A stretch of 63,998 nucleotides of DNA, filler included, from an uncultured Methanosarcinales archaeon (GTDB lineage Archaea > Nanobdellota > Nanobdellia > Woesearchaeales > JAGLXL01): the NCBI GenBank assembly GCA_964472345.1. It is 4 parts of 4 records of this genome, joined end to end, with 100 filler letters (N's around TTAATTAATTAA, not from the genome) between each part and the next. Parts side by side here need not be neighbours in the genome. Positions count along the whole stretch, not along the records: positions 21,674 to 41,995 come from CAYYLB010000012.1; positions 42,096 to 62,150 come from CAYYLB010000013.1; 2 more parts are not named here. One strand, 5' to 3'. Positions 1 to 63,998 of the stretch are shown in pieces. The stretch's first letter is position 1. Every line of letters starts with the position of its first letter. Below the pieces are notes generated by a model. The model searched no databases, had not been told where the DNA came from, and was given only the letters and a program-made list of their open reading frames with translations. A program made the position numbers and the translations under genes.

Positions 1-6
1 GTCCAA

Positions 7-1683
7 ATGGCGCATTCCAACAAGGATATACTCTATGCTGCTACTTTTAATGGTATTTTTAAAAGTAGTGATGGTGGGAAAACATGGATAGATAAAACCT
101 CCAACCTCCAGGCGCGAAATATCCAAATAGTGGAAATTCATCCAACTAATCCTGATATTGTTTTCGTGGGCATGTCCACGCTATGGTCCTCGGTGCGTTC
201 TGAGGCATATCGTACCGGATTATATGCGGGACAAGGGATCTTCAGAACTATAGACGGAGGAAATACCTGGCAGAAAGCAGATCAGGGAATTTTTGAATAT
301 ACTATTGAAGATGTTGCTATAAATCCCGCTAAGCCCTACGAAGCATGGTTTGCTGGGCAGGCATCTATGGGTGCGCATAAGACAGAAGACGCCGGACAGC
401 ACTGGAGATTAACGCAAACACCCACTTTTCATTATCCCATGCGCATCACATTTTCACGGCAAGACCCCAAGAGAGTATATGCCACAGGATGGCAGGAAGG
501 CGCTCCATTTTCCATCAGCGATGATGGTGGCATCAACTGGGATTTTATTGAGGGAAAGAAGTTTTTTGATGGGCTTGCACGAGGGAAAGCACTATATGCC
601 GGTGCAAGCCAAGGGCCAGCAACCATTCACCTTCATGGTCTGGCTGTAGATCCCAACAATGATGATGTAGTCTACGCGGGTTCTATTTATGATGCTCATA
701 GCCCAACTAATTTTCCCCTGAAAGGAGCGCATCTCTGGAAATCTACAGACGGTGGAAAAAGCTGGAAGGAATCAGATGAAGGCTTTCCCCATGAAGAAAA
801 AACTGCGATTCATGATATCGCCGTTGATCCTCAAAATACCCATATTCTCTATGCTGCTACTACCTCGCATGAATCAGAAAAAGGCCTGGGCATGTACCAG
901 TCAACAGATGCAGGAAAAACGTGGAAAGAAATCAACAATGGCTTGCAAAACAAAGACATTGGAGCTATTGCCATTCATCCTGAAAGGACAGAAATGTTAT
1001 TGGCAGCAACTTCTGGCGGAATTTACAAATCTACTAATGCTGGCGCTTTATGGAAAAAAACTTCTTCTCCATCATCGTTTGATGTTGAGTATATAAACGA
1101 CGAGCCAGATGTTGTTTACGCATCAACTAATGATGGCGTCCTTAAAAGCAGAGATTTTGGAGACCTATGGTACCCAGTGAATTATGGACTGCCTGCTGGA
1201 GAAGGACAGGGCATTGGGGTGGATTCAACGGGAAAAGTGATATATGCAGCTGTCCGAGATAAAGGGCTGTACCTTGCTCGCTCGGAGCCCATCATTCCGC
1301 AGGATGTACCAACGGAAATAGGCCGGCGAGGGGGTTTTGGACTGGATTTTGTTGGTGTTTTTGAGGGAGATGTTCCCCCCCGTTCGGCGGGTGGTCCGAC
1401 TGATGCTGGCAGATCCAAAGATGCTGGACCGTCCGAAGAAGAGTTTTATCAATTATGCAGGGATATTACCTGGCCACCGAGCTGCAGCTTTATTCCGGAT
1501 GAAATGGGGCAGCGGATGTGCATGAGGTGTAAAGAATTACTACGGGAGGAAAATAGGAGACCTGTGGAAGAACCGCCCCCAGGAGGAGATGGGGAAGGGG
1601 AGGAAGAATTAGTAGCGGAAGAAGTGCGGAAGCCAGGTATTTTGGCACGCCTGTGGAACCGGATTAAAGCGTGGTTTGGATAG
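7..1683 (+). CDS. BNR/Asp-box beta-propeller protein (VPS10/sialidase-like), probably 5'-truncated by window edge
   Basis: Many S/T-x-D-x-G-x-T/S-W Asp-box repeats (KSSDGGKTW, RTIDGGNTW, KSTDGGKSW, QSTDAGKTW); lower GC than neighbouring genes. Confidence 0.85.
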   Translation: MAHSNKDILYAATFNGIFKSSDGGKTWIDKTSNLQARNIQIVEIHPTNPDIVFVGMSTLWSSVRSEAYRTGLYAGQGIFRTIDGGNTWQKADQGIFEYTIEDVAINPAKPYEAWFAGQASMGAHKTEDAGQHWRLTQTPTFHYPMRITFSRQDPKRVYATGWQEGAPFSISDDGGINWDFIEGKKFFDGLARGKALYAGASQGPATIHLHGLAVDPNNDDVVYAGSIYDAHSPTNFPLKGAHLWKSTDGGKSWKESDEGFPHEEKTAIHDIAVDPQNTHILYAATTSHESEKGLGMYQSTDAGKTWKEINNGLQNKDIGAIAIHPERTEMLLAATSGGIYKSTNAGALWKKTSSPSSFDVEYINDEPDVVYASTNDGVLKSRDFGDLWYPVNYGLPAGEGQGIGVDSTGKVIYAAVRDKGLYLARSEPIIPQDVPTEIGRRGGFGLDFVGVFEGDVPPRSAGGPTDAGRSKDAGPSEEEFYQLCRDITWPPSCSFIPDEMGQRMCMRCKELLREENRRPVEEPPPGGDGEGEEELVAEEVRKPGILARLWNRIKAWFG

Positions 1684-1759
1684 TAGCGAATCTCGTTAAT
1701 CTATAAGAAGAAAGTTCAACCAATATATACAAGTTCACTTCATTTCGTCAAAGACCCTA

Positions 1760-1777
1760 AGGGTGCTAAACAAATGC
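1760..1777. repeat. Orphan copy of the right end of the MITE at 60022-60154
   Basis: AGGGTGCTAAACAAATGC vs AGGGTGCTAAACAAATAC (60137-60154), 17/18 identical. Confidence 0.6.
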
Positions 1778-1826
1778 AGAAACTTGAAAAAGAAAAAAAA
1801 TGAGCTTGCCTGATCCCATAAATGAA

Positions 1827-1939
1827 GGTGGACAGCTTCCCGGTTTTCCCGCGGAGCGCGGTACACACCAGGACGGTGAGCTTCTTAACTGCCGAGTTCG
1901 AATGGGATCGGGTGAACCAGCCCCCTCTGGCCGTCCACC
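1827..1939 (-). rRNA. rrf: 5S rRNA (stand-alone, ~113 nt)
   Basis: Reverse complement GGUGGACGGC...CCCGAUCCCAUUCGAACUCGGCAGUUAAG...GCUGUCCACC: 10-bp helix I, loop C CGAAC, GUUAAG motif; TATA at 1956-1966 upstream, T-run at ~1786-1800 downstream. Confidence 0.93.
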
Positions 1940-2178
1940 GCCTGCGGAGCAGCACTTATTTATAAACGCTTCGGCTTTTCTTGAGACTGCTGCGAAGCCG
2001 CCGCTTTGCGCATCAGTCTCATCGCCCGCCGCCGCCCGCGCGGCTCGTGCCCCCAAACCTCAACACAAAAGTATAAAAATCGCAGCGCGCCTCTCCGCCG
2101 GATGCAGGGGCTGCCCAGCAGTCTGCCGGTGCGGTCGTTCCTTTACCCTGTCTGGGAAGCGGCGGCGCGGTGATTATC

Positions 2179-2634
2179 ATGGCAACCTGTGAGCTCTGCG
2201 GGCGTGATGCGCGGCTGGTGCGTAGCATCGTCGAAGGCAGCGAGCTGCTCGTGTGCCACGACTGCGGCTCCTTCGGGACGGCTGTCCGGCAGGTCCGGCA
2301 GCCGCGGGCCGAGCAACCGCCCGCAGTGCCCGTGACGCTGCCGCCGGAGCTTGAAGAGCCGAGCATGGGGCTTGTGCAGGATTTCGCGCAGCGCGTCAAA
2401 GCAGCGCGGGAGCAGCGGGGCCTGACCCAGGAGCAGTTTGCCCAGTACCTGCAGGAGAAAGCGAGCGTGCTGCGCAACATCGAGGCGGGGACGCTTGAGC
2501 CGCCCATCCCGCTCGTGCGGAAGCTTGAAAAGGCACTTTCACTGATGCTGGTCGTGCCGGTCCGAAAGGAGAGCGCACCGCTCCGCGGCAAAGGCGGCGG
2601 GCTGACGATCGGGGATGTTTTCAGGCGGAAATGA
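2179..2634 (+). CDS. mbf1: Archaeal multiprotein bridging factor aMBF1 (Zn ribbon + HTH)
   Basis: CELCG...CHDC Zn ribbon, Cro-like HTH, C-terminal LTIGD motif. Confidence 0.9.
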   Translation: MATCELCGRDARLVRSIVEGSELLVCHDCGSFGTAVRQVRQPRAEQPPAVPVTLPPELEEPSMGLVQDFAQRVKAAREQRGLTQEQFAQYLQEKASVLRNIEAGTLEPPIPLVRKLEKALSLMLVVPVRKESAPLRGKGGGLTIGDVFRRK

Positions 2635-3299
2635 GCCTTGACGCGCGCATGACCATCGTGCTCCCGACGCTGAACGAGGAGCGGAACATCGGGCGGATGG
2701 TGGATACCCTTCGCCGGCTTTATCCGCGGGCAACGCTCCTTGTCGCTGATGACGGAAGCACTGACCAGACGCAGCACGTTGCGCGGGAGCACGGCGCACA
2801 GGTGCTTGACCGATCGCCCTGCGCCGTCAAGGGAATCACTGCGGCCGTCCTTGATGCGTTCAGGCGCGTCCGCACCGACTATATCGTCGTGCTGGATGCG
2901 GATTTCCAGCACCCTCCCGAGACTGTCGCCAAGATCCTGCTTGAGCTTCGCACTGCGGACCTGGTCATCGGCGCGCGGCGGAAAATCATAGGGAACTGGG
3001 GCGTGCTGCGGCACGCTGCAAGCAGGCTTGGGGGGGTACTTGCGCAGGTGCGGCTGCGGAGGGTGGTGCGCGATCCGCTGTCGGGTTTCTTTGGCGTCCG
3101 CACGGCGCTGCTGCACGGCCTGCTCCATGATAGGTTTGAGCTGCACTGCTTCAAGGTGCTCTTTCAGATCCTGAAGCAGCTCGATTTTGCGAGCATGATG
3201 GTGCGCTCCGTCCCTTATGATTTTGGCGTGCGGCACGCCGGCGCGAGCAAGCTCGGGGTGCGACAGACGCTGTATTTCATGAAGAGCCTGGTGACGTGA
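2631..3299 (+). CDS. GT2 polyprenol-phosphate glycosyltransferase (DPM1/ArnC-like)
   Basis: LPTLNEERNI, DDGSTD, DADFQHPP, DPLSGFF, GASKL motifs. Confidence 0.9.
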   Translation: MSLDARMTIVLPTLNEERNIGRMVDTLRRLYPRATLLVADDGSTDQTQHVAREHGAQVLDRSPCAVKGITAAVLDAFRRVRTDYIVVLDADFQHPPETVAKILLELRTADLVIGARRKIIGNWGVLRHAASRLGGVLAQVRLRRVVRDPLSGFFGVRTALLHGLLHDRFELHCFKVLFQILKQLDFASMMVRSVPYDFGVRHAGASKLGVRQTLYFMKSLVT

Positions 3300-4698
3300 T
3301 CCTGTACAACCCGTACTGCTCGCCGTCAAACTCATACTGTTCAATCAGCCGGTTCCTGCGTATCTCCTGATCAAGTGCCTGTTTCGCCTGCTCGCATGCG
3401 GTGTCCTGGCAGGGGTAGAACCCGCTGTGGTAGAGAACCTCTGCCGCCTGCCGGCCGAAGCGGCGGTAGGTTTCCAACGCCCGCGCGGGATTGTCATACA
3501 TGGGAATAAAGCGGCGGTCAGTGTATGCGGCAGGGAGCGGGGTCGTGGTGAGGATGCTTCCTGCGCCTTGCCCGAGCTTTATGAAAAATGACGTGCGCGG
3601 ATCAGGCGCATCGGGCGCTGCCTGGTTCTGCTCATATATCTTACTTATTGGAGTGAGCATTGCTGCCCCGAGCGCCACTATCACGAAAATGTTCAGGGGC
3701 CATCGCCATCGCGTGCGCTGAACTATCCGCACTGCGTGGAAGAGCCCGACGGCGGCAAGTAGCGCAACATAGGGAACTATCACCAGGATAAACCTCTCCT
3801 GCTTGTTTGGGATGAGGGAGAAATAGAGGCCGAGAAGAAACGGAGCGAGAATGAGCCACTTACGGTGCCTGTTCCAGGCTGCTGCGATGCCGAGAAGCGC
3901 GGCCATGAACAGCACGTTCTGCTGCATGAGGACCTTCCCATAGAACAGCGCGCTTCCCGGATGAAACGGGCTCGCCTGATGCCTGGCGCCCTCAATGAAT
4001 GGCCGCAGAGACGCTGCGACGGGGTTTTCTCCATCGCCGCTGTAGAAGGCAGCGTTGAACAGCACGAACGGGACCATCACAACCATCATTCCTGCTCCCG
4101 CCAGCACCGCCTGTCTTGCCCGTTCCTGCCTTGGCATCTGCAGGACTGCTGCGCCAAGCACGAGCACGAGCAGCCCTTGGGGGAATCGCGTCAGCGTTGC
4201 GAGCCCCATCATGATGCCGGGCCAGAACAGCCCTTTTTTTTGCAGATAAAGATACCATGCGAGCAGCGCAAAGAATGTTGATGGGATCTCAGTCATGATG
4301 CGGGACGACTGTCCGACAACAATGGGGGTGAGCGCGACGAGCGCAGCGGCAGCAATACCTACTCCCTCATTCGCTATTTCCTTTCCGAGAAGATAGGTGA
4401 GCATCAGTATGCCGAGGACGAACATGAGCATCAGTACTCTGCCTCCCCCCACTCTATCAATCCCCAGCTTCCCCAGGGTTCCCAGAAGCATCGGGATCAG
4501 CGGCGGGCGGATCTCTTCCCAGAGGCCTGAACTGCCTGACGAGAGCAGGTATTTCCCCATCCCGATGTAGACCGCTTCATCCCACCCTGCCTGATGGGGC
4601 TTCTGCATCCCCTGCAGCCCCCCGAGGCTGAACAAGAGAAGAATCAGGAGGATGCAGATTTGGCCAGCGCCCTTCTTATCGATAAGGCCCGCACACAT
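3277..4698 (-). CDS. GT-C fold glycosyltransferase (ArnT/PMT_2-like)
   Basis: N-terminal TM then WDEAVY and RPPL motifs, many TM helices, KQERF motif. Confidence 0.85.
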   Translation of the reverse strand: MCAGLIDKKGAGQICILLILLLFSLGGLQGMQKPHQAGWDEAVYIGMGKYLLSSGSSGLWEEIRPPLIPMLLGTLGKLGIDRVGGGRVLMLMFVLGILMLTYLLGKEIANEGVGIAAAALVALTPIVVGQSSRIMTEIPSTFFALLAWYLYLQKKGLFWPGIMMGLATLTRFPQGLLVLVLGAAVLQMPRQERARQAVLAGAGMMVVMVPFVLFNAAFYSGDGENPVAASLRPFIEGARHQASPFHPGSALFYGKVLMQQNVLFMAALLGIAAAWNRHRKWLILAPFLLGLYFSLIPNKQERFILVIVPYVALLAAVGLFHAVRIVQRTRWRWPLNIFVIVALGAAMLTPISKIYEQNQAAPDAPDPRTSFFIKLGQGAGSILTTTPLPAAYTDRRFIPMYDNPARALETYRRFGRQAAEVLYHSGFYPCQDTACEQAKQALDQEIRRNRLIEQYEFDGEQYGLYRITSPGSS

Positions 4699-5383
4699 CA
4701 GCTTCCTCGTCCGTATACACAGGGCAGATCTCCCTGAGAATCGTTTCCTTTTCCGTCAGGCCGCTCATAGCCTTGCCGTTCACGACAATCGTCGGATAGG
4801 AGCGAACGCCGTATCTCTCTTTCAGCAGGCCGATGATTGGTTCATATTCGTCGTATTCCCCATCAAACACAAAGTTCAGCAGCTTCATATCGAGCTTGTG
4901 CTTGAGCCAGGTGAGGATAACTGCCTGCTCATCACAGGCCCGGCAATCCTCTTCAGCAGCAAAAAAATACAGGATCACCGCAGCATCCAGGCTGCAAACT
5001 TCCTTTGCGCGCAGGTAGAGCATCCAGTAGCTTATCTGTGCGAGAGTATATTCTCTTTTCAGGAGGTCGAATTCCCGCGTGTTGAGCGTCGCGTCTTTCC
5101 GGTAGTTTTCCACCTTCTCGCGCGTGACTTCGAGGGTCCTGAGACTCCGGTCAAACGTGTTCCTCAAGCCGTCGCAGTTCCTTTCTTTCGTGAACTGGTC
5201 GACAAACTGGTACTGGAGCTGCAGCGACTGGAAGTCCAGCTTCTGCTCTTGGTCCTTGAAGGTGATGAGGTCGATCCGCTTCCCCTCAATCACCAGGCCG
5301 AGCAGCAGGCCGAGCGCAAAGATCCCCGCGGTGATCAGGAACGCGAGCAGATACCTTCCCCTGCTGATCTTCCGTTCTACCAC
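4676..5383 (-). CDS. Membrane-anchored protein with C-terminal thioredoxin-like CxxC domain
   Basis: GTG start overlapping upstream stop; N-terminal TM; YFF...CRAC and YPTIVVN (cis-Pro-like) motifs. Confidence 0.7.
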   Translation of the reverse strand: MVERKISRGRYLLAFLITAGIFALGLLLGLVIEGKRIDLITFKDQEQKLDFQSLQLQYQFVDQFTKERNCDGLRNTFDRSLRTLEVTREKVENYRKDATLNTREFDLLKREYTLAQISYWMLYLRAKEVCSLDAAVILYFFAAEEDCRACDEQAVILTWLKHKLDMKLLNFVFDGEYDEYEPIIGLLKERYGVRSYPTIVVNGKAMSGLTEKETILREICPVYTDEEADVCGPYR

Positions 5384-6633
5384 TTTTGCCGCCGCCCCAT
5401 GAGCAGGTCCAGCGCGATGCCCATCCATACAATCCCGAGAATGATAAAGTACATCAGGACATACGAAATGAAAGGAACCATCCCCTTTTCGAATATCTTC
5501 TCCTTCAGCGTGCGGTGGGATTTCCGCAGGACGTAGACGGAAACCGCTGCCATGACCATGCCAACGAACAGGAGGCTATAGTCAAGGTCAAGAATGTGCA
5601 TGTTCAATGTCCAGCTTTTGATGTAGGTCCAGACATCAAAATCGACCAGGCGGAGGTTGTAGGCATTCACCAGGAGAGGCTTGAGGCCGTAGTAGATCAT
5701 CGAGAGGACGACAGTGATAGTCACTGCTCCCGAGATCAGCTTGGTGGGCATCTGCATCATCCCGAAATCGCCGTACGAACGGTTGAATATCATCCTGCGG
5801 TAGCGCAGCGCATTCAGCACGGAGCCCTTGTACCAGCGGTTGCGCTGCTTGTAGAGTGCCTTGAACGTCTTTGGAGCGAGCGTCGTTACCTGGGTATCAA
5901 GTATCTGGACGATCTTATAGTGATGTTTCTGGAGCCTGAGCGCCATCTCGAGGTCTTCGGTCAGGTTGCCATCCTCGTCGAAGCCGCCAAGCTTCTCGAG
6001 AACCGCTTTCCGGTATACGGAGAACGGCCCCGGCGTCACGTTGACGCAATCGAGCCTTGCCATAATCTGCTTGTAGAACATATTGACTACGTACTCGTAC
6101 TGCTGCATTTTCTGAAGGAGGTTGCCCCCTTTTCCCTCGACCTTGAGCGCCGGAAGCACCGCGGCTATGTCCTCCTGCGAGAAATAGGGGAGAATCTCGC
6201 GGAGCGCGTTCCTGCTGACCAACGAGTCGGCGTCAAGGCAGACAAAATACTCTCCTGATGCCCTCTGCAGGCCGCGGTTGAGCGCACTGCCCTTTCCCCT
6301 GTTCGGCTGGCTGATCAGCTGTATGCTGCTTTCACCCCATCGCTGCTGCGCCTCCTGCACCTTTGCTCCGGTGCCGTCCGTGCTTCCGTCATCAACAACG
6401 ATGACCTCCACTTTTTCCTTTGGGTACTTCAGGCGCACGACATGCCGCAGCGTTTCTGCGATCCTTCCGCTTTCGTTGTACGCGGGGATGATGATTGACA
6501 CCTTTGGCAGTATCCTGAGCCTGACTTTCTTCAGCTTGGGGGGCTCGGTCATGAGCGTGAGCAGCCAAAAGACAGCAAAGAACAGCGAGAGGAAGTACGC
6601 TGTCCACAGTGCGTAAGTCGCGGCGGTGTTCAT
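5377..6633 (-). CDS. Processive GT2 beta-glycan synthase-like (PgaC/IcaA/cellulose-synthase type)
   Basis: D,D,D,QxxRW signature: DDGSTD, DADS, TEDL, QRNRW; N- and C-terminal TMs. Confidence 0.88.
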   Translation of the reverse strand: MNTAATYALWTAYFLSLFFAVFWLLTLMTEPPKLKKVRLRILPKVSIIIPAYNESGRIAETLRHVVRLKYPKEKVEVIVVDDGSTDGTGAKVQEAQQRWGESSIQLISQPNRGKGSALNRGLQRASGEYFVCLDADSLVSRNALREILPYFSQEDIAAVLPALKVEGKGGNLLQKMQQYEYVVNMFYKQIMARLDCVNVTPGPFSVYRKAVLEKLGGFDEDGNLTEDLEMALRLQKHHYKIVQILDTQVTTLAPKTFKALYKQRNRWYKGSVLNALRYRRMIFNRSYGDFGMMQMPTKLISGAVTITVVLSMIYYGLKPLLVNAYNLRLVDFDVWTYIKSWTLNMHILDLDYSLLFVGMVMAAVSVYVLRKSHRTLKEKIFEKGMVPFISYVLMYFIILGIVWMGIALDLLMGRRQKW

Positions 6634-7973
6634 GGTTCCTCGTCCTGAACCTCCCAAATCTCAATCTCATCCTTGTAGTAAATTCTTTTAAACCTTTCGT
6701 TCCGGAAGAGGAAGAGCAGGCCCGCGTCCTCTTCGCTCCAGACCTGCCCCTGCTTCATGGCCGTGTCAATCCAGATGAAGGTGATGTTGTTCTGCCCGAG
6801 GAGCCGCGTGGTGTTCTTCAGGTCACGCGAGCGGAATATCTCCCTGCTGGCTGCCCACCGCTCCTCATAGCGAGGGTCATTATAGCTGGTGAAGGGGCTG
6901 TGGTTTGCGTAATACGCTATCCAGAAGCTCTTTTGGGGGTGGGAGAGCACCGTTGCGGGTTCGTGACGCTGCCTGAGCCAGGCGAGGCTTTCGACCATAG
7001 CAGCTGTCGGGGGCGCGTCCGCGATGCGATCTCCATACGCAACCGCCGAGAACAGGACGCCATAGAGCAGCACGGCTGCGGTGAGATACCTCATGAGGCT
7101 GAGCTCCCATGGACGCTCCCAAAAATACGCGAGGCCGTGCGCTGCGAAGAGCACGATGAGGGGCGTTGCGAAGAGCAGTGCGTGGGGGCTGAGCGTGAGC
7201 CCGAGAACGGCAAATGCGAGCATGGCACCATATGCGGGGAGCATCCTGCCCTTTTCCTTCCTGCTCCGGACAAGCCCGGCGAGCGCGAGCACGAGCAGGA
7301 AGAGGCCAAAGCCATGGAGTGCGCCGATGTCCGCGAAGAGCTCGAGGGCAGGCATATATCCGGGCAAAGGCTCGAGGAGCCAGGGGCGGCGCAGTGCAGC
7401 CTGCGCAGCGAGCGCGCCGAGCGCAAGCAGCACCGTGAGCAGCATCGTGCGCTTTTCGCGGCGGAAGCCGAGGTAGGCGAGGAGCATCACCGCGGCGCAG
7501 AGCAGGGCCAGACGGTCGAGCCAGAGCAGCGGGATGAGCGGCAGCACGGCAAGCCATGGCAACCGTGTTGTGAGGAGAAGCATGCTGATGCCGGTGAGCA
7601 GGAGAGCAGGCCCGTATGGGTTGAGGTAGCTCGCGAGGTAGATGGTTGTCGGCGCGGTGACGAAGAGGAACAGCGCCGCCGCCGCGGTGTTTCTTTCAGC
7701 ACCATTTCTTTTGAGGAGTGCCGCGCATGCAAGCGTGGTGAGCGCCATGACCACCATCATTGCCGCTGCTGCGACGAGGGGCGCGCCCTGCACCGATGCC
7801 ATGAGCGCGCTGAGGGGGTTTGATGCGCTCCCTTCCATCAGGTAGAGGTAGGGGTATTCTCCCATCAGCGCCGTGTTGCCTCTCCACCAGCGCAGTGCGT
7901 TCGGGAAGATGAACAGGAGCGCTGCGACTGCAGCAATTACTGGCATCATCAGCCGGGAGCGCATCGCACTCAT
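6630..7973 (-). CDS. Multi-pass GT-C/STT3-like membrane protein
   Basis: Many TMs then soluble domain SLAWLR...TVLSH...FWIAYYA resembling the AglB C-terminal core; ATG overlaps upstream stop. Confidence 0.65.
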   Translation of the reverse strand: MSAMRSRLMMPVIAAVAALLFIFPNALRWWRGNTALMGEYPYLYLMEGSASNPLSALMASVQGAPLVAAAAMMVVMALTTLACAALLKRNGAERNTAAAALFLFVTAPTTIYLASYLNPYGPALLLTGISMLLLTTRLPWLAVLPLIPLLWLDRLALLCAAVMLLAYLGFRREKRTMLLTVLLALGALAAQAALRRPWLLEPLPGYMPALELFADIGALHGFGLFLLVLALAGLVRSRKEKGRMLPAYGAMLAFAVLGLTLSPHALLFATPLIVLFAAHGLAYFWERPWELSLMRYLTAAVLLYGVLFSAVAYGDRIADAPPTAAMVESLAWLRQRHEPATVLSHPQKSFWIAYYANHSPFTSYNDPRYEERWAASREIFRSRDLKNTTRLLGQNNITFIWIDTAMKQGQVWSEEDAGLLFLFRNERFKRIYYKDEIEIWEVQDEEP

Positions 7974-9463
7974 GCGGTGACCTCCAGGCGGCACTGCGAG
8001 CGGTAGATCGTTACGCGATCGCGCTCGTAGACCTTCGACAGGCACAGCATCCCTCCCGTCGGGAGATCGCCAATCTCGAATTGCGCGCGAGCGCTTTCGG
8101 AGAGCACAATGTAGCTGATCCGGTAGCGGGTGAGGAGCTCGACCGCTTCGGTGGGGAACGGAGTGGTGAAGATCCTGCGTATGTCCCGCACGCGCCTTGC
8201 CGCGTCCCTTGTCAGGATGAAGTAGCTGTCTGCGACGTTTTTTCGCTGTGCAACCGCGGTGACGAGGTGCCCTTCGCTGACGGTTGTGAGGATGGTGCTG
8301 CCCGGCGGCGTCCTGGCGCCGAGCCATTCCATGGCCGTGTAGAGCTCCGGCGGCACGGTCGCCCGCTGTCCCGCCTGCGCTGCGTAGAGGCTCGGAATGA
8401 GCATTGCTGCGACCACCGCGAGCACGAGCAGGCCATGCCAAAGCCAGGGTTTTGCTGCAATGCGCGTCTTGTTAAAGTAATTCCTCCCGAGCACGTAGAC
8501 GGGGCCCGCAAGGATGCTCAGGCATACCGCGAGATAGGGCAGGCCGATTGCCGGCCGGATCAGGCGAAGCCAGACAAGCAGCGCAATGGACACGCTGAGC
8601 GCTATGTAGAGGTAAATATGTTTGTTTTTAACCCTCAACAGGTATTTGTATATCCCATAGACGCCAAGGATCACTGGGATAATCCCGAGCTCTGCGACGA
8701 TGCTGATCGGGGGGATGGTGAAGAAGTACTGGGCGGCGATTTCCGCAGGAACGTTCTGCTGGATGAGCACCTGGCTGAAGGAGGGGAAGACACGCTTGTA
8801 CAGGAGAAACTGCAGCCAGAGATAGATGAAAATGACGAAGAGGGTCACTTCGAGCTCCGCTTTTGCAAGGCGCAGCCGCTCCAGCCGTGCGATGAGGAGA
8901 TATGCTGCTACGCCGCCAATCAGGAACAGGCTTGAATGGTGGGCAATGGCAAGCGCGAGCATGACAATAATAAAGAGCATCACCGCGCGTTTCTTTGGCA
9001 GATACATCGCTATCAGCGCCGCGAGAAAGGTGAGCGGCAACGCGAGAACGAGCGGGGAGAAGGTGAAGAGAACCCTGAACGCCGCCGGCGTGAATGCCGT
9101 GAGAACAGCGCTGAAGAGGGCTGCGTCAGACTCTTTCGTGAGCCTGTAAACGCTTCCGAAGACGATCAGGGGGAGCGCTGCCATGAGAAGCTGAGGGATG
9201 ACCCTTATGGCCACCCCCTGGGGGATGAGCTGCGCGATGCCTGCGGTAAGGTAGCAAACCAATGGCAAGACGAGCCGCAGGCGCCCCCCATAGGAGAGCT
9301 GATCATGCGTCGGAAGGGTGCCGTGCTGCCGGATGTGGTCAACGATCCGGATGCCGAGATAGGCATCACTGTCGAGATGCGGCGTGCTGAACACAAACCA
9401 GAGCCGCAGGGCAAGCACGCCCAGTGCCAGAAGGATGAGCAGCACAAGATGCCTTTTTTCCAT
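7970..9463 (-). CDS. Multi-pass GT-C/STT3-like membrane protein
   Basis: D-x-D-A-Y motif after TM1, many TMs, AMEWL...TILT...EGHLV...RKNVAD C-terminal domain. Confidence 0.7.
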   Translation of the reverse strand: MEKRHLVLLILLALGVLALRLWFVFSTPHLDSDAYLGIRIVDHIRQHGTLPTHDQLSYGGRLRLVLPLVCYLTAGIAQLIPQGVAIRVIPQLLMAALPLIVFGSVYRLTKESDAALFSAVLTAFTPAAFRVLFTFSPLVLALPLTFLAALIAMYLPKKRAVMLFIIVMLALAIAHHSSLFLIGGVAAYLLIARLERLRLAKAELEVTLFVIFIYLWLQFLLYKRVFPSFSQVLIQQNVPAEIAAQYFFTIPPISIVAELGIIPVILGVYGIYKYLLRVKNKHIYLYIALSVSIALLVWLRLIRPAIGLPYLAVCLSILAGPVYVLGRNYFNKTRIAAKPWLWHGLLVLAVVAAMLIPSLYAAQAGQRATVPPELYTAMEWLGARTPPGSTILTTVSEGHLVTAVAQRKNVADSYFILTRDAARRVRDIRRIFTTPFPTEAVELLTRYRISYIVLSESARAQFEIGDLPTGGMLCLSKVYERDRVTIYRSQCRLEVTA

Positions 9464-9574
9464 AGGTTGCTGGTTTCCTGCGCTTTATTTAAACGTAACG
9501 GGTGCGGTCGTCCTTAAGGTTGGTTTGGGCGCACGCCGTGGCGCTTCTCTCAACGAAGGTGATACGGCCTCATG

Positions 9575-9768
9575 GGCTCTGTAGAAAGTGGCCTACGCGG
9601 CAGCCCGTAGTGTTGGAAACCACTGCGGTGGTTTCTAACATGCTCAGAAATGCATTCGGCGCATTTCCGACAGGCGCAACCCCAGCCGCGTCAGCCGTCG
9701 AGCAGAGCTTTGCTTTGGGCAAAGCTGCCGCTCAAGCTGACGGCTACGGCCACTTTTTCTACAGAGCC
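9575..9768. mobile_element. MITE A (194 bp)
   Basis: TIR GGCTCTGTAGAAA / TTTCTACAGAGCC (extends to GTGGCC/GGCCAC); perfect 9-bp TSD GGCCTCATG at 9566-9574 and 9769-9777; several internal hairpins. Confidence 0.88.
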
Positions 9769-9812
9769 GGCCTCATGCAAACCTTAATAAAACCTTCAAG
9801 AACTGCAAACCC

Positions 9813-10187
9813 ATGCAACCGAGATACCGCGGCGTCCTGCTCGTGCTGCTCGCGTCGCTGCTTGCAACTGCAGCGCAGATCCTCTTCAAGCGCGCGAGCG
9901 CCACGCTCGTATGGAATCCCATCGGCCTCATCGCCAACGCCGACCTCGTCGCGGGCTTCATCATCTACGGGCTTGTCGCACTCATCTTTGTCACCGCGCT
10001 GAAAGACGGCGAGCTGACCATCCTCTATCCGGTGCTGGCGATGAATTATGTCTGGACGTCGATCGCTGCGCCGCTGCTTTTCCCGGAGGATTCGCTGAAC
10101 ATCCTCAAGGTCGCCGGGATCGTGCTCATTGTCGCCGGCGTCTCCGCGATCGGCCGCGGGATGCAGCATCCGGCCGAGGCAGCCTAA
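9813..10187 (+). CDS. Small 4-TM EamA/DMT transporter (ArnE/F-like)
   Basis: QILFK, ALKDGELTILYP, E..KVAGI motifs. Confidence 0.85.
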   Translation: MQPRYRGVLLVLLASLLATAAQILFKRASATLVWNPIGLIANADLVAGFIIYGLVALIFVTALKDGELTILYPVLAMNYVWTSIAAPLLFPEDSLNILKVAGIVLIVAGVSAIGRGMQHPAEAA

Positions 10188-10544
10188 ATGGCCACGCAGC
10201 TCTGGAGTGTCGCGCTGATTGTCGCCTCGACGCTGCTCAGCTCCCTCGCCGCGTTCTCCATGAAACGGGCAAGCGCGGGCTTCGGCCTCCGCTTCACGAA
10301 GCTCGTGAGCAACCTGCCGCTGATGGGCGCATTGAGCCTCTATTTCATCTCCGCAGTCATCGGCGTCATCGCGTACCGCGGCGGCGATCTGACGGTGCTC
10401 GTGCCGCTCGCGTCGCTGAATTATGTATGGGCGTCGCTCCTTGCGGTGCGTTTCCTGCATGAAACGATGGACCGCTGGAAAATCACCGGCATTGCGCTCA
10501 TCATGCTCGGCATCACGGCCATCGGCCTGGGAGGTGCGCTGTGA
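10188..10544 (+). CDS. Small 4-TM EamA/DMT transporter, paralogue
   Basis: GDLTVLVP, LNYVW, FLHE..KITGI motifs; abuts previous gene. Confidence 0.85.
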   Translation: MATQLWSVALIVASTLLSSLAAFSMKRASAGFGLRFTKLVSNLPLMGALSLYFISAVIGVIAYRGGDLTVLVPLASLNYVWASLLAVRFLHETMDRWKITGIALIMLGITAIGLGGAL

Positions 10545-11215
10545 AGGAGACCATTGTCATCTCCCTCGGCGGCTCGCTGATCGTTCCGGATGCGATCGAC
10601 ACTGCATTCCTGCGCACATTCAGGGCCGCCGTCGAATCGCACCTTCCGGGAAAGCGCTTCATCATCGTGACGGGCGGAGGGAGGACCGCGCGGCGCTATC
10701 AGCATGCAGCAGCGCAGCTGGGCGCAGCAGACGGCACAAGCAGCGACTGGGTCGGCATCTCCGCGACCTGGCTCAACGCGCGGCTCGTGCAGGAGGCGTT
10801 CGGGGACTCTGCAGAGCATGCACTCATCACCGATCCGACCAAAAGGATACATAGCCGAAAGCCGATCCTGATTGCGGGGGGCTGGAAGCCGGGCTTTTCG
10901 ACTGATTACGACGCGGTGTGCCTTGCGCAAACCTCCCGCGCAGCGATGCTCATCAATATGTCCAATGTCGATTTTCTCTATGACAAGGATCCGAAGCGGT
11001 TTCCGGACGCACAAAAGCTCACGAGCGCCAGCTGGCAAACCCTTCAGAAAATAGTCGGAACGGAATGGAAAGCGGGAAGCCACGTGCCGTTCGATCCCAT
11101 TGCGACACGGAAGGCGGCACAGCTGAGACTCAGGCTCATTTTCATAGGGAAAGACAGTGCAAACCTCAGGAATGTCCTGGAGGGAAAGGCGTTTGTCGGG
11201 ACCGTGGTCGAGTGA
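10541..11215 (+). CDS. pyrH: UMP kinase
   Basis: ISLGGS, VTGGGRTAR, PGFSTDYDA, YDKDP, PFDP motifs. Confidence 0.95.
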   Translation: MKETIVISLGGSLIVPDAIDTAFLRTFRAAVESHLPGKRFIIVTGGGRTARRYQHAAAQLGAADGTSSDWVGISATWLNARLVQEAFGDSAEHALITDPTKRIHSRKPILIAGGWKPGFSTDYDAVCLAQTSRAAMLINMSNVDFLYDKDPKRFPDAQKLTSASWQTLQKIVGTEWKAGSHVPFDPIATRKAAQLRLRLIFIGKDSANLRNVLEGKAFVGTVVE

Positions 11216-11470
11216 TCATTTCTTCAGCTTCTCATGCTCATGGGTGACAAGCGACTCAAATGAGGCGGCGGAGCTTTTCGCACCCGCAACCCACCTATCG
11301 TGCCCGCTGCCGTGGAAAGGAACGCGCACCCTGTTCTCCGCTCCGCATCCGCAGCACGCAACCTTGTAATGATGGCCGCCGTCGAACTGCGACTGCCAGA
11401 GCATCTCCCGCAGGTCTTTCCCGCAGTAGCAGTGCTCGATCTCGAGGTTCTTCACGAGATGGTGCCTCAC
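11216..11470 (-). CDS. Small Cys/His-rich putative Zn-binding protein
   Basis: GTG start overlapping cutA stop; CYCG...CCGCG...HGSGHD. Confidence 0.6.
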   Translation of the reverse strand: MRHHLVKNLEIEHCYCGKDLREMLWQSQFDGGHHYKVACCGCGAENRVRVPFHGSGHDRWVAGAKSSAASFESLVTHEHEKLKK

Positions 11471-11769
11471 CGCAGTTCCTCCCGCAGCCAGCGCCCGGCG
11501 GCTTTGGTTGTGCGCTCCCTGTGTGCATGGATCACCGGCAGCCGGTAGGAATGCAGTGCGGCGATCTCGCGCGCGACTGCGCCGAACCGTGACGGGAGCG
11601 TCTTCACGATGAGCAGATATTCGGCTGCGCGCTCCTGCTTGCCCTCCCACCAGTAGCAGCTCTTCACCGGAAAGAAATTTGCGCATGCTGCGAGCCTCTT
11701 GCTTACCACCACACGTGCGATGCGCGCCGCTTCACCACGATTTTTGCACGTCACGGAAACCACCAGCAT
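11467..11769 (-). CDS. cutA: Divalent-cation tolerance protein CutA
   Basis: LAACAN, YWWEGK, LHSY.LP motifs. Confidence 0.92.
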   Translation of the reverse strand: MLVVSVTCKNRGEAARIARVVVSKRLAACANFFPVKSCYWWEGKQERAAEYLLIVKTLPSRFGAVAREIAALHSYRLPVIHAHRERTTKAAGRWLREELR

Positions 11770-11821
11770 CGCCGTTCTCAGGGGCTTAAGATTTATATAG
11801 GTTTCCCTTCCCCGTGAGGTG

Positions 11822-12559
11822 ATGAACCTTGCGCAGATGCGGGAGAAGAATCTCGCGGAGACGATTCGTGCAGTCCGGGACGCGGTCAACGAAGACGCGC
11901 TCATCAACCACGCGAGCAACAGCATCGATGAGCTTGACAAGGCCGCGAACCTGCTCGTGAAACGTTTCCGGGAATGGATCGCGCTGACGCTGCCGGAAGT
12001 CGAGCATGGCCTGCAAGACCATGAGAAGCTCCTTGAGCTCACGCTCAGCAGGAGCCGCAGCGAGCTGCTGAAGGAATTCCGCCTGACGGAAGGGCAGTCC
12101 ATGGGTGCTGTTCTCAGCAAGGCGGATGAGGAAGAGGCCCTTCTGCTTGCCCGGCAGATCAGGCAATTGTACGAGCTCCGCGAGAAGCACCGCGGCTACC
12201 TTGACCGGCTCCTGCAGCGCTATGCGCCCAACCTGCGCGAGCTCTGCGGAGCCACGATCGCCGCAAACCTCATCGAGCGCGCGGGCAGCCTCCGGCGGCT
12301 TGCGCTCCTGCCCAGCTCCACGGTCCAGCTGCTGGGTGCGGAAAAGGCGCTGTTCCGGCACCTGACGCGGAAGGCAAAGCCGCCGAAGCACGGCATCATC
12401 ATCAACCATCCGGTCGTTGCGAATGCCAAGAAAGCGGAGAAGGGCAAGGCGGCTCGTGCGCTCGCGGACAGGATCAGCATGTGCGCACGGCTCGATTACT
12501 TCAAGGGTGAATTCAAGGCGCCGGAGTATAAGAAAGAGCTGGAGGGGAGGTTTGGGTGA
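11822..12559 (+). CDS. nop5: Nop5/Nop56 C/D box sRNP protein (N-terminally short)
   Basis: APNL, AGSLRRLALLPSSTVQLLGAEKALF, PPKHG, ARLDYF. Confidence 0.93.
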   Translation: MNLAQMREKNLAETIRAVRDAVNEDALINHASNSIDELDKAANLLVKRFREWIALTLPEVEHGLQDHEKLLELTLSRSRSELLKEFRLTEGQSMGAVLSKADEEEALLLARQIRQLYELREKHRGYLDRLLQRYAPNLRELCGATIAANLIERAGSLRRLALLPSSTVQLLGAEKALFRHLTRKAKPPKHGIIINHPVVANAKKAEKGKAARALADRISMCARLDYFKGEFKAPEYKKELEGRFG

Positions 12560-12628
12560 AGCAATATCCCAAAAAATCACTTCAAAACAGCGGAAATGTT
12601 TATAAGCAACAGGACGCCCTCCAACCCT

Positions 12629-12823
12629 ATGGCAAACGAAGCGATGCTACACCAGATACTGGGCGAATTGAAGGAGATTAAAATAAGCATCGGGGAGATA
12701 GACGAAGACATTCACTATGAACTTAACCAGAGATACCTTAAGAAGCTAAAGCGTATCGAGGCGCAGCCAGGCCTCAAGTTCAGGACGAAGGAAGAACTCT
12801 TGCAGTACCTCAAGAGGGTATGA
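12629..12823 (+). CDS. Putative antitoxin
   Basis: 64 aa, TATA at ~12599-12605, directly upstream of RelE-like gene; C-terminal F-x-T-x-EEL motif. Confidence 0.6.
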   Translation: MANEAMLHQILGELKEIKISIGEIDEDIHYELNQRYLKKLKRIEAQPGLKFRTKEELLQYLKRV

Positions 12824-12886
12824 AAATAATCTGTAGGGCTGGAGGTAATCATTCGTTATAAATAACCACCACCCAGTACCTGGAAA

Positions 12887-13171
12887 ATGGAATACGAGCT
12901 CAAGCAGAACTTCCAGCGGATTCTCGGGAAGCTCAAGAAACGGGACACGGTCGCATACGAGCAGGTGGTCAAGAAGATCGGAGAAATTGTTCAGTCGGAT
13001 CCTGACAGCTATAAGAATCTCCGCCACGACCTCAAGCACTTCAAGCGCGTCCACATCAAAGGCTCGTTCGTGTTGATTTTCAAATATGATAAGGAACGGC
13101 AGCTCATTTCTTTCTTTGATTATGACCATCACGACAGCATCTACAAGAAGAGGTATGAGGCAGGCATATGA
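12887..13171 (+). CDS. RelE/YafQ-family mRNA interferase toxin
   Basis: YKNLRHDLK.FKRVHI..SFVLIF...DYDHHDSIY. Confidence 0.85.
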   Translation: MEYELKQNFQRILGKLKKRDTVAYEQVVKKIGEIVQSDPDSYKNLRHDLKHFKRVHIKGSFVLIFKYDKERQLISFFDYDHHDSIYKKRYEAGI

Positions 13172-13689
13172 AAGAAATCGAAGTCAAAATCCTTGAAGTG
13201 AATCCGGCGGAGATACGGAAGAAGCTGAAAGCTCTCGGCGCCGAGAAGTTCTTCGAGGGAGAGGTGCACTCGATTTCCTACGACTATCCCGATCATCGCC
13301 TCGAAAAGGCAGGCCTCATGCTCCGTGTCCGGAAGGCAGGCGACCGAGCCGAGCTGTGCTTTAAAGGCAAGAATGAGTCGGCGAGATTTAAGGCAAAAGA
13401 GGAGATCGAGGTGCTGACGAGCAGCTTCGAGGATACCTGCACGATCCTTGAGCGGGTTGGCTTCAAGCGCCTCTACGAACAAACAAAGAAACGCGAGTGC
13501 TACCGCCTCGGCAGCGTGAAGTACGACCTTGATATGCTTCCCGGCATTCCGCCTTACCTTGAGGTCGAGGCAGCGACAGAAGCGGCCGTCGAGCAGGCAG
13601 TAAAAGATCTGGGTTTCACCATGCAGCAGACGACCAACAAGCCCGGCAGGCGGGTGGAAGCGGACTACCGGAGCGGGACGCGGCCATGA
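13168..13689 (+). CDS. cyaB: CYTH-family class IV adenylate cyclase / triphosphate tunnel enzyme
   Basis: N-terminal EIEVK, LRVRK, KKRE, YLEVE motifs. Confidence 0.88.
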   Translation: MKEIEVKILEVNPAEIRKKLKALGAEKFFEGEVHSISYDYPDHRLEKAGLMLRVRKAGDRAELCFKGKNESARFKAKEEIEVLTSSFEDTCTILERVGFKRLYEQTKKRECYRLGSVKYDLDMLPGIPPYLEVEAATEAAVEQAVKDLGFTMQQTTNKPGRRVEADYRSGTRP

Positions 13690-14345
13690 AATCGTCTCTT
13701 ATCTTCGAAGTCTTCCAGGAGAGGTATCGCCTGTACACAAAAAACCTCACCCCCGGCAGATCGTTCTTCAGCGAGACGCTCGTGCGCGAGAACGGCACCG
13801 AATACCGCGAATGGGAGCCGAAAAGGAGCAAGCTCGCCGCGGCCATCATGAAGGGCTGCAAGAATGTCTTCATCCGCAAAGGCAGCGTCGTCCTCTATCT
13901 TGGTGCCGCGCACGGCTACACCCCCAGCTTCATCTCGGACATCATCGGCAACGGAGGCATGGTCTTTGCGCTTGACAACGCGCCGCGCGTCGTGCGCGAC
14001 CTCGTCTTTCTTGCGCAAGAGCGGGAGAACGTCGCGCCGCTGCTTGCGGATGCCAACCATCCCGAGAGCTACCGCGAGCGCGTCCCGCAGGCCGATATCA
14101 TCTACCAGGATGTCGCCCAGAGGAACCAGGCAGAGATCCTCCTGAAGAACTGCGGCCTCTTCCTGAAACAAGGCGGCACCGCGCTCATTGCGATCAAAGC
14201 GCGCAGCATCGACATCACGAAGAAGCCGAAAGCGGTTTTCATGGAGGCGCGCAGGCAGCTCGAGCAGCGCATGACCATCGTCGACTTCCGCACCCTCGAG
14301 CCGTTCGAGCACGACCATTGTTTTATCATCTGCAAAAAGAGGTGA
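13686..14345 (+). CDS. flpA: Fibrillarin-like rRNA/tRNA 2'-O-methyltransferase
   Basis: YREWEPKRSKLAA, VLYLGAA.G.T.S, QDVAQ, IKARSID, LEPFE.DH. Confidence 0.96.
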   Translation: MKSSLIFEVFQERYRLYTKNLTPGRSFFSETLVRENGTEYREWEPKRSKLAAAIMKGCKNVFIRKGSVVLYLGAAHGYTPSFISDIIGNGGMVFALDNAPRVVRDLVFLAQERENVAPLLADANHPESYRERVPQADIIYQDVAQRNQAEILLKNCGLFLKQGGTALIAIKARSIDITKKPKAVFMEARRQLEQRMTIVDFRTLEPFEHDHCFIICKKR

Positions 14346-14349
14346 GCTT

Positions 14350-14616
14350 ATGCCAACCGAGCATACTGAGGCAGTTGTCCTGACGACCCGGAGCCTTTAT
14401 CGGACTGCGAAAAGGCTTCACCGGCTGGTCCGGCAGATGCACCGGATCAAAAGAAAGATCGGGCAGGAGCGCGAGGTCGCGAAGCAGGCAGGGCATATGG
14501 CGCGCTACAGCCAGCAGTCCGCCCGGGCAGGAAAGCTGATGAAGGACTACACTGATGGAATGGCAAAGATTAACATGCATCTCGTTGAAATCCGGAAGAA
14601 TCTTGGGAAGCGCTGA
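14350..14616 (+). CDS. Small basic helical hypothetical protein
   Basis: AGGTGA SD-like site upstream, in operon after flpA. Confidence 0.5.
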   Translation: MPTEHTEAVVLTTRSLYRTAKRLHRLVRQMHRIKRKIGQEREVAKQAGHMARYSQQSARAGKLMKDYTDGMAKINMHLVEIRKNLGKR

Positions 14617-14621
14617 GCGCC

Positions 14622-14909
14622 TCAGCCGTTGTTTTTGCGGGGCTGCTCGACTTCCTGCAGCAGCTCTTTCTCCGCAACCTTCCCGACGTGGATGATCTGC
14701 ACCGGGCAGACGTCCGCAGCTTCGCGGTGCTTCGCCACCTCTTCCGGGTCCGAAACGAGCTTTTCTTCGTTCTCGCCGCTCATGGTGCAGCCTTTCAGGT
14801 CAGCCAAGCCGTCTTTCTGGCTCATCTCCCAATGGTCGGGCGCGACGGCAGCGCAGCTCCCGCAGGCGATGCACTTGGGGCGCTCGTGGATGATTTTGAA
14901 GGGGGGCAT
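14622..14909 (-). CDS. Single-cluster ferredoxin
   Basis: CIACGSCAAVAP...AADVCPV; TATA at ~14934-14941. Confidence 0.9.
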   Translation of the reverse strand: MPPFKIIHERPKCIACGSCAAVAPDHWEMSQKDGLADLKGCTMSGENEEKLVSDPEEVAKHREAADVCPVQIIHVGKVAEKELLQEVEQPRKNNG

Positions 14910-14954
14910 GATGAGCATCGCTGAGCAGCTTCTTTAAATAAGTTTTGACACCGA

Positions 14955-15177
14955 GGCGTTATTGAAAAGTTCCCGTTCGCCATGCGGAAAAGTGCGCTTT
15001 TCCTGAGCTCGTACCGAGTCCGAGCCGCGCGAGCTGCGTGTCCTCCGGACAGGATTCGCGCTAGCGCCTGGCGGGCGTCCCGCTCACGCCGGCACGGAGA
15101 ACGTGCAGCGTCCTCCTGGGTGTCGTGCCGAGCCCGACACGCTCACTGGCCATGTTGGCGAACTTTTCAATAACGCC
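14955..15177. mobile_element. MITE B (223 bp)
   Basis: Perfect 18-bp TIR GGCGTTATTGAAAAGTTC / GAACTTTTCAATAACGCC; 8-bp TSD GACACCGA/GACGCCGA (1 mismatch); related copy at 63917. Confidence 0.88.
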
Positions 15178-15324
15178 GACGCCGAAGCACGCAAAGCTTT
15201 ATAAACAACCGACTGCAAAACCACCACAAAGCCCCGCCGCGAGGACAGCCAAAAGGGACTCGCGGCATGACTGCAGGGCGATAATACGCAGCCTGAGAGC
15301 GTTCTCTTGGACTGAGCCATCATC

Positions 15325-15927
15325 ATGGAACAACAGGAAACACTGCTGGCGCCGACGAACACCTACCTCAAGAGCGGCATCCACATCGGGACGAAGTTCA
15401 AGACCAAATACATGGAGCGCTTCATCTACAAGACGCGCCCCGACGGCCTGTCCGTGCTGAACCTGCAGCAGATCGACGAGCGCATCCGCGCCGCGGCGAG
15501 GCTGCTTGCGCAGTACGCACCTGAGGACATCCTTGCTGCCTCCCGCCGCGAGAACGGATGGAAACCCATCAAAGTATTCCAGAAACACACCGGCGTGAAG
15601 GTCGTCACCGGACGCTATCCGCCCGGGATGATGACCAACACCAACCTGGTGACCTTCATCGAGCCGAAAATCCTGATTGTCAACGATGCGTGGCCTGACC
15701 GCAACGCCGTCATGGATGCGAACAAGATCGGCATCCCCGTCATTGCGCTCTGTGACACCAACAACCATCCGAATTTCATCGACCTTGTGGTGCCGTGCAA
15801 CAACAAAGGCAAGAAAGCGCTCGGCCTCATCTTCTACCTCCTGACGGTGGAGTACCTGCGCCTGCGCGGAACGCTTGCGCCAGAGCAGGAGCTCGGCGCC
15901 TCGATTGACGATTTTACGGAGAAATAG
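15325..15927 (+). CDS. rps2: 30S ribosomal protein S2 (uS2)
   Basis: YLKSGIHIGTK, GRYPPG.MTN, IPVIALCDTNN, PCNNKG. Confidence 0.97.
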   Translation: MEQQETLLAPTNTYLKSGIHIGTKFKTKYMERFIYKTRPDGLSVLNLQQIDERIRAAARLLAQYAPEDILAASRRENGWKPIKVFQKHTGVKVVTGRYPPGMMTNTNLVTFIEPKILIVNDAWPDRNAVMDANKIGIPVIALCDTNNHPNFIDLVVPCNNKGKKALGLIFYLLTVEYLRLRGTLAPEQELGASIDDFTEK

Positions 15928-15954
15928 CCCTGACGGGAGGCACGGCAGCTCTCC

Positions 15955-16641
15955 CTAGCGCTCGGGAGATCCGATCCCTTTCTGGGTGATGACGAAGTCC
16001 ACTGCCCCTTCTTTCAGGCTCCGGTGCTTGCGCAGCACCGCGCGCCTCCTTCCTGCGGCGAACGCCTGCAGCTCGATCAGGCAGCGGCTCCCATTCCTCA
16101 GGATGTCCCCCCCGACAATCTTGGTCTTCTCCTTGTCCTGGAAGTCTGCATAGACCTGGTTCGCGACGAGCACCGGCAGGTCATTGACGCGCGCGAGCCG
16201 GATGAGAATCGCGAGCTGCTTTGCGAGCATGGCGTTGATCGGCTGCACGCTCCGCGCCTCGCCCAGCGCCAGGCGATAGAGCATCGCAATCGTGTCGACC
16301 ACGACGAGGCCGACACCCCTGTTGACCAGCTTCGGCAGCTGCCTGATCACCTCATGCTGCTCCTCGAACGACGGCGGGCGGAAGAAAACCGTGCGCGCGA
16401 GCACATGATCCGCGTACTTGGTGATCTGCCGCAGGCGCTCCACTGAGAAGCTCGATTCCGTGTCAATATAGATAACCTTCTTTCCCGTTCCCGTCATCCG
16501 GATGAGCGTGAGCAGGCAAAGGTTCGTCTTGCCGCTTCCGCCCGGCCCGTACAGCGTTGTAAGCACTCCTTTTTCATACCCCCCACCGAGAAACCGGTCG
16601 AAGAGCTCCGATCCTGTTGAAATCTTTCCTTCATCTGCCAT
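15955..16641 (-). CDS. radB: DNA repair and recombination protein RadB
   Basis: GPGGSGKT Walker A, YIDTE, NQVY, KHR motif; no RadA N-terminal domain. Confidence 0.93.
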   Translation of the reverse strand: MADEGKISTGSELFDRFLGGGYEKGVLTTLYGPGGSGKTNLCLLTLIRMTGTGKKVIYIDTESSFSVERLRQITKYADHVLARTVFFRPPSFEEQHEVIRQLPKLVNRGVGLVVVDTIAMLYRLALGEARSVQPINAMLAKQLAILIRLARVNDLPVLVANQVYADFQDKEKTKIVGGDILRNGSRCLIELQAFAAGRRRAVLRKHRSLKEGAVDFVITQKGIGSPER

Positions 16642-16789
16642 GCCCTTTTCCCCACCATCGGGAGCTTATATACGTTTCGCGGGGACGCCCCCCGGACGTT
16701 TCTTTTCTTTCTCCGGCGCGCGGCTGAGCTTCCGCCATCCCTGTTCCGTTCCGGCAGATTTTATATAGCTCAGGCACTTCCTCCCCTTT

Positions 16790-17077
16790 ATGACTGAAGA
16801 CCTTGTCCGTGAGCTTGACGAGCGCACTGCGCAGCGCGCCAGGACGAGGGAAGAGCACCAGCAGGAGCAGATCCGGAAAGCGATCCTCGGGAAGATCCGC
16901 TCATCTCAGGAGGAGGTTGCGCACCTTGAGAAGCGGTGCGTGCAGCTCGCAGCGCGGGAAGCGGCGCTGCGCGATGCGGGCAGGCTGCTGCGCGCATGGT
17001 GGTGCGCGTTCCGCCTTGCGCGTGCGCAGGGGAAGCTCCTCCGACTAAAGAAAATCACTCCTGGAGCAGGATCCTGA
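16790..17077 (+). CDS. Hypothetical coiled-coil protein
   Basis: TATA TTTTATATA at ~16759-16767; charged helical sequence. Confidence 0.5.
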   Translation: MTEDLVRELDERTAQRARTREEHQQEQIRKAILGKIRSSQEEVAHLEKRCVQLAAREAALRDAGRLLRAWWCAFRLARAQGKLLRLKKITPGAGS

Positions 17078-18746
17078 TCATTGCCGCGTATGCCGGCCGC
17101 GCAATCAGGACGCCGACAGAGACGCCGACAATCGTGGTGAATGCAAAGCCTTTGAGCAGGCCGGCGCCGGCGAACCACAGCGGCAGCATGCCCGCGAGCA
17201 CCGTCAGGTAGGCGCCGGTGATGATGAACATCGCGTTCCCGAGCCGCTTTTTCCAGTCGATGATGATTTCGCTCCGCAGCGTCTCATCGGTAATCACAAT
17301 CAGATGGTCAACTGCCGTGCCGACCGAGATAATAATACCCGCCATGGCCGCAATGTCGAGGTTCCAGCCGACCATGGCCGCGAAACCAAGAATCAACACG
17401 ATTTCTGATATCATGGTGAAGATCATCGGCGCCGCGATCTTCGCATTCCGGTAGCGCGCCGCGACGCTCAGCGTGACGGTGAGCAGCGCGACGGCCCCTA
17501 TCAGCATGAGATTGCGCAGGAACCGCTCTCCCAGGATAGGGGAGATCGTATCAATTTTCACGACGTTCAGCTTCACGGGCAGCGAGCCGGTGATGAGCAC
17601 GGTCTGGAGCCGCTTCATCTGCTGAAGGGTCTCGCCTACCGCCTCCTGCCGCGTCCTCCCGGAGCCGCTGCCGGAGATGGCGATGGCAGTTTCCTCCTGG
17701 CCTTTCAGGCTGGCGGCGATCTGCAGGGTGTCCACGAGCCTGTCGTCCAGGTAAAGCTCGAGAGGTGCACTCACGTACAGCCCGCCCCGCCGCCGGAATG
17801 GCGCGCGCGACCGCGCGCCATCCGCATGGCGCTTTGCAGCGTCAACGCTCAATGAGATCTGGAAAAAGAAGCCGCAGAACCATCCGCCTCCCGACTGGCT
17901 GCAGGGCCGCTGCGTATCAAGGCCGGAGCAGCCAGCGCTGCGGCAGACATAGGTGATGTCCCGCCTGCCGCCGGTGAACACCGTCTGGTTGGAGATCTTC
18001 GCTTCGAATTTCCCCTGGCTTGCGATGATCCCCCTTACCTCATCTTCGGTTATGCCGGCGATCTCAACCACAATGAACCGGTTCCCTGCGAGGTCGGATG
18101 CGTCGCGCACGACGACGTCGCTCAGCCCGTAGATGTTGAGGCGCTGGGTGAGGCTTTCCGTGGTGGTCGCGAGGTCCTCGTCGGAGATTGATTCCGCAGG
18201 CTGGAGCACGACGCGCGAGCCGCCGACCAGGTCAAGCCCTTTCCGCAGGTTTGAGCCGGCTGCGGCAACAACGCGCAGCCCGGGATCCTCCGCCCCCGTC
18301 ACCTCCCGGAGCACCTTCGGCACCTCAACGGTCCTGTTCACGCTCGTGTTCGTTTCCGGGTCGAGCTCCTCGACGATGCGCAGCTCGGTCCCGTTGAGCG
18401 GCGTTTCCCTGTACAGCGGCTTGACCGCCAGGAGATACGATGCCCTGTTGGTGATGATGCGGATGGTCTGGTTCGGCTGCAGCTGCGCGATGGCATCGTG
18501 ATAGTCCTGCGGCGTGCTAATCTGCTGGCCGTCAATGCCCGTGATGCGCTCAAGGCTCAGCGGAGCGGCTTTTGGCGCGGGTCCGTGCATGCCGGCGTCT
18601 GCCGCCGACGAGTTCGGCAGCACGGCGCGGATGGCCACGCCATCATTCTGCGGGGACGGCCGTATGGCGCTGAGCGCGAGCAGCAGCAGGGTGAGCAGCA
18701 GCAGCACGCGCCAATTCTTCAGCAGCTTAAGGAGCCTGTGTGCCAT
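17055..18746 (-). CDS. secD: Protein translocase subunit SecD (with PDZ-like insert)
   Basis: GLDLVGGSRV, TGSLPVKL, AGII.SVGTAVD..IVI.DE, GFAFTT. Confidence 0.93.
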   Translation of the reverse strand: MAHRLLKLLKNWRVLLLLTLLLLALSAIRPSPQNDGVAIRAVLPNSSAADAGMHGPAPKAAPLSLERITGIDGQQISTPQDYHDAIAQLQPNQTIRIITNRASYLLAVKPLYRETPLNGTELRIVEELDPETNTSVNRTVEVPKVLREVTGAEDPGLRVVAAAGSNLRKGLDLVGGSRVVLQPAESISDEDLATTTESLTQRLNIYGLSDVVVRDASDLAGNRFIVVEIAGITEDEVRGIIASQGKFEAKISNQTVFTGGRRDITYVCRSAGCSGLDTQRPCSQSGGGWFCGFFFQISLSVDAAKRHADGARSRAPFRRRGGLYVSAPLELYLDDRLVDTLQIAASLKGQEETAIAISGSGSGRTRQEAVGETLQQMKRLQTVLITGSLPVKLNVVKIDTISPILGERFLRNLMLIGAVALLTVTLSVAARYRNAKIAAPMIFTMISEIVLILGFAAMVGWNLDIAAMAGIIISVGTAVDHLIVITDETLRSEIIIDWKKRLGNAMFIITGAYLTVLAGMLPLWFAGAGLLKGFAFTTIVGVSVGVLIARPAYAAMIRILLQE

Positions 18747-19647
18747 GTTTTCTCTCAATGTACCAGCGCAAGATCGCGGCGTTCTGGATCCAGGTGTTGA
18801 TGATGTCCACCAGCAGCCCGATGAGCAGGATGAGCATGATCTGCCGCACCACCGGGCTGTTGGTGAGCAGCAGCGCGGCGACAACGGCAACGGTGGTGGT
18901 CGCCGTCATCATCAGCCCTGTCTTCATGGCGCCGATCACGCGCTCGAAGACCGTGCCTTCCTTCCGCTTGAGCACGCGGCTGGTGAGCAGGATGTCCGTG
19001 TCAACTGAGTAGCCGACGAGCATGAGAAATGCGGCAATGCCCGCGGTCTCGAGCTTCATTCCCGTCACGTTGAAGATTGCGAGCGTGATGACAATGTCCG
19101 AGAACGCCGCGAGGACAACCGCAAGGCTCGGGACCGCGGTGCGGAAGTAGAGGAAGACGACGACGGCCATCAGGAAAAACGCGGCGAGGAGCGCAGTAAT
19201 GGTCTGCCGGAAGAAGCTCGCCCCGACCGACGAGCCGGTGACCTCGACGGTGATCTCGTCCGGTTTTGCCCGTGTCTGCTGCCTGACCGCTGCGACGAGC
19301 GCGTCAATATCCTGCTCCTCCTGCGCTCCACTCTCAATGACAACGCCAACGACAGCGCCTGCGTCGGCGAGCGTCCGGACGGCCGCGCGCGCCTGCGGCA
19401 CATTGAGGTCGAGGAATGCCTGCAGTGCGGCGGGATCCGCTTCCCTGAGGATGGTGATAGAGCTGCCCCCTTTGAGGCTAATCCCCTTGCTGACAAATTC
19501 ACCTGTCGTTGCGAGCTGGATGCCAATCTGGATGAATGCGAGCAGGAGCAGCGCGAGCGGCAGGATGAGCAGCTTCCTGTGGTGTATGTCATAGACATGG
19601 AGGAGCCGCTGCTTCAAGGATAAAGGAACAGCCTCGTCAACTGCCAT
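18727..19647 (-). CDS. secF: Protein translocase subunit SecF
   Basis: GISLKGG, LMLVGYSVDTDILLT.R, DIINTWIQNA. Confidence 0.93.
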   Translation of the reverse strand: MAVDEAVPLSLKQRLLHVYDIHHRKLLILPLALLLLAFIQIGIQLATTGEFVSKGISLKGGSSITILREADPAALQAFLDLNVPQARAAVRTLADAGAVVGVVIESGAQEEQDIDALVAAVRQQTRAKPDEITVEVTGSSVGASFFRQTITALLAAFFLMAVVVFLYFRTAVPSLAVVLAAFSDIVITLAIFNVTGMKLETAGIAAFLMLVGYSVDTDILLTSRVLKRKEGTVFERVIGAMKTGLMMTATTTVAVVAALLLTNSPVVRQIMLILLIGLLVDIINTWIQNAAILRWYIERKHGTQAP

Positions 19648-19741
19648 GACCTCACCGAGAAATGGGGTATTTATAAAGATTTATGTGCGCTGCGCGGCAC
19701 CGTTCATCATAATCTCCGGCGCTTTCACAAGCCGGCGTGCC

Positions 19742-21469
19742 TCACCCCTTCTTCCGCTTCATCCCATCGACGCACGCCCGCAGGAACCCGTAGAACAGCG
19801 GCGACGGCTTCTCGAGCCTGCTCCTGAACTCTGGGTGGGCCTGCGTCCCAACAAAGAATGGATGATCAGGCAGCTCGATGTATTCCATCAGCTTTGTGCC
19901 ATCATCGCGCTCGTGATAGCCGGAGAAGATGAGGCCGTGCCTCCCGAGCGCTTCAACATATTCCGGGTTGACTTCGTAGCGATGCCGGTGCCTCTCGAGG
20001 ACGACGGCTTTCGCATCGCCAAGCACGCCGAGCCGGAACTTCTCAAGCTTCCTGAGCTGCACCTGATCTTCCGCCAGCCGCGATGTCTGCCGGTACAGCT
20101 CAAGCACCTGCGACTTTTCCTTCAGCACCGCCGCGTACGCGCCGAGGCGCATCGTGCCGCCGTACAGGCTCTGTTCCATCACCGTGCGCTGCGCCGGCTG
20201 CAGGTCAATCACGGGATGCGGCGTCTTCGGATCGACTTCTGTCGTTTGGGCTTTCGCAAGTTTGCAGACATTCCTCGCGAATTCAACGACTGCGAGCTGC
20301 ATCCCATAACAAAGGCCGAGGTAAGGAATATCATTTTCGCGGCAGAACCTGATTGCGGCGATTTTCCCTTCAACGCCGCCAGCGCCGAATCCGCCGGGCA
20401 CGATCACGCCCGCGTAGGCACGCAGGCCGCCGGCTTTCTTCGGGTCCTTTTCGTACTCCTTCGCGTCGACCCAGACAATCTCCGCCTTCGCTGCGACATG
20501 GGCAGAGGCATGCGCGAGCGCCTCCCGGATAGAGATGTAGGAATCGACGAGCGTGTAATTGCCGATGTCGACGTACTTCCCGACGATGGCGATTTTCAGG
20601 CGGTGCTTCGGTTCCTCAATGTTGTGCAGCAATGCCTTCCAGCCGCTCCAGTCGGGCTGCTTCCTTGCTGCAAGGCGCAGGCGCTTCAGGAGCTTGCTGC
20701 CGAGCTGCTCCTTCTCAAAGTTGAGCGGAACCTGATAAATGCTCTCCACGTCGGGAGCGGAGATCACATGCTCGGCCTTGATGTTTGCGTTGGTCTCGAG
20801 CTTCTTCTTCCGCACCTCGTCCAGCGGCTCGGGCGCGCGGCAGAGGACAAAATCCGGGAAGATGCCTGCCTCGTTGAGCATGCGGATGGCCTGCTGCGTC
20901 GGCTTGGTCTTCATCTCGCCGATATTGCCCGGCACCGGAAGATAGGTGACCAGCACGGTGGCCACCTGGTCGGCACCGAGCTCAAGCTCAAGGCCTTTTG
21001 CTGCGAAGAGGTACGGAAGGTTCTGGTAGTCGCCGACGGTGCCGCCCACCTCCACCACCGCGATGTCATACCCCTCTGCTGCCTTCATGAGGCGGCGCCG
21101 GATCTCGTTGGGGACATGGGGGATCACTTCAACGGTCTGGCCGAGGAACTCGCCGCGCCGCTCCCGATCGATCAGCTCCTTGTAAATCTGGCCCGTCGTG
21201 ATGTTGTTGATCTTCGGCAGGGTAAATCCGAGGAAGCGCTCGTAGTTGCCGAGGTCCTGGTCGATCTCGCCGCCGTCATCCGTCACCCAGACCTCGCCGT
21301 GCTCCGTGGGGCGCAGCGTGCCCGCATCAACGTTGATGTAAGGGTCAATCTTAATCGCAGTGACCTTGAAGCCGTATTCCTGCAGGATGCGCGCGATGGA
21401 CGATGTTGAGATGCCCTTCCCTACCCCAGAAATCACTCCGCCCGTCACGATGATGAACTTGGCCGGCAT
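19742..21469 (-). CDS. pyrG: CTP synthase
   Basis: GGVISGVGKG, KIDPYIN, KTKPTQ, GLCYGMQ, RHRHRYE, QAHPEF. Confidence 0.98.
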   Translation of the reverse strand: MPAKFIIVTGGVISGVGKGISTSSIARILQEYGFKVTAIKIDPYINVDAGTLRPTEHGEVWVTDDGGEIDQDLGNYERFLGFTLPKINNITTGQIYKELIDRERRGEFLGQTVEVIPHVPNEIRRRLMKAAEGYDIAVVEVGGTVGDYQNLPYLFAAKGLELELGADQVATVLVTYLPVPGNIGEMKTKPTQQAIRMLNEAGIFPDFVLCRAPEPLDEVRKKKLETNANIKAEHVISAPDVESIYQVPLNFEKEQLGSKLLKRLRLAARKQPDWSGWKALLHNIEEPKHRLKIAIVGKYVDIGNYTLVDSYISIREALAHASAHVAAKAEIVWVDAKEYEKDPKKAGGLRAYAGVIVPGGFGAGGVEGKIAAIRFCRENDIPYLGLCYGMQLAVVEFARNVCKLAKAQTTEVDPKTPHPVIDLQPAQRTVMEQSLYGGTMRLGAYAAVLKEKSQVLELYRQTSRLAEDQVQLRKLEKFRLGVLGDAKAVVLERHRHRYEVNPEYVEALGRHGLIFSGYHERDDGTKLMEYIELPDHPFFVGTQAHPEFRSRLEKPSPLFYGFLRACVDGMKRKKG

Positions 21470-21573
21470 AGGCGACAGAGAAGGGAGAGGTTTAAAAACC
21501 TTATTATTCCGCCGGCGCTGTGTCGTGTCCGGAAATTATTTCGCCAACCATTTATAAGCTTGGATAAACCCCA

Positions 21574-21673
21574 NNNNNNNNNNNNNNNNNNNNNNNNNNN
21601 NNNNNNNNNNNNNNNNNTTAATTAATTAANNNNNNNNNNNNNNNNNNNNNNNNNNNNNNNNNNNNNNNNNNNN
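21574..21673. other. Artificial contig-joining spacer
   Basis: 100-nt N block with central TTAATTAATTAA; same spacer at 41996-42095 and 62151-62250. Confidence 0.95.
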
Positions 21674-21770
21674 AGATTTCGGTGCTGAAGTATATACTCA
21701 AGAAGTTAGGTCAGCTTTATAGTTACTGGATATCGGGCGGAGCGTACGGAATTCGGTCGCCGGGATTGCA

Positions 21771-22220
21771 ATGGCGGCTGCGGGGCTTGCTGCCGTCGTT
21801 TCGGCAGCGGGATGCGGTGATGGCACACCGCCAAGCGGGCAGCACTCCGTGATGGAAGAGTGGGGGATTGGGACGTACTGGACGCACTATTATGTCATTC
21901 GGGAGTATGTTCCCGGGCCTGATGATTACCTGCCGTTACAGTTGCGGGGGGCGGGGAGAGGGCTGCCGGCTGGCTCCTGTATAGTTAAGGTAGTTTTCGT
22001 TACTGCAGATGGAGCAAAATATCTCGCATTGCGGGACAAGATGCTCAGAGCAGGAGGGAGCGGAGCCTCCAACGAGCTTATTGAAAAGCAGAGAGGTTGG
22101 CTGCTGCTGGAAGCGGGGGGGCGCGGGATTGATTATTTTGTTGCGCCAACCGGAGAGTACCGGCCGGGTGACATTCTGGAGCGCAAGCAGGAGCCTGCAC
22201 GATCGGCAAGGCCGTTTTAA
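21771..22220 (+). CDS. Hypothetical lipoprotein-like protein
   Basis: Hydrophobic N-terminus ending SAAGC (lipobox-like); start uncertain near contig edge. Confidence 0.5.
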   Translation: MAAAGLAAVVSAAGCGDGTPPSGQHSVMEEWGIGTYWTHYYVIREYVPGPDDYLPLQLRGAGRGLPAGSCIVKVVFVTADGAKYLALRDKMLRAGGSGASNELIEKQRGWLLLEAGGRGIDYFVAPTGEYRPGDILERKQEPARSARPF

Positions 22221-22281
22221 TGATGAGAAGTGCGGCGGTTTCTGTTGTTGCGGCGACGCATCACAGGGATTACTTATAAAA

Positions 22282-23430
22282 TCACCTACGAGCAACTCTC
22301 TCTAGAACATCATCAGCAAGCTGTTGTATCGAAAGTGCGGCTCTCGCTGCTTGTTCGCTGCCCAAGCCAACCTCGGCAGAAGCAAATGCGCTTTCCCATG
22401 CCAAGCTCCACACTTCAGTAGCTGGTATGTTGGTAGAGGAAACAATCTTTATCATTGCTCGCTCAAAAGAGGTCAATGCCTCCAACGCAGCCTCATCGGT
22501 TCCAGCGAGGTGGTAAACCGCCGCAATCGCCTCCTGCGCAAGAGCCTCAAGGAGATACTGAACACCTGTCCGTTCTCTTTGCTGGCCATCGAACGCTCCA
22601 ATGAATGCCCTCACCTCGTCGTCCAGCGAACTGTCGGATTGTTGGCACAGGGAATCAAAACAGGCAGCATTGAGTTCGCCGTACTTGCGAACAAGTTCCG
22701 CGGATGTGTACTCCTGTATCGCAGCTGGTTCGAATCCCGCAAGAGGCTGGACCGCGGGAGCGACCAGAACATCGCTTAAGCGTCGTTCATATTCACCCCG
22801 GACATACGCACCTAGGCTTGCCATTTCTCTGAGAAGAAAAGAGGTGGTGGCGACTCGTGCCGCTAGCTCATCTAAATTTCGCATTTCAACGAAGAACCGC
22901 TTGCCGTCTTCCTTGGTACGGTTCTGTGCGATCGCTTCTCCCATCTTGAGATGAAACCTCTCGTGGTAAAGTATTGCCCGAAGGAGTATTTTAGTATACT
23001 GCGGGTCTATCCCATCAGCAAGAAACGCCGGATTAACAAATATTTCGTTTGGCTGTCCGTACCAGGTCTTCGCGAGCGTTCCATTGCTTAGTTTCCTTAT
23101 AACTATTTCAAGAGGTTGTGCAGAATCTCCGGACGACTCACGCACGTCCGAGAAAAGATCCCGTGCAGCAGCAACAACGGGCTCCTGTACGGCCTGCAGC
23201 AGTTCGATTGGGTAACTCTCATCAACCCAGATGCGTACGCTGTCAGCGGCGAGCAGGCGCGCAGGGAAGGCAGTGTAGCCGAAGGTGAACGTACGCAGCG
23301 CGCCTTTTTGCGGGATTTCGGCTGTTGTGCTTTGCGCTCCTTCAGCTTGGTCGCTCTGCTGTGCGCTAACAGGAGAAGCGGCAAGAGCAAGTGCGACTGC
23401 GGTAGCATACAAAGGAACGCGGGTCCTCAT
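22282..23430 (-). CDS. Secreted protein with HExxH zincin-like motif
   Basis: Signal peptide (..SPVSA/QQ), ILYHERFH plus downstream DELAA; TATA at ~23454-23461. Confidence 0.7.
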   Translation of the reverse strand: MRTRVPLYATAVALALAASPVSAQQSDQAEGAQSTTAEIPQKGALRTFTFGYTAFPARLLAADSVRIWVDESYPIELLQAVQEPVVAAARDLFSDVRESSGDSAQPLEIVIRKLSNGTLAKTWYGQPNEIFVNPAFLADGIDPQYTKILLRAILYHERFHLKMGEAIAQNRTKEDGKRFFVEMRNLDELAARVATTSFLLREMASLGAYVRGEYERRLSDVLVAPAVQPLAGFEPAAIQEYTSAELVRKYGELNAACFDSLCQQSDSSLDDEVRAFIGAFDGQQRERTGVQYLLEALAQEAIAAVYHLAGTDEAALEALTSFERAMIKIVSSTNIPATEVWSLAWESAFASAEVGLGSEQAARAALSIQQLADDVLERVARR

Positions 23431-23504
23431 TCATAAGCAGATTACCGACAGGTATTTAAATACACCCTGTTTTCCTCGCTGCAGAAAATGAGGTGCTGGT
23501 ATTA

Positions 23505-25456
23505 ATGAGAGCGTTGCATTCCGCTGCGTTACTTCTTGCTCTAGGTATTTTGTTAATGGGGGCAGTTACTGCACAGGAAGGCANNNNNNNNNNNNNNNNN
23601 NNNNNNNNNNNNNNNNNNNNNNNNNNNNNNNNNNNNNNNNNNNNNNNNNNNNNNNNNNNNNNNNNNNNNNNNNNNNNNNNNNNTTACTTCTTGCTCTAGG
23701 TATTTTGTTAATGGGGGCAGTTACTGCACAGGAAGGCACATACACTGAAAAGACATGTTTTGAGATTGGGGCTCGCGGGAGAGATAACGGCGGTTCTACT
23801 GCGCAGCAGTGTCTAGAAAAGCTCGATCGGACCGGTCAAGGAGGGCAATCTGCAGGACAGAGTGAGAGCTCATTTAAAAACTCCTGTGCTGAAACCGTTG
23901 AAAAGGCAGAGTCTTTTATGCAAGGGTGTACGAATGACCGTTCTCTCACTGCAAAAAAGCTCGCTTGTGATACTACTGAAATCGTTAATCAGTTGAACGC
24001 ACGCGGAATAACGCCAACGGCGGAACTCATAAAACAATATGCGGGGGAGGCGTGCACGCTACGCTGTTCTGAAATATATGATGGGGCCTTGCCTGTGTTT
24101 TATTTTTTTGATCGTGAACCTGAATTAATCTGCAATTGTTATTGCATGAAACCTGGTTATGATGCTTACTTTTCATGGCCAACGCTTGATGATCTTAGCA
24201 TCACCTCCATTGTTATTGACTCGGTACCAAATCCCCCGCCGCCACCGCCCGTTGCACCATTGCCGCAAAATGAGTTTGATAGGCTTATTAGAGCACTCTT
24301 AGCCAAGGTGAAACAGGTTACCTTCCCGTCTGGAGAAACCTCAACAATCATCAATCCTGAATGTACAACGCCTTCGGGCGTCCCCTGTTATGATATTATC
24401 AGGAGGCTTTTCTTATGCCCTGGGGAGGAGATCGTTGGAGATGTTCTTGTCGATAAAGTTAAAGCTTCTGTTGGTGGGGGTAGTACTGTGTTCACGATAA
24501 AAGTACAAAAAGAAGGTGCAAAGAAACCCGAAACCGTGTTTGTTGTTGTGAAACAAAATGAGCAAGGGCATTTCATAGTAAAAAACCCACGTGATTGCGG
24601 TGCGGGCAAGACGATCGAAACGGCACCTGAGTGCCAAGCACCACCGACCCCAACAAATGACTATGATGGGGATGGGGTATTAAATGTTTGTGATAACTGC
24701 CAACAGAAGTATAATCCACGACAAGAAGATGTTGATCTGGATAGCGTGGGCGATGCATGCGATATATGCAAGAATGTTTACGACCTCACCCAGTCGAATA
24801 GAGATGGTGATTTTAATGGGGATGCATGCGATAACTGCCCAGATATTAAAAATGAGTTACAGTCCGACGTTGACCGGGACGGTGTCGGCGATCTATGCGA
24901 CAACTGCCGTGATATATTTAACCCAGGTCAGGAGGATTCTGATGGTGATGGGATCGGTGATGCCTGTGAAGAAGCTGCACAAAAACCGAATCAGAAGCAG
25001 TTCGGCCAGGCTCTTGTCGCCGCCATGCAACCGTTAGCATGCGGGGATGTTGCGCAGCGGGCGCTTGGGTTCATTTCCGCGAACACCGACAACAAAGGCA
25101 AGCCGCGCAAACTCACGCTGACAACATACACAAAGATGCGGCAGCAGGTTCCCGGGCTTGACGGCTGCGTCCAGCAATACGAAGCAACGGCCAGCAAGAC
25201 ATTTTATGATGAGGTTATCCAGCAGACAAACCAGGAGATTGAGGCCTATGCGGCTTACGACGACACCTCCCTGCGCTCGACCACTTCGAAGACGGGAGCA
25301 GCAACCGAAGTCCTCCTGCGCTATGATGGCGGACTCGTTGAGGGCTCGGTCAGCGGCATCGTCGGCTTCCTTATCTTCATCGCGGTCGCGTTTGTCGCGG
25401 GGTTCTTCCTCGGAAAGGAGATAGAGTACAAGCACGAGCACCGCAAGAAAAAGTGA
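23505..25456 (+). CDS. Secreted thrombospondin type-3 repeat protein with C-terminal TGAATE-TM anchor (interrupted by artefactual N gap)
   Basis: Signal peptide from ATG 23505; DxDxDGxGDxCDNC repeats; C-terminal TM and basic tail; 55 bp duplicated either side of gap 23584-23683. Confidence 0.85.
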
Positions 25457-25555
25457 TCACGTTTCGCGTTCCCTGAAAAGGAGCCGGAGTGTGGGCATGT
25501 TCCGCTGCTTGCCATCGCCCTGCTGCCAAAGAGAACACCCTTCTAACATCTCCCC

Positions 25556-26149
25556 TTATATTCCCACCATCACCTTCCGCTCCCTGAACGGGATCCTGTG
25601 CAGCCGGAGGAGCTCCCCGAACTCGCGGCTGCTCCGGATGGGCACCTGCACGATGCCGGGAGCGAGACGCTCTCCCCCGAGGCGCCCGATCATGCCCTTG
25701 CCTGCGCGGCCGCGGAGGACGTTGTTGAACGCGACCTTCTCCCGGTGCGGCTTCCCCTTGAGCTCGTAGGAAAAGAGCGCGGCGCCCTCAAAACCGAGCT
25801 TCTGCGCCATCGGCTTTCCGTCCAGGAGGCTGATGCCCTCGAGCAGGATGCCGGAGCGGGCAAAGAACTGCTCATGGAAGAGCTCCTCCCAGAGGATGCC
25901 TTTGAGATCGAGCACCGGTGCAGCAATCTTCTTCTTGAGCTGCTGGAGCTTTGCGAGGCGCTCCCGGAGCGTCCCCGAGCGGAATATCACGGCAACGTCA
26001 ACGTCGCGGGGATGCGCACCCCCCTTCGCCGCGGAGCCGTAGAGCACGATGTCGAAGATCGCCGGGTCGTGCCGCTCACCCTTCGCCCATCTCCTCAATG
26101 CGCTGAGCATCTTCCCTAAACACCTCCGCCGCCTCACGCTCACGCTCAT
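25556..26149 (-). CDS. Minimal nucleotidyltransferase (MNT) with extra C-terminal domain
   Basis: LYGSAAKG...DVDVAV Pol-beta motif. Confidence 0.8.
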   Translation of the reverse strand: MSVSVRRRRCLGKMLSALRRWAKGERHDPAIFDIVLYGSAAKGGAHPRDVDVAVIFRSGTLRERLAKLQQLKKKIAAPVLDLKGILWEELFHEQFFARSGILLEGISLLDGKPMAQKLGFEGAALFSYELKGKPHREKVAFNNVLRGRAGKGMIGRLGGERLAPGIVQVPIRSSREFGELLRLHRIPFRERKVMVGI

Positions 26150-26163
26150 CAGTCATTGCACTG

Positions 26164-26266
26164 TACAACAAAAAGCACATATTTAAGCTTTTCTGTTGTA
26201 TTATACCAGTGCTGTACTATACAACAAAAACGGTTTAAAATGTTACTATTGTTGTCCAATACAACA
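26164..26266. promoter_or_regulatory. Operator array (TACAACA half-sites) around TATA-like boxes upstream of the MNT gene
   Basis: TACAACA at 26164, 26220, 26260; inverted TGTTGT(A) at 26194 and 26250. Confidence 0.6.
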
Positions 26267-26329
26267 TCGCGGGAAGCGCGCGGAGCGCCACTGCGCGGGA
26301 ACCCTCACGGGCAGAAACAACGCGGCCGC

Positions 26330-26424
26330 TCAGCACACTCTCGGATTGTTCGCAGAAGAGGGAGCGTAGGGCGCCCCGCAGATCGCTTTCTTGATCAGCT
26401 TGATGCTGTTGAGCAGCCCTTGAT
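26330..26424 (-). repeat. Orphan duplicate of the 3' end of gene 27819-28391
   Basis: ~95 bp direct repeat of 27819-27914, ending exactly at the stop codon; 4 substitutions plus 1 indel. Confidence 0.9.
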
Positions 26425-26523
26425 GTTCCTGTAGCAACTCCGACCGCTGCAGCGCGAACCGCCCTCGGCAAATGTTTATATATCGAAACAGCATTTAGTA
26501 AGAAAATAACTGATGGATGTCAG

Positions 26524-27039
26524 ATGAAAGGGCTGTCGGCGCGGGAAGTTGCGATCGTGGCATGGCTGGAGTTCCGCCAGAGGTACTTCTTCACCGGCAG
26601 GGACATTGCCCGGTTCACGAAAACCAAGACGCGACAGTACAACACCATCAAGAGCCTCGTGAGGAAGCGGAGGGTCATCAAGCTCAACCGGACGAAGTAC
26701 TACCTGGTTCCCATCAGGGCGGCGGGCGGACGCTGGAGCGAGCATCCATTCATCATTGCCGACGAGATGTGCAACGGTACGGATTACTTCATCGGCGGCT
26801 GGAGCGCAGCCAGCTACTGGGGCCTCACCGAGCAGGTACCGCTCCAGACAGATGTGTACACCACCCGGCGGCAGGGAAAGAGGAAGGTGCTTGGTGCTGC
26901 TGTTGTCTTCCACCGGACGTCGCCGCAGAGGCTCCGGAGGAGCGTACGCCGGGAGCTGCATGGCCACCCATTCAACATCCTGTCGAAAGAGGAAACGAAA
27001 TGGTGGCTGGAATCATGGCGTTACGGGCGGACGAGCTGA
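26524..27039 (+). CDS. Type IV TA antitoxin AbiEi-like
   Basis: wHTH N-terminus, YFIGGWSAASYWGLTEQVP motif; overlaps AbiEii gene. Confidence 0.85.
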   Translation: MKGLSAREVAIVAWLEFRQRYFFTGRDIARFTKTKTRQYNTIKSLVRKRRVIKLNRTKYYLVPIRAAGGRWSEHPFIIADEMCNGTDYFIGGWSAASYWGLTEQVPLQTDVYTTRRQGKRKVLGAAVVFHRTSPQRLRRSVRRELHGHPFNILSKEETKWWLESWRYGRTS

Positions 27040-27758
27040 AGGACATCAGCGCACGGACGGGGTTCAACCTCCTGTTCCTCACGAAAGATTACTACGTCAC
27101 GCTCATCCTTTCTCTCCTGAGCGGACTGGATGGGATCTACTTCAAAGGAGGGACCGCGCTCCAGAAAGTGTTCCTCGCACACCGCCGGCTGAGTGAGGAT
27201 ATCGACTTCACCGTCACGGCGGATCTCGGGCGTGTACGGGCCGCGATTGAGGGGCGGCTTGCCGCAGCCGGTCTTTTCGGCAGCATGACTGAGGGCAGGC
27301 ACGTCCAGGGCTTCCTGCGCCTCCATGCCCCCTACACCGACCCATTCGGGCAGGAAGGGGCGGTTTCCATTGACCTGAACAGAAGAGCGTCGCTCATGCT
27401 CCCGCCGGAAACGCATACGGTTGGAAACTTTTACCATATGAGATTCCACGTCGCTACGCTGCACCCGCGCGAGCTTGTCGCCGAGAAGGTGCATGCGCTC
27501 ATCCACCGGAACCAGCCAAGGGATTACTTCGACGTGTACCACATCATTCGGAGAAGGCTTCCCATTGACATGGATCTCGTGCAGAAGAAAAGCAAGGTAC
27601 CGGATCGCGCCGCACTCGTTGCGATGATCTTTTCCAACGCACGCAAGGTCTATTCACACTGGGAGACGGACCTCACGCCGCTGGTCAGGCATCCTGTTCC
27701 GTTCCGCAAGGTGATGGACTCCCTCAAGGAATTCTTTGCTTATAGTAAATCGCAATGA
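27000..27758 (+). CDS. Type IV TA toxin AbiEii nucleotidyltransferase
   Basis: KDY, FKGGTAL, RLSEDIDF, EKVHA, RDYFD. Confidence 0.92.
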   Translation: MVAGIMALRADELKDISARTGFNLLFLTKDYYVTLILSLLSGLDGIYFKGGTALQKVFLAHRRLSEDIDFTVTADLGRVRAAIEGRLAAAGLFGSMTEGRHVQGFLRLHAPYTDPFGQEGAVSIDLNRRASLMLPPETHTVGNFYHMRFHVATLHPRELVAEKVHALIHRNQPRDYFDVYHIIRRRLPIDMDLVQKKSKVPDRAALVAMIFSNARKVYSHWETDLTPLVRHPVPFRKVMDSLKEFFAYSKSQ

Positions 27759-27818
27759 TATCGGTCCATGCGGCGGAATCATCGCGCTTATCTATAATTG
27801 GCACGTCAGTGGCCGGCG

Positions 27819-28391
27819 TCAGCACACCCTCGGATTGTTCGCAGAAGAGGGCGCGTAGGGCGCCCCGCAGATCGCCTTCTTGATCAGCCTGATGCTGTTG
27901 AGCAGCCCTTTGATCTGCTCGCGGTCGCTGAAGCCCGCGCGCTCGAGGTTGCGCTTGGTGCTGGCGAGCGCCTGCCAGAGGCCGCGCGTGCCAATGATTT
28001 CGGGCTGCTGCAGTGCTGCGCCGAGCGCGGTGATGAGCGCCGTGTACTCGCTCACTTCGCCGGTCTCGCTGTAGTCGGGGACGATTTCCTTGATCGCGAT
28101 CGTCACGTCAAAGAGGGCCTCCTGCGTGTCCGCGCTGTACGTGGAAAGACCGACCGCTTCCTCGAGGTCAAAGACGCGGGCGTCGAGCAGCTCGGCTTCG
28201 AGCGCAAAAATTTCTGTTGCCTGCCCGCTGAGGTTGCGCATCGGCGCGAAGATGGAAAATGAGAGCAGCGCGAGGCCGATGACGGCGACGAGCGCGACGA
28301 TGCCGAAGATGGCGGTTTGAGAAGAATCCTTATGGTGCTTCGAACTTCTGGAGTGCTTCTGTGCGCCTCTCTGCCGCCTGCTGCGTGCCAT
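27819..28391 (-). CDS. Membrane-anchored protein with N-terminal GIVxLVAVxGL...GQAT leader
   Basis: GAGGTG SD; basic N-terminus, TM, SGQATE; leader shared with 33342-34328. Confidence 0.8.
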   Translation of the reverse strand: MARSRRQRGAQKHSRSSKHHKDSSQTAIFGIVALVAVIGLALLSFSIFAPMRNLSGQATEIFALEAELLDARVFDLEEAVGLSTYSADTQEALFDVTIAIKEIVPDYSETGEVSEYTALITALGAALQQPEIIGTRGLWQALASTKRNLERAGFSDREQIKGLLNSIRLIKKAICGAPYAPSSANNPRVC

Positions 28392-28492
28392 GCGAACACC
28401 TCTCTTTTGCTGGCGGGGAGGAAAACGCCGTGGTTTATATAGATGACGGTGGGGCTTCGCGTTCTTTCCCCGGGGCGGCCAGCGGGCTTCGG

Positions 28493-29746
28493 CTAGTCCT
28501 CTCCATCATCATTCTGCCACAGGAGCGTGCCGGCGCCGTCAAACACTTCCTCGCAGTTGATCAATATGACTGAGGCGGCCACCCTCTCTTCAGGGTAGCC
28601 GTCGCTGCCCATGACCCGCTTGAGCAGCTTGAGCTCAACAATCGTGTCCCCTCTGTCTTCCCGCGGCGTGCCGACGAACCAGCCGGTGCCGAGCAGCCGG
28701 ACAACGTCATGGCCGGCGCCGCAGTCGACATAATCATGGTCCTCGCCGGGATCTTCGGAAGGGAATCTGGGAGCGTCGGTCCGCGACTGCGGAAAGATGG
28801 TGTCGTCGCCGTCATCGCCGTCGATCTCGTCTCCCCCTGCACCGCCGCCGATGACATCGTCGCCCGTTCCGCCGCGAATAGTGTCCGAGTCATCGCCTCC
28901 ATCCATCCGGTCATTGCCATCGTCGCCCCAGAGCTCATCATCAGCCTCGCCGCCATCGAGGTAATCGTTCCCATCACCGCCCAGCAGCGTGTCTTCGCCC
29001 GCATTCTCCCTGTCGGCTTCATCGTCGCCGATGAGCTCATCGTTGCCATCTCCCCCATTAAGGAAGTCGCCCCCATTGCCCCCGTAAAGGCGGTCATCAC
29101 CGCCGCCCCCATCAATCCGGTCGCTGCCGCCGCCGCCATCAGCGGTATCATCACCCTCCCCTCCGGTTATGGTGTCGCGGCCATCGCCGCCGCCGATGAG
29201 GTCACTGCCTGATCCGCCGCGCAGATCGTCGTCTCCAGGGCCGCCGCCGATGATATCATCTCCCGATTCCCCGAAAAGAGTGTCATCGCCTTCCTCACCT
29301 GAGATGTAATCGCCGCCGGGGCCGCCGAAGATGACATCATCCTCCTTGCTGCCGACGAGGCTGTCACCGCCGTCAGTCCCCTGCACCGCCTTGCCGCCAG
29401 ATTCCTGGAATTGAACCCAATGGGCAGGCGCTGCTGCCGCGGTGCCTTGCCTGTTGAGCAGCATCGCGAAGAACGGGAGGTACTGCCGCAGCTCAGGGAT
29501 CTGCGCAAGCAGCGCGAGGCGCCCGCCGGTGCTGCCCTCCCGGGCGCTTTCCTGCGGCTGCCGGGTTTCCGTGCCTGAAGGCGCGTACAGCGCTCGCCCA
29601 AGCGTTCCGCCGGCTGCATACGCGCCTGCTGCGTCCTCCGTTGCAGAGGCTGCCGAAAGCGTGAGCAGCAAGGCAAGAATCAGCGCTGCGCTGGAAACGA
29701 TGCGCGCGGGCAGTGCGCGGCTGGAACCAAGGATAGCCATTGCCAT
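28493..29746 (-). CDS. RTX/hemolysin-type Ca2+-binding repeat protein with signal peptide
   Basis: Numerous GGxGxDxL/I nonapeptides; N-terminal hydrophobic signal; GAGGAGG SD. Confidence 0.9.
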   Translation of the reverse strand: MAMAILGSSRALPARIVSSAALILALLLTLSAASATEDAAGAYAAGGTLGRALYAPSGTETRQPQESAREGSTGGRLALLAQIPELRQYLPFFAMLLNRQGTAAAAPAHWVQFQESGGKAVQGTDGGDSLVGSKEDDVIFGGPGGDYISGEEGDDTLFGESGDDIIGGGPGDDDLRGGSGSDLIGGGDGRDTITGGEGDDTADGGGGSDRIDGGGGDDRLYGGNGGDFLNGGDGNDELIGDDEADRENAGEDTLLGGDGNDYLDGGEADDELWGDDGNDRMDGGDDSDTIRGGTGDDVIGGGAGGDEIDGDDGDDTIFPQSRTDAPRFPSEDPGEDHDYVDCGAGHDVVRLLGTGWFVGTPREDRGDTIVELKLLKRVMGSDGYPEERVAASVILINCEEVFDGAGTLLWQNDDGED

Positions 29747-29974
29747 ATATTATCCTCCTCTACCACCCCTGCGCATGCCGGCACCGGCGGTGGTTTATAT
29801 ACTTTTATAGAGTTGGGCAGGCAAAACCGTTGCCGGGTGGCGAGGGGAGCCCATATACCTGAAGCAGACCAGAGTAAAACCCCGTCCTGCGCTGATGACC
29901 GAAGAGCTGCTTGTTCAGGAGCACGTTTGAGTTGATTGTTTAATAGTAAAGTTTATAAACTAAACAATTAAACA

Positions 29975-31372
29975 ATGAGTATGGTCCCCCAAGGAAGGCA
30001 TAAAGAGATTACTTTCGACTCACCGGCAGAAGAGCTGCTGAGGGCAAAAGAGGGTGAAACTTTTGATAGAACTATAGGTGGCCAGGAAAGCATTGGCAAG
30101 AAAATAGCTGGTTTTGGGACCAAGAACGGTGGTTTGCTTCTCGTTGGTCAGCGTGACCTGCGTGAAGGGGGTGAAATTGAGGGGATTGATGAAGTTCAGT
30201 TCCAGCGCGATTTTTCCAATGCTATAGATAATGTGAAACCTGCCCCACTTACCCAGTCACGCATCCTTAGGTACCAAGACAAGAAGCTGGCACTAATCCG
30301 GGTGCAGGATGTCGGCGCACTTCGTCCGTGTGCATACGTTCTGGTGTACTACGAGCGCAAAGGCGATTCAACGCTTCCTTTGCAACCGGAAGAGGTTCGA
30401 CGTTACCATCTGGTCTATGGCAGCACCAATGTCGAGGAATTGCCCACGCATGCCTCAAGCGCAGACACCGACGAAGCTGAACTTGAGCACTATTCGCACC
30501 TTCTCAAGAAAGGAAAAGAGAAGATACTTGAAACGGTTACGACCGCGGAAGGTAACTTGACCGTCAGAGGGGCAGTTGTTTTGTGCAAGAACCCACAGAA
30601 ATATCTTGAGGGAGCCTTTATCGAGGTTCAGGGATATGATAATATGATCGGCAGTCAGCTGTCGCCAATCGGAACGCCCATCAAAGCATCAAAACCAGCA
30701 AGGCAATTGATTGAGGAAACCGCATTGCTCATAGCACAAAATCTTCCAGTTCAAAGGCAATATGAGGGAGCAAGGATGATCGAATCGCCAGCGATACCTT
30801 CAAGCGTAATCCGTGAAGTTATTACCAATGCCGTTGCACACAGAAATTACCGAAGCAACGAGCACATTCGCATAAGGATATTTGCTGACTGTTTCGACGT
30901 AACAAATCCAGCTATCATCTCCGAGAAAATGTGGGCATCCATTTTAACCACCCATACCACCTATCATCCAAATGAAGGAATATACACTTTCCTCAATCCG
31001 ACCCAACTCTATGAAGGTCGTGGCGAAGGTATCCCAAAAATACAAGAAGAGCTTGAACGCCTTCGCAAAGCTGCACCCGAGTTTAAAGTGATTGGTGACG
31101 TTCCATCAACATTTTATGCAAAGATAAATCTCACGCCTGCAAAAGCCAAGGATGTAAAAATGGCCAAACTTTATACACTCCTTCCAAAATACAAAGAAAT
31201 CACCTCATCTCATGTGATGAAGAAATTAAACATCTCACGGGTAACTGCAATACGCATGCTGAACCACCTGGTCGAGCAAGGCATTCTTGATCATAGCGGT
31301 TATACAAGAACCAGTAAGTATATTGTAAAGAATCCACCATCTCTGAAAGTTGAGCACAATAAACAAAGATGA
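29975..31372 (+). CDS. AlbA_2 (Schlafen-like) + HATPase_c_4 + wHTH protein
   Basis: E...FD...GG.LLVG N-domain; REVITNAVAHRNY; EGRGEGIPKI; C-terminal HTH. Confidence 0.85.
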   Translation: MSMVPQGRHKEITFDSPAEELLRAKEGETFDRTIGGQESIGKKIAGFGTKNGGLLLVGQRDLREGGEIEGIDEVQFQRDFSNAIDNVKPAPLTQSRILRYQDKKLALIRVQDVGALRPCAYVLVYYERKGDSTLPLQPEEVRRYHLVYGSTNVEELPTHASSADTDEAELEHYSHLLKKGKEKILETVTTAEGNLTVRGAVVLCKNPQKYLEGAFIEVQGYDNMIGSQLSPIGTPIKASKPARQLIEETALLIAQNLPVQRQYEGARMIESPAIPSSVIREVITNAVAHRNYRSNEHIRIRIFADCFDVTNPAIISEKMWASILTTHTTYHPNEGIYTFLNPTQLYEGRGEGIPKIQEELERLRKAAPEFKVIGDVPSTFYAKINLTPAKAKDVKMAKLYTLLPKYKEITSSHVMKKLNISRVTAIRMLNHLVEQGILDHSGYTRTSKYIVKNPPSLKVEHNKQR

Positions 31373-31514
31373 GCGCCACTTTCTAAGCGATAGGTTCTGC
31401 ACTTCAAAGGCATGCTTACGAAGAGGGCACCGCTTCCCGCGTGTGGCTCGGCAGGAGCATTGAAGCTACTCAATGATGGTAAAATTTAAATACGAACAAG
31501 CCCTGAGGGGCGGC

Positions 31515-32666
31515 ATGGACCCGGTGCGGCGCTGGTTGCTGAAAGGTGCAGGTCTGACTGGGCTTCTCGCAGCTCTTGGCCATTTTTTCCATCCTCTCAA
31601 GGCCATTGCCGCCGAGCCGGAATCCGGCATCCGCATCGTGCAGGGGCCCCTCGCGGCTGCCGATCTGCTTTCGTACAAGCCAAGCGGTGCCGAGCTGCTC
31701 ACGCTCGCGGGAGAGGAGCGCATCCGGGTGCTTGCGGTTCCCTCGCAGGAACAGTATGATGGCATGCTCATGCGCCTGGCGGCGTACTCCCTCTTGCACG
31801 GCAGCGCTGGGCGGGAAAACGCTCCCTTCGGTGTCACCATCGATCAGCTGGCCTTCGCGAAGCCGGGGCTTAGGACAGCGCTGTTCGGCCCGCTCGAGCT
31901 GCTGCTGGCGATGCCGGTCCGCTCGGAAACAATCGCGGACTTTTACAACAGCGATCTTACACCTGATGAGCGCGGAGCGCTTGCGTCTGCTGGCAGGGCA
32001 TCCGGCGGTTCGGTGACTGCGGGAACGGTACCGGGAACGCTCAATCTTGAAGAAGCAACGGCGTGCTCAGCGTACGTTAAGGCAGGGATCCTCGCCTACG
32101 AAAACGGGAGATTTACACCGACCGACAAGGTGCTCGTCGCGCGCCTGCCGGGCATTCAGGGAGGACTCGAGACGGGTGTGAACAGCGTCTTTTACTTCGG
32201 CGGCCCGAAGAACGACCTGCTGGCGAGACAGGCGCTGTTCAGGGCGTTCATGGAGCTTAGGGATGACGTCCGCGAAGTGGTGGGGGCGTGGTTCGGAAAT
32301 GTAAGCGATAAGTACTATGGACTCTGCTATGACCTTTTCGAGAAGATGTATAGCAAGGTCGGTGTGGTCCTGCCCGGAGAGAAGAAGCCCACGCTGGCGG
32401 CGCACGCCGCGGCATACGCCATTGCTAATCCTTCGCTTTTGATTTACATTGAGAGCCAGCGGCAGTGGCTGCTCAATCAAGCCAAAAATGCTGCTGGGGA
32501 TTCGCGTGTCGTGCAGGAACTTGGCAAAGAGATCTATGCGGAAGCTGCGCGGCTGAAGGAGATGCTGCTGACGCATAACGATGGACTGCCTGAAAAGGAG
32601 CGGGTGCCTGGCGTGCTGCTGGAGCCTACGATGGTTCCGCTGCGGTACCGGGAGGAAGGGCGATGA
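31515..32666 (+). CDS. Hypothetical exported protein with twin-arginine-like leader
   Basis: MDPVRRWLLKGAG plus hydrophobic stretch; TATA ~31485 and GAGGGG SD. Confidence 0.7.
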   Translation: MDPVRRWLLKGAGLTGLLAALGHFFHPLKAIAAEPESGIRIVQGPLAAADLLSYKPSGAELLTLAGEERIRVLAVPSQEQYDGMLMRLAAYSLLHGSAGRENAPFGVTIDQLAFAKPGLRTALFGPLELLLAMPVRSETIADFYNSDLTPDERGALASAGRASGGSVTAGTVPGTLNLEEATACSAYVKAGILAYENGRFTPTDKVLVARLPGIQGGLETGVNSVFYFGGPKNDLLARQALFRAFMELRDDVREVVGAWFGNVSDKYYGLCYDLFEKMYSKVGVVLPGEKKPTLAAHAAAYAIANPSLLIYIESQRQWLLNQAKNAAGDSRVVQELGKEIYAEAARLKEMLLTHNDGLPEKERVPGVLLEPTMVPLRYREEGR

Positions 32667-32728
32667 CGCAGACAGATGGTGCAGAGAACGAGAGGAGCGC
32701 AACAAAAGGTTCGGTTGGGATGGTTTGA

Positions 32729-33322
32729 ATGGGTGAAATGTTTGATCCGGGGAGGCGGAGGTTTCTCAAAGCTGGCCTGGCTGCCGTAGTCGGCGCCACG
32801 GCTGGAAGCATGGGCATGGCATACCTGCTGCGCGACAAGCCGCCGACTCCCGATGAGATCGAGGAGAGCAGCCGCTTCCTCCGCGCCTATCCTGTCAAGT
32901 ATCCGCTGAAGCCCGGCGTGCGCGTCCCCGACTTCGAGGCAGCCACGCTCCCGCGCACGGATGAGGGGAGGATGGGAGTATCGAAAAATATCAGGCTCTC
33001 GGGACTTGACGGCATCGTGCTGCTCGACTTCGGGATTCCCGGCTGCGGGCCGTGCGCTGAGATGGATCGGGAGCTGGAGAAACTCTACGCGAAGGCTCAA
33101 GGAGATGTAACAATTATCAAAATCATCCCAGGAACCAAACCTGATGGCCTGAGCGATTACCTCCGCAAGAACACGTTCCTCTATCCCGTTGTTTACGATG
33201 AAGGGGGAATCATCACGGCGAGCTATGGGGTGGATGTTTTTCCTAGAGTTTATGTGGTTCGGGGCATGGTACTATTTGGGCCAGAATCCTCTGAGTGGGT
33301 AGCCACTCTTGGGAGAAAATGA
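32729..33322 (+). CDS. TlpA/ResA-like thioredoxin with twin-arginine-like leader
   Basis: GRRRFLK leader; VLLDF..PGCGPC; YGV..FP. Confidence 0.85.
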   Translation: MGEMFDPGRRRFLKAGLAAVVGATAGSMGMAYLLRDKPPTPDEIEESSRFLRAYPVKYPLKPGVRVPDFEAATLPRTDEGRMGVSKNIRLSGLDGIVLLDFGIPGCGPCAEMDRELEKLYAKAQGDVTIIKIIPGTKPDGLSDYLRKNTFLYPVVYDEGGIITASYGVDVFPRVYVVRGMVLFGPESSEWVATLGRK

Positions 33323-33341
33323 AAGGGAAAAAACACGAGAA

Positions 33342-34328
33342 TCAACTTGCAAAGCAGCCACATTTGTCATCAATTTGATTATAATCACTATCGTAAGATC
33401 GACAGGTCTGCTCCCCCGAGCAACTGCCTGCATTGCAGGTAACGGTGGTCATTTTTCTGTTTAATTTACCCTGTTTGGCATCATGTTCTTCTTTTATACC
33501 GCACGGCTCATTAGTCTTTTCCTCTTCCCCCCCATTCGGCCCCGAGCACCCCCCACCAAAGAAACCAGTGATTGCCCCTCCAGCGATGACAACTCCCTTC
33601 GCAATATTTTGCGGCGCCCCCCAAAAGTAATCCGTGCTCCCGAACGATTCTGTCGAGACGGCCGCCCACTTTCCCGGGGGAAGCCAGAGGGCCTGGAAGA
33701 TGGATTTTGCATTTTTCCCTATGACATATTTTGTAGGATCGTCCGATGTGGAGGTGATTGGCGCTCCAAAGAAGTATACGCCTGCGGGCGCGCTTCCTTC
33801 ATTCTCAAATCGCGCGCTTGTTATCTGATAGGACTGCCCTTTTTCATCGCATTGGCCAAGCTGCAGTGCTGCTACGCCCTGCTGAAAGTTGAATTTGTTT
33901 GTGCCTGGCTTGAGCTGCAGAATGTTTATTTTGTCTCCATTACCTCCTTTTGTCTCAAGGAAGCGGTAATACCTTTCGATATCCTTCTCAAGCTGGGCGA
34001 CTTCCTTATCAGCAACTCCATTCGCACGGGCATAGCTCGCGACAAAGCCCTTCATGGCCGCACGATACCCCTTTCCCGAACTCCAATCGCGTTCTGCCTG
34101 CGTGGCGCCTTCCGTGGCTGGTGAAGCGGAATCTTTAGATATGTATTGGTCTTCTGTCAATATTCTGAGGCGTGTCGCCTGCCCGACATTCGCCGAAGGA
34201 GCCAGCGACACGAACAGCAAGACGAGGCCGACAACCGCAACAAGAGAAACAATCCCTACGACCGCGACGTGAGAACTCTCCTTCGAATGCTTCTGCGAAG
34301 CCTCTTTTGCTGCCTTCAACGCGAACAC
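33342..34328 (-). CDS. Membrane-anchored Cys-rich protein with GIVxLVAVxGL...GQAT leader
   Basis: Leader homologous to 27819-28391, unrelated C-terminal region. Confidence 0.8.
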   Translation of the reverse strand: MFALKAAKEASQKHSKESSHVAVVGIVSLVAVVGLVLLFVSLAPSANVGQATRLRILTEDQYISKDSASPATEGATQAERDWSSGKGYRAAMKGFVASYARANGVADKEVAQLEKDIERYYRFLETKGGNGDKINILQLKPGTNKFNFQQGVAALQLGQCDEKGQSYQITSARFENEGSAPAGVYFFGAPITSTSDDPTKYVIGKNAKSIFQALWLPPGKWAAVSTESFGSTDYFWGAPQNIAKGVVIAGGAITGFFGGGCSGPNGGEEEKTNEPCGIKEEHDAKQGKLNRKMTTVTCNAGSCSGEQTCRSYDSDYNQIDDKCGCFAS

Positions 34329-34471
34329 CCCTTTTGCTTGCGGAAGGGAAACTCCTTGGGTTTAAATAGCTTCTGGCGGCTTCTTCGGGAAGGGGTGCTG
34401 CCCGCGCCTGCCCGTGTTCGGGAAGGCCATCAGCGGTGCGGTGTTCCGTGAGATTATGATCAGTAGAATAA

Positions 34472-34526
34472 GGATTATACTAAATGAAGGAAAAATTTAA
34501 ATAGTATAATCCAGATTAGTATAATC
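34472..34526 (+). promoter_or_regulatory. TATA box bracketed by 11-bp inverted operator
   Basis: GGATTATACTA (34472-34482) / TAGTATAATCC (34502-34512), third half-site 34517-34526; TTTAAATA between. Confidence 0.65.
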
Positions 34527-35858
34527 ATGGTTCTACAATTCATCGACCGGGAGCGGGAGCTGCGCGAGCTGCGGGAGGCTGTGAATAGCAGGAAGCAGGA
34601 GCTCATCATCATCTACGGCAGGCGGCGCATCGGGAAAACGGAGCTTATCCTTGAGGCAAGCAAGGGCGTTCCCCGCCTCTACTACCTCGCCGTCGGCGAA
34701 AGAAACCTCGAGCGGTTCTACGAGAGCTGCGTGCGGCAGTTTCCTGAGGCATCAAGGCTCAAGGCGGACTGGGAGGTGCTCTTCGATTTCCTCAAAGACC
34801 GCGTCCGGTGCGTCATCCTCGACGAATTCCAGAACCTTATTGCGGAGGACCGTAACTTCCTTCACCTGATGCAGGCGATTGTGGACATCACGCTCCGCGG
34901 CTCCGCGCTCAAGCTCTTCCTGCTGGGCTCGTCCGTTTCCGTCATGACATCGCAGGTGCTTGCCTCCCCCAGCCCGCTGTACGGGCGGCGGACGGGCTCG
35001 ATGGAGCTTAAAGGAGTCTCCTTCTTTGAGCTCAAGAAGTTCTTCCCGCGAAGCTCCGCCGAGGAGCGCGCCTGCATCTACGGCTTTGCCGGCGGCGTGC
35101 CGCTCTACCTCACGAAGATCACCGGGCCATTCTGGGCATGGCTTGAGAAGGAAGCGCGGCAGGAGAAGGGGTTCCTGCGGGACGAGACCGAGTTCCTCCT
35201 GAAGTATGAATTCACGGAAACGGGCACCTATAAGCTCATCCTTGAGGCAATCGCCAACGGGAGGGCGACCGTTGGCGAGATCAGGGACTTTGTGGGAGTG
35301 AAACGGACTGACATCAGCCCCTACCTGAGGAACCTCCTCGAGGTGCGGCTGATCAAGCGGGAGATCCCCGTCACGGAGAGCGCACGGACGCGGCAGAGCA
35401 GGTACTTCATTGCGGACAACTTCCTCCGCTTCTGGTTCCGGTACATCTATCCGCGGCTGAGCTCCATCGAAGAGGGAGTGTTTGATGTCAGGCACATCCG
35501 GGAGAGCTATCATCTGTACCTCGGGCATGTCTTTGAGGACATCGCACGTGAGTTTCTGGTGCGCCGGCCGCCATTCCCCCTCACAGCCATCGGCCGCTGG
35601 TGGTTCCGGGACGAGGAGATTGACATTGTCGCGTTCGATGAGCCGGGCAAGCAGGCGCTGTTCTGCGAGTGCAAGTGGCAGGATGCTGTTGATGCGCGCG
35701 CCGTCCTTGCCGAGCTGAAGCGGAAGGCAGCGCTGGTGCGGTGGCGCAACGCTGCGAGAAAGGAGCGCTTCGCGGTCTTTGCGCGCTCGTTCAAGGAGAA
35801 GATACGGGAGGAAGGGGCCGTTCTTTTCGATCTGCAGGAGATTGATTCGGCGCGGTGA
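34527..35858 (+). CDS. Archaeal ATPase (ATPase_2 + DUF234 PD-(D/E)xK domain)
   Basis: FIDREREL, YGRRRIGKT, LDEFQ, SPLYGRRT, DNFLRFWF, EIDIV...ECKW. Confidence 0.92.
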   Translation: MVLQFIDRERELRELREAVNSRKQELIIIYGRRRIGKTELILEASKGVPRLYYLAVGERNLERFYESCVRQFPEASRLKADWEVLFDFLKDRVRCVILDEFQNLIAEDRNFLHLMQAIVDITLRGSALKLFLLGSSVSVMTSQVLASPSPLYGRRTGSMELKGVSFFELKKFFPRSSAEERACIYGFAGGVPLYLTKITGPFWAWLEKEARQEKGFLRDETEFLLKYEFTETGTYKLILEAIANGRATVGEIRDFVGVKRTDISPYLRNLLEVRLIKREIPVTESARTRQSRYFIADNFLRFWFRYIYPRLSSIEEGVFDVRHIRESYHLYLGHVFEDIAREFLVRRPPFPLTAIGRWWFRDEEIDIVAFDEPGKQALFCECKWQDAVDARAVLAELKRKAALVRWRNAARKERFAVFARSFKEKIREEGAVLFDLQEIDSAR

Positions 35859-36021
35859 CGGGCTGCTGCAGGGACAGCAGTGGCGCACGTACGGCGCTGG
35901 TGCGCTGGCGGGCGTGCGCGGCTGCGCCGGGCTTCGCGGCATTGCCGATGGGCTCGGCGGGGAGGCATCATGTCACTCGCGGATGGTAAAATATAAAAAG
36001 AAGGGTGGTTTGAGGGGAGGG

Positions 36022-37098
36022 ATGGGGCGGCTTGAAGAGATTGCACAACGTGTTCTCCCAAAGTTGGTTCTGCTGGCAAGTGGATTCGTGCAAGCCGGGT
36101 GCGCGGCCCTCTGTACGCAGGAGAGCCGTGCCGAGCGGCAGGGAGGCGTGTCTGTCGCGGGTGCGGAGCCTGCTGAGCGCGGGCAGACGGGGGGCGTTAC
36201 GGAAGATGTTGGAAGGGAGATGGTTTACGTCGGTGAGAAGAGCCTGCAGGAAATCATCGACAACCGGGTGGAGCCGGGGCGCGCGGCGGAGCTGATGAAG
36301 TGGAATGGGTATGAGATATATGTGCTGGATGTCTGCGACAATGTGATTGAGAGAAAGATTTTTGATGGGATCGACATACATTTCTTAGAGCAGTTTCACA
36401 AAGAGCAAGATTTTGAAGTAGAAACTACACAACCGCGGGATTCCCCAGCGCATTGCTACAGAATGGATCGTGTTGCGGCGTTCTTCACGTCAGTTGGGGA
36501 GTTGGATGGGAGTCAACGAGCGGTTCGTGATATCCTTAAAGATAAAGGGTTGTTAGTTTGGGAAGGCGGGGTCTATAATGGGAGTAGTGCCTCAGCATTG
36601 GTTGCAGTACCAAATAATCTCGTACGCTATCCGATTCCTGAATTCGGGGGCGATCCACGCAGTGTTATTGTTGTTCATGAGCTGGCGCACGCGTCTGAGT
36701 ACACGGATCGAAGATTTCATATGGTTGTCAATGAAGAGCGGAGAAATGTCGCACAGGAAAAAGTGCTTTTATGGCAAGCCATCACCCAACAGCAACATCC
36801 GCAACTTGCTCTTGAGGAGCGTACGGCTCATCTCGTGACTGTTATGGTCGATCCGCGCGCTGTCGCCCGCCTCAGGTGGCTGGCGATAGAATCACTTAGG
36901 CAAGACATTCGGGGACAGGAATACCTGGGGATTGTTCAGCAATATATTGGTGATACTCAAGAAAGTTTTAGCGGAGAGGATGCCACACCTCGCAGCCAAT
37001 TCTTCCTGGAAGCGGCACGGATGTATCAGAAGATAGAGGGGGGCCTCCCACCAGAGTTGAGAAACTGCATGACAGCGTTCAGAAAGTTATTTAAATGA
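36022..37098 (+). CDS. Exported/lipoprotein-like HExxH protein
   Basis: Hydrophobic N-terminus with QAGC; VVHELAH plus downstream EERTAH; GAGGGGAGG SD. Confidence 0.7.
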   Translation: MGRLEEIAQRVLPKLVLLASGFVQAGCAALCTQESRAERQGGVSVAGAEPAERGQTGGVTEDVGREMVYVGEKSLQEIIDNRVEPGRAAELMKWNGYEIYVLDVCDNVIERKIFDGIDIHFLEQFHKEQDFEVETTQPRDSPAHCYRMDRVAAFFTSVGELDGSQRAVRDILKDKGLLVWEGGVYNGSSASALVAVPNNLVRYPIPEFGGDPRSVIVVHELAHASEYTDRRFHMVVNEERRNVAQEKVLLWQAITQQQHPQLALEERTAHLVTVMVDPRAVARLRWLAIESLRQDIRGQEYLGIVQQYIGDTQESFSGEDATPRSQFFLEAARMYQKIEGGLPPELRNCMTAFRKLFK

Positions 37099-37136
37099 GT
37101 GAGACACTCTTAAGCTTTAAAGAGAGGCGTCGCTGA

Positions 37137-38720
37137 ATGACTCGGAGAACATTTTTAGTGTTGGTTCTTTTGATTGCTACGCTTGCTTCTTTAGGTAGTG
37201 TGGTTGGAGAGGACACCATCACATGGAAAACTGTTACTGTTGATGGTGGTCTGAGCTTCTGCTCGGCAAACCTACCGCTAGATGATTCCGATCTGTCTTC
37301 ATCCGATGACTATGCGGCGCTAAAAAAGTATACAGTAACCGGAATTAAAAATGATGGTATCAGTATTTCACTGAAGAACACCTGCAAAGATGAGGCAAAC
37401 ATAAAGATCGTCAAGTGTGATGGAAAAAATATCGTCGAAGCGGTAGTTCCTTGTGGCGAAGACAAGGTATGCCTACCCTTTGTCGAAAAACAAGGGCAAA
37501 AGGGTTTTGGCAATTATCCAGAAAATGGTGCAGCATGCGTACCTACCGACAAACCGCTGCCGAAGGAAATATTTTTTAACAATCCCTTGAGTGATCCTGA
37601 AGTGTTATCCTGGTATCTCTCAGATGATGAAAAGAAATCTTTGGACGGCGCAGCTAAAATTGTAGATTGTTCTATACAACTTCAAAAAGTCACTAACGGA
37701 GAAATTAGCAATACAGAAGCAGCAATTATCAAAGATAAGTCCACAAATAAAGTTTATGAAGACGTATGCCTAAACAAAGTTATGCAACTTAATTTTGAGT
37801 GTCGTGGGAGGAAGGGTTATAGCGAAGTTATCCTCTGTCAGTATGGATGTGATGGGCCTAGCGGGCAATGTAAGCAACCACTTAGACCAAGCTCTGGCGG
37901 TGGTGGGGCTGGTTCTGTTCCACCGATTATCTTTGACACTCCCCAGTCTCCCCCGTCGCAGCCAAGTACGCCTACTGGCGGCGGATCGGGGAGCAGTGCT
38001 GGCAACTATTGTACTGAAACCGCAAATGGAATAACCTATTCTTTCAATGGGAAAGTTGGCTCGGAATTGACTAGCTGTACTGGCAGTAAGTTTCATCAAG
38101 CGATCTGTGTCGATGGTAGACCTCGTGTAAATGAGTTTACTTGCAAAGAAGGATGCGCATCAAATGGGCGTGGATGTAAATCAGATAATATGCAGAGTAC
38201 AAATGGATGGTGGTTAGCACTTGGTGATGCCAAAGATAGTAATTTCGGCCAAGCCGTCGCCGCGCTGGCACAGAAGCTGAATGGCCTCAAAGAATGCCGG
38301 CCGATTGTGCTTGAGATTGTCGCGGCGCTCGGCAAGCTTGGCACCAAGGATGCGGTTGCTGATTTTTACACGAAACCGCCGGCGTCGCTGTCCCGCACGC
38401 TTCGCTTCCGCTTGCCGGCGTGCCAGGCGCAGTTTGATCAGGAATACAAAAGTGTGTACGGCGACAATGCGCTCGTGAAGATGTCAGAGGACTTTGTTGT
38501 GGTTTCCGCTGCCTATAGTGATGTTTCAGCCGAGGACACAAGCCTCCGAACCTCCAAAACCGGCGCAGCAACCGAAGTCCTCCTGCGCTACGACGAAGGC
38601 CTCATCGAAGGCACGGTCAGCGGCGTCGCCGGCTTCCTCATCTTCATCGCGGTTGCGTTTGTCGCGGGATTCTTCTTCGGGAAGGAGCTGCAACTCAGGA
38701 AGGGCAAGAGAAGGAAGTGA
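37137..38720 (+). CDS. Secreted Cys-rich protein with C-terminal TGAATE-TM anchor
   Basis: MTRRTFL signal; Cys-rich modules; C-terminal ~60 aa closely similar to 23505-25456. Confidence 0.85.
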   Translation: MTRRTFLVLVLLIATLASLGSVVGEDTITWKTVTVDGGLSFCSANLPLDDSDLSSSDDYAALKKYTVTGIKNDGISISLKNTCKDEANIKIVKCDGKNIVEAVVPCGEDKVCLPFVEKQGQKGFGNYPENGAACVPTDKPLPKEIFFNNPLSDPEVLSWYLSDDEKKSLDGAAKIVDCSIQLQKVTNGEISNTEAAIIKDKSTNKVYEDVCLNKVMQLNFECRGRKGYSEVILCQYGCDGPSGQCKQPLRPSSGGGGAGSVPPIIFDTPQSPPSQPSTPTGGGSGSSAGNYCTETANGITYSFNGKVGSELTSCTGSKFHQAICVDGRPRVNEFTCKEGCASNGRGCKSDNMQSTNGWWLALGDAKDSNFGQAVAALAQKLNGLKECRPIVLEIVAALGKLGTKDAVADFYTKPPASLSRTLRFRLPACQAQFDQEYKSVYGDNALVKMSEDFVVVSAAYSDVSAEDTSLRTSKTGAATEVLLRYDEGLIEGTVSGVAGFLIFIAVAFVAGFFFGKELQLRKGKRRK

Positions 38721-38817
38721 CTCCCGTGTTCCGGACGCTTGCGGAGGCCATTTCGCCTTACCATTCGTCGTCGCTGGCACAGATACTTTTATATAGTTTG
38801 GAGAGATAAAAAGCGGC

Positions 38818-38943
38818 ATGGAATCAAACGCATCGGCGCACCAATGGAAGCGGGCCATCACCGAGCGCGGAGAGGAGATTCCGGCGGCAGCTATTGACAT
38901 CAGCTGGATTTACCGGGCGCTTGGCTGGGAGAATAATAGGTGA
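38818..38943 (+). CDS. 41-aa small ORF (not in ORF track)
   Basis: MESNASAHQWKRAITERGEEIPAAAIDISWIYRALGWENNR; TATA TTTTATATA at 38787-38795; GTGA overlap with next ORF. Confidence 0.55.
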   Translation: MESNASAHQWKRAITERGEEIPAAAIDISWIYRALGWENNR

Positions 38944-39134
38944 AGAGCCAAGAGATTGGAAGATTCGCATTTGGCATACGGCTTTCATTGTCGCGCGACG
39001 GAAAACTTCATTGGCAGACCCAGAGTGTGAACCAAGATGTCCCTGACGAGATTATCATCATGCAGATGAAGGCATTTCTGCAGCAGATGGAGAAAGGCTT
39101 CTTTGGCCGGTTTGAGGCAAACCTCAAGAAGTGA
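38940..39134 (+). CDS. 64-aa hypothetical protein
   Basis: GTG start translationally coupled to the 41-aa ORF. Confidence 0.6.
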   Translation: MKSQEIGRFAFGIRLSLSRDGKLHWQTQSVNQDVPDEIIIMQMKAFLQQMEKGFFGRFEANLKK

Positions 39135-39207
39135 GTGATGGGCAGCTCTTTGCCCGGGCGCGAACTATTCGCCAGCTTTTTTATGGTTGGTTTTATTGGA
39201 AGCGCGG

Positions 39208-39310
39208 AGCGGCGTCGCCGGCTTCCTGATTTTCATCGCGGTTGCGTTTGTCGCGGGATTCTTCTTCGGGAAGGAGCTGCAGCTCAGGAAGGGGAAGAGA
39301 AGGAAGTGAC
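39208..39310 (+). repeat. Orphan duplicate of the 3' end of gene 37137-38720
   Basis: 103-bp direct repeat of 38619-38721; 4 substitutions, all synonymous. Confidence 0.92.
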
Positions 39311-39441
39311 GCTCCGCCGGAAGGGCAGGGCATGCGCGTTCAGCACTGCGCCGAGCTGTCCGCACGCTCCTGGCACCCGGCATTTTCTCCCCGCCTGCTT
39401 TTCCGAAAGCCTTAAGTATGTGCACACATACACGTATGTTT

Positions 39442-39678
39442 ATGGCAACAAAAACAATCACCATCACGGAAGAGAGCTACCATCTCCTCGCCGGGCTCAA
39501 GGAGGGTGATGAAAGCTTTTCCGAGGAGCTTCGCCGCCTGCTGGGAACGAAGAGCCGCATCATGGAGCTGGCAGGCGCGTGGGAGAAGATGAGCGGCAAG
39601 GAAGCCAAGGAGATCCACCAGGCCATCGCGTCGCTGCGCACGGCGAGCAGCGGCCATGTGAGGCAGCGCATCCGATGA
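39442..39678 (+). CDS. vapB: VapB-type antitoxin (DUF217-like)
   Basis: MATKTITITEESY..L..LK..DESFSE..RRL; ATGA overlap with PIN gene. Confidence 0.88.
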   Translation: MATKTITITEESYHLLAGLKEGDESFSEELRRLLGTKSRIMELAGAWEKMSGKEAKEIHQAIASLRTASSGHVRQRIR

Positions 39679-40067
39679 TCGGGCTGGACACGACTTTTAT
39701 CATCGACTTTCTCAACGGCGATGCTGACGCCGTCCGCAAGGGGCAGGAGCTGGACGGCCGGCAGCTGGTGACGACGCAGATCAACCTGTTCGAGGTGTTC
39801 ACGGGGCTGTTTCTCAGGAAAGCCCGGGGAACCGGAGACCTGAATGCAACGCTCGCGTTCTTTGATCGCGTCGGCGTCCTTCTCCACCGGAATGAGGGAT
39901 CGCTGCAGGCTGCGGAACTCCTGGCTGCGTCGTACAAACACGGGAAGGCGCTTGCCGCGACCGATGCGCTCATCGCAGGCATCCTGCTGAGCAGCGGCTG
40001 CAGCCGCATCGTCACCCGTGACAGCGACTTCCGGCGCATTGCGGGGATGCAGGTGCTGGAGTATTAA
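39675..40067 (+). CDS. vapC: VapC PIN-domain toxin
   Basis: LDTTFIID, FEV, DALIAG, VTRDSDF. Confidence 0.92.
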   Translation: MIGLDTTFIIDFLNGDADAVRKGQELDGRQLVTTQINLFEVFTGLFLRKARGTGDLNATLAFFDRVGVLLHRNEGSLQAAELLAASYKHGKALAATDALIAGILLSSGCSRIVTRDSDFRRIAGMQVLEY

Positions 40068-40241
40068 GGGCGGCGGGCGGAGCCTTCTTCGGCAGGGTGC
40101 TGTGCGGGTACGGCACGCGTGCGGCCTCCTCAGCAGAGCCGGCCGCGCTTCCCTACGGAGCAGACGGAGCATCGCCCCGCATTTTCTCCAGAGCCGCTTT
40201 TTCGCAAACCTATATTAAGCACGTGGCGAGAAGCCGGTTTC

Positions 40242-40526
40242 ATGCAGGACATTGTCACGAAAGAGCGGCTTGCGAAGTATGCTGGTTATACGGAGCGCGG
40301 GCTGGCGGCGGCACGTGCAGCGATTGACGCGACGAGGGAGGCTCAGGCGCGCGATTTCCTTGACATGGCCCAGCGCTACCATGATGATGCGCGCCATTTC
40401 GAGGCGAACGGCGATCTCGTCACTGCGTTCGCCGCGCTCAATTACGCGCACGGCTGGCTGGACGCGGGCGCGCGCATCGGGCTGTTTCAGGTGAAGGACA
40501 GCACGCTGTTCACGGTGGACAATTAG
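40242..40526 (+). CDS. DUF357 family protein
   Basis: MAQRY.DDA.HF...GD.V.AFAALNYAHGWLDAGARIG. Confidence 0.9.
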   Translation: MQDIVTKERLAKYAGYTERGLAAARAAIDATREAQARDFLDMAQRYHDDARHFEANGDLVTAFAALNYAHGWLDAGARIGLFQVKDSTLFTVDN

Positions 40527-40629
40527 TTTGTTGTTACTCATTAGTAAATAACTGACCGAAAGGTTTATATAGGAGCGCCCTCCCCCAGAAACAAAAAGGG
40601 CGTGTTCTTCACTGGGGAGGCAATCACCA

Positions 40630-41424
40630 ATGATCGTCAAACGGGAACTGCTCAACAAAATCAAGGACTTTGGCTTGAATAGTTATGAGAGCAAGCTCTG
40701 GACTGCGCTGCTCAGCCGCGGCGTGTCCACTGCCGGCGAGCTTTCTGACATTTCTGATGTGCCGAGAAGCCGCGCGTATGATGTTCTCGAGAGCCTGGAG
40801 AAGAAGGGCTTCATCGTGGTCAAGCTGGGCAAGCCGATCAAGTACCTTGCGGTTCCGCCGAGGGAAGTCGTCGACCGGGTCAAGAAGCACCTGCAGGAAG
40901 AGTCCGAGCGGCGCTCCAAGACGCTCGACACCCTCAAGAGCTCCGACGTCCTGGAAGAGCTGAATCTGCTCCACAAGCAGGGCATCGAGAAGATTGAGCC
41001 GACTGAGATGAGCGGATCCTTCCGGGGCCGCGAGAAGCTGTACGAGCACCTCGGCACCCTTTTCAAGAACGCGCAGAAGAGCATCATCATTTCAACGACC
41101 GCGAGCGGTTTGCAGCGCAAGCTGCAGCATTTCAGCTCAGACCTCGAGAAGGCTGCCAGGCGCGGCGTCAGCGTGCGCATCGCCGCACAGATGAATGATG
41201 CGGCGAAGAAGCTCGCCAAGGACGTCGCAGGAGCCGAATTCCGCAACAGCGCGAAGAGCGCGCGCTTCTGCACTGTCGACAGCAAGGAGCTTGTCGTGAT
41301 GCTGACGGATGACAGCAAGGCGCACGAGAGCTTCGACAGCGGCATCTGGATCAGCACGCCTTATTTTGTCCAGCACTTTGAAGAGCTTTTCGAGCAGAGC
41401 TGGAAGGACATGAAGAAGCTTTAG
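40630..41424 (+). CDS. TrmB-family transcriptional regulator
   Basis: FGLNSYESK, VPRSRAYDVLESLEKKG, KPIKY. Confidence 0.92.
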   Translation: MIVKRELLNKIKDFGLNSYESKLWTALLSRGVSTAGELSDISDVPRSRAYDVLESLEKKGFIVVKLGKPIKYLAVPPREVVDRVKKHLQEESERRSKTLDTLKSSDVLEELNLLHKQGIEKIEPTEMSGSFRGREKLYEHLGTLFKNAQKSIIISTTASGLQRKLQHFSSDLEKAARRGVSVRIAAQMNDAAKKLAKDVAGAEFRNSAKSARFCTVDSKELVVMLTDDSKAHESFDSGIWISTPYFVQHFEELFEQSWKDMKKL

Positions 41425-41513
41425 CCACGATCATCAGCCCTGCCAAGGAAACGCCGCTGAGAAGCATGAGGCGGCGTATGAGGGGCAGCGGCTTCATTTC
41501 ATTTTTTTCTTGA

Positions 41514-41695
41514 GGCTCCGCAGAAACCCTCTCGCCTGCGCTCGGCACTGCCGGCTCTCTCGGCCGATTTCCCCGGGTTTTCTCTGCTCTGACCCGCTCT
41601 TCTTTTCTGAAGGAAATCGGTTCCTGCGAGCAGTGCAAGCATCGCGCCAGCCTCGTTCGCGCGGAGCAGGCAGTGCATCGGGTTTCTGCGTAGCC
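41514..41695. mobile_element. MITE C (182 bp)
   Basis: TIR GGCTCCGCAGAAACCC / GGGTTTCTGCGTAGCC (15/16); TSD TTTCTTGA/CTTCTTGA; core shared with MITE D. Confidence 0.85.
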
Positions 41696-41750
41696 CTTCT
41701 TGAGGCACCGGTGTCGTGTGCCCATCGGCACGCCTGCGCGGAAAACAAAG

Positions 41751-41887
41751 CGCCGGTGGCAGGAAAGTCACGCTGGCGCGCTCATTTGCTGCCCGCGACC
41801 AGCGATTTGAACCTGCAATCCCGTGAGGGAACTGGTTTGCCCGCAATGGTTCAAGACCAGCGCACTACCAGGTTATGCGACACCGGC
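41751..41887 (-). tRNA. tRNA-Ser(UGA) with two introns (12 nt at 37/38: 41838-41849; 41 nt at 59/60: 41765-41805)
   Basis: Acceptor GCCGGTG/CACCGGC, G73, anticodon stem CTGGT/ACCAG, variable arm TCCC-TCAC-GGGA, T stem GCAGG/CCTGC; TATA at 41911-41920. Confidence 0.92.
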
Positions 41888-42095
41888 ACACCGCGGGGGT
41901 TCGGGAGTGCGTTTATAAACTTTGGTTCTGCGAGTGCAGCATGTCGTGTCCTAATATTATTTCGTTTCAGCTTCATTTTTCATCCTCCGCCAAAANNNNN
42001 NNNNNNNNNNNNNNNNNNNNNNNNNNNNNNNNNNNNNNNTTAATTAATTAANNNNNNNNNNNNNNNNNNNNNNNNNNNNNNNNNNNNNNNNNNNN

Positions 42096-44044
42096 CATCT
42101 CGCTAAGAACAGCATAGAAATATCTCTTTTAACTTTGCCTAAACCAATTCCTTGAGTTTTTTCTAATAATCCATACCTACCCCACAAGTCTTTTGTTGTA
42201 TTTCTATAAAACACAGGTAGGGTTTCCCAATTAATCCAAGGTGGATTTCCAATAACATAATCAAATTTTCCCATCAACATTGGAGCAAACGAATTTTTTA
42301 ATAGAGAAGTCCATATCTTATTTTTACCCATATGTTCTAATTTTAAAATCTTCTCGTAAAGTCTTAAAAAAGATTGTATTGACTGGTGGCTTAAACCTAC
42401 TTTTTTATCAAGAATTGCCTCCAATTGCTTTTTATCCCAACCTATTTTTACTCCTTCATTGATAACGTTAAGAACAGGGTAAAGCAGGTTTTTATCAATG
42501 ACTTCCCTAGTTATCCAGAATTTACCTTCTGTTGTGTGCAATGTGAATTCAGCTTCGCCAAAAGGGGTTACAGTTCTCTCAACAGAAATAGAATCAGCAA
42601 GATAAATTGGAATCTCAATTCCTTCTTTTGGCCTATAGCGTAATAAGTCTGCTAAAGCGATTAAGTAGTTTGCTTTTGAAGCTAAAACAGCAAGAGGATT
42701 CAAATCAATTCCATGAACATTATTAATAACTTGTTTCAGTAATTCTCTTTTATCCAAGAAATGTTCTTCTGAATAGTCCCTTATTTTCTTAATTGTCAAA
42801 ACTAAAAAAGTCCCAGAGCCACAAGCTGGGTCTAAAACTCTTTTTTCAGGATTTCCATCATATTGAATCTCTTCTAATAGCAATTCAGCAAGCCAGTCGG
42901 GGGTAAAATATTCGCCTAGCTTATGCCTAATATCTCTTGGGACTAGATTCTGATAAAGTCTTTTAAAGAGGTCTTTTACTCTTTCTGGATTTAATTCAAC
43001 TGTTGCAGGCTCATAATCTAATAACTGTTTATTTATTTCAAAAATAGATGTTGCAATTTCTGCATCCCAATCATCCAAATACCATGCAAAGTAATCTGCT
43101 TCTAAAAAATTCTTTATTCCAAGTGTACTAAAAATTCCACCTTCTTCGAGTTCTTTTAACTCATTAAGCATATCTTCAAATTTTCCTAGTTTATCATGAT
43201 AATATGCTTCTTCAACTTTTTTCAAGTAAGAACCTAAAAGACTATCTGCAAATAATGTAACTATCTCTGAAGTCATAAGTTTCATTAAAATAGTATAATA
43301 AGTATGAATACAAAAGAATAGCTTTTCAGGATCAACGTCTTCTTGGTCAAAATCATAAAAGTCTGCCAATTTCTCAAGTTTTTCATTGGAATACGAACAA
43401 ACTTGTGAAAAAACTCTTTTCCAATCATTGAATAGCATTAATGTTCTTGGAGTTTTTGATTTGCTCAGTTTCTTATAAAATGTTGAAACGGCCTTTTTAC
43501 TAATTGGACTCTTAGGACCAAAATCCAGTAATAAAAATTCTGCATCAATAGGTTTTCTTTTTAGTCCTCGAATAGATTCGAGTAGGCGAAGAATAGTTTG
43601 GGCATTAACATCTAAAGGTGTATCTTGTTCTTCCCATTCATTTTTTCTGAATCTAACAAAAGAAATTTTATTCCCATCAATTATAACCCCAAAGTATCTA
43701 TTAAAGTACTTTGAATCTTTCCCATCTTCAGAAATATACTTTTTAATTTGCTCTTTTGCTTTGTTAAATTCAGTTTTTGAATCTAATTTTCCTGGAGATT
43801 TATATTCAATAACTACATGGCCGTAAAGAGCATCTTTTCTTGCTCCACTCACAATTGTTTTCTTTTCATAAGTTGCCCATGGAACATTCCATTTTTCAAA
43901 TACTTTAGATCTTAGAGTATACTCAATTCTTATCTTTATATCTTCTTCACTCTTAGATTGAGTAGCGTGTTTTTTTATTTCTTCAGCCAGTTCTTTTGGT
44001 TTAACATCTTCCAAGACAATTTCATTTGACATTTGAATATCCAT
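42096..44044 (-). CDS. Type IIG-like restriction-modification enzyme (N6-adenine MTase), 3'-truncated at contig end
   Basis: N-terminal D..IEYK nuclease motif; GEYFTP, DPACGSGTF, NPPW; strongly AT-rich. Confidence 0.9.
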
Positions 44045-44162
44045 TTATACACAACACTTAATATAAGTAGTTTATATTTATTTCTTTTTAAAGTGTTCGT
44101 TTCATCCGTACACCTAACCCCCTCATCGTTTAAAGTAAAAGTACAAAAGTTTAGGTCACTTA

Positions 44163-44885
44163 TTATACAAGAACGCTCTCGCGGGCCTGCAGCTGCTTCT
44201 CTTTCTCCGTCACATCCACTTCCAGCTCGACATGCCCGCAGTACGCATCCTCGATGACTTTCTTCATCCCGACAACCCCAAGCCGCCTTGCGAAGATCGG
44301 CCCGTCAATGGCCAGCGTATCGTAATAGCCGCCTTCGCCGCCGCAATGGAAGCCGTATCTCCTGCTGTCCGCGAGCAGCTGCGGCAGGTTCTCCTTCGTG
44401 AGGGTTTTTCCGAGCCAGGGCAGCAGCCCGTCGGAGGCGACCTGGGTGATGAGGAACACGTAGCCTCTGGCAAGCATCTCCTCCATGACGGCGTCGTGGT
44501 CCATCCCCGCGTGCGCTGCGAAGACCTCCACATTCAGGGGGCGCAGCGCGTCCTGGACGCTCCGGAGCTGCGTTTCCTGCAGGCCGGTGCCGCCAAGAAC
44601 GACGGCGTCAACGGGGTCGTGCTCCTGCTGTGTTTCTATTTCTTTTTTCACGAGAGCGGCCTCGCGCTTTGGATCAGCGACATCGCAGCCCAACAGGATG
44701 TGCCGGATGCCGAGCAGCTCCGCGAGCTTGGGCGTGTGCTCGACGGTGGCGAAGTGGAAGAGGAAGCAGTCCTTCCGCGTCGGCTTTACGCTCAGCAGGT
44801 AGCGCACGTCCCAGCCGCGGCTCCTGCAGTAGTCAATCGCGTACGTGCTGTCCTTCCCGCCGGAGTAGAGGATCGCGACTCTCAT
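44163..44885 (-). CDS. Diphthine--ammonia ligase (Dph6 family)
   Basis: YSGGKDS PP-loop, GEGG.Y.T, DGPIF. Confidence 0.88.
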   Translation of the reverse strand: MRVAILYSGGKDSTYAIDYCRSRGWDVRYLLSVKPTRKDCFLFHFATVEHTPKLAELLGIRHILLGCDVADPKREAALVKKEIETQQEHDPVDAVVLGGTGLQETQLRSVQDALRPLNVEVFAAHAGMDHDAVMEEMLARGYVFLITQVASDGLLPWLGKTLTKENLPQLLADSRRYGFHCGGEGGYYDTLAIDGPIFARRLGVVGMKKVIEDAYCGHVELEVDVTEKEKQLQARESVLV

Positions 44886-45098
44886 CGCCGCTGCAAGCTG
44901 GAGCTTCTTTATAAACTTTCGTGCGGTCTTCTGGCACTATCTTTTCCAAAAAAACCCGGGCTTTTCGCCTGTGCGGACAGTAAACACAAAGAACAAAAAA
45001 GGCTCGTATTGGCACTTCGTCAGTAAAAATGGGAGAGCACAACAGAAATGACTTGCCAAAGACAGGCAATTTTATAATGACGCAAGCTAAAACAGCCC

Positions 45099-46004
45099 AT
45101 GCCCGTGAAAATAACACGAAGAAAGCTGGTTGTGCTTGGACTTGGGGCGGCGACCGGCGCAAGCCTTGGCAGATACCTTAACAACACTGATATGAAACAA
45201 GCACCCATCCATGAAGGAATGGTGTTGTGCGACCTGCATGCACACCCAACACACAAAGTGCATTTGGATACTCTTGTTGAAGCCCTCAGTTCTCCAGGCA
45301 TGGTTGGTCTTACTGTCAAAAATATTGACGAGAGTGGTAAAGATATTCTAAGATACGAGCAGGCCCTCGACGTGCTGCCGGCGGGGAGCTTCACTGAGCT
45401 TGACAAAGGCAGGTTGGCAAAATGCGGAAAGGGCTACTTCGCGAGGACCCAGGAAATTCGGGTTGGAAAACATCATCTTCTTGTCGTCGGTTGGCGGGGC
45501 GGATACTTTCCGAATTTCGAAAATATCGATGATGCGGTAAAGAAAATTCACGAACAAGATGGAATTGCTATCCTCAACCACCCATTTGCACTTGTTCTAG
45601 GTCAAAACGTACGACTGCCCGAATCAGATGCAGAGCGCGATGAAATTAGGGATGCTTATGGCTGCGTCGATGAAGTAGAAACCTTTAATGCCTATTGCAT
45701 TGATCTCATTCCGCTCATCGTTGCCATGAAGCAAGCCAATAGGGACGCGGAAAACCTACGACGCGAGGAGTTTCCGCATTTTAGAGGCACTGCTGGTTCT
45801 GACTGCCATCGCCGGTGGGCGCAGGTGAAAATTGCCGGAATCTACATTGGCACGCGGGCTGTTGAATCCGGGATGGATGGCATTAAAGGAGCAATAACAA
45901 ATGGTGAATTCGAGCGTCTCGGTGACTCTGAAACAGGACCTTATGTGAGCAGAGGCAGCTTCATTCTCGGCATGGGCGGCGATATGCTCGCAACACTCCG
46001 CTAG
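45099..46004 (+). CDS. PHP-domain phosphoesterase with twin-arginine-like leader
   Basis: TRRKLV leader; DLHAH, HLL, NHP, ETFN, GSDCH. Confidence 0.85.
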   Translation: MPVKITRRKLVVLGLGAATGASLGRYLNNTDMKQAPIHEGMVLCDLHAHPTHKVHLDTLVEALSSPGMVGLTVKNIDESGKDILRYEQALDVLPAGSFTELDKGRLAKCGKGYFARTQEIRVGKHHLLVVGWRGGYFPNFENIDDAVKKIHEQDGIAILNHPFALVLGQNVRLPESDAERDEIRDAYGCVDEVETFNAYCIDLIPLIVAMKQANRDAENLRREEFPHFRGTAGSDCHRRWAQVKIAGIYIGTRAVESGMDGIKGAITNGEFERLGDSETGPYVSRGSFILGMGGDMLATLR

Positions 46005-46080
46005 GGCAACCGCTCTGTCTGCTTTCGCTGTGGGAAGTGCACCCCCAAGAAATACCACCACGAAGACGCCTGCGCCCCTT

Positions 46081-47199
46081 TCAGCCCAGCTCGAGCTCCA
46101 CCTTCTTGTTCTTCAGGTCAACCACAGCTACTGCACTGTCCCTAGCAAGCAGCCCGCGGACCGCATCCCAGCCGCCATTGGCACGGGCGAGCCCGACGCT
46201 ATCAAGGAGCTTTTTGACCTGCAGGTAGTGCTCATAGAGCGCATCACCCTTTCGGGTTTCCTCTGCGGCCTGCGCTTCGAGCGCTGCGAGAGCGTGCTGC
46301 TGCTTTTCGATGATCGTGCGGAGCTGCTGGATCTTCTGATGGTAGCGCTGCTCGACCGCGAGCTGCTGCTGCCGGGCTCTTGTCGTGCTGATGAGCGCGT
46401 CGAGCGCCTCGTGGAAGGTGGCGAATTCCCGCTGCAGCGCCTGCTGCGTGATGGGAATGGGGGTGATGGCGCCCGACTGCCACAGGTAGCCGCGCGGCGT
46501 CCCGAGCTCGCCGAGCAGCGAGACGAACGCCCTTCCGACGGCTTCGCGCTGCCTGTCCGTGAGCGCCTTCGGAGCGGTGCTCTTGTCGACGGCAGCACGC
46601 GCGCAAAGCTCTTCCGCATACAGGCCGCCGAGGCCAAGCCCGGTTGCAAGGGCGGTGACGAGCTTGTCTTTCTCCGATGCGGCGAGGAGCGCCATAAATT
46701 CACCCTGCTGGAGCGTGAAGATTTGGGCAACATCCGGCGGCGGCACGTAGCGCACGCCGATGCGCAGCTCGCGGGACTGCCAGTGCTGGCGCTCGAGAAG
46801 GAGCGCGATGGTGCGGTCAGCGCCGCAGAGGATGATGTTCCCCTTGGAAAAGAGCTCGAGGATGAGCTCCATGGGGTGCTCCTTCTGAAGCGAGCAGGTG
46901 ACGATGCGCTGGGCGCCGAGCTGCCCGATGGCGGTGATGGTGGCGCTGGCGATGCGCCGGCGGAGCTGCAGGCAGAATTCCGACGCATTCGTATTGGCCC
47001 TGTGCGAGGTCTCGTAGAGCAGCCTGCCGGCGACGATGCGCACTAGGCGCTTTCCGCTGCCGGGAAGGTGAAGCTGGAGGATGAGCTCTTTTGCACCTGC
47101 CTGGTAGACCTGGTCGATCTTTGCGCCGACGAGGGGCTGGAGCTCCGTAACGACGGCGTGCAGCTCGATGCCGGAAAGCTCGGGACTGGAAGGATTCAT
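46081..47199 (-). CDS. NFACT/RqcH (Rqc2-like) N-terminal part
   Basis: GAKIDQVYQ, FCLQLRRRI, ELFSKGNIIL, LGGLYAEELC, coiled coil. Confidence 0.88.
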   Translation of the reverse strand: MNPSSPELSGIELHAVVTELQPLVGAKIDQVYQAGAKELILQLHLPGSGKRLVRIVAGRLLYETSHRANTNASEFCLQLRRRIASATITAIGQLGAQRIVTCSLQKEHPMELILELFSKGNIILCGADRTIALLLERQHWQSRELRIGVRYVPPPDVAQIFTLQQGEFMALLAASEKDKLVTALATGLGLGGLYAEELCARAAVDKSTAPKALTDRQREAVGRAFVSLLGELGTPRGYLWQSGAITPIPITQQALQREFATFHEALDALISTTRARQQQLAVEQRYHQKIQQLRTIIEKQQHALAALEAQAAEETRKGDALYEHYLQVKKLLDSVGLARANGGWDAVRGLLARDSAVAVVDLKNKKVELELG

Positions 47200-47290
47200 G
47201 GCTTTCTTTCCTTTCGCGGTGGTTTATATGGCTTTGCGGTGCTCCCGAGCAGCCCGAACTGCTGGGGACAGGAGGCTGCGGCATCCACAT

Positions 47291-48562
47291 TTACGCCTGC
47301 TCCGCTTCCTCCAGCAGCCATTTCCACAATGGGAGGATGCGCACCGGGCCATTGCTCCCTTCGGCGCTTCTGGTGAGGATGAGCTGCTCTTTCGTCCTTT
47401 TGAACTCCCTCGCGAACTCCTGAAGGGCGAGCAGCTCCCTTTCATCGAGCCTGTCCGTGAATGAGACATTGATGGCGCTGAGCGTCTGGTCACGGTTTTT
47501 GACAACAAAATCAACTTCGCCACGGCCCTTCCAGTAGTACGCTTCCTTCCCCCGCCGCCAGAGCTCCGCACGGACGCAGTTCTCCGCCAATCGACCCGTG
47601 TCAGGAGAAATGCGGAAACCGACGACGTTGCGCATGCCGCAATCGAGCGCATAGCTCTTTTTCGGCAGCCTCGACGTTTCCCTGAACGAATAGGAAAAAT
47701 GGTCGAGCGGCAGGAGGAGGTACGCATCCTCCAGATAGGAGAGATACTCGCCGACGCTGCCGATGGAAAGCCCCGTGAGGCCCCGCAGCTTCCGGATGGT
47801 AAACGGGCTTGCAATGCTGGTCAGGAGCGCAACGGCAAGCTCGGTCACCTTGGCCGCATGGGTATGATGCCGCTTCACAATGTCCTTGTAGATGATATCA
47901 TCAACGTACTGCCTGAGGAGGAGCCTCTTGAGCTCCCGCTCCTTGAAAAAGACCTCAGGAAATCCCCCGAATTCGAGGTAGCCGTTGAGGGCGTGGAGCA
48001 CCTGATGCGTTGCGGCCGGCGTCTTCTGCCCATATGCAATGCCGGAGAAGTCCAGGAACTCCCGAAACGAAAGGGGGGCGATGGTGAAGGTGAGATTGCG
48101 GCCCGTCAGGAGCGTCGACAGTTCCCCGTGGAGAAGACTCGACGAAGAGCCGGAGACGACAAACTTCACTTTCTCATGAAGGTCGTAGTATTTCTTGAGC
48201 GTCTGCTCCCATCCGGGAACATTCTGGATCTCATCGAGGAAGACGAACGCGTGCGCCCCGGGGTTCTTCTGCTGCCGATAGAATGCGTACAGCGATTCGA
48301 TCGTCTCTTTCCTGAGGAGGTCGTCATCGAGATTCACGTAGAGGATCTGGTGGGGATGGTGCGCTTCAAGCAAGGAGGCGATCATCTGATACATGAGCGT
48401 CGTCTTCCCGCTCCGCCTGATGCCTGTCAGCGCGACGATCTCGCGTGCTGCCAGCGCCTTGAAGAGCAGGGGGTCGACGGATCTCAGCGTGCCGCGAAGC
48501 GCCCCCGGCACCTCTTTCGTTGCCCACCACGGGTTCCAGGTGTTGAGATACTCGATTTCCAT
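47291..48562 (-). CDS. AAA_14 + DUF4143 ATPase
   Basis: WNPWW, GIRRSGKT, LDEIQ, GGFPE, GRLAEN, EVDF. Confidence 0.92.
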   Translation of the reverse strand: MEIEYLNTWNPWWATKEVPGALRGTLRSVDPLLFKALAAREIVALTGIRRSGKTTLMYQMIASLLEAHHPHQILYVNLDDDLLRKETIESLYAFYRQQKNPGAHAFVFLDEIQNVPGWEQTLKKYYDLHEKVKFVVSGSSSSLLHGELSTLLTGRNLTFTIAPLSFREFLDFSGIAYGQKTPAATHQVLHALNGYLEFGGFPEVFFKERELKRLLLRQYVDDIIYKDIVKRHHTHAAKVTELAVALLTSIASPFTIRKLRGLTGLSIGSVGEYLSYLEDAYLLLPLDHFSYSFRETSRLPKKSYALDCGMRNVVGFRISPDTGRLAENCVRAELWRRGKEAYYWKGRGEVDFVVKNRDQTLSAINVSFTDRLDERELLALQEFAREFKRTKEQLILTRSAEGSNGPVRILPLWKWLLEEAEQA

Positions 48563-48726
48563 TAGGCTGATGAGGCTGCTTTATTTATAAATGTTACTAT
48601 CAAATCGTTCATTTTTTTGCTATTTTGAACGCTTAATCGTTCATATTTAAGAATGCTCCATGAGACCACCATGCCCTGCAAAAACGGATGGGGTGGGCTT
48701 CGGTGCCTGAATGCGGGGAACAATCC

Positions 48727-49905
48727 TCACCGACGCTCTTTCGCGATGCTCCAGAGAAGCCCGAACTGCTGGCGGTAGGAGTCCGCGACTTCCTTGTTGT
48801 CGATGAGGATAAGGTGGTTCGGCGCGCCCCAGAGGAAGATGGCAACCTTGCTCCCGTAGACCTCGAATGCGGTGCTGCCAACCACCTCTTTCGGGAGGAA
48901 GCGGTAGGCGGTGGTTTTGGCTTCGGGAAGCTCGCGGGTGCCTTCTTTGGCAATCACCCGCTCGCGGATCCCCATTTTCCTGATGGTCCTGAAGTATTCG
49001 TCGAGGTCGGCAGCATAGCCGGGATGAAGCTGCATAATGGTTTCGTCGTCAATGCCGAAGATGAGCACTTCGTCGCCTTTCGTGAGCGTTTTTGTTATGC
49101 TTTTCAGCATCGTCCGGTACTCGAACAGGCCCTTGTGCAAGGTGACTTTTATCTGGTCCTGTGGGGAGGTGTGGAGTTGGTCGTGCTGGGAGGCGATGCT
49201 CCAGAGAAGCTTATGGTACTTCCGGAAGGCGTCGGCCAGCGGCCTGCTCCGGATCATGATGATGGTGAGCGGCTCCCAGATGAGGATCGAGATGACGTTC
49301 CCGTAGACGGCGAACGGCGTTGGGCTGAAGTATTCCTTCGGGATGTAGCGGTAATGGGCCGCCTTCTCCTTGAAGATGAACTTCGTGCCTTCTTCCGCAA
49401 GGAGCCACTCATTGATGCCCAACCGGGCTTCCTCGCGGAACATCTTTTTCATCTCAAAGGGGAACATTGCGTTGAACTTTGACTCGTCAACGCCGAAGCC
49501 GTAGAAATCGCCGCCGTTCTTCAGCTCGCGCAGGTGGTCGGAGATGAAGCTCTTGAAGCCCTCGCGGCCTTTGTAGATCTCGACGGAAAGGTCCTCCTTC
49601 TGGAACGCTGCAAGCTTCTTGAGCTGCGGGAGGATGGTGAGCAGGTGGCTTTCCTTCTCCTTCAGGAGCTCGTGGAGCTTTTCGGGCGGGGCAACCTTGA
49701 AGCACTTGACGTTCGACTGGATGCTGAAGCTGACGAGCCCCTTTTCAAGCAGGTGGTCAAGGAAGTCGTACAGCGTCGTGCGGTGCTGGGCGGTTTCTTT
49801 TGTCAGGGCGCTGACCGGGCTTTGCCCTAGCTTGAGGAGAGCGAGGTAAACCCTGATCTCGCCTTCGGAGAGGCCGAGCTCGGCCAAGACGGCTTTTTCG
49901 TCCAT
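48727..49905 (-). CDS. TrmB-like HTH regulator with tandemly duplicated effector domain
   Basis: LGLSEGEIRVYLALL HTH; two repeats each with YR.P..VYG and ending LLWSIA. Confidence 0.88.
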   Translation of the reverse strand: MDEKAVLAELGLSEGEIRVYLALLKLGQSPVSALTKETAQHRTTLYDFLDHLLEKGLVSFSIQSNVKCFKVAPPEKLHELLKEKESHLLTILPQLKKLAAFQKEDLSVEIYKGREGFKSFISDHLRELKNGGDFYGFGVDESKFNAMFPFEMKKMFREEARLGINEWLLAEEGTKFIFKEKAAHYRYIPKEYFSPTPFAVYGNVISILIWEPLTIIMIRSRPLADAFRKYHKLLWSIASQHDQLHTSPQDQIKVTLHKGLFEYRTMLKSITKTLTKGDEVLIFGIDDETIMQLHPGYAADLDEYFRTIRKMGIRERVIAKEGTRELPEAKTTAYRFLPKEVVGSTAFEVYGSKVAIFLWGAPNHLILIDNKEVADSYRQQFGLLWSIAKERR

Positions 49906-50018
49906 TGTCGGGCTGATGAAGCGGGGGTATTTATAGTTGTCGGAAAAACGACAGCAATAATTAATATAGGTAAGTTAGTAACCACAAGAAAGAGGTAACA
50001 AATTACCTTTTGAAGAAC

Positions 50019-50180
50019 ATGAAACTGCGGGCGATGCTGGGAGTGAACATTACCGACGATGAGGTCATGAGGCTCGTCAAAGAAGCGTATGAGCACAACC
50101 AGCCGGCAGTACGGTTGCCTCGCGGGGAAGGATTTGTGATGGTGCGGCTGCCGCGCCTGAACATTGAGGGAGGGAGGTAA
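50019..50180 (+). CDS. 53-aa small ORF heading the HD/PEP-domain operon (not in ORF track)
   Basis: MKLRAMLGVNITDDEVMRLVKEAYEHNQPAVRLPRGEGFVMVRLPRLNIEGGR; stop 2 nt before next ATG, 3' end supplies GGAGG SD. Confidence 0.6.
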   Translation: MKLRAMLGVNITDDEVMRLVKEAYEHNQPAVRLPRGEGFVMVRLPRLNIEGGR

Positions 50181-50182
50181 CC

Positions 50183-51283
50183 ATGACAACAAAAACACTT
50201 CAGGACGTATTGAATAGGATAGGATTTGGGAATGAGCCTAGTTTTATTGACGGCGGACTCTACTCTGTCAGCGATCTTGCTGAACGGTCTACTGCCCTAG
50301 GCATGGCAGATAGTGTTGGAGGTGTGCTGGGCGCTGCTGCTTCATCTGTCGCCCAAGGCCGGACGCACGAACTGCTCCATTGTTTTGATGTTGGCTTTGG
50401 CGCGGCAGCACTCGTCAAAAATATCCGAGAAGACGGAAATGCGCAGCGGAAACTTGGGCTATCGGATGATGCTCTTACGGATGATGCCGTGCGAAGCGCG
50501 TTTCTCGCCGGGCTTTTCCATGATATCATTCTCTCATACGACGGGAGCCGGCTTGAGGGAGCTACGCCGGAGAGCACAATTGAAGCGGTTGTTACGCCTA
50601 CTGCGGCAGCCACTTTTCAAGGTAAGGCCCAGTACATAAAAGATGCCGTTGGCGATGATTTGCGTGGTGCGCTTGTACTTAAAGCGTCTTCCTCTCATCT
50701 CAATCCAGGTGTTTGTCGGGCTGCCGTTCAGCTACTGCTGTCTGGCTCAGATATCAAATTGCGCGAGGAACCTCAGAGCGCTTTTGGCCGCCTCAATCCT
50801 TATAAAGTCCTCGATGCAATCTGGTACCATGACGGCAATTACCCCATTCGAGGACACGCAGAAGCGGATGCACTCGTCGGTGATCGTTTGCGCCTGTTCA
50901 AGGAAGGGCGCGTCGGCATAGAAGTCGTTGAAGCGGGCATCAAGAAGCTGCTCGGCTATACAGAGCAGGATCCACGATGGGCTGAGCGGAGCGAGCGCCC
51001 CGATGCGGAGTATCTTGTACGTATGGTGAAGAAAAAGGCAGGAACTTTCCTTGACGATGTCGCAGGAACTGATACGTACGCTTTTGTTGTTGATGGGCTC
51101 GCATCGCAAAGGAGAAGTAAACGGACGCTGCGCAGTCCTGCGTTCTGGGCGGGTGTTGATATGATGCCTTGCGTTATTGCGCAGCTCAAGGGTAACGCGC
51201 AACTCAGGGCATCGTCTGGCGAGGCGATCGATATTCTTCAGCAGCGTTATGATGAAGTGCAGCAGTACCGCCGAGGTAAATGA
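50183..51283 (+). CDS. HD-domain metal-dependent phosphohydrolase-like protein
   Basis: H(C)...AGLFHDI...YHDG...GDRL metal ligands. Confidence 0.7.
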   Translation: MTTKTLQDVLNRIGFGNEPSFIDGGLYSVSDLAERSTALGMADSVGGVLGAAASSVAQGRTHELLHCFDVGFGAAALVKNIREDGNAQRKLGLSDDALTDDAVRSAFLAGLFHDIILSYDGSRLEGATPESTIEAVVTPTAAATFQGKAQYIKDAVGDDLRGALVLKASSSHLNPGVCRAAVQLLLSGSDIKLREEPQSAFGRLNPYKVLDAIWYHDGNYPIRGHAEADALVGDRLRLFKEGRVGIEVVEAGIKKLLGYTEQDPRWAERSERPDAEYLVRMVKKKAGTFLDDVAGTDTYAFVVDGLASQRRSKRTLRSPAFWAGVDMMPCVIAQLKGNAQLRASSGEAIDILQQRYDEVQQYRRGK

Positions 51284-51284
51284 G

Positions 51285-51590
51285 ATGACAACACTCTCGG
51301 GCACATGCGTCTGTCCGGGCATTGTTCATGGAACCATTAGGCGTTTTGTGCTGGGCAGCGCGTACACCAAACAGGATATTGTTGTTCTTGATCAATGGCT
51401 GACGCAGGATGTGCTTGCGCTCAAAGATGCGGGAGCGCTACTTTCTGCAACCGGCGGCGTCACGTCGCATGCCTCGATTGTTGCACGCGAACTTGGCATC
51501 CCTGCACTTGTGAATGTTGAGACCACAAAACTGGCTGAGGGGCAGCACGCCATGATTGATGCTGCGGACGAGAGGGTTGAGGTACAATGA
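51285..51590 (+). CDS. Stand-alone PEP-utilising mobile (phosphohistidine) domain
   Basis: GGVTSHASIVARELGIPALV. Confidence 0.88.
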   Translation: MTTLSGTCVCPGIVHGTIRRFVLGSAYTKQDIVVLDQWLTQDVLALKDAGALLSATGGVTSHASIVARELGIPALVNVETTKLAEGQHAMIDAADERVEVQ

Positions 51591-52891
51591 TCACAAAATA
51601 CACAACGGAAGCAAGGGCAGCGCCAAACAATGAAGTCTGGGAACTGGAGAAAGATGGGAAAAAGTATGTCTGCGAGCGGCCCGCATACACTTTGAAGAAG
51701 CTTGAGGTAGAGCTGCTCTCGAAAGGATTTGAAGATGAATCAATGCTTCTCTTTGGAAAAGTATTACCTTTTTTCTTTGAAGACAACGGACGCTGGTGGG
51801 CTCACCCATCACTCGGCAGCAGGGAAATGCTCTCGGTATTCGTAAAAGACCCATTAGCCTATATCAAAGCAGTCATACACAAAATAGATGCCGTTAAGAA
51901 CGTTGTGCACATTCTTCGTGAGGTTGAGGTCTCGCTTGATGCGAAAGATAGTGCCACTCTCTTTGAAAACTTTAGGAAGCTTGTTAGCGCGTATGTGCAG
52001 TTTTATTCTTATCATTTCCTGACCTATATTGTGAGCGATGAGATTGTTCTGCGATTCCGGAAGCTTCTCGAGTCTTTTCTCTCAAGAAAAGAGATGAATG
52101 CGTATTTCACTGATTTTCTCCAGGCAGAGATTACGAAAGAAGCAATAAAAGTGGGTGCAATTGGTGAGACCACTGAGCTCAAGCGCGATTTGATGTATTC
52201 GGCCATGAAACCAATTATCTTTTATCGTGAGCCCAAGCTCTTTTTTGATTTTTCAAAGGATAACGCGGTTGTCACGAAGCTCTGTGCTGCGCACTTGTCA
52301 CCTGAAACTTTCCGGGAATTTTTTGCGTTGCGCCTCATCACTCCCATCTCCATCCAGATCAATGAGGAAGGACAATATATCGAGAGCAAGATGCTATGCC
52401 CCATGATAAAGATTGTGCTTGATAACATAAAAGAAGTGCTTGTGCATGGTGGTCTTGTTGAACGTGCGACAGATATACGGGATTTTTCCCAACAGGAGAT
52501 TGGATATATGCTTGAAACCGTTCACAGACAAAAGCCAAAAAAAATTGCCGTGAAAGGGTTTGGGGTGAGCCAGGGCAAAGCCCGCGGGCGAGTTAAGATC
52601 ATCAAAGACATCAATGATCACCACAAATTCAATCTGGGAGATATCCTTGTCACCCATATAACAGACCCGACAATGGTCATACTGATGGGAAAAGCCGCAG
52701 GCATTATCTGCAATATTGGAAGCGTAGCCAGCCACCCTTCTATCTTAAGCAGGGAGATGGGCATCCCGTGCATCGTTCAGGCAGCGTGCGTTTCTACAGG
52801 TAAGCCCGTTACCGACGTGCTCAAAGACGGAGATCTCATCCATATGGACGGTTTAAGCGGCGAGGTGCATCACCTTGGACAGCTGGATTGA
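51587..52891 (+). CDS. Helical protein with C-terminal PEP-utilising mobile domain
   Basis: GSVASHPSILSREMGIPCIV, LKDGD; no ATP-grasp domain seen. Confidence 0.85.
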   Translation: MITKYTTEARAAPNNEVWELEKDGKKYVCERPAYTLKKLEVELLSKGFEDESMLLFGKVLPFFFEDNGRWWAHPSLGSREMLSVFVKDPLAYIKAVIHKIDAVKNVVHILREVEVSLDAKDSATLFENFRKLVSAYVQFYSYHFLTYIVSDEIVLRFRKLLESFLSRKEMNAYFTDFLQAEITKEAIKVGAIGETTELKRDLMYSAMKPIIFYREPKLFFDFSKDNAVVTKLCAAHLSPETFREFFALRLITPISIQINEEGQYIESKMLCPMIKIVLDNIKEVLVHGGLVERATDIRDFSQQEIGYMLETVHRQKPKKIAVKGFGVSQGKARGRVKIIKDINDHHKFNLGDILVTHITDPTMVILMGKAAGIICNIGSVASHPSILSREMGIPCIVQAACVSTGKPVTDVLKDGDLIHMDGLSGEVHHLGQLD

Positions 52892-53951
52892 CCAGTACGT
52901 TGAATCGGTGCTTGCTGCACTCGGCGCCATGGACTTTGGCACGCTGCAGCCGTTTGACCACCTGCAGTTCCAGCCGCTGATGGCAAAGGAGTTTGTTGAG
53001 AAGATTGACGAGTTTGTCCGGCGGGCAAAAACGCAGAACATCCCATTCAGGGAGCTTGCGGCGCTCTGGCCGGGGATGTCATCGCTGCGCTGCCAGCTGT
53101 ACTTCCTGCTGCTGGATCTCAAATGCGCGCGGATTCCGCGAGAAAAGCGGCTTGAGCTTGCGGACTTCTTTTTCAACATGCTTTCTGCAGGTGCAAAGGA
53201 TGATGTCTTCGGCTTCCGCTCGAACATTGTCCACACCACCGGCGAGGTGAAGGAGCTTCTCAGCGCAAAGCAGCTCAAGCAGGCAACGCCGGAGATTGCG
53301 CGATGGCTGGGGAAAATCTACACGGCGCTGTACAACCTTGGAGCGGGCTATTATGTTGACTTTTATTTTGACTATGGTGCTGAGAACGAAGGGCCGTACG
53401 ACGTTTCCGGTCTGTTCGGACCCGGCCACGTGCTCGTAATCAAGCGATTTACGGGCATGAAGCCTGTGGAGCTGTTTACGACTGCCGCGGCATTTATTGC
53501 GGATGACATTCGGATTTATTCCATTTATCAGAACGTCATTTACCGGACCGACATGATCTCGCTTCATGCAACGTACGACGGTGACACAATCAACAGCCTG
53601 AAATGGTGGGGACTGGAGCTCGACGGGAGGATGGTGGAAACTGCGGAACTCCCCGGCATCTTCGAGCGATCGGCGGAGGCATCGGTTGCGCAGTGGCAGC
53701 GGCTGACGTCATTATCTTTTGAAGAGCAGAAGGCCAAGGCTGCGGAAATCCGCTGCTTTGGCATGCGGAAGCTCTTCCTGCGCGCCGGGATGGACTGGCG
53801 GCCGACGGCGAAGATGCTCGACGCGCTGAAGGGCAAGCCGTTCAAGGACAACACATACTGGAATATCCCTTCGGACAAGAAGCAGGCGCTGCTCTTCTGG
53901 AGAATGCTTTACGATCCGCGGGAAGAGGCTTATCCGGGGCGGGGGTTTTAA
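52875..53951 (+). CDS. Hypothetical protein (last gene of the PEP-domain operon)
   Basis: TTG start after GAGGTG SD, overlapping upstream gene; long ORF. Confidence 0.75.
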   Translation: MDSWIDQYVESVLAALGAMDFGTLQPFDHLQFQPLMAKEFVEKIDEFVRRAKTQNIPFRELAALWPGMSSLRCQLYFLLLDLKCARIPREKRLELADFFFNMLSAGAKDDVFGFRSNIVHTTGEVKELLSAKQLKQATPEIARWLGKIYTALYNLGAGYYVDFYFDYGAENEGPYDVSGLFGPGHVLVIKRFTGMKPVELFTTAAAFIADDIRIYSIYQNVIYRTDMISLHATYDGDTINSLKWWGLELDGRMVETAELPGIFERSAEASVAQWQRLTSLSFEEQKAKAAEIRCFGMRKLFLRAGMDWRPTAKMLDALKGKPFKDNTYWNIPSDKKQALLFWRMLYDPREEAYPGRGF

Positions 53952-54253
53952 CGTATACAAGCATTCCTCGCAGCAGAACCCGCAGTAGCTCCTGTTCTGG
54001 CTCCCTGTTGCTGACGATGATCATCTCTGGTCTTGTTTAAAATGTGTTCTCATCCAGCAGAAGACTTTACGGAAAAGTTTCCTCTCCCGACCGCAGGGTT
54101 TTCATGTGCCTCGTCAAGGAGCAGAGCGGAACGGCTCCGGGCCTCTCCCGTTGCGCTCGCCGCATGTGCGCTGCAAATCTACGAAACATTTATATATAAA
54201 ACTATCTATTCACTATAGATTCACTATAAAAATCTAGGTATCGGGGACCTGCC

Positions 54254-54496
54254 ATGAAAGACACCACCCTCACGCTCAAGTTCCGGGGCACGGAAGCAGC
54301 CGTCCTCGAGCGGATGGTGCGCACCGGGCTGTTTAACACCAAGTCAGAAGCGATCCGATCGGCGCTGGTGCATTACTCGCTCGAGCTGGGGCTGCTGGGC
54401 CGGGAAAAGCTTTGGAAGGAGATCGCCGCATTTCCCCGGAGGAAGATCGACCCTGCGCAGCTCGCAAAAGAGCTTGAGGCACTGGAAGATGCGTAG
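54254..54496 (+). CDS. RHH (CopG/Arc) antitoxin
   Basis: LTLKF...LERMV..G.F.TKSEAIRSAL; ATTCACTATA direct repeats upstream. Confidence 0.82.
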   Translation: MKDTTLTLKFRGTEAAVLERMVRTGLFNTKSEAIRSALVHYSLELGLLGREKLWKEIAAFPRRKIDPAQLAKELEALEDA

Positions 54497-54911
54497 AGTG
54501 TTCATCGACACGAATGTCTTCATCTATGCTTTTGAGTATCCTCATTCCAACAGCGCCATTATCCTGGATTTGCTGAACAAGGGCGAGATTGAGGCAGTCG
54601 TTTCTGAGCGCGTCGTTCATGAGGTGGTTTGATATTTTGAGAGGCGCCACTCCATCGCGCTGGCACGGTTGTTCCGCCGCTACCTGCATGAAGCATGCGT
54701 GATTATTTCCCGTCAGAACGTCCTTGATGCAATGGAGGCCTACCGGAGAAACATCAATGAGAAAGACCTTGAGCAGCTGGCGGTCACCAAGAAGCTCAGG
54801 ATCCCTCACCTGATTTCCTATGACCGCGATTTTGCAGGGGTGAATGAATATATCACGCCGCGGGCATTTGCTCTTCTGATGAAACGCCGTGATGCAGAAA
54901 CGGAGTTCTAG
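54489..54911 (+). pseudogene. PIN/VapC toxin with in-frame TGA at 54630-54632
   Basis: MRRVFIDTNVFI...HEVV*YFERR...KDLEQL...ISYDRDF in one frame. Confidence 0.85.
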
Positions 54912-54945
54912 CCTCCGCCGTCGATATGCCTTCCGCACTTTTTCT

Positions 54946-55446
54946 CTACCACTCAAGCCTCTCACGGACCGTCCCAATAACCGTATCCGCATCAACCCCC
55001 CGCGTCGTATCAACAATGAGCACCTTGTGCCCTGCTTCCTGTGCCTCGGTGAGGCAATTATCAAATATTTCCGCGTCGAGGTTCTCCCGTACTTTCGCTG
55101 CGGGATAGCCGCGGGCTTCCAGGCGCTGCTGCAGGACTTTCAAATCGCAGCGGGTGACGATGCAGAGGTCAACATATTTTTTAGGAAGATGCTGGCTCAG
55201 GTGCGAGTCGATCACGAGATTTTCTTTCTTTTCCCCCGCTTCCGTACTGAGGGCGATGAGCTCCCTGTTGAGCTTCCCGACATCAACGATCCTGCACTGG
55301 CGCTGCCCGTCGTAGTCCTCGCAGAGCTGCTTCCGGTCAATCAGGGCGTTCACGTCGATGCGCCGGAAGCCGAGCTTTTGCCCGATGAGCTGCGCGAGCG
55401 TGCTCTTGCCGGTGCATGGGGTGCCGGTGATGATGAGTACTGCCAT
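54946..55446 (-). CDS. Adenylate kinase, AK6/hCINAP type
   Basis: ITGTPCTGKST, IDSH, RL..RGY...KVREN..AEI. Confidence 0.9.
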   Translation of the reverse strand: MAVLIITGTPCTGKSTLAQLIGQKLGFRRIDVNALIDRKQLCEDYDGQRQCRIVDVGKLNRELIALSTEAGEKKENLVIDSHLSQHLPKKYVDLCIVTRCDLKVLQQRLEARGYPAAKVRENLDAEIFDNCLTEAQEAGHKVLIVDTTRGVDADTVIGTVRERLEW

Positions 55447-55481
55447 TATGTGGAGAGTTTGAAAGGATGGAAGAGCATGCC

Positions 55482-57539
55482 TTACTTCTCCTTGAGCCTG
55501 CGCAGCTCCTCGTTCACGCGCTGGAGCTCGGCCTCCCAGGGCGGCGTGCGCGGCTGCGGGGCCCGTGATGGCGGAGGCTGCGAGGAAGGCTGCTTCTGCT
55601 GCTGAGGCGGCTGTGGTGCGGGTTTCGGCTTTTCTGCCTCTTTCGCCTGCTGCTGCCTGCCGCCCTGCGGCGCCTGCTTCTGCGCTGGAAGTGCTACCAT
55701 CTGCGCCTTCGCCTGCTCGTCGCGGCGCTTCCTGAAAAACTTCTGCAGGAATGCGAGCGACTTCTTCCTGGGCAGCGGCGTCGCCTGCACGGCCTCGGCA
55801 AGGTGATCATGCTCCTGCTGCTCGAGCTCATGCCGCTTCCTCTTGTGGTGCTGGTACATGAACTTCTGCACGTAATGGCGGCTCATGAACTGCTGGGACC
55901 CCCAGATGAAGAGGAACAATGCGATCGAATACAGCGAGAGGTAGACTGCGTCGAGTATGATGGTGTCGAGCGATGTCCTGAAGAGCACGACTTCCCGAAG
56001 CATCTGCTCGGCGAGGACAAACGGGTTGAAGGCTGCGATGCTCCGGAGCGCGGCGGGCATGCTCTCGAGCGGAAGGATGACATCTGATAGCAGCAGCAGG
56101 ATGCTTCCGGTTGAGATGCTTGCGAGAGTCGCGGTCTCCTCCGATGTCAGGATGTACCCTATCAGCATCCCGGCGAAGGTAAAAAATGTCCCTGCAAGCA
56201 GCAGTGAGCCGATGACCCCAGGCATGCTCGGAAGAATCTGCGCGGAAAAGAAGAAGCTCGCAATGACGAGAATGATGAAAAGCTGGATGATGAGCAGGAG
56301 CATGTTGGTCAGGTACGTCCCGAGCACGAAGGTGATATCCCTGGTGGGAGTTATGAAATTGCGGAAAAACGCAGGGCTGTGCTTTTCCATCATGACCATG
56401 GTGCTGCCGAGCAGCAATGCGATGAACATGACGACCAGCACGATCAGGCTCGGGAAGAGGTAGTTGAGGTAGGTCTGCTGCGCGGCGACCGGCCGGATGT
56501 CCGTGACAATCGGCTCTGCGATCGCTTCGGGGTTTGTCACCTTGATCGAGTTGATCTCGCCGATGATACCATTGATCGTGCTTTCAATGCCTGCGAGCTG
56601 CTCCATGCCCTGGCTCATGCGCTGCTGCACCGCGGTGAGCGCCTCGACGGAGCTCTGCCGTGCGGTGTCCGCGGCCGTGAGGCGTGTCTTGATGTTCTCG
56701 AGCTCGCGCTGAACGTCCCCGAGCAGCACACCGAGGTGCGTCAGGCTCTGGTTCTCCGCGTTGATGAATTTCTTGGCGATCTCGATATTGGTGATGGCGC
56801 TGTCAAGCTGAAGCTCGAGTTCGTCTCCCGAGACGCCCGATTTCACGGAAGAGACATTTTTCTTCGCATCATCAAGCTTCTCGCTCAGCGTGTCGCGGAT
56901 GAGAACGAGCATCTCCTTCGCTGCACTGAGGGGAAGCGCCCCTTCGTTGTAGGACAGGTCGAGCGCGCCCAGGCTGGCGGTGATCTGCTGGGCGGTAGTT
57001 GCGGTGCTTTCCGTATGCGACTTCACGGAAGCAAGCGCCTCCTGCTTTCCCTGAAGCTGCTGCCTTGAGTCGTCGAGCTTGCTGATCAGCACGCCTGTCA
57101 GGTTTTTGCTGATCTCGCGCGCACTTGAGCCGAAGTGGACGTTCAGCGTGTCCATAATCATCCAGACAAGGTTGATCTTGCTGTGATCGACGTAGAAGAT
57201 GACCTCCTTCTGCTCATTCGTCTCAAATGCGAGGTTTTCCGGAAACATGATGCAGGTGTTGGTGATGCCGGCCTTGATGTCCTCCACGCATTCCTGCTCC
57301 AGGTCATACCTGATGATGCGGAAGTCCTGCTCGGCGAGCTGGTCAAGGAACCGGTTGAGCTGAGGACCGAAGGCTTTCGCGTGCACCCCGATGGTAAGGC
57401 CGAAGGTATTGGTGTTGTCGAACGCAAGGCCGACGAGCAGAATCAGCAGCAGCGGGGCGAGAATGACGATCAGCGCGGAGGTCTTTGAGCGGATCAACAG
57501 CTTCAGATTCTTGCTGATAATGGGAATGAGCGTCTTCAT
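55482..57539 (-). CDS. ABC-2 exporter permease with large coiled-coil ectodomain
   Basis: KNLKLLIRSK N-terminal TM, heptad-rich ectodomain, C-terminal TMs with LPLESMP/FNP. Confidence 0.88.
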   Translation of the reverse strand: MKTLIPIISKNLKLLIRSKTSALIVILAPLLLILLVGLAFDNTNTFGLTIGVHAKAFGPQLNRFLDQLAEQDFRIIRYDLEQECVEDIKAGITNTCIMFPENLAFETNEQKEVIFYVDHSKINLVWMIMDTLNVHFGSSAREISKNLTGVLISKLDDSRQQLQGKQEALASVKSHTESTATTAQQITASLGALDLSYNEGALPLSAAKEMLVLIRDTLSEKLDDAKKNVSSVKSGVSGDELELQLDSAITNIEIAKKFINAENQSLTHLGVLLGDVQRELENIKTRLTAADTARQSSVEALTAVQQRMSQGMEQLAGIESTINGIIGEINSIKVTNPEAIAEPIVTDIRPVAAQQTYLNYLFPSLIVLVVMFIALLLGSTMVMMEKHSPAFFRNFITPTRDITFVLGTYLTNMLLLIIQLFIILVIASFFFSAQILPSMPGVIGSLLLAGTFFTFAGMLIGYILTSEETATLASISTGSILLLLSDVILPLESMPAALRSIAAFNPFVLAEQMLREVVLFRTSLDTIILDAVYLSLYSIALFLFIWGSQQFMSRHYVQKFMYQHHKRKRHELEQQEHDHLAEAVQATPLPRKKSLAFLQKFFRKRRDEQAKAQMVALPAQKQAPQGGRQQQAKEAEKPKPAPQPPQQQKQPSSQPPPSRAPQPRTPPWEAELQRVNEELRRLKEK

Positions 57540-57574
57540 CCTACCTCTTTTTTCTGATTACATATGACCGAGCG

Positions 57575-57830
57575 CGGAGTTGGTGCGATGCGAAGAGACT
57601 GCGTCTCTGGCAACTCCTCGCCTCGCTCGGAGTAATTCGCTGTCGCGGCACTGCGGTGGCAAGCCAGCACTCCCTAAAGTCGTGCACGTCGGCGCTCCGC
57701 CGATTTCCGTAAAGTTAGCCCCATCATATCTCGCAATGCGAGCCGAAGGAAATCGGTTCCAGCGAGCCCTGCAAGCAGTGCACTGCGTCGCTCGCAACGG
57801 GGGGCAGTGCATCATTTCGCACCAACTCCG
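57575..57830. mobile_element. MITE D (256 bp) inserted into the 3' end of the ABC ATPase gene
   Basis: 14-bp perfect TIR CGGAGTTGGTGCGA / TCGCACCAACTCCG; TSD CCGAGCG at 57568-57574 and 57831-57837. Confidence 0.88.
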
Positions 57831-58783
57831 CCGAGCGCAATCGCCTCGAATACTTCCTTAAGCGTCGGGCGATGCACCTCGAGCGCGGTTGCGGTGATTG
57901 CTCCATTGCGGAGCAGCTGGGCAAGCTCAAAGAGCGTCGCCTGTGCGTTCTGTGTGTGGAGCGTGAGGATACGGCCGCGATCCCGAATGCGCGAGATGTT
58001 CCCGCGATTGAGCTTTGCGAGAATCACCGGAAAGAGGGACGGGTCGGTCTCGATCTGGACCTCAACAGCTTTTTGCCCGAATTCCTCTTTCAGGGCATCG
58101 AGCGTGCCCACCTTGAGCAGCCGTCCATTGTTCATGATGCCGACATGGTCGCAGACGGCTTCGAGCTCCTGCAGGAAATGGCTTGCAACGACGACGGTGG
58201 TGCCGAGCTTGTTGATCGACAGGATCAATGACCATGTTTCGTCGCGGAGCAGGGGGTCGAGGTCGGCGGTCGGCTCGTCGAGGATCAGCACCTCAGGGTT
58301 GTGAATCATGCCGCAGATGATGCTCAGGCGGCGCTGCATGCCCCCGGAGAGGTATTCGGCAAGCTTGTCCTTGTGCTGCTCGAGTTTGGTGAGCTCGAGC
58401 AGCCGCTGGGCGTGCGGCTGCACCTTCCTGCGCTCGAGCTGGTGCAGCGCTGCGAAATGGAACAGATTCTCCTCGACGGTGAGCTTCGGATAAAATGACG
58501 GTGTCTGGGGGGCAAAGCCGAAGAGGCGCTTGACCTCGCCAGGGTTCCTGTGCAGGTCCTGCAGCTCGTTCGCGGCCTTGGGGTCTTTGGTGCGGTACAG
58601 AACGCTGCCTTCATCGGGCTCGTAAAAGCCGATCAGGTGGTTCAGGAGCGTGGTTTTGCCGCAGCCGGACATGCCGATGATGCCGAAGATCTCGCCTTTC
58701 TGCACATCAAATGAGATCTTATCAAGAACGATGCGGCTGCCGAGCTCTTTTGTCAGGTTTGTTACGTGAAGCGCAATCACCAT
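57812..58783 (-). CDS. ABC transporter ATP-binding protein
   Basis: GMSGCGKTT, LSGGMQRR, ILDEPT, SH. Confidence 0.95.
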   Translation of the reverse strand: MVIALHVTNLTKELGSRIVLDKISFDVQKGEIFGIIGMSGCGKTTLLNHLIGFYEPDEGSVLYRTKDPKAANELQDLHRNPGEVKRLFGFAPQTPSFYPKLTVEENLFHFAALHQLERRKVQPHAQRLLELTKLEQHKDKLAEYLSGGMQRRLSIICGMIHNPEVLILDEPTADLDPLLRDETWSLILSINKLGTTVVVASHFLQELEAVCDHVGIMNNGRLLKVGTLDALKEEFGQKAVEVQIETDPSLFPVILAKLNRGNISRIRDRGRILTLHTQNAQATLFELAQLLRNGAITATALEVHRPTLKEVFEAIALGGVGAK

Positions 58784-58855
58784 GGTTTTCCCCGCTCTTT
58801 GCCACCCCAAAGGTCTGGCGGATTTATAAAGGTTTTTCTTACGGGTTTTGAGCAG

Positions 58856-59983
58856 TTACGAAGCAGAGCGCTCGCCTTGTGCCGGCGTGCGGTCTTCCTG
58901 CCCAGCTGAGAAGAGCCGGCGGGCAAACGCAAGCAGCCGCGGCTCGTAGAGAAGCGCGGCGAGCAGCCGGAACGGCTTTTCGCGGTCGTGGCGCTCGAGC
59001 AGGCGCCGGAGCCGCGGCTGACCGAGCAGCATGATAAGCCTGTCCCAGTCCTGGTTGGAAAAACGGTCGAGCAGCCGGCGCATCCTGAGATGGAGCCAGA
59101 GGTCGCGTCCGATGCGCCGCTTCCAGCGTTTCTTATAGCTGTCGCCGTGCGCAAGCGCCTCTGCAAGGCATTCTGCCGCCTTCATGCCGGGGATGATGCC
59201 GCCCGCGGTGGTTGCCTTGACCTGGGTCGCGGCATCGCCAACCAGATAGGTCGCATCCTGCTCGGTTGTGTACTGCGGATCGTATACAGGGATCGGGCCA
59301 GCCTGCATCTCGAGCTGGGTGAAGCCATGCTTCCTGATAAATGCCCTGAAGTTCGTGCCCGTGCCCTTGAGGCCGACGCGGGCCGTTGCCTCGCTTTCGG
59401 GGACGATCCAAGCGAAGAAGCCGGGGCTGATGGCGTTGTCGAAGTAGACAGTGTATCTGTCCGGGTCGAAGGCGCCGCGGACGCGCGCCTGGATACCGAC
59501 GCAGTAGCGGCGCTGCCGCGCGGGGTTGAGCAGCCGGGCGACCGTGCTGTTCGCGCCATCCGCGCCGATGAGGATGCCGCCCGTGATCCGCCTGATGCGC
59601 TGGTCCTTGGCATCCTTGATGAGCAGCGCACCATCCTGCCGTCCGATGAAGCGGTGGTTGAGCAGCAGTGCTGCGCCGGCGTCCCTGGCGCGATCCGCAA
59701 GGTACTGGTCGTAGCGGTCGCGCGCGACAAGGTATTCCTTTGCGCGGAGCAGGAGCTTCGTCCCGTTGGGAGCGATGAGCTCAATGCCGTGGGTGACATT
59801 GGTGACATATTCTGGCGACGGCTTAAGGATCTCTTTGAGCGTGAGCGTCATGAGGCCGGTGCACTGGATTGGCCTGCCGATGACGCTGTGCTCCTCGTAG
59901 ACGGTGACATCAAACCCTCTTTTGGCGAGGAGTGCGGCTGTGTAGCTGCCCACAGGCCCGGCGCCGATGATGCTGACTTTCAT
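58856..59983 (-). CDS. Geranylgeranyl reductase family FAD oxidoreductase
   Basis: IIGAGPVG, PIQCTG, GADG.NS, F.WIVP, VGDAA..VK..TAGGI. Confidence 0.9.
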   Translation of the reverse strand: MKVSIIGAGPVGSYTAALLAKRGFDVTVYEEHSVIGRPIQCTGLMTLTLKEILKPSPEYVTNVTHGIELIAPNGTKLLLRAKEYLVARDRYDQYLADRARDAGAALLLNHRFIGRQDGALLIKDAKDQRIRRITGGILIGADGANSTVARLLNPARQRRYCVGIQARVRGAFDPDRYTVYFDNAISPGFFAWIVPESEATARVGLKGTGTNFRAFIRKHGFTQLEMQAGPIPVYDPQYTTEQDATYLVGDAATQVKATTAGGIIPGMKAAECLAEALAHGDSYKKRWKRRIGRDLWLHLRMRRLLDRFSNQDWDRLIMLLGQPRLRRLLERHDREKPFRLLAALLYEPRLLAFARRLFSAGQEDRTPAQGERSAS

Positions 59984-60021
59984 GGGAGCACGGGCTGCCG
60001 GCTTCTTTTTATAGTTTTTGA

Positions 60022-60154
60022 GTATTTGTTTAGCACCTTCGAAATTCTGGCCGATCTCATCGACGGGGCTGCGTCCCCGTATGGGGCGTCCCCCCGCGAC
60101 GCCCTCGATGACTGGCATCGAAGGAATTTCGACCTTAGGGTGCTAAACAAATAC
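60022..60154. mobile_element. MITE E (133 bp)
   Basis: 16-bp perfect TIR GTATTTGTTTAGCACC / GGTGCTAAACAAATAC; perfect 8-bp TSD GTTTTTGA at 60014-60021 and 60155-60162; nested internal stems. Confidence 0.9.
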
Positions 60155-60232
60155 GTTTTTGAGTGAAGAAGAGCAGTTGCGTGCAGTGCCTTGGCCGCTG
60201 GCGCGACGTCAATGAGGGGCCCATAACTGTAG

Positions 60233-60320
60233 CGAAGGACATAAATAACTATACAAATGTGTTATGTCCTTCGAATATAGTAAGTGACATGTGTATAAAT
60301 ATTTAGATCACTTACTATAT
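60233..60320. repeat. Two abutting AT-rich inverted repeats, each enclosing a TATA-like box
   Basis: CGAAGGACATAA/TTATGTCCTTCG (60233-60273) and ATATAGTAAGTGA/TCACTTACTATAT (60275-60320). Confidence 0.75.
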
Positions 60321-60321
60321 A

Positions 60322-61305
60322 TCAGCGGAGCGCGCCAATCCGGAGCAATGCCTGCCGCTTCTGTATCTTGGTTTGCGCTTCGCGCAGGGAAAGGAGCTTT
60401 TCTTTTGCCCCCTGATGCTGGATCACCGCGGCTGCTTCCGCCTGGCCGAGCCGGAGGCCAAAGGCGAGGTCGTTCTTCAAAAGCAAGCCGGCAACGACAC
60501 CTGAAGCGAAGGCATCTCCTGCACCGGTCGTCTCAACAACGTGCGTTTTCCGCGGCTTCAGCCGGTAGCACAAGCGCCCGTCCGTCGCGTGCGCGCCTTT
60601 GCTGCCGTCGGTCACGACGATACTGCCTCCCGTAACACGATGCAGCTTCCTGAGCAGCTCACGCCCGTGCTGCCTGCTTCCGGCAAGCGCCTGCGCCTCC
60701 TCCTTGTTGAGGACAAGCACGGTGCAGCCCTCGAGCAGTTGGCGCAGCGGCGCCATGCCCTGCTCAGCGAGGTAGATGCTGGGGTTGAACGCGTATGGAA
60801 TATGCCGTTTCTTTGCGAACTGCGCAAGCTGCAGCATGGTGCGCAGGCTCTGCCCGAGCATTGCCGAGAAGTAAAACCAGCGCGTTTGCAGCCGAGAAAA
60901 CGGGACATCCTGCATGGCGAGCCGGTCATTCACGCCCTTGTACACCAGCGGCACGTGATCCGGCTGCAGGCTGGTGAGGATGACTGAATAGCCAGTCATG
61001 CCATTCTTTTTCTTTCCCAAAAGCTGCACGCTTTCCTCATGAAGCTGCCGCTGCACCATGGAGCCGTGCTCGTCATCCCCGAGAACACCGAGCCAGCCTG
61101 TCCTGAAGCCGAGCCGCGCGAATGCAACCGCCGTATTCGTGCCGCCGCCGCCGGTGCTGAGCTGCATGCCGGTCACCAGCTCCTTCAGCCCGAGGGGATA
61201 GCAGACATCGCAGTGCTTCCGGTGCCTGCGGAAGTGCTCGTCGCGCCCGGACACCCTGAGAAAGACATCAACCGTCGCGCTGCCTACAGTTATTATGTCA
61301 AACAA
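60322..61305 (-). CDS. PfkB-family carbohydrate kinase
   Basis: GGGGTNTA, LNKEEA, ETTGAGDAF; GAGGTGA-like SD before TTG start. Confidence 0.93.
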   Translation of the reverse strand: MFDIITVGSATVDVFLRVSGRDEHFRRHRKHCDVCYPLGLKELVTGMQLSTGGGGTNTAVAFARLGFRTGWLGVLGDDEHGSMVQRQLHEESVQLLGKKKNGMTGYSVILTSLQPDHVPLVYKGVNDRLAMQDVPFSRLQTRWFYFSAMLGQSLRTMLQLAQFAKKRHIPYAFNPSIYLAEQGMAPLRQLLEGCTVLVLNKEEAQALAGSRQHGRELLRKLHRVTGGSIVVTDGSKGAHATDGRLCYRLKPRKTHVVETTGAGDAFASGVVAGLLLKNDLAFGLRLGQAEAAAVIQHQGAKEKLLSLREAQTKIQKRQALLRIGALR

Positions 61306-61457
61306 TCAGCCTCACCTTTTCCCCTGCAAGAAACTGGAGAGGCTTATAAAACTTTATGGGAAGAGGGGGCTCTGGAAAGATTAAGGGGATCTCTTCTCTC
61401 CATAAAAACAGAAAGGTTTAAATATGAATATCATATTAATATGAATTTGTGATAACT

Positions 61458-61715
61458 ATGGAGTTTGAAATTGCTAAAATAGGGGAAAGAGGGCAAGTGG
61501 TTATACCCCAATCGTTTAGAGAGGATATGAGTATCCATAAAGGGGACAAGTTCATGGTACTTCAAAGGGGGGGCATGCTTGTACTGAAAAAATTATATGC
61601 TCCAAGTCTAGATGACTTTGAGAAAATGCTACAGAAGAGCCATGCTCATACAGATAAGCATAAACTAACTGAGAAAGACCTGCAGGATGCAATCAAAAGA
61701 GCACGTGAAAAATGA
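61458..61715 (+). CDS. AbrB/MazE-type antitoxin
   Basis: KIGERGQVVIP..FR...I.KGD; AT-rich module. Confidence 0.9.
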   Translation: MEFEIAKIGERGQVVIPQSFREDMSIHKGDKFMVLQRGGMLVLKKLYAPSLDDFEKMLQKSHAHTDKHKLTEKDLQDAIKRAREK

Positions 61716-62110
61716 GGGTTGTTTTAGATACGAATATCTTTGTTTCCGGTATTCATTGGACTGGATCATCAGAAAAAGTTTTGCGAGCATGGATGAAGAA
61801 TGATTTTGAGTTAGTCTCTTCTTTGCCAATAATTGAGGAAATGGTTAGAATTTTGATGAGTTTTAAAGTTCCACTTGAACCAGACACTATTTCTTGGTGG
61901 GGGAGTCTGGTGCTGGAAAAATCCATCGTTGTTGTTCCAACGGAAAAAGTTTATGTTGTAACCGATCCTGACGATAATAAGTTTGTAGAAGCAGCTTTGG
62001 AAGGAAAAGCGGAATATATTGTAAGTCAGGACAAGCATCTATTGGTTTTGAAAGAGTATTGTGGGATTAAAGTTCTTCATCCAGATGAATTTCTTAAATT
62101 ATTAAGGTAG
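61712..62110 (+). CDS. PIN-domain toxin
   Basis: VVLDTNIFVS, DPDDNKF, IVSQDKHLL. Confidence 0.92.
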   Translation: MRVVLDTNIFVSGIHWTGSSEKVLRAWMKNDFELVSSLPIIEEMVRILMSFKVPLEPDTISWWGSLVLEKSIVVVPTEKVYVVTDPDDNKFVEAALEGKAEYIVSQDKHLLVLKEYCGIKVLHPDEFLKLLR

Positions 62111-62250
62111 AAACTACAAAATGACCTCTTAGAAATAAAAAGTCCATTTGNNNNNNNNNNNNNNNNNNNNNNNNNNNNNNNNNNNNNNNNNNNNTTAATT
62201 AATTAANNNNNNNNNNNNNNNNNNNNNNNNNNNNNNNNNNNNNNNNNNNN

Positions 62251-62783
62251 TTTCCCTGCGAAAGAAGACCTAACTTTTTCAAAGAATTTTCAACAGTATC
62301 AAAGCGTTTTCCTGCCTTTTTCAAAAACCACCTGAGTTTGTTCGTGCTGATGTCGCTGAGCTTTGCTTCTTTGCAAATCTCCCTATCCCAGGCCATTCTG
62401 TCCTTATTTTTCTCCAAAATCATCTTTTCTATTTCTTTTGCACTCAACTGCCGAGCTTCATCACCTACCCGGATGTAAGCGCGACCATAAGCATAATAAG
62501 GGACATTTTCTCCAGAAAACCCAACGTGGACGCATTTCTTACCACCCAAAGTTACTTCGGTGATCTTAGGAAATATTTTCGGCTCGATGTTGTCAGAAAT
62601 TGTCTTAGAAACCTCTCTGATGGTATTTTCTGTAACCGTTTGTCCAACCACTTCGCCACCATTCTTCACGCCAAAATACAGCTCTCCTTTCTGGTGCTTA
62701 TTCAGAATAGAAACCACTGAGATTATTGCCCCCTTTAGCTCAGCTGTTGACCTCTTCAGCTCCAGCGTTTCGGATTCTTTCAT
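62251..62783 (-). CDS. AlbA_2-domain protein, 3'-truncated at contig end
   Basis: ESETLELKRS, G.LYFGV...G.VVG, YIRVGD. Confidence 0.85.
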
Positions 62784-62835
62784 GGGGCGGTGTTCTTTCA
62801 TGCGGGGAGGTTCCGGACGGGCAGGTGCCGCACCG

Positions 62836-63681
62836 CTACTTCGTAACCCCTTTCCACTCCTGCAGCGCGCGCTCCCAGCGCTCCATGTTGCCGGTGTCGA
62901 ACCACTGCCCGCTGAATGGGTAGCCGAAGAGCCTGCCGTCGTGCGCAACGATCGGAAACACGTCTTTCTCGAGCATCGCATGCCCGTCAGGGATCAGGTC
63001 GAGGACCGCAGGCTCGAGGATGTACAGGCCGGAGTTGATCAGGTTGCTCGGCGCCTTGTCCTTCGGCGGCTTCTCGATGAAACGCAGGATGCGTGAGCCG
63101 CTGAGCTGCGCGACGCCGTAGTTGCTCGGGTCGGGGACGGTCGTCAGCGCGATGGTGGCAGCGGCATTGTTCGACTTGTGGATGTCGTACATCTCCTCGA
63201 GGTTGATGTCCTTCAGCTCATCGCCGTTCGTCACGATGAACGTGTCCGTCAGCAGCGCGCGCGCCTTTTTCAGCGGCCCTGCGGTTCCCAGCGGAGCCTC
63301 CTCGCTCTCCTCGATATACCGGATCCTCACGCCAAACCGCTCCCCGCTGCCGAAGTACTGCATGACCTTCTCTTTCTTGTATCCCACGCTGAGCAGGATG
63401 TCATGGATGTCATATTTCTTGAGCAGGTCAAGCAGGTGCTCGATCAGCGCTTTTCCGTGCACGGGGATGAGCGGCTTGGGGATCTCATGGGTGATCGGCC
63501 GCAATCGTGTGCCCTTGCCGCCGCAGAGGATGACTGCCTTCTTGGGGCAGCGCTTGCCCAGCGCCTTCTTCAGCAGCACTTCAACGGCGTGCGAGCGGCT
63601 CTTGATGTGCTCGGTGCCGACGAGCTTGTCCACATCGCCCAGAATGTCCTGCCCGACGGTGATGGTGATGCGCTCTTTCAT
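62836..63681 (-). CDS. RHH DNA-binding domain fused to sugar-1-phosphate nucleotidyltransferase
   Basis: KERITITV...SRSHAVE RHH, then ILCGGKGTRLRP.T..PKPL, LGTAG, NGD, WFDTG. Confidence 0.9.
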   Translation of the reverse strand: MKERITITVGQDILGDVDKLVGTEHIKSRSHAVEVLLKKALGKRCPKKAVILCGGKGTRLRPITHEIPKPLIPVHGKALIEHLLDLLKKYDIHDILLSVGYKKEKVMQYFGSGERFGVRIRYIEESEEAPLGTAGPLKKARALLTDTFIVTNGDELKDINLEEMYDIHKSNNAAATIALTTVPDPSNYGVAQLSGSRILRFIEKPPKDKAPSNLINSGLYILEPAVLDLIPDGHAMLEKDVFPIVAHDGRLFGYPFSGQWFDTGNMERWERALQEWKGVTK

Positions 63682-63916
63682 GCAGCAGCGGAGGAACGGC
63701 CCCTCATTTATAAAGCTTTTGAAAAAAGTATGAGGAAGTAATACCATCGGTTCCCGTTTCTGCGGCGTGTGCTCCCTGCCCGCGCTGTTCCGCTATAATC
63801 GAGAACCAACCACCATCGCGCCTCCGCCCTGCGGCTTCGGCGCTGCTTGGTGCTGATTATGCCTATGGTTGCCGCGCTGTTGCGGGCGCTTAACGGTACA
63901 GTGCCCCAGCCTATCC

Positions 63917-63998
63917 GACGTTATTGAAAAGTTCGCCGACGGGCCAGTGAGCGCCGGCGTAAGTGGGACACCTGCCAGGCTCCAGCTCGATGCCAGTC
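63917..63998. mobile_element. Second member of the MITE B family (opposite orientation, cut by window end)
   Basis: GACGTTATTGAAAAGTTCGCC..GGCCAGTGAGCG matches the reverse complement of the right end of MITE B; GCCGGCGTAAGTGGGACACCTGCCAGGC matches its interior. Confidence 0.82.

Follow-up and report, generated by a model that had tools for sequence, protein, structure and literature searches.

Elements C and D, two MITE-like elements of an archaeal genome with unrelated TIRs, share homologous interiors that are conserved in a block-wise manner. This confirms the claim of an initial annotation of this DNA that the same core lies inside unrelated ends. Both elements fall within the window, namely the whole stretch of 63,998 nt that was analysed, where they are on different contigs with N spacers (41996-42095) between them. 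On the whole, the data point to a shuffling of parts among mini-transposons, and so far not to a new RNA gene; the two elements are probably, if far from certainly, modular MITEs with a common foldback interior and different ends in a MITE-rich genome of the DPANN type.

Structure and genomic setting of elements C and D

The host is an uncultured groundwater archaeon, and its genome is DPANN-type and rich in MITEs. Five TIR-bounded elements were recognized in the window, giving 10 pairwise comparisons of interiors. The MITE reading of three additional repeats (25283-25454, 38550-38721 and 39208-39310) was dropped, as these represent shared coding tails. The features of C are the following:

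41514-41695, element C, MITE-like, 182 nt
41514-41529 (+) and 41680-41695, left and right TIRs, 16 nt, 15 of 16 positions complementary
41531-41679 (+), shared core, covariance model match of 134.1 bits
41531-41545 (+), block B1
41546-41551 (+), block B2
41563-41572 (+), block B3
41573-41608 (+), 36-nt loop
41609-41641 (+), block B4
41669-41679 (+), block B5

Element C begins 90 nt downstream of a gene for a TrmB-family regulator (40630-41424, +), and its core strand is sense with respect to that gene. Its TIR yields two matches in the window as against 0.06 expected, with no sites beyond the element itself. The flanks carry TTCTTGA on both sides with the right copy offset by 1 nt, leaving the target duplication ambiguous. 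Element D is longer and more sharply delimited:

57575-57830, element D, MITE, 256 nt
57568-57574 and 57831-57837, left and right copies of the target-site duplication CCGAGCG, 7 bp
57575-57588 (+) and 57817-57830, left and right TIRs, perfect, 14 of 14 positions complementary, length 14-15 nt
57589-57616 (+), D-specific 28-nt segment forming a small perfect hairpin, not in C
57617-57813 (+), shared core, covariance model match of 130.3 bits
57617-57630 (+), block B1
57631-57648 (+), 18-nt insertion between B1 and B2
57649-57654 (+), block B2
57655-57698 (+), 44-nt segment between B2 and B3, the counterpart of which in C is 11 nt
57699-57708 (+), block B3
57709-57744 (+), 36-nt loop
57745-57777 (+), block B4
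57803-57813 (+), block B5

It sits between an ABC ATPase gene (57812-58810, -), which now terminates at a stop codon within the right end of D, and an ABC-2 permease gene (55482-57539, -), with its core strand antisense to this ABC operon. The D TIR likewise has no sites in the window beyond the element itself.

The interior shared by C and D

Local alignment of the two interiors gives a score of 74, compared with 21.7 +/- 3.4 and a maximum of 35.5 in 300 dinucleotide shuffles, and a score of 27 in the reverse orientation. Identity is clustered: 86 of the 133 gap-free columns are identical, with runs of 16, 11, 10, 8 and 7, and the total of columns lying in identity runs of at least 7 was reached by none of 10000 column shuffles. 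All the blocks named in the initial annotation were recovered, five in number and identical in order and strand in both elements. B1 is identical at 14 of 15 positions, with one 1-nt indel; B2 is CACTGC, B3 is GCCGATTTCC and B5 is GGCAGTGCATC in both; and B4 is identical at 30 of 33 positions, which brings the blocks together to 71/75. The first 23 nt of B4 are found exactly twice in the window and in none of 100 shuffles. A covariance model of the core (R1), run against the window with filters off, retrieved C and D only, the next best match scoring 11.6 bits.

The pairings proposed for the core, GCACTGC with GCAGTGC (7 bp) and GCCGATTTCC with GGAAATCGGT (10 bp), involve complementary sequences in C as well as in D, with a second GCAGTGC in each offering a rival partner for the pairing of B2. 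The loop, described as free to differ, is indeed identical at only 9 of 36 positions while being of equal length (36 nt) in C and D. The "variable hairpin" placed between B4 and B5 did not hold up, the similarity in this segment being ordinary sequence homology with no conserved hairpin. B1 and the remaining part of B4 are conserved yet unpaired, and a pure foldback role leaves them unexplained.

Independent assortment of ends and interiors

A third element of the window provides the counterpart to this pair:

9575-9768, element B, 194 nt, TIR with 13 of 13 positions complementary
9566-9574 and 9769-9777, perfect target duplications of B, 9 bp

The TIR of B is of the C type, with 11 of 13 positions matching the TIR of C. 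The interior of B shows no relationship to those of the other two elements (B-C score 20, shuffle maximum 36; B-D score 31, shuffle maximum 35), and the window search with the core covariance model returned no match in B. An 11-mer common to B and D falls within chance by the B-D score. Similar interiors are seen in just one of the 10 pairs of window elements, namely C and D, and no isolated B1 or B3 modules were detected beyond chance. As B joins a C-type end to an unrelated interior, and C and D join a common interior to unrelated ends, ends and interiors assort independently.

Mobility of D and its copies in sequencing runs

The description of C and D as MITE-like is borne out by the TIRs of both and, in the case of D, by an empty site and further copies. 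The sequencing runs returned by the search were all DNA runs. Contigs from two sequencing runs, X5 (1175 nt) and X6 (3444 nt), which belong to two studies other than that of the source, join position 57566 directly to 57830 and represent related strains lacking the element. The joint skips 263 nt, corresponding to the 256-nt D plus one 7-bp duplication. Furthermore, all eight partial D pieces among the matches listed, from 4 runs, start at 57575/57579 or stop at 57826/57830. As these pieces are bounded within 4 nt of the D termini and continue beyond them into unlike sequence, they represent other D copies at other loci. Thus, D is a real mobile insertion. Between D copies, the end regions differ at 6 of 64, 9 of 75 and 9 of 100 positions, and other copies carry a 2-nt insertion in the loop of the D-specific hairpin (57589-57616).

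We consider it very improbable that the similarity of C and D is an artefact or a one-off event, such as repeats assembled into a chimera or one ectopic gene conversion between two loci. The draft does consist of multiple contigs, the Logan contigs of the source runs break inside D, and the copies of the core available as sequence are two only. However, the overlapping source-run pieces covering D (X1 records 1, 3 and 4) agree without differences, and D-type ends are found in 4 runs from 3 studies. Gene conversion, moreover, would produce one continuous tract rather than five blocks with unalignable segments of unequal size between them.

The contig depths hint at a wider distribution of part of the core. 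In the bin covering B4 (57752-57798), the summed depth, which is a sum of contig depths and not a copy number, is 42.2 in X1, 21.5 in X5 and 14.7 in X6, of which the D-type contigs among the matches listed account for about 23.3, 3.6 and 4.9, respectively, these shares being calculated from the listed pieces only, and not from 402 others. The depth of the next bin, with the right TIR of D, is fully accounted for by the D-type contigs among the matches listed. Given this excess in the one bin and its absence in the other, B4 may be common to more contigs than the D end. Parts of D (bin 57658-57704) are uncovered in X5 and X6.

Folding potential, RNA families and further copies of the core

Beyond the shared core itself, the initial annotation had suggested a mobile module of structured RNA or single-stranded DNA. 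In our estimate, the core is unlikely to function as a structured RNA or as a recognition module of ssDNA that is maintained by purifying selection of its own and rides on, or swaps between, MITE families with different ends. We are just as doubtful of the more specific form of this reading, in which the ~150-nt core would be a selected module, comprising a structured RNA or folded ssDNA signal with sequence-specific unpaired blocks, framed by the active ends of at least two unrelated MITE families of groundwater DPANN-type archaea. In favor of such a module, the 10-bp and 7-bp pairings are invariant around a loop at random-level identity, and the blocks of C and D are more alike than are the end regions of D copies among themselves. 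The conserved unpaired stretches suggest sequence-specific recognition, D lies within an operon and is predicted to be co-transcribed, and the summed depths apparently place B4 in more contigs than the D right end. A fold common to both elements, comprising the TIR stem, the 7-bp helix and the 10-bp helix, is also near-optimal, lying above the optimum by 1.4 kcal/mol in C and 1.5 kcal/mol in D.

Several other observations argue against it. None of the 17 proposed base pairs varies between the two sequences; hence, covariation is uninformative and gives no signal. The folding z-scores of the interiors relative to shuffles are weak (C -2.5/-1.1, D -0.7/-0.9), the interior of D showing no advantage over its shuffles, and stronger values are reached by MITEs of the window whose interiors are not related to these (B -4.5/-5.4, E -3.0/-2.8). 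In D, a local hairpin is in competition with the 10-bp helix, for which the model accordingly gives a probability of just 0.03, and this value together with the weak z-scores of D weakens the case for the foldback as the conserved feature. The core is sense in C and antisense in D, which leaves no consistent transcribed strand, and the segment between B4 and B5 lacks a common hairpin. At the gathering score, Rfam 15 recovers only the 5S rRNA in the window, and at E-values up to 10 nothing overlaps C and there are no matches around D. Thus, the match to a known RNA family that the initial annotation had named as telling against a new RNA was not found, and neither was a transposase-gene remnant, which it had named alongside, in Pfam, NCBIfam and protein searches. 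Readings as a BHB-intron, C/D-box, attC or retron element were rejected by eye, their defining motifs or partner genes being absent.

Searches for further copies of the core retrieved look-alikes. An exact 20-mer of B4 is present at 15 loci in public genome contigs and 22 loci in metagenome contigs, all of which were rejected as core copies, since they lie in bacterial DNA that is unrelated and for the most part coding; at none of these loci is the 20-mer accompanied by B5, by the remaining part of B4 or by a partner arm at hairpin spacing. The two copies of the window were themselves not returned, which places the source assembly outside the genome and metagenome contig collections searched. 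Viral contigs gave no match to the B4 20-mer or to B5 with the D end; their 20 matches to the hairpin pattern are all chance palindromes and their 3 matches to a 16-mer are likewise due to chance. A C-type TIR pair with a gap of 100-130 gave no match in the viral contigs either, this pattern being uninformative, as B has a gap of 168 and C a mismatch in its right arm. A blastn search of D against plasmids and phages returned no match, and in none of the genome, metagenome, viral, plasmid and phage collections searched was a sequence relative found.

Coding capacity

The blocks could alternatively be coding remnants, for example the ends of transposase genes, with C and D having arisen by internal deletion from two autonomous insertion sequences related to each other. 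Such an origin has a certain appeal in the spacing of the blocks: the block-to-block length differences between C and D are 18, 33, 0 and 2 nt, of which the first three are multiples of three. In both C and D, one plus-strand frame runs from B1 to B4 without a stop and reads the blocks in a common frame, and one of the differences in B4 is synonymous in one frame. Nevertheless, open frames are expected from the A-poor, GC-rich composition of this DNA, in which 4 of the 6 frames are open across C, and the translations are rich in Arg, Ser, Ala and Pro without a shared start codon. None of the 14 stop-free six-frame pieces of C and D matches a Pfam family at E-values up to 1, and with NCBIfam these pieces give one noise match only (E 0.14). 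A HMMER search with the plus-strand ORF of D against 1.84 billion representatives returned 3 matches, all of them tandem-repeat proteins matching artefactually through repetition, and word-based protein searches with two other frames across the elements returned nothing. Furthermore, related parents should have related TIRs, and those of C and D are unrelated. A coding origin thus appears quite improbable.

Among the 49 window ORFs scanned with Pfam, from a total of 60 non-overlapping ORFs of at least 90 aa, no transposase family was detected, and no Y1/HUH, TnpB, IscB or IS110 genes were found.

Proposed origin and relationship to known elements

As modular MITEs, C and D would be non-autonomous cut-and-paste elements with transposases supplied in trans, belonging to two mobilization groups set by their unrelated TIRs, and both interiors would descend from one ancestral sequence. 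The layout of the blocks would permit a foldback with the TIRs as terminal stem, followed by the 7-bp helix (B2/B5) and the 10-bp helix (B3 and the first part of B4), the latter capped by the freely varying loop. We infer the route of end exchange and the function of the blocks as follows. The interior might be a reusable foldback chassis that acquired new ends either by recombination or by nested insertion and deletion among the MITE families of the genome, and the blocks might have been kept because copies retaining them transpose or survive better. On single-stranded or cruciform DNA they could keep both element ends in contact, or they could be tolerated in co-transcription at gene ends. 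With just two core-bearing copies available as sequence, selection on the blocks and mosaic recombination are indistinguishable, and two sequences constitute a lead rather than a result. If the interior stays conserved while the ends change, it might contribute in cis, be it by folding or by being recognized, or might be a small module hitch-hiking on transposon ends.

Prokaryotic MITEs, such as Correia/NEMIS of Neisseria and SM1-SM4 of Sulfolobus, form families that are normally defined by their ends, with the interiors usually seen as free filler. The present elements resemble them in size (130-260 nt), in their TIRs and 7-9-bp duplications, in being noncoding and situated between genes or at their 3' ends, and in having an empty site in relatives and several copies. 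They differ in that two families with unrelated ends share one block-wise conserved interior. C and D are also comparable to ERIC/IRU, BIME/REP and BOX, intergenic repeats with a mosaic or foldback make-up in bacteria, which are modular and hairpin-forming, are often co-transcribed with the genes next to them and have variants produced by insertions at fixed internal sites. REP/BIME repeats lack a TIR and target duplication and depend on RAYT; D, in contrast to REP, REPIN and BIME, is bounded by a TIR and flanked by a 7-bp duplication, with no Y1/HUH gene among the scanned ORFs. C and D are also unlike IS200/IS605-type derivatives (PATE), as D possesses a TIR and duplication rather than subterminal hairpins alone, and unlike carriers of omega-RNA or bridge-RNA, given that no TnpB, IscB or IS110 was found among the scanned ORFs.

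A parallel to the combination of B and C is provided by the TIMEs, described as non-autonomous elements with one end type around various cores (PMC4133298); in B and C, too, one end type encloses different core modules. As portrayed in that account, TIMEs are bacterial, with 38-bp Tn3-type ends and 5-6-bp duplications, unlike C and D, and the presence of one core inside different ends is the converse of what is described there. That selection could act on interior blocks has a precedent in mPing/mPong, in which internal MITE regions, and not the TIRs alone, are described as promoting or inhibiting transposition (PMC9921582); these are plant PIF/Harbinger elements tested in yeast. Among archaea, DPANN and Woesearchaea are reported, in the account given by PMC11602168, to fall in the most MITE-dense group. 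In these tiny, reportedly MITE-dense DPANN genomes, the construction and exchange of repeats bears on genome plasticity, and such exchange also bears on assembly errors in DPANN genomes derived from metagenomes.

Unrelated ends around a homologous interior

The MITEs C and D, situated on different contigs, are bounded by terminal inverted repeats (TIRs) that show no mutual likeness, and their interiors carry the same blocks (B1 to B5) in identical order and on the same strand.

Elements C and D and the units of their shared core
41514-41695, C: 182 nt, 16-nt inverted repeat at its ends with one mismatch
57575-57830, D: 256 nt, perfect 14-nt inverted repeat at its ends
B1: 14/15 identical between C and D, one 1-nt indel
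B2 (CACTGC): identical
B3 (GCCGATTTCC): identical
Loop: 36 nt in both elements, 9/36 identical
B4 (33 nt): 30/33 identical
B4-B5 segment: 27 nt in C, 25 nt in D, alignable in part
B5 (GGCAGTGCATC): identical

D alone has an 18-nt insertion after B1 and a 28-nt segment with a hairpin adjoining its left end, and its B2 and B3 are spaced by 44 nt versus 11 nt in C. The likeness of the two interiors is far above chance: their local alignment scores 74, against 21.7 +/- 3.4 (maximum 35.5) for 300 dinucleotide shuffles and 27 for the opposite orientation, and the 86 identical positions among 133 gap-free columns are clustered in runs of 16, 11, 10, 8 and 7, a clustering equalled by 0 of 10000 column shuffles. 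These values bear out the initial annotation, which had described the same ordered blocks inside unrelated ends, and the loops of equal length do differ as freely as it had stated. The variable hairpin that it placed after B4 does not survive, as the B4-B5 stretch aligns as sequence and a common hairpin is not kept.

Remnants of coding sequence could in principle account for such blocks, given that three of the four block length differences (18, 33 and 0, but not 2) are divisible by three and that one plus-strand frame is open across B1-B4 in both elements. However, the 14 six-frame pieces free of stops have no Pfam match at E up to 1, NCBIfam returns a lone noise match (E 0.14), word-based protein searches of two other frames yield no match, and a HMMER search of the D plus-strand ORF against 1.84 billion representatives recovers three proteins, all of them tandem-repeat proteins matched via repetition. 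A coding origin is hence of low probability, and the transposase-gene remnant raised in the initial annotation does not appear in the Pfam and NCBIfam comparisons.

D as a mobile element

D is a mobile element, as seen from its flanking repeat, an empty site and further copies. It lies between direct 7-bp repeats (57568-57574 and 57831-57837). One study provides four groundwater metagenome runs, two of them possible sources, that match the DNA around it nearly word for word; two runs from other studies match it partially. We compared the Logan contigs of four runs with positions 57000-58400. X5 (soil) and X6 (groundwater, from another study) contain a strain that has this ABC-transporter operon and departs from the window sequence at 26 of 567 positions in the flanks; its contigs join 57566 straight to 57830, skipping 263 nt (256 + 7). 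The two records that span this joint measure 1175 and 3444 nt and extend 255 nt on its shorter side; the joint is the empty site of D. Read directly, the ATPase gene in the empty site ends two codons past the duplication; with D inserted it reads on into the right end of D and stops there. The permease start and its ribosome-binding stretch are just outside the left end, and D is thus placed inside the minus-strand operon, with its core as written on the plus strand.

At least eight further contig pieces among those listed match the ends of D only: four start at 57575 or 57579 and match over 54-75 nt, and four stop at 57826 or 57830 after 61-100 nt. Each shows 2-9 differences and either continues into unlike sequence or reaches the end of its contig. 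These are D-type copies at other loci, from four runs of three studies, of which run X1 is possibly the source sample and hence not independent of the window. The source-run contigs break within D, and a 57-nt contig over 57644-57700 has a depth of 37.9 versus 11-13 in the flanks, a summed depth rather than a copy number, which is compatible with a repeat.

Further elements and the assortment of ends and interiors

An inverted-repeat scan of the window, followed by reading of the sequences, recovered three more elements with both TIRs and target duplications, and the window is thus rich in MITE-like elements.

Further TIR-bounded elements of the window
9575-9768, B: TIR 13/13, perfect 9-bp target duplication
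14955-15177, A: 223 nt, TIR 18/18, 8-bp target duplication (7/8), one more end at 63916-63940
60022-60154, E: 133 nt, TIR 16/16, target duplication of 8-9 bp

The additional end of A is a 25-nt stretch, 92% complementary to the right end of A and near the end of the last contig, and therefore likely belongs to a second copy cut off by the window edge. E is intergenic, with an FAD-dependent oxidoreductase gene on one side and a PfkB kinase gene on the other. Segments of B (9759-9768) and D (57812-57830) each form the extreme 3' end of a gene, the stop codon of which now comes from the inverted repeat of the element.

The TIRs of B and C agree at 11 of 13 positions, both differences being transitions, and the interior of B is unrelated, scoring 20 against C and 31 against D (shuffle maximum 35). 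That of E has no relation to the interiors of A-D, and C-D is alone among the 10 pairs of A-E in having similar interiors. B and C thus have one end type around two interiors, and C and D have two end types around one interior, which implies that ends and interiors assort independently. This is the strongest support within the window for the proposal that different transposon ends carry the core or exchange it.

Structural potential of the core

The block pairs named in the initial annotation as pairing are complementary in both C and D, forming a 7-bp helix (B2 with B5) and a 10-bp helix (B3 with the start of B4). All 17 helix pairs common to the two elements are invariant, so that covariation in the alignment speaks neither for nor against a structure. 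Whole-element folding relative to shuffles gives z of -3.8 to -4.7, largely because of the TIR stem; on the two strands the interiors alone give -2.5/-1.1 in C and -0.7/-0.9 in D, and the corresponding values are -4.5/-5.4 for the unrelated interior of B and -3.0/-2.8 for that of E. The common fold (TIR stem, 7-bp helix and 10-bp helix) lies above the optimum by 1.4 kcal/mol in C and 1.5 kcal/mol in D. The probability of the 10-bp helix is about 1.0 in C and 0.03 in D, in which B3 overlaps a local 6-bp hairpin; that of the 7-bp helix is 0.07 and 0.10 in the two elements on account of a second GCAGTGC in each. RNAalifold, applied to a hand-anchored alignment, keeps both helices on the plus strand and on the minus strand prefers the 10-bp helix together with a B1/B4 pairing that would cross the 7-bp helix. 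The transcribed strand also differs: in C the core lies downstream of a TrmB gene in sense orientation, in D it is antisense to the operon. The proposed check for a known Rfam family found none at gathering score for C/D, and none within the elements at E up to 10.

A functional RNA or ssDNA module riding different transposon ends, the bolder reading, appears rather unlikely to us: the block-and-loop pattern is the sole point in its favour, and none of the tests positively supports it.

Proposed modular evolution of the elements

C and D belong, as MITEs, to two mobilisation groups and have in common a homologous foldback interior that is conserved block by block. We lean toward modular MITE evolution in a repeat-rich DPANN-type genome as the most economical reading, under which the blocks would have been retained because of their importance in cis. 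Both halves of this modular reading have precedents: in TIMEs one end type frames various cores (PMC4133298), and in mPing internal regions tune mobility (PMC9921582). DPANN genomes, including one from Woesearchaea, are among the most MITE-dense archaea according to a 2024 survey (PMC11602168). A limited search of open-access full texts turned up no account, for prokaryotes, of a single core framed by unrelated ends.

Search for further copies of the core

The suggested covariance-model search, run on the window with a model of B3-B5, recovers only C and D (134 and 130 bits; next 11.6 bits). An exact B4 20-mer occurs at 15 loci in genomes and 22 in metagenomes, with none of the other blocks present; these loci were rejected as core copies, their flanks being bacterial, unrelated and for the most part coding. 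Searches of viral contigs, and blastn against plasmids and phages, for C/D-related sequence were empty or gave chance matches.

Summed depth over the B4 bin (57752-57798) is 42.2 in X1, 21.5 in X5 and 14.7 in X6, of which the listed D-type contigs contribute about 23.3, 3.6 and 4.9, respectively; in the adjacent bin over the right TIR of D they account for the depth wholly. In X3, the remaining run, the excess is about 8 and equal over both bins. An excess over B4 without one over the right TIR is an indirect hint of contigs that lack the D right end, as C does, and by the summed depths of the pieces listed B4-like sequence seems to be present in such contigs.

Host organism and other features of the window

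The window is a multi-contig draft with N spacers at 21574-21673, 41996-42095 and 62151-62250 and a 100-N scaffold gap at 23584-23683. The Pfam scan, which covered 49 of its 60 non-overlapping ORFs of at least 90 aa, found no transposase family among those 49; they include fibrillarin, a RadA/Rad51-type recombinase, ribosomal protein S2 and two TrmB-type regulators, by which the source organism is an archaeon.

A weak tRNA-like match (Rfam tRNA, 16 bits, threshold 29, E 2.2) lies at 41797-41887 (minus strand), about 100 nt from C. Its anticodon loop contains a 14-nt insertion and its T arm is broken; ARAGORN, even with introns allowed, calls no tRNA there or elsewhere in the window. The exact 55-nt duplicate flanking the scaffold gap (23529-23583 and 23684-23738) is probably an unmerged assembly overlap. 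About 2 kb at a contig start (42096-44000) has 30% G+C, the remainder of the contig having 50-65%, and may represent either an island of foreign DNA or an assembly mis-join. Three ORFs (25283-25454, 38550-38721 and 39208-39310; 73-96% DNA identity) have in common a near-identical hydrophobic tail at the C terminus that runs into a Lys/Arg-rich end, which looks like a membrane-anchor or sorting tail of surface proteins. Finally, a 92-nt direct repeat of 96% identity (26330-26421 and 27819-27910) adjoins a nucleotidyltransferase and AbiEii-type toxin-antitoxin gene pair.
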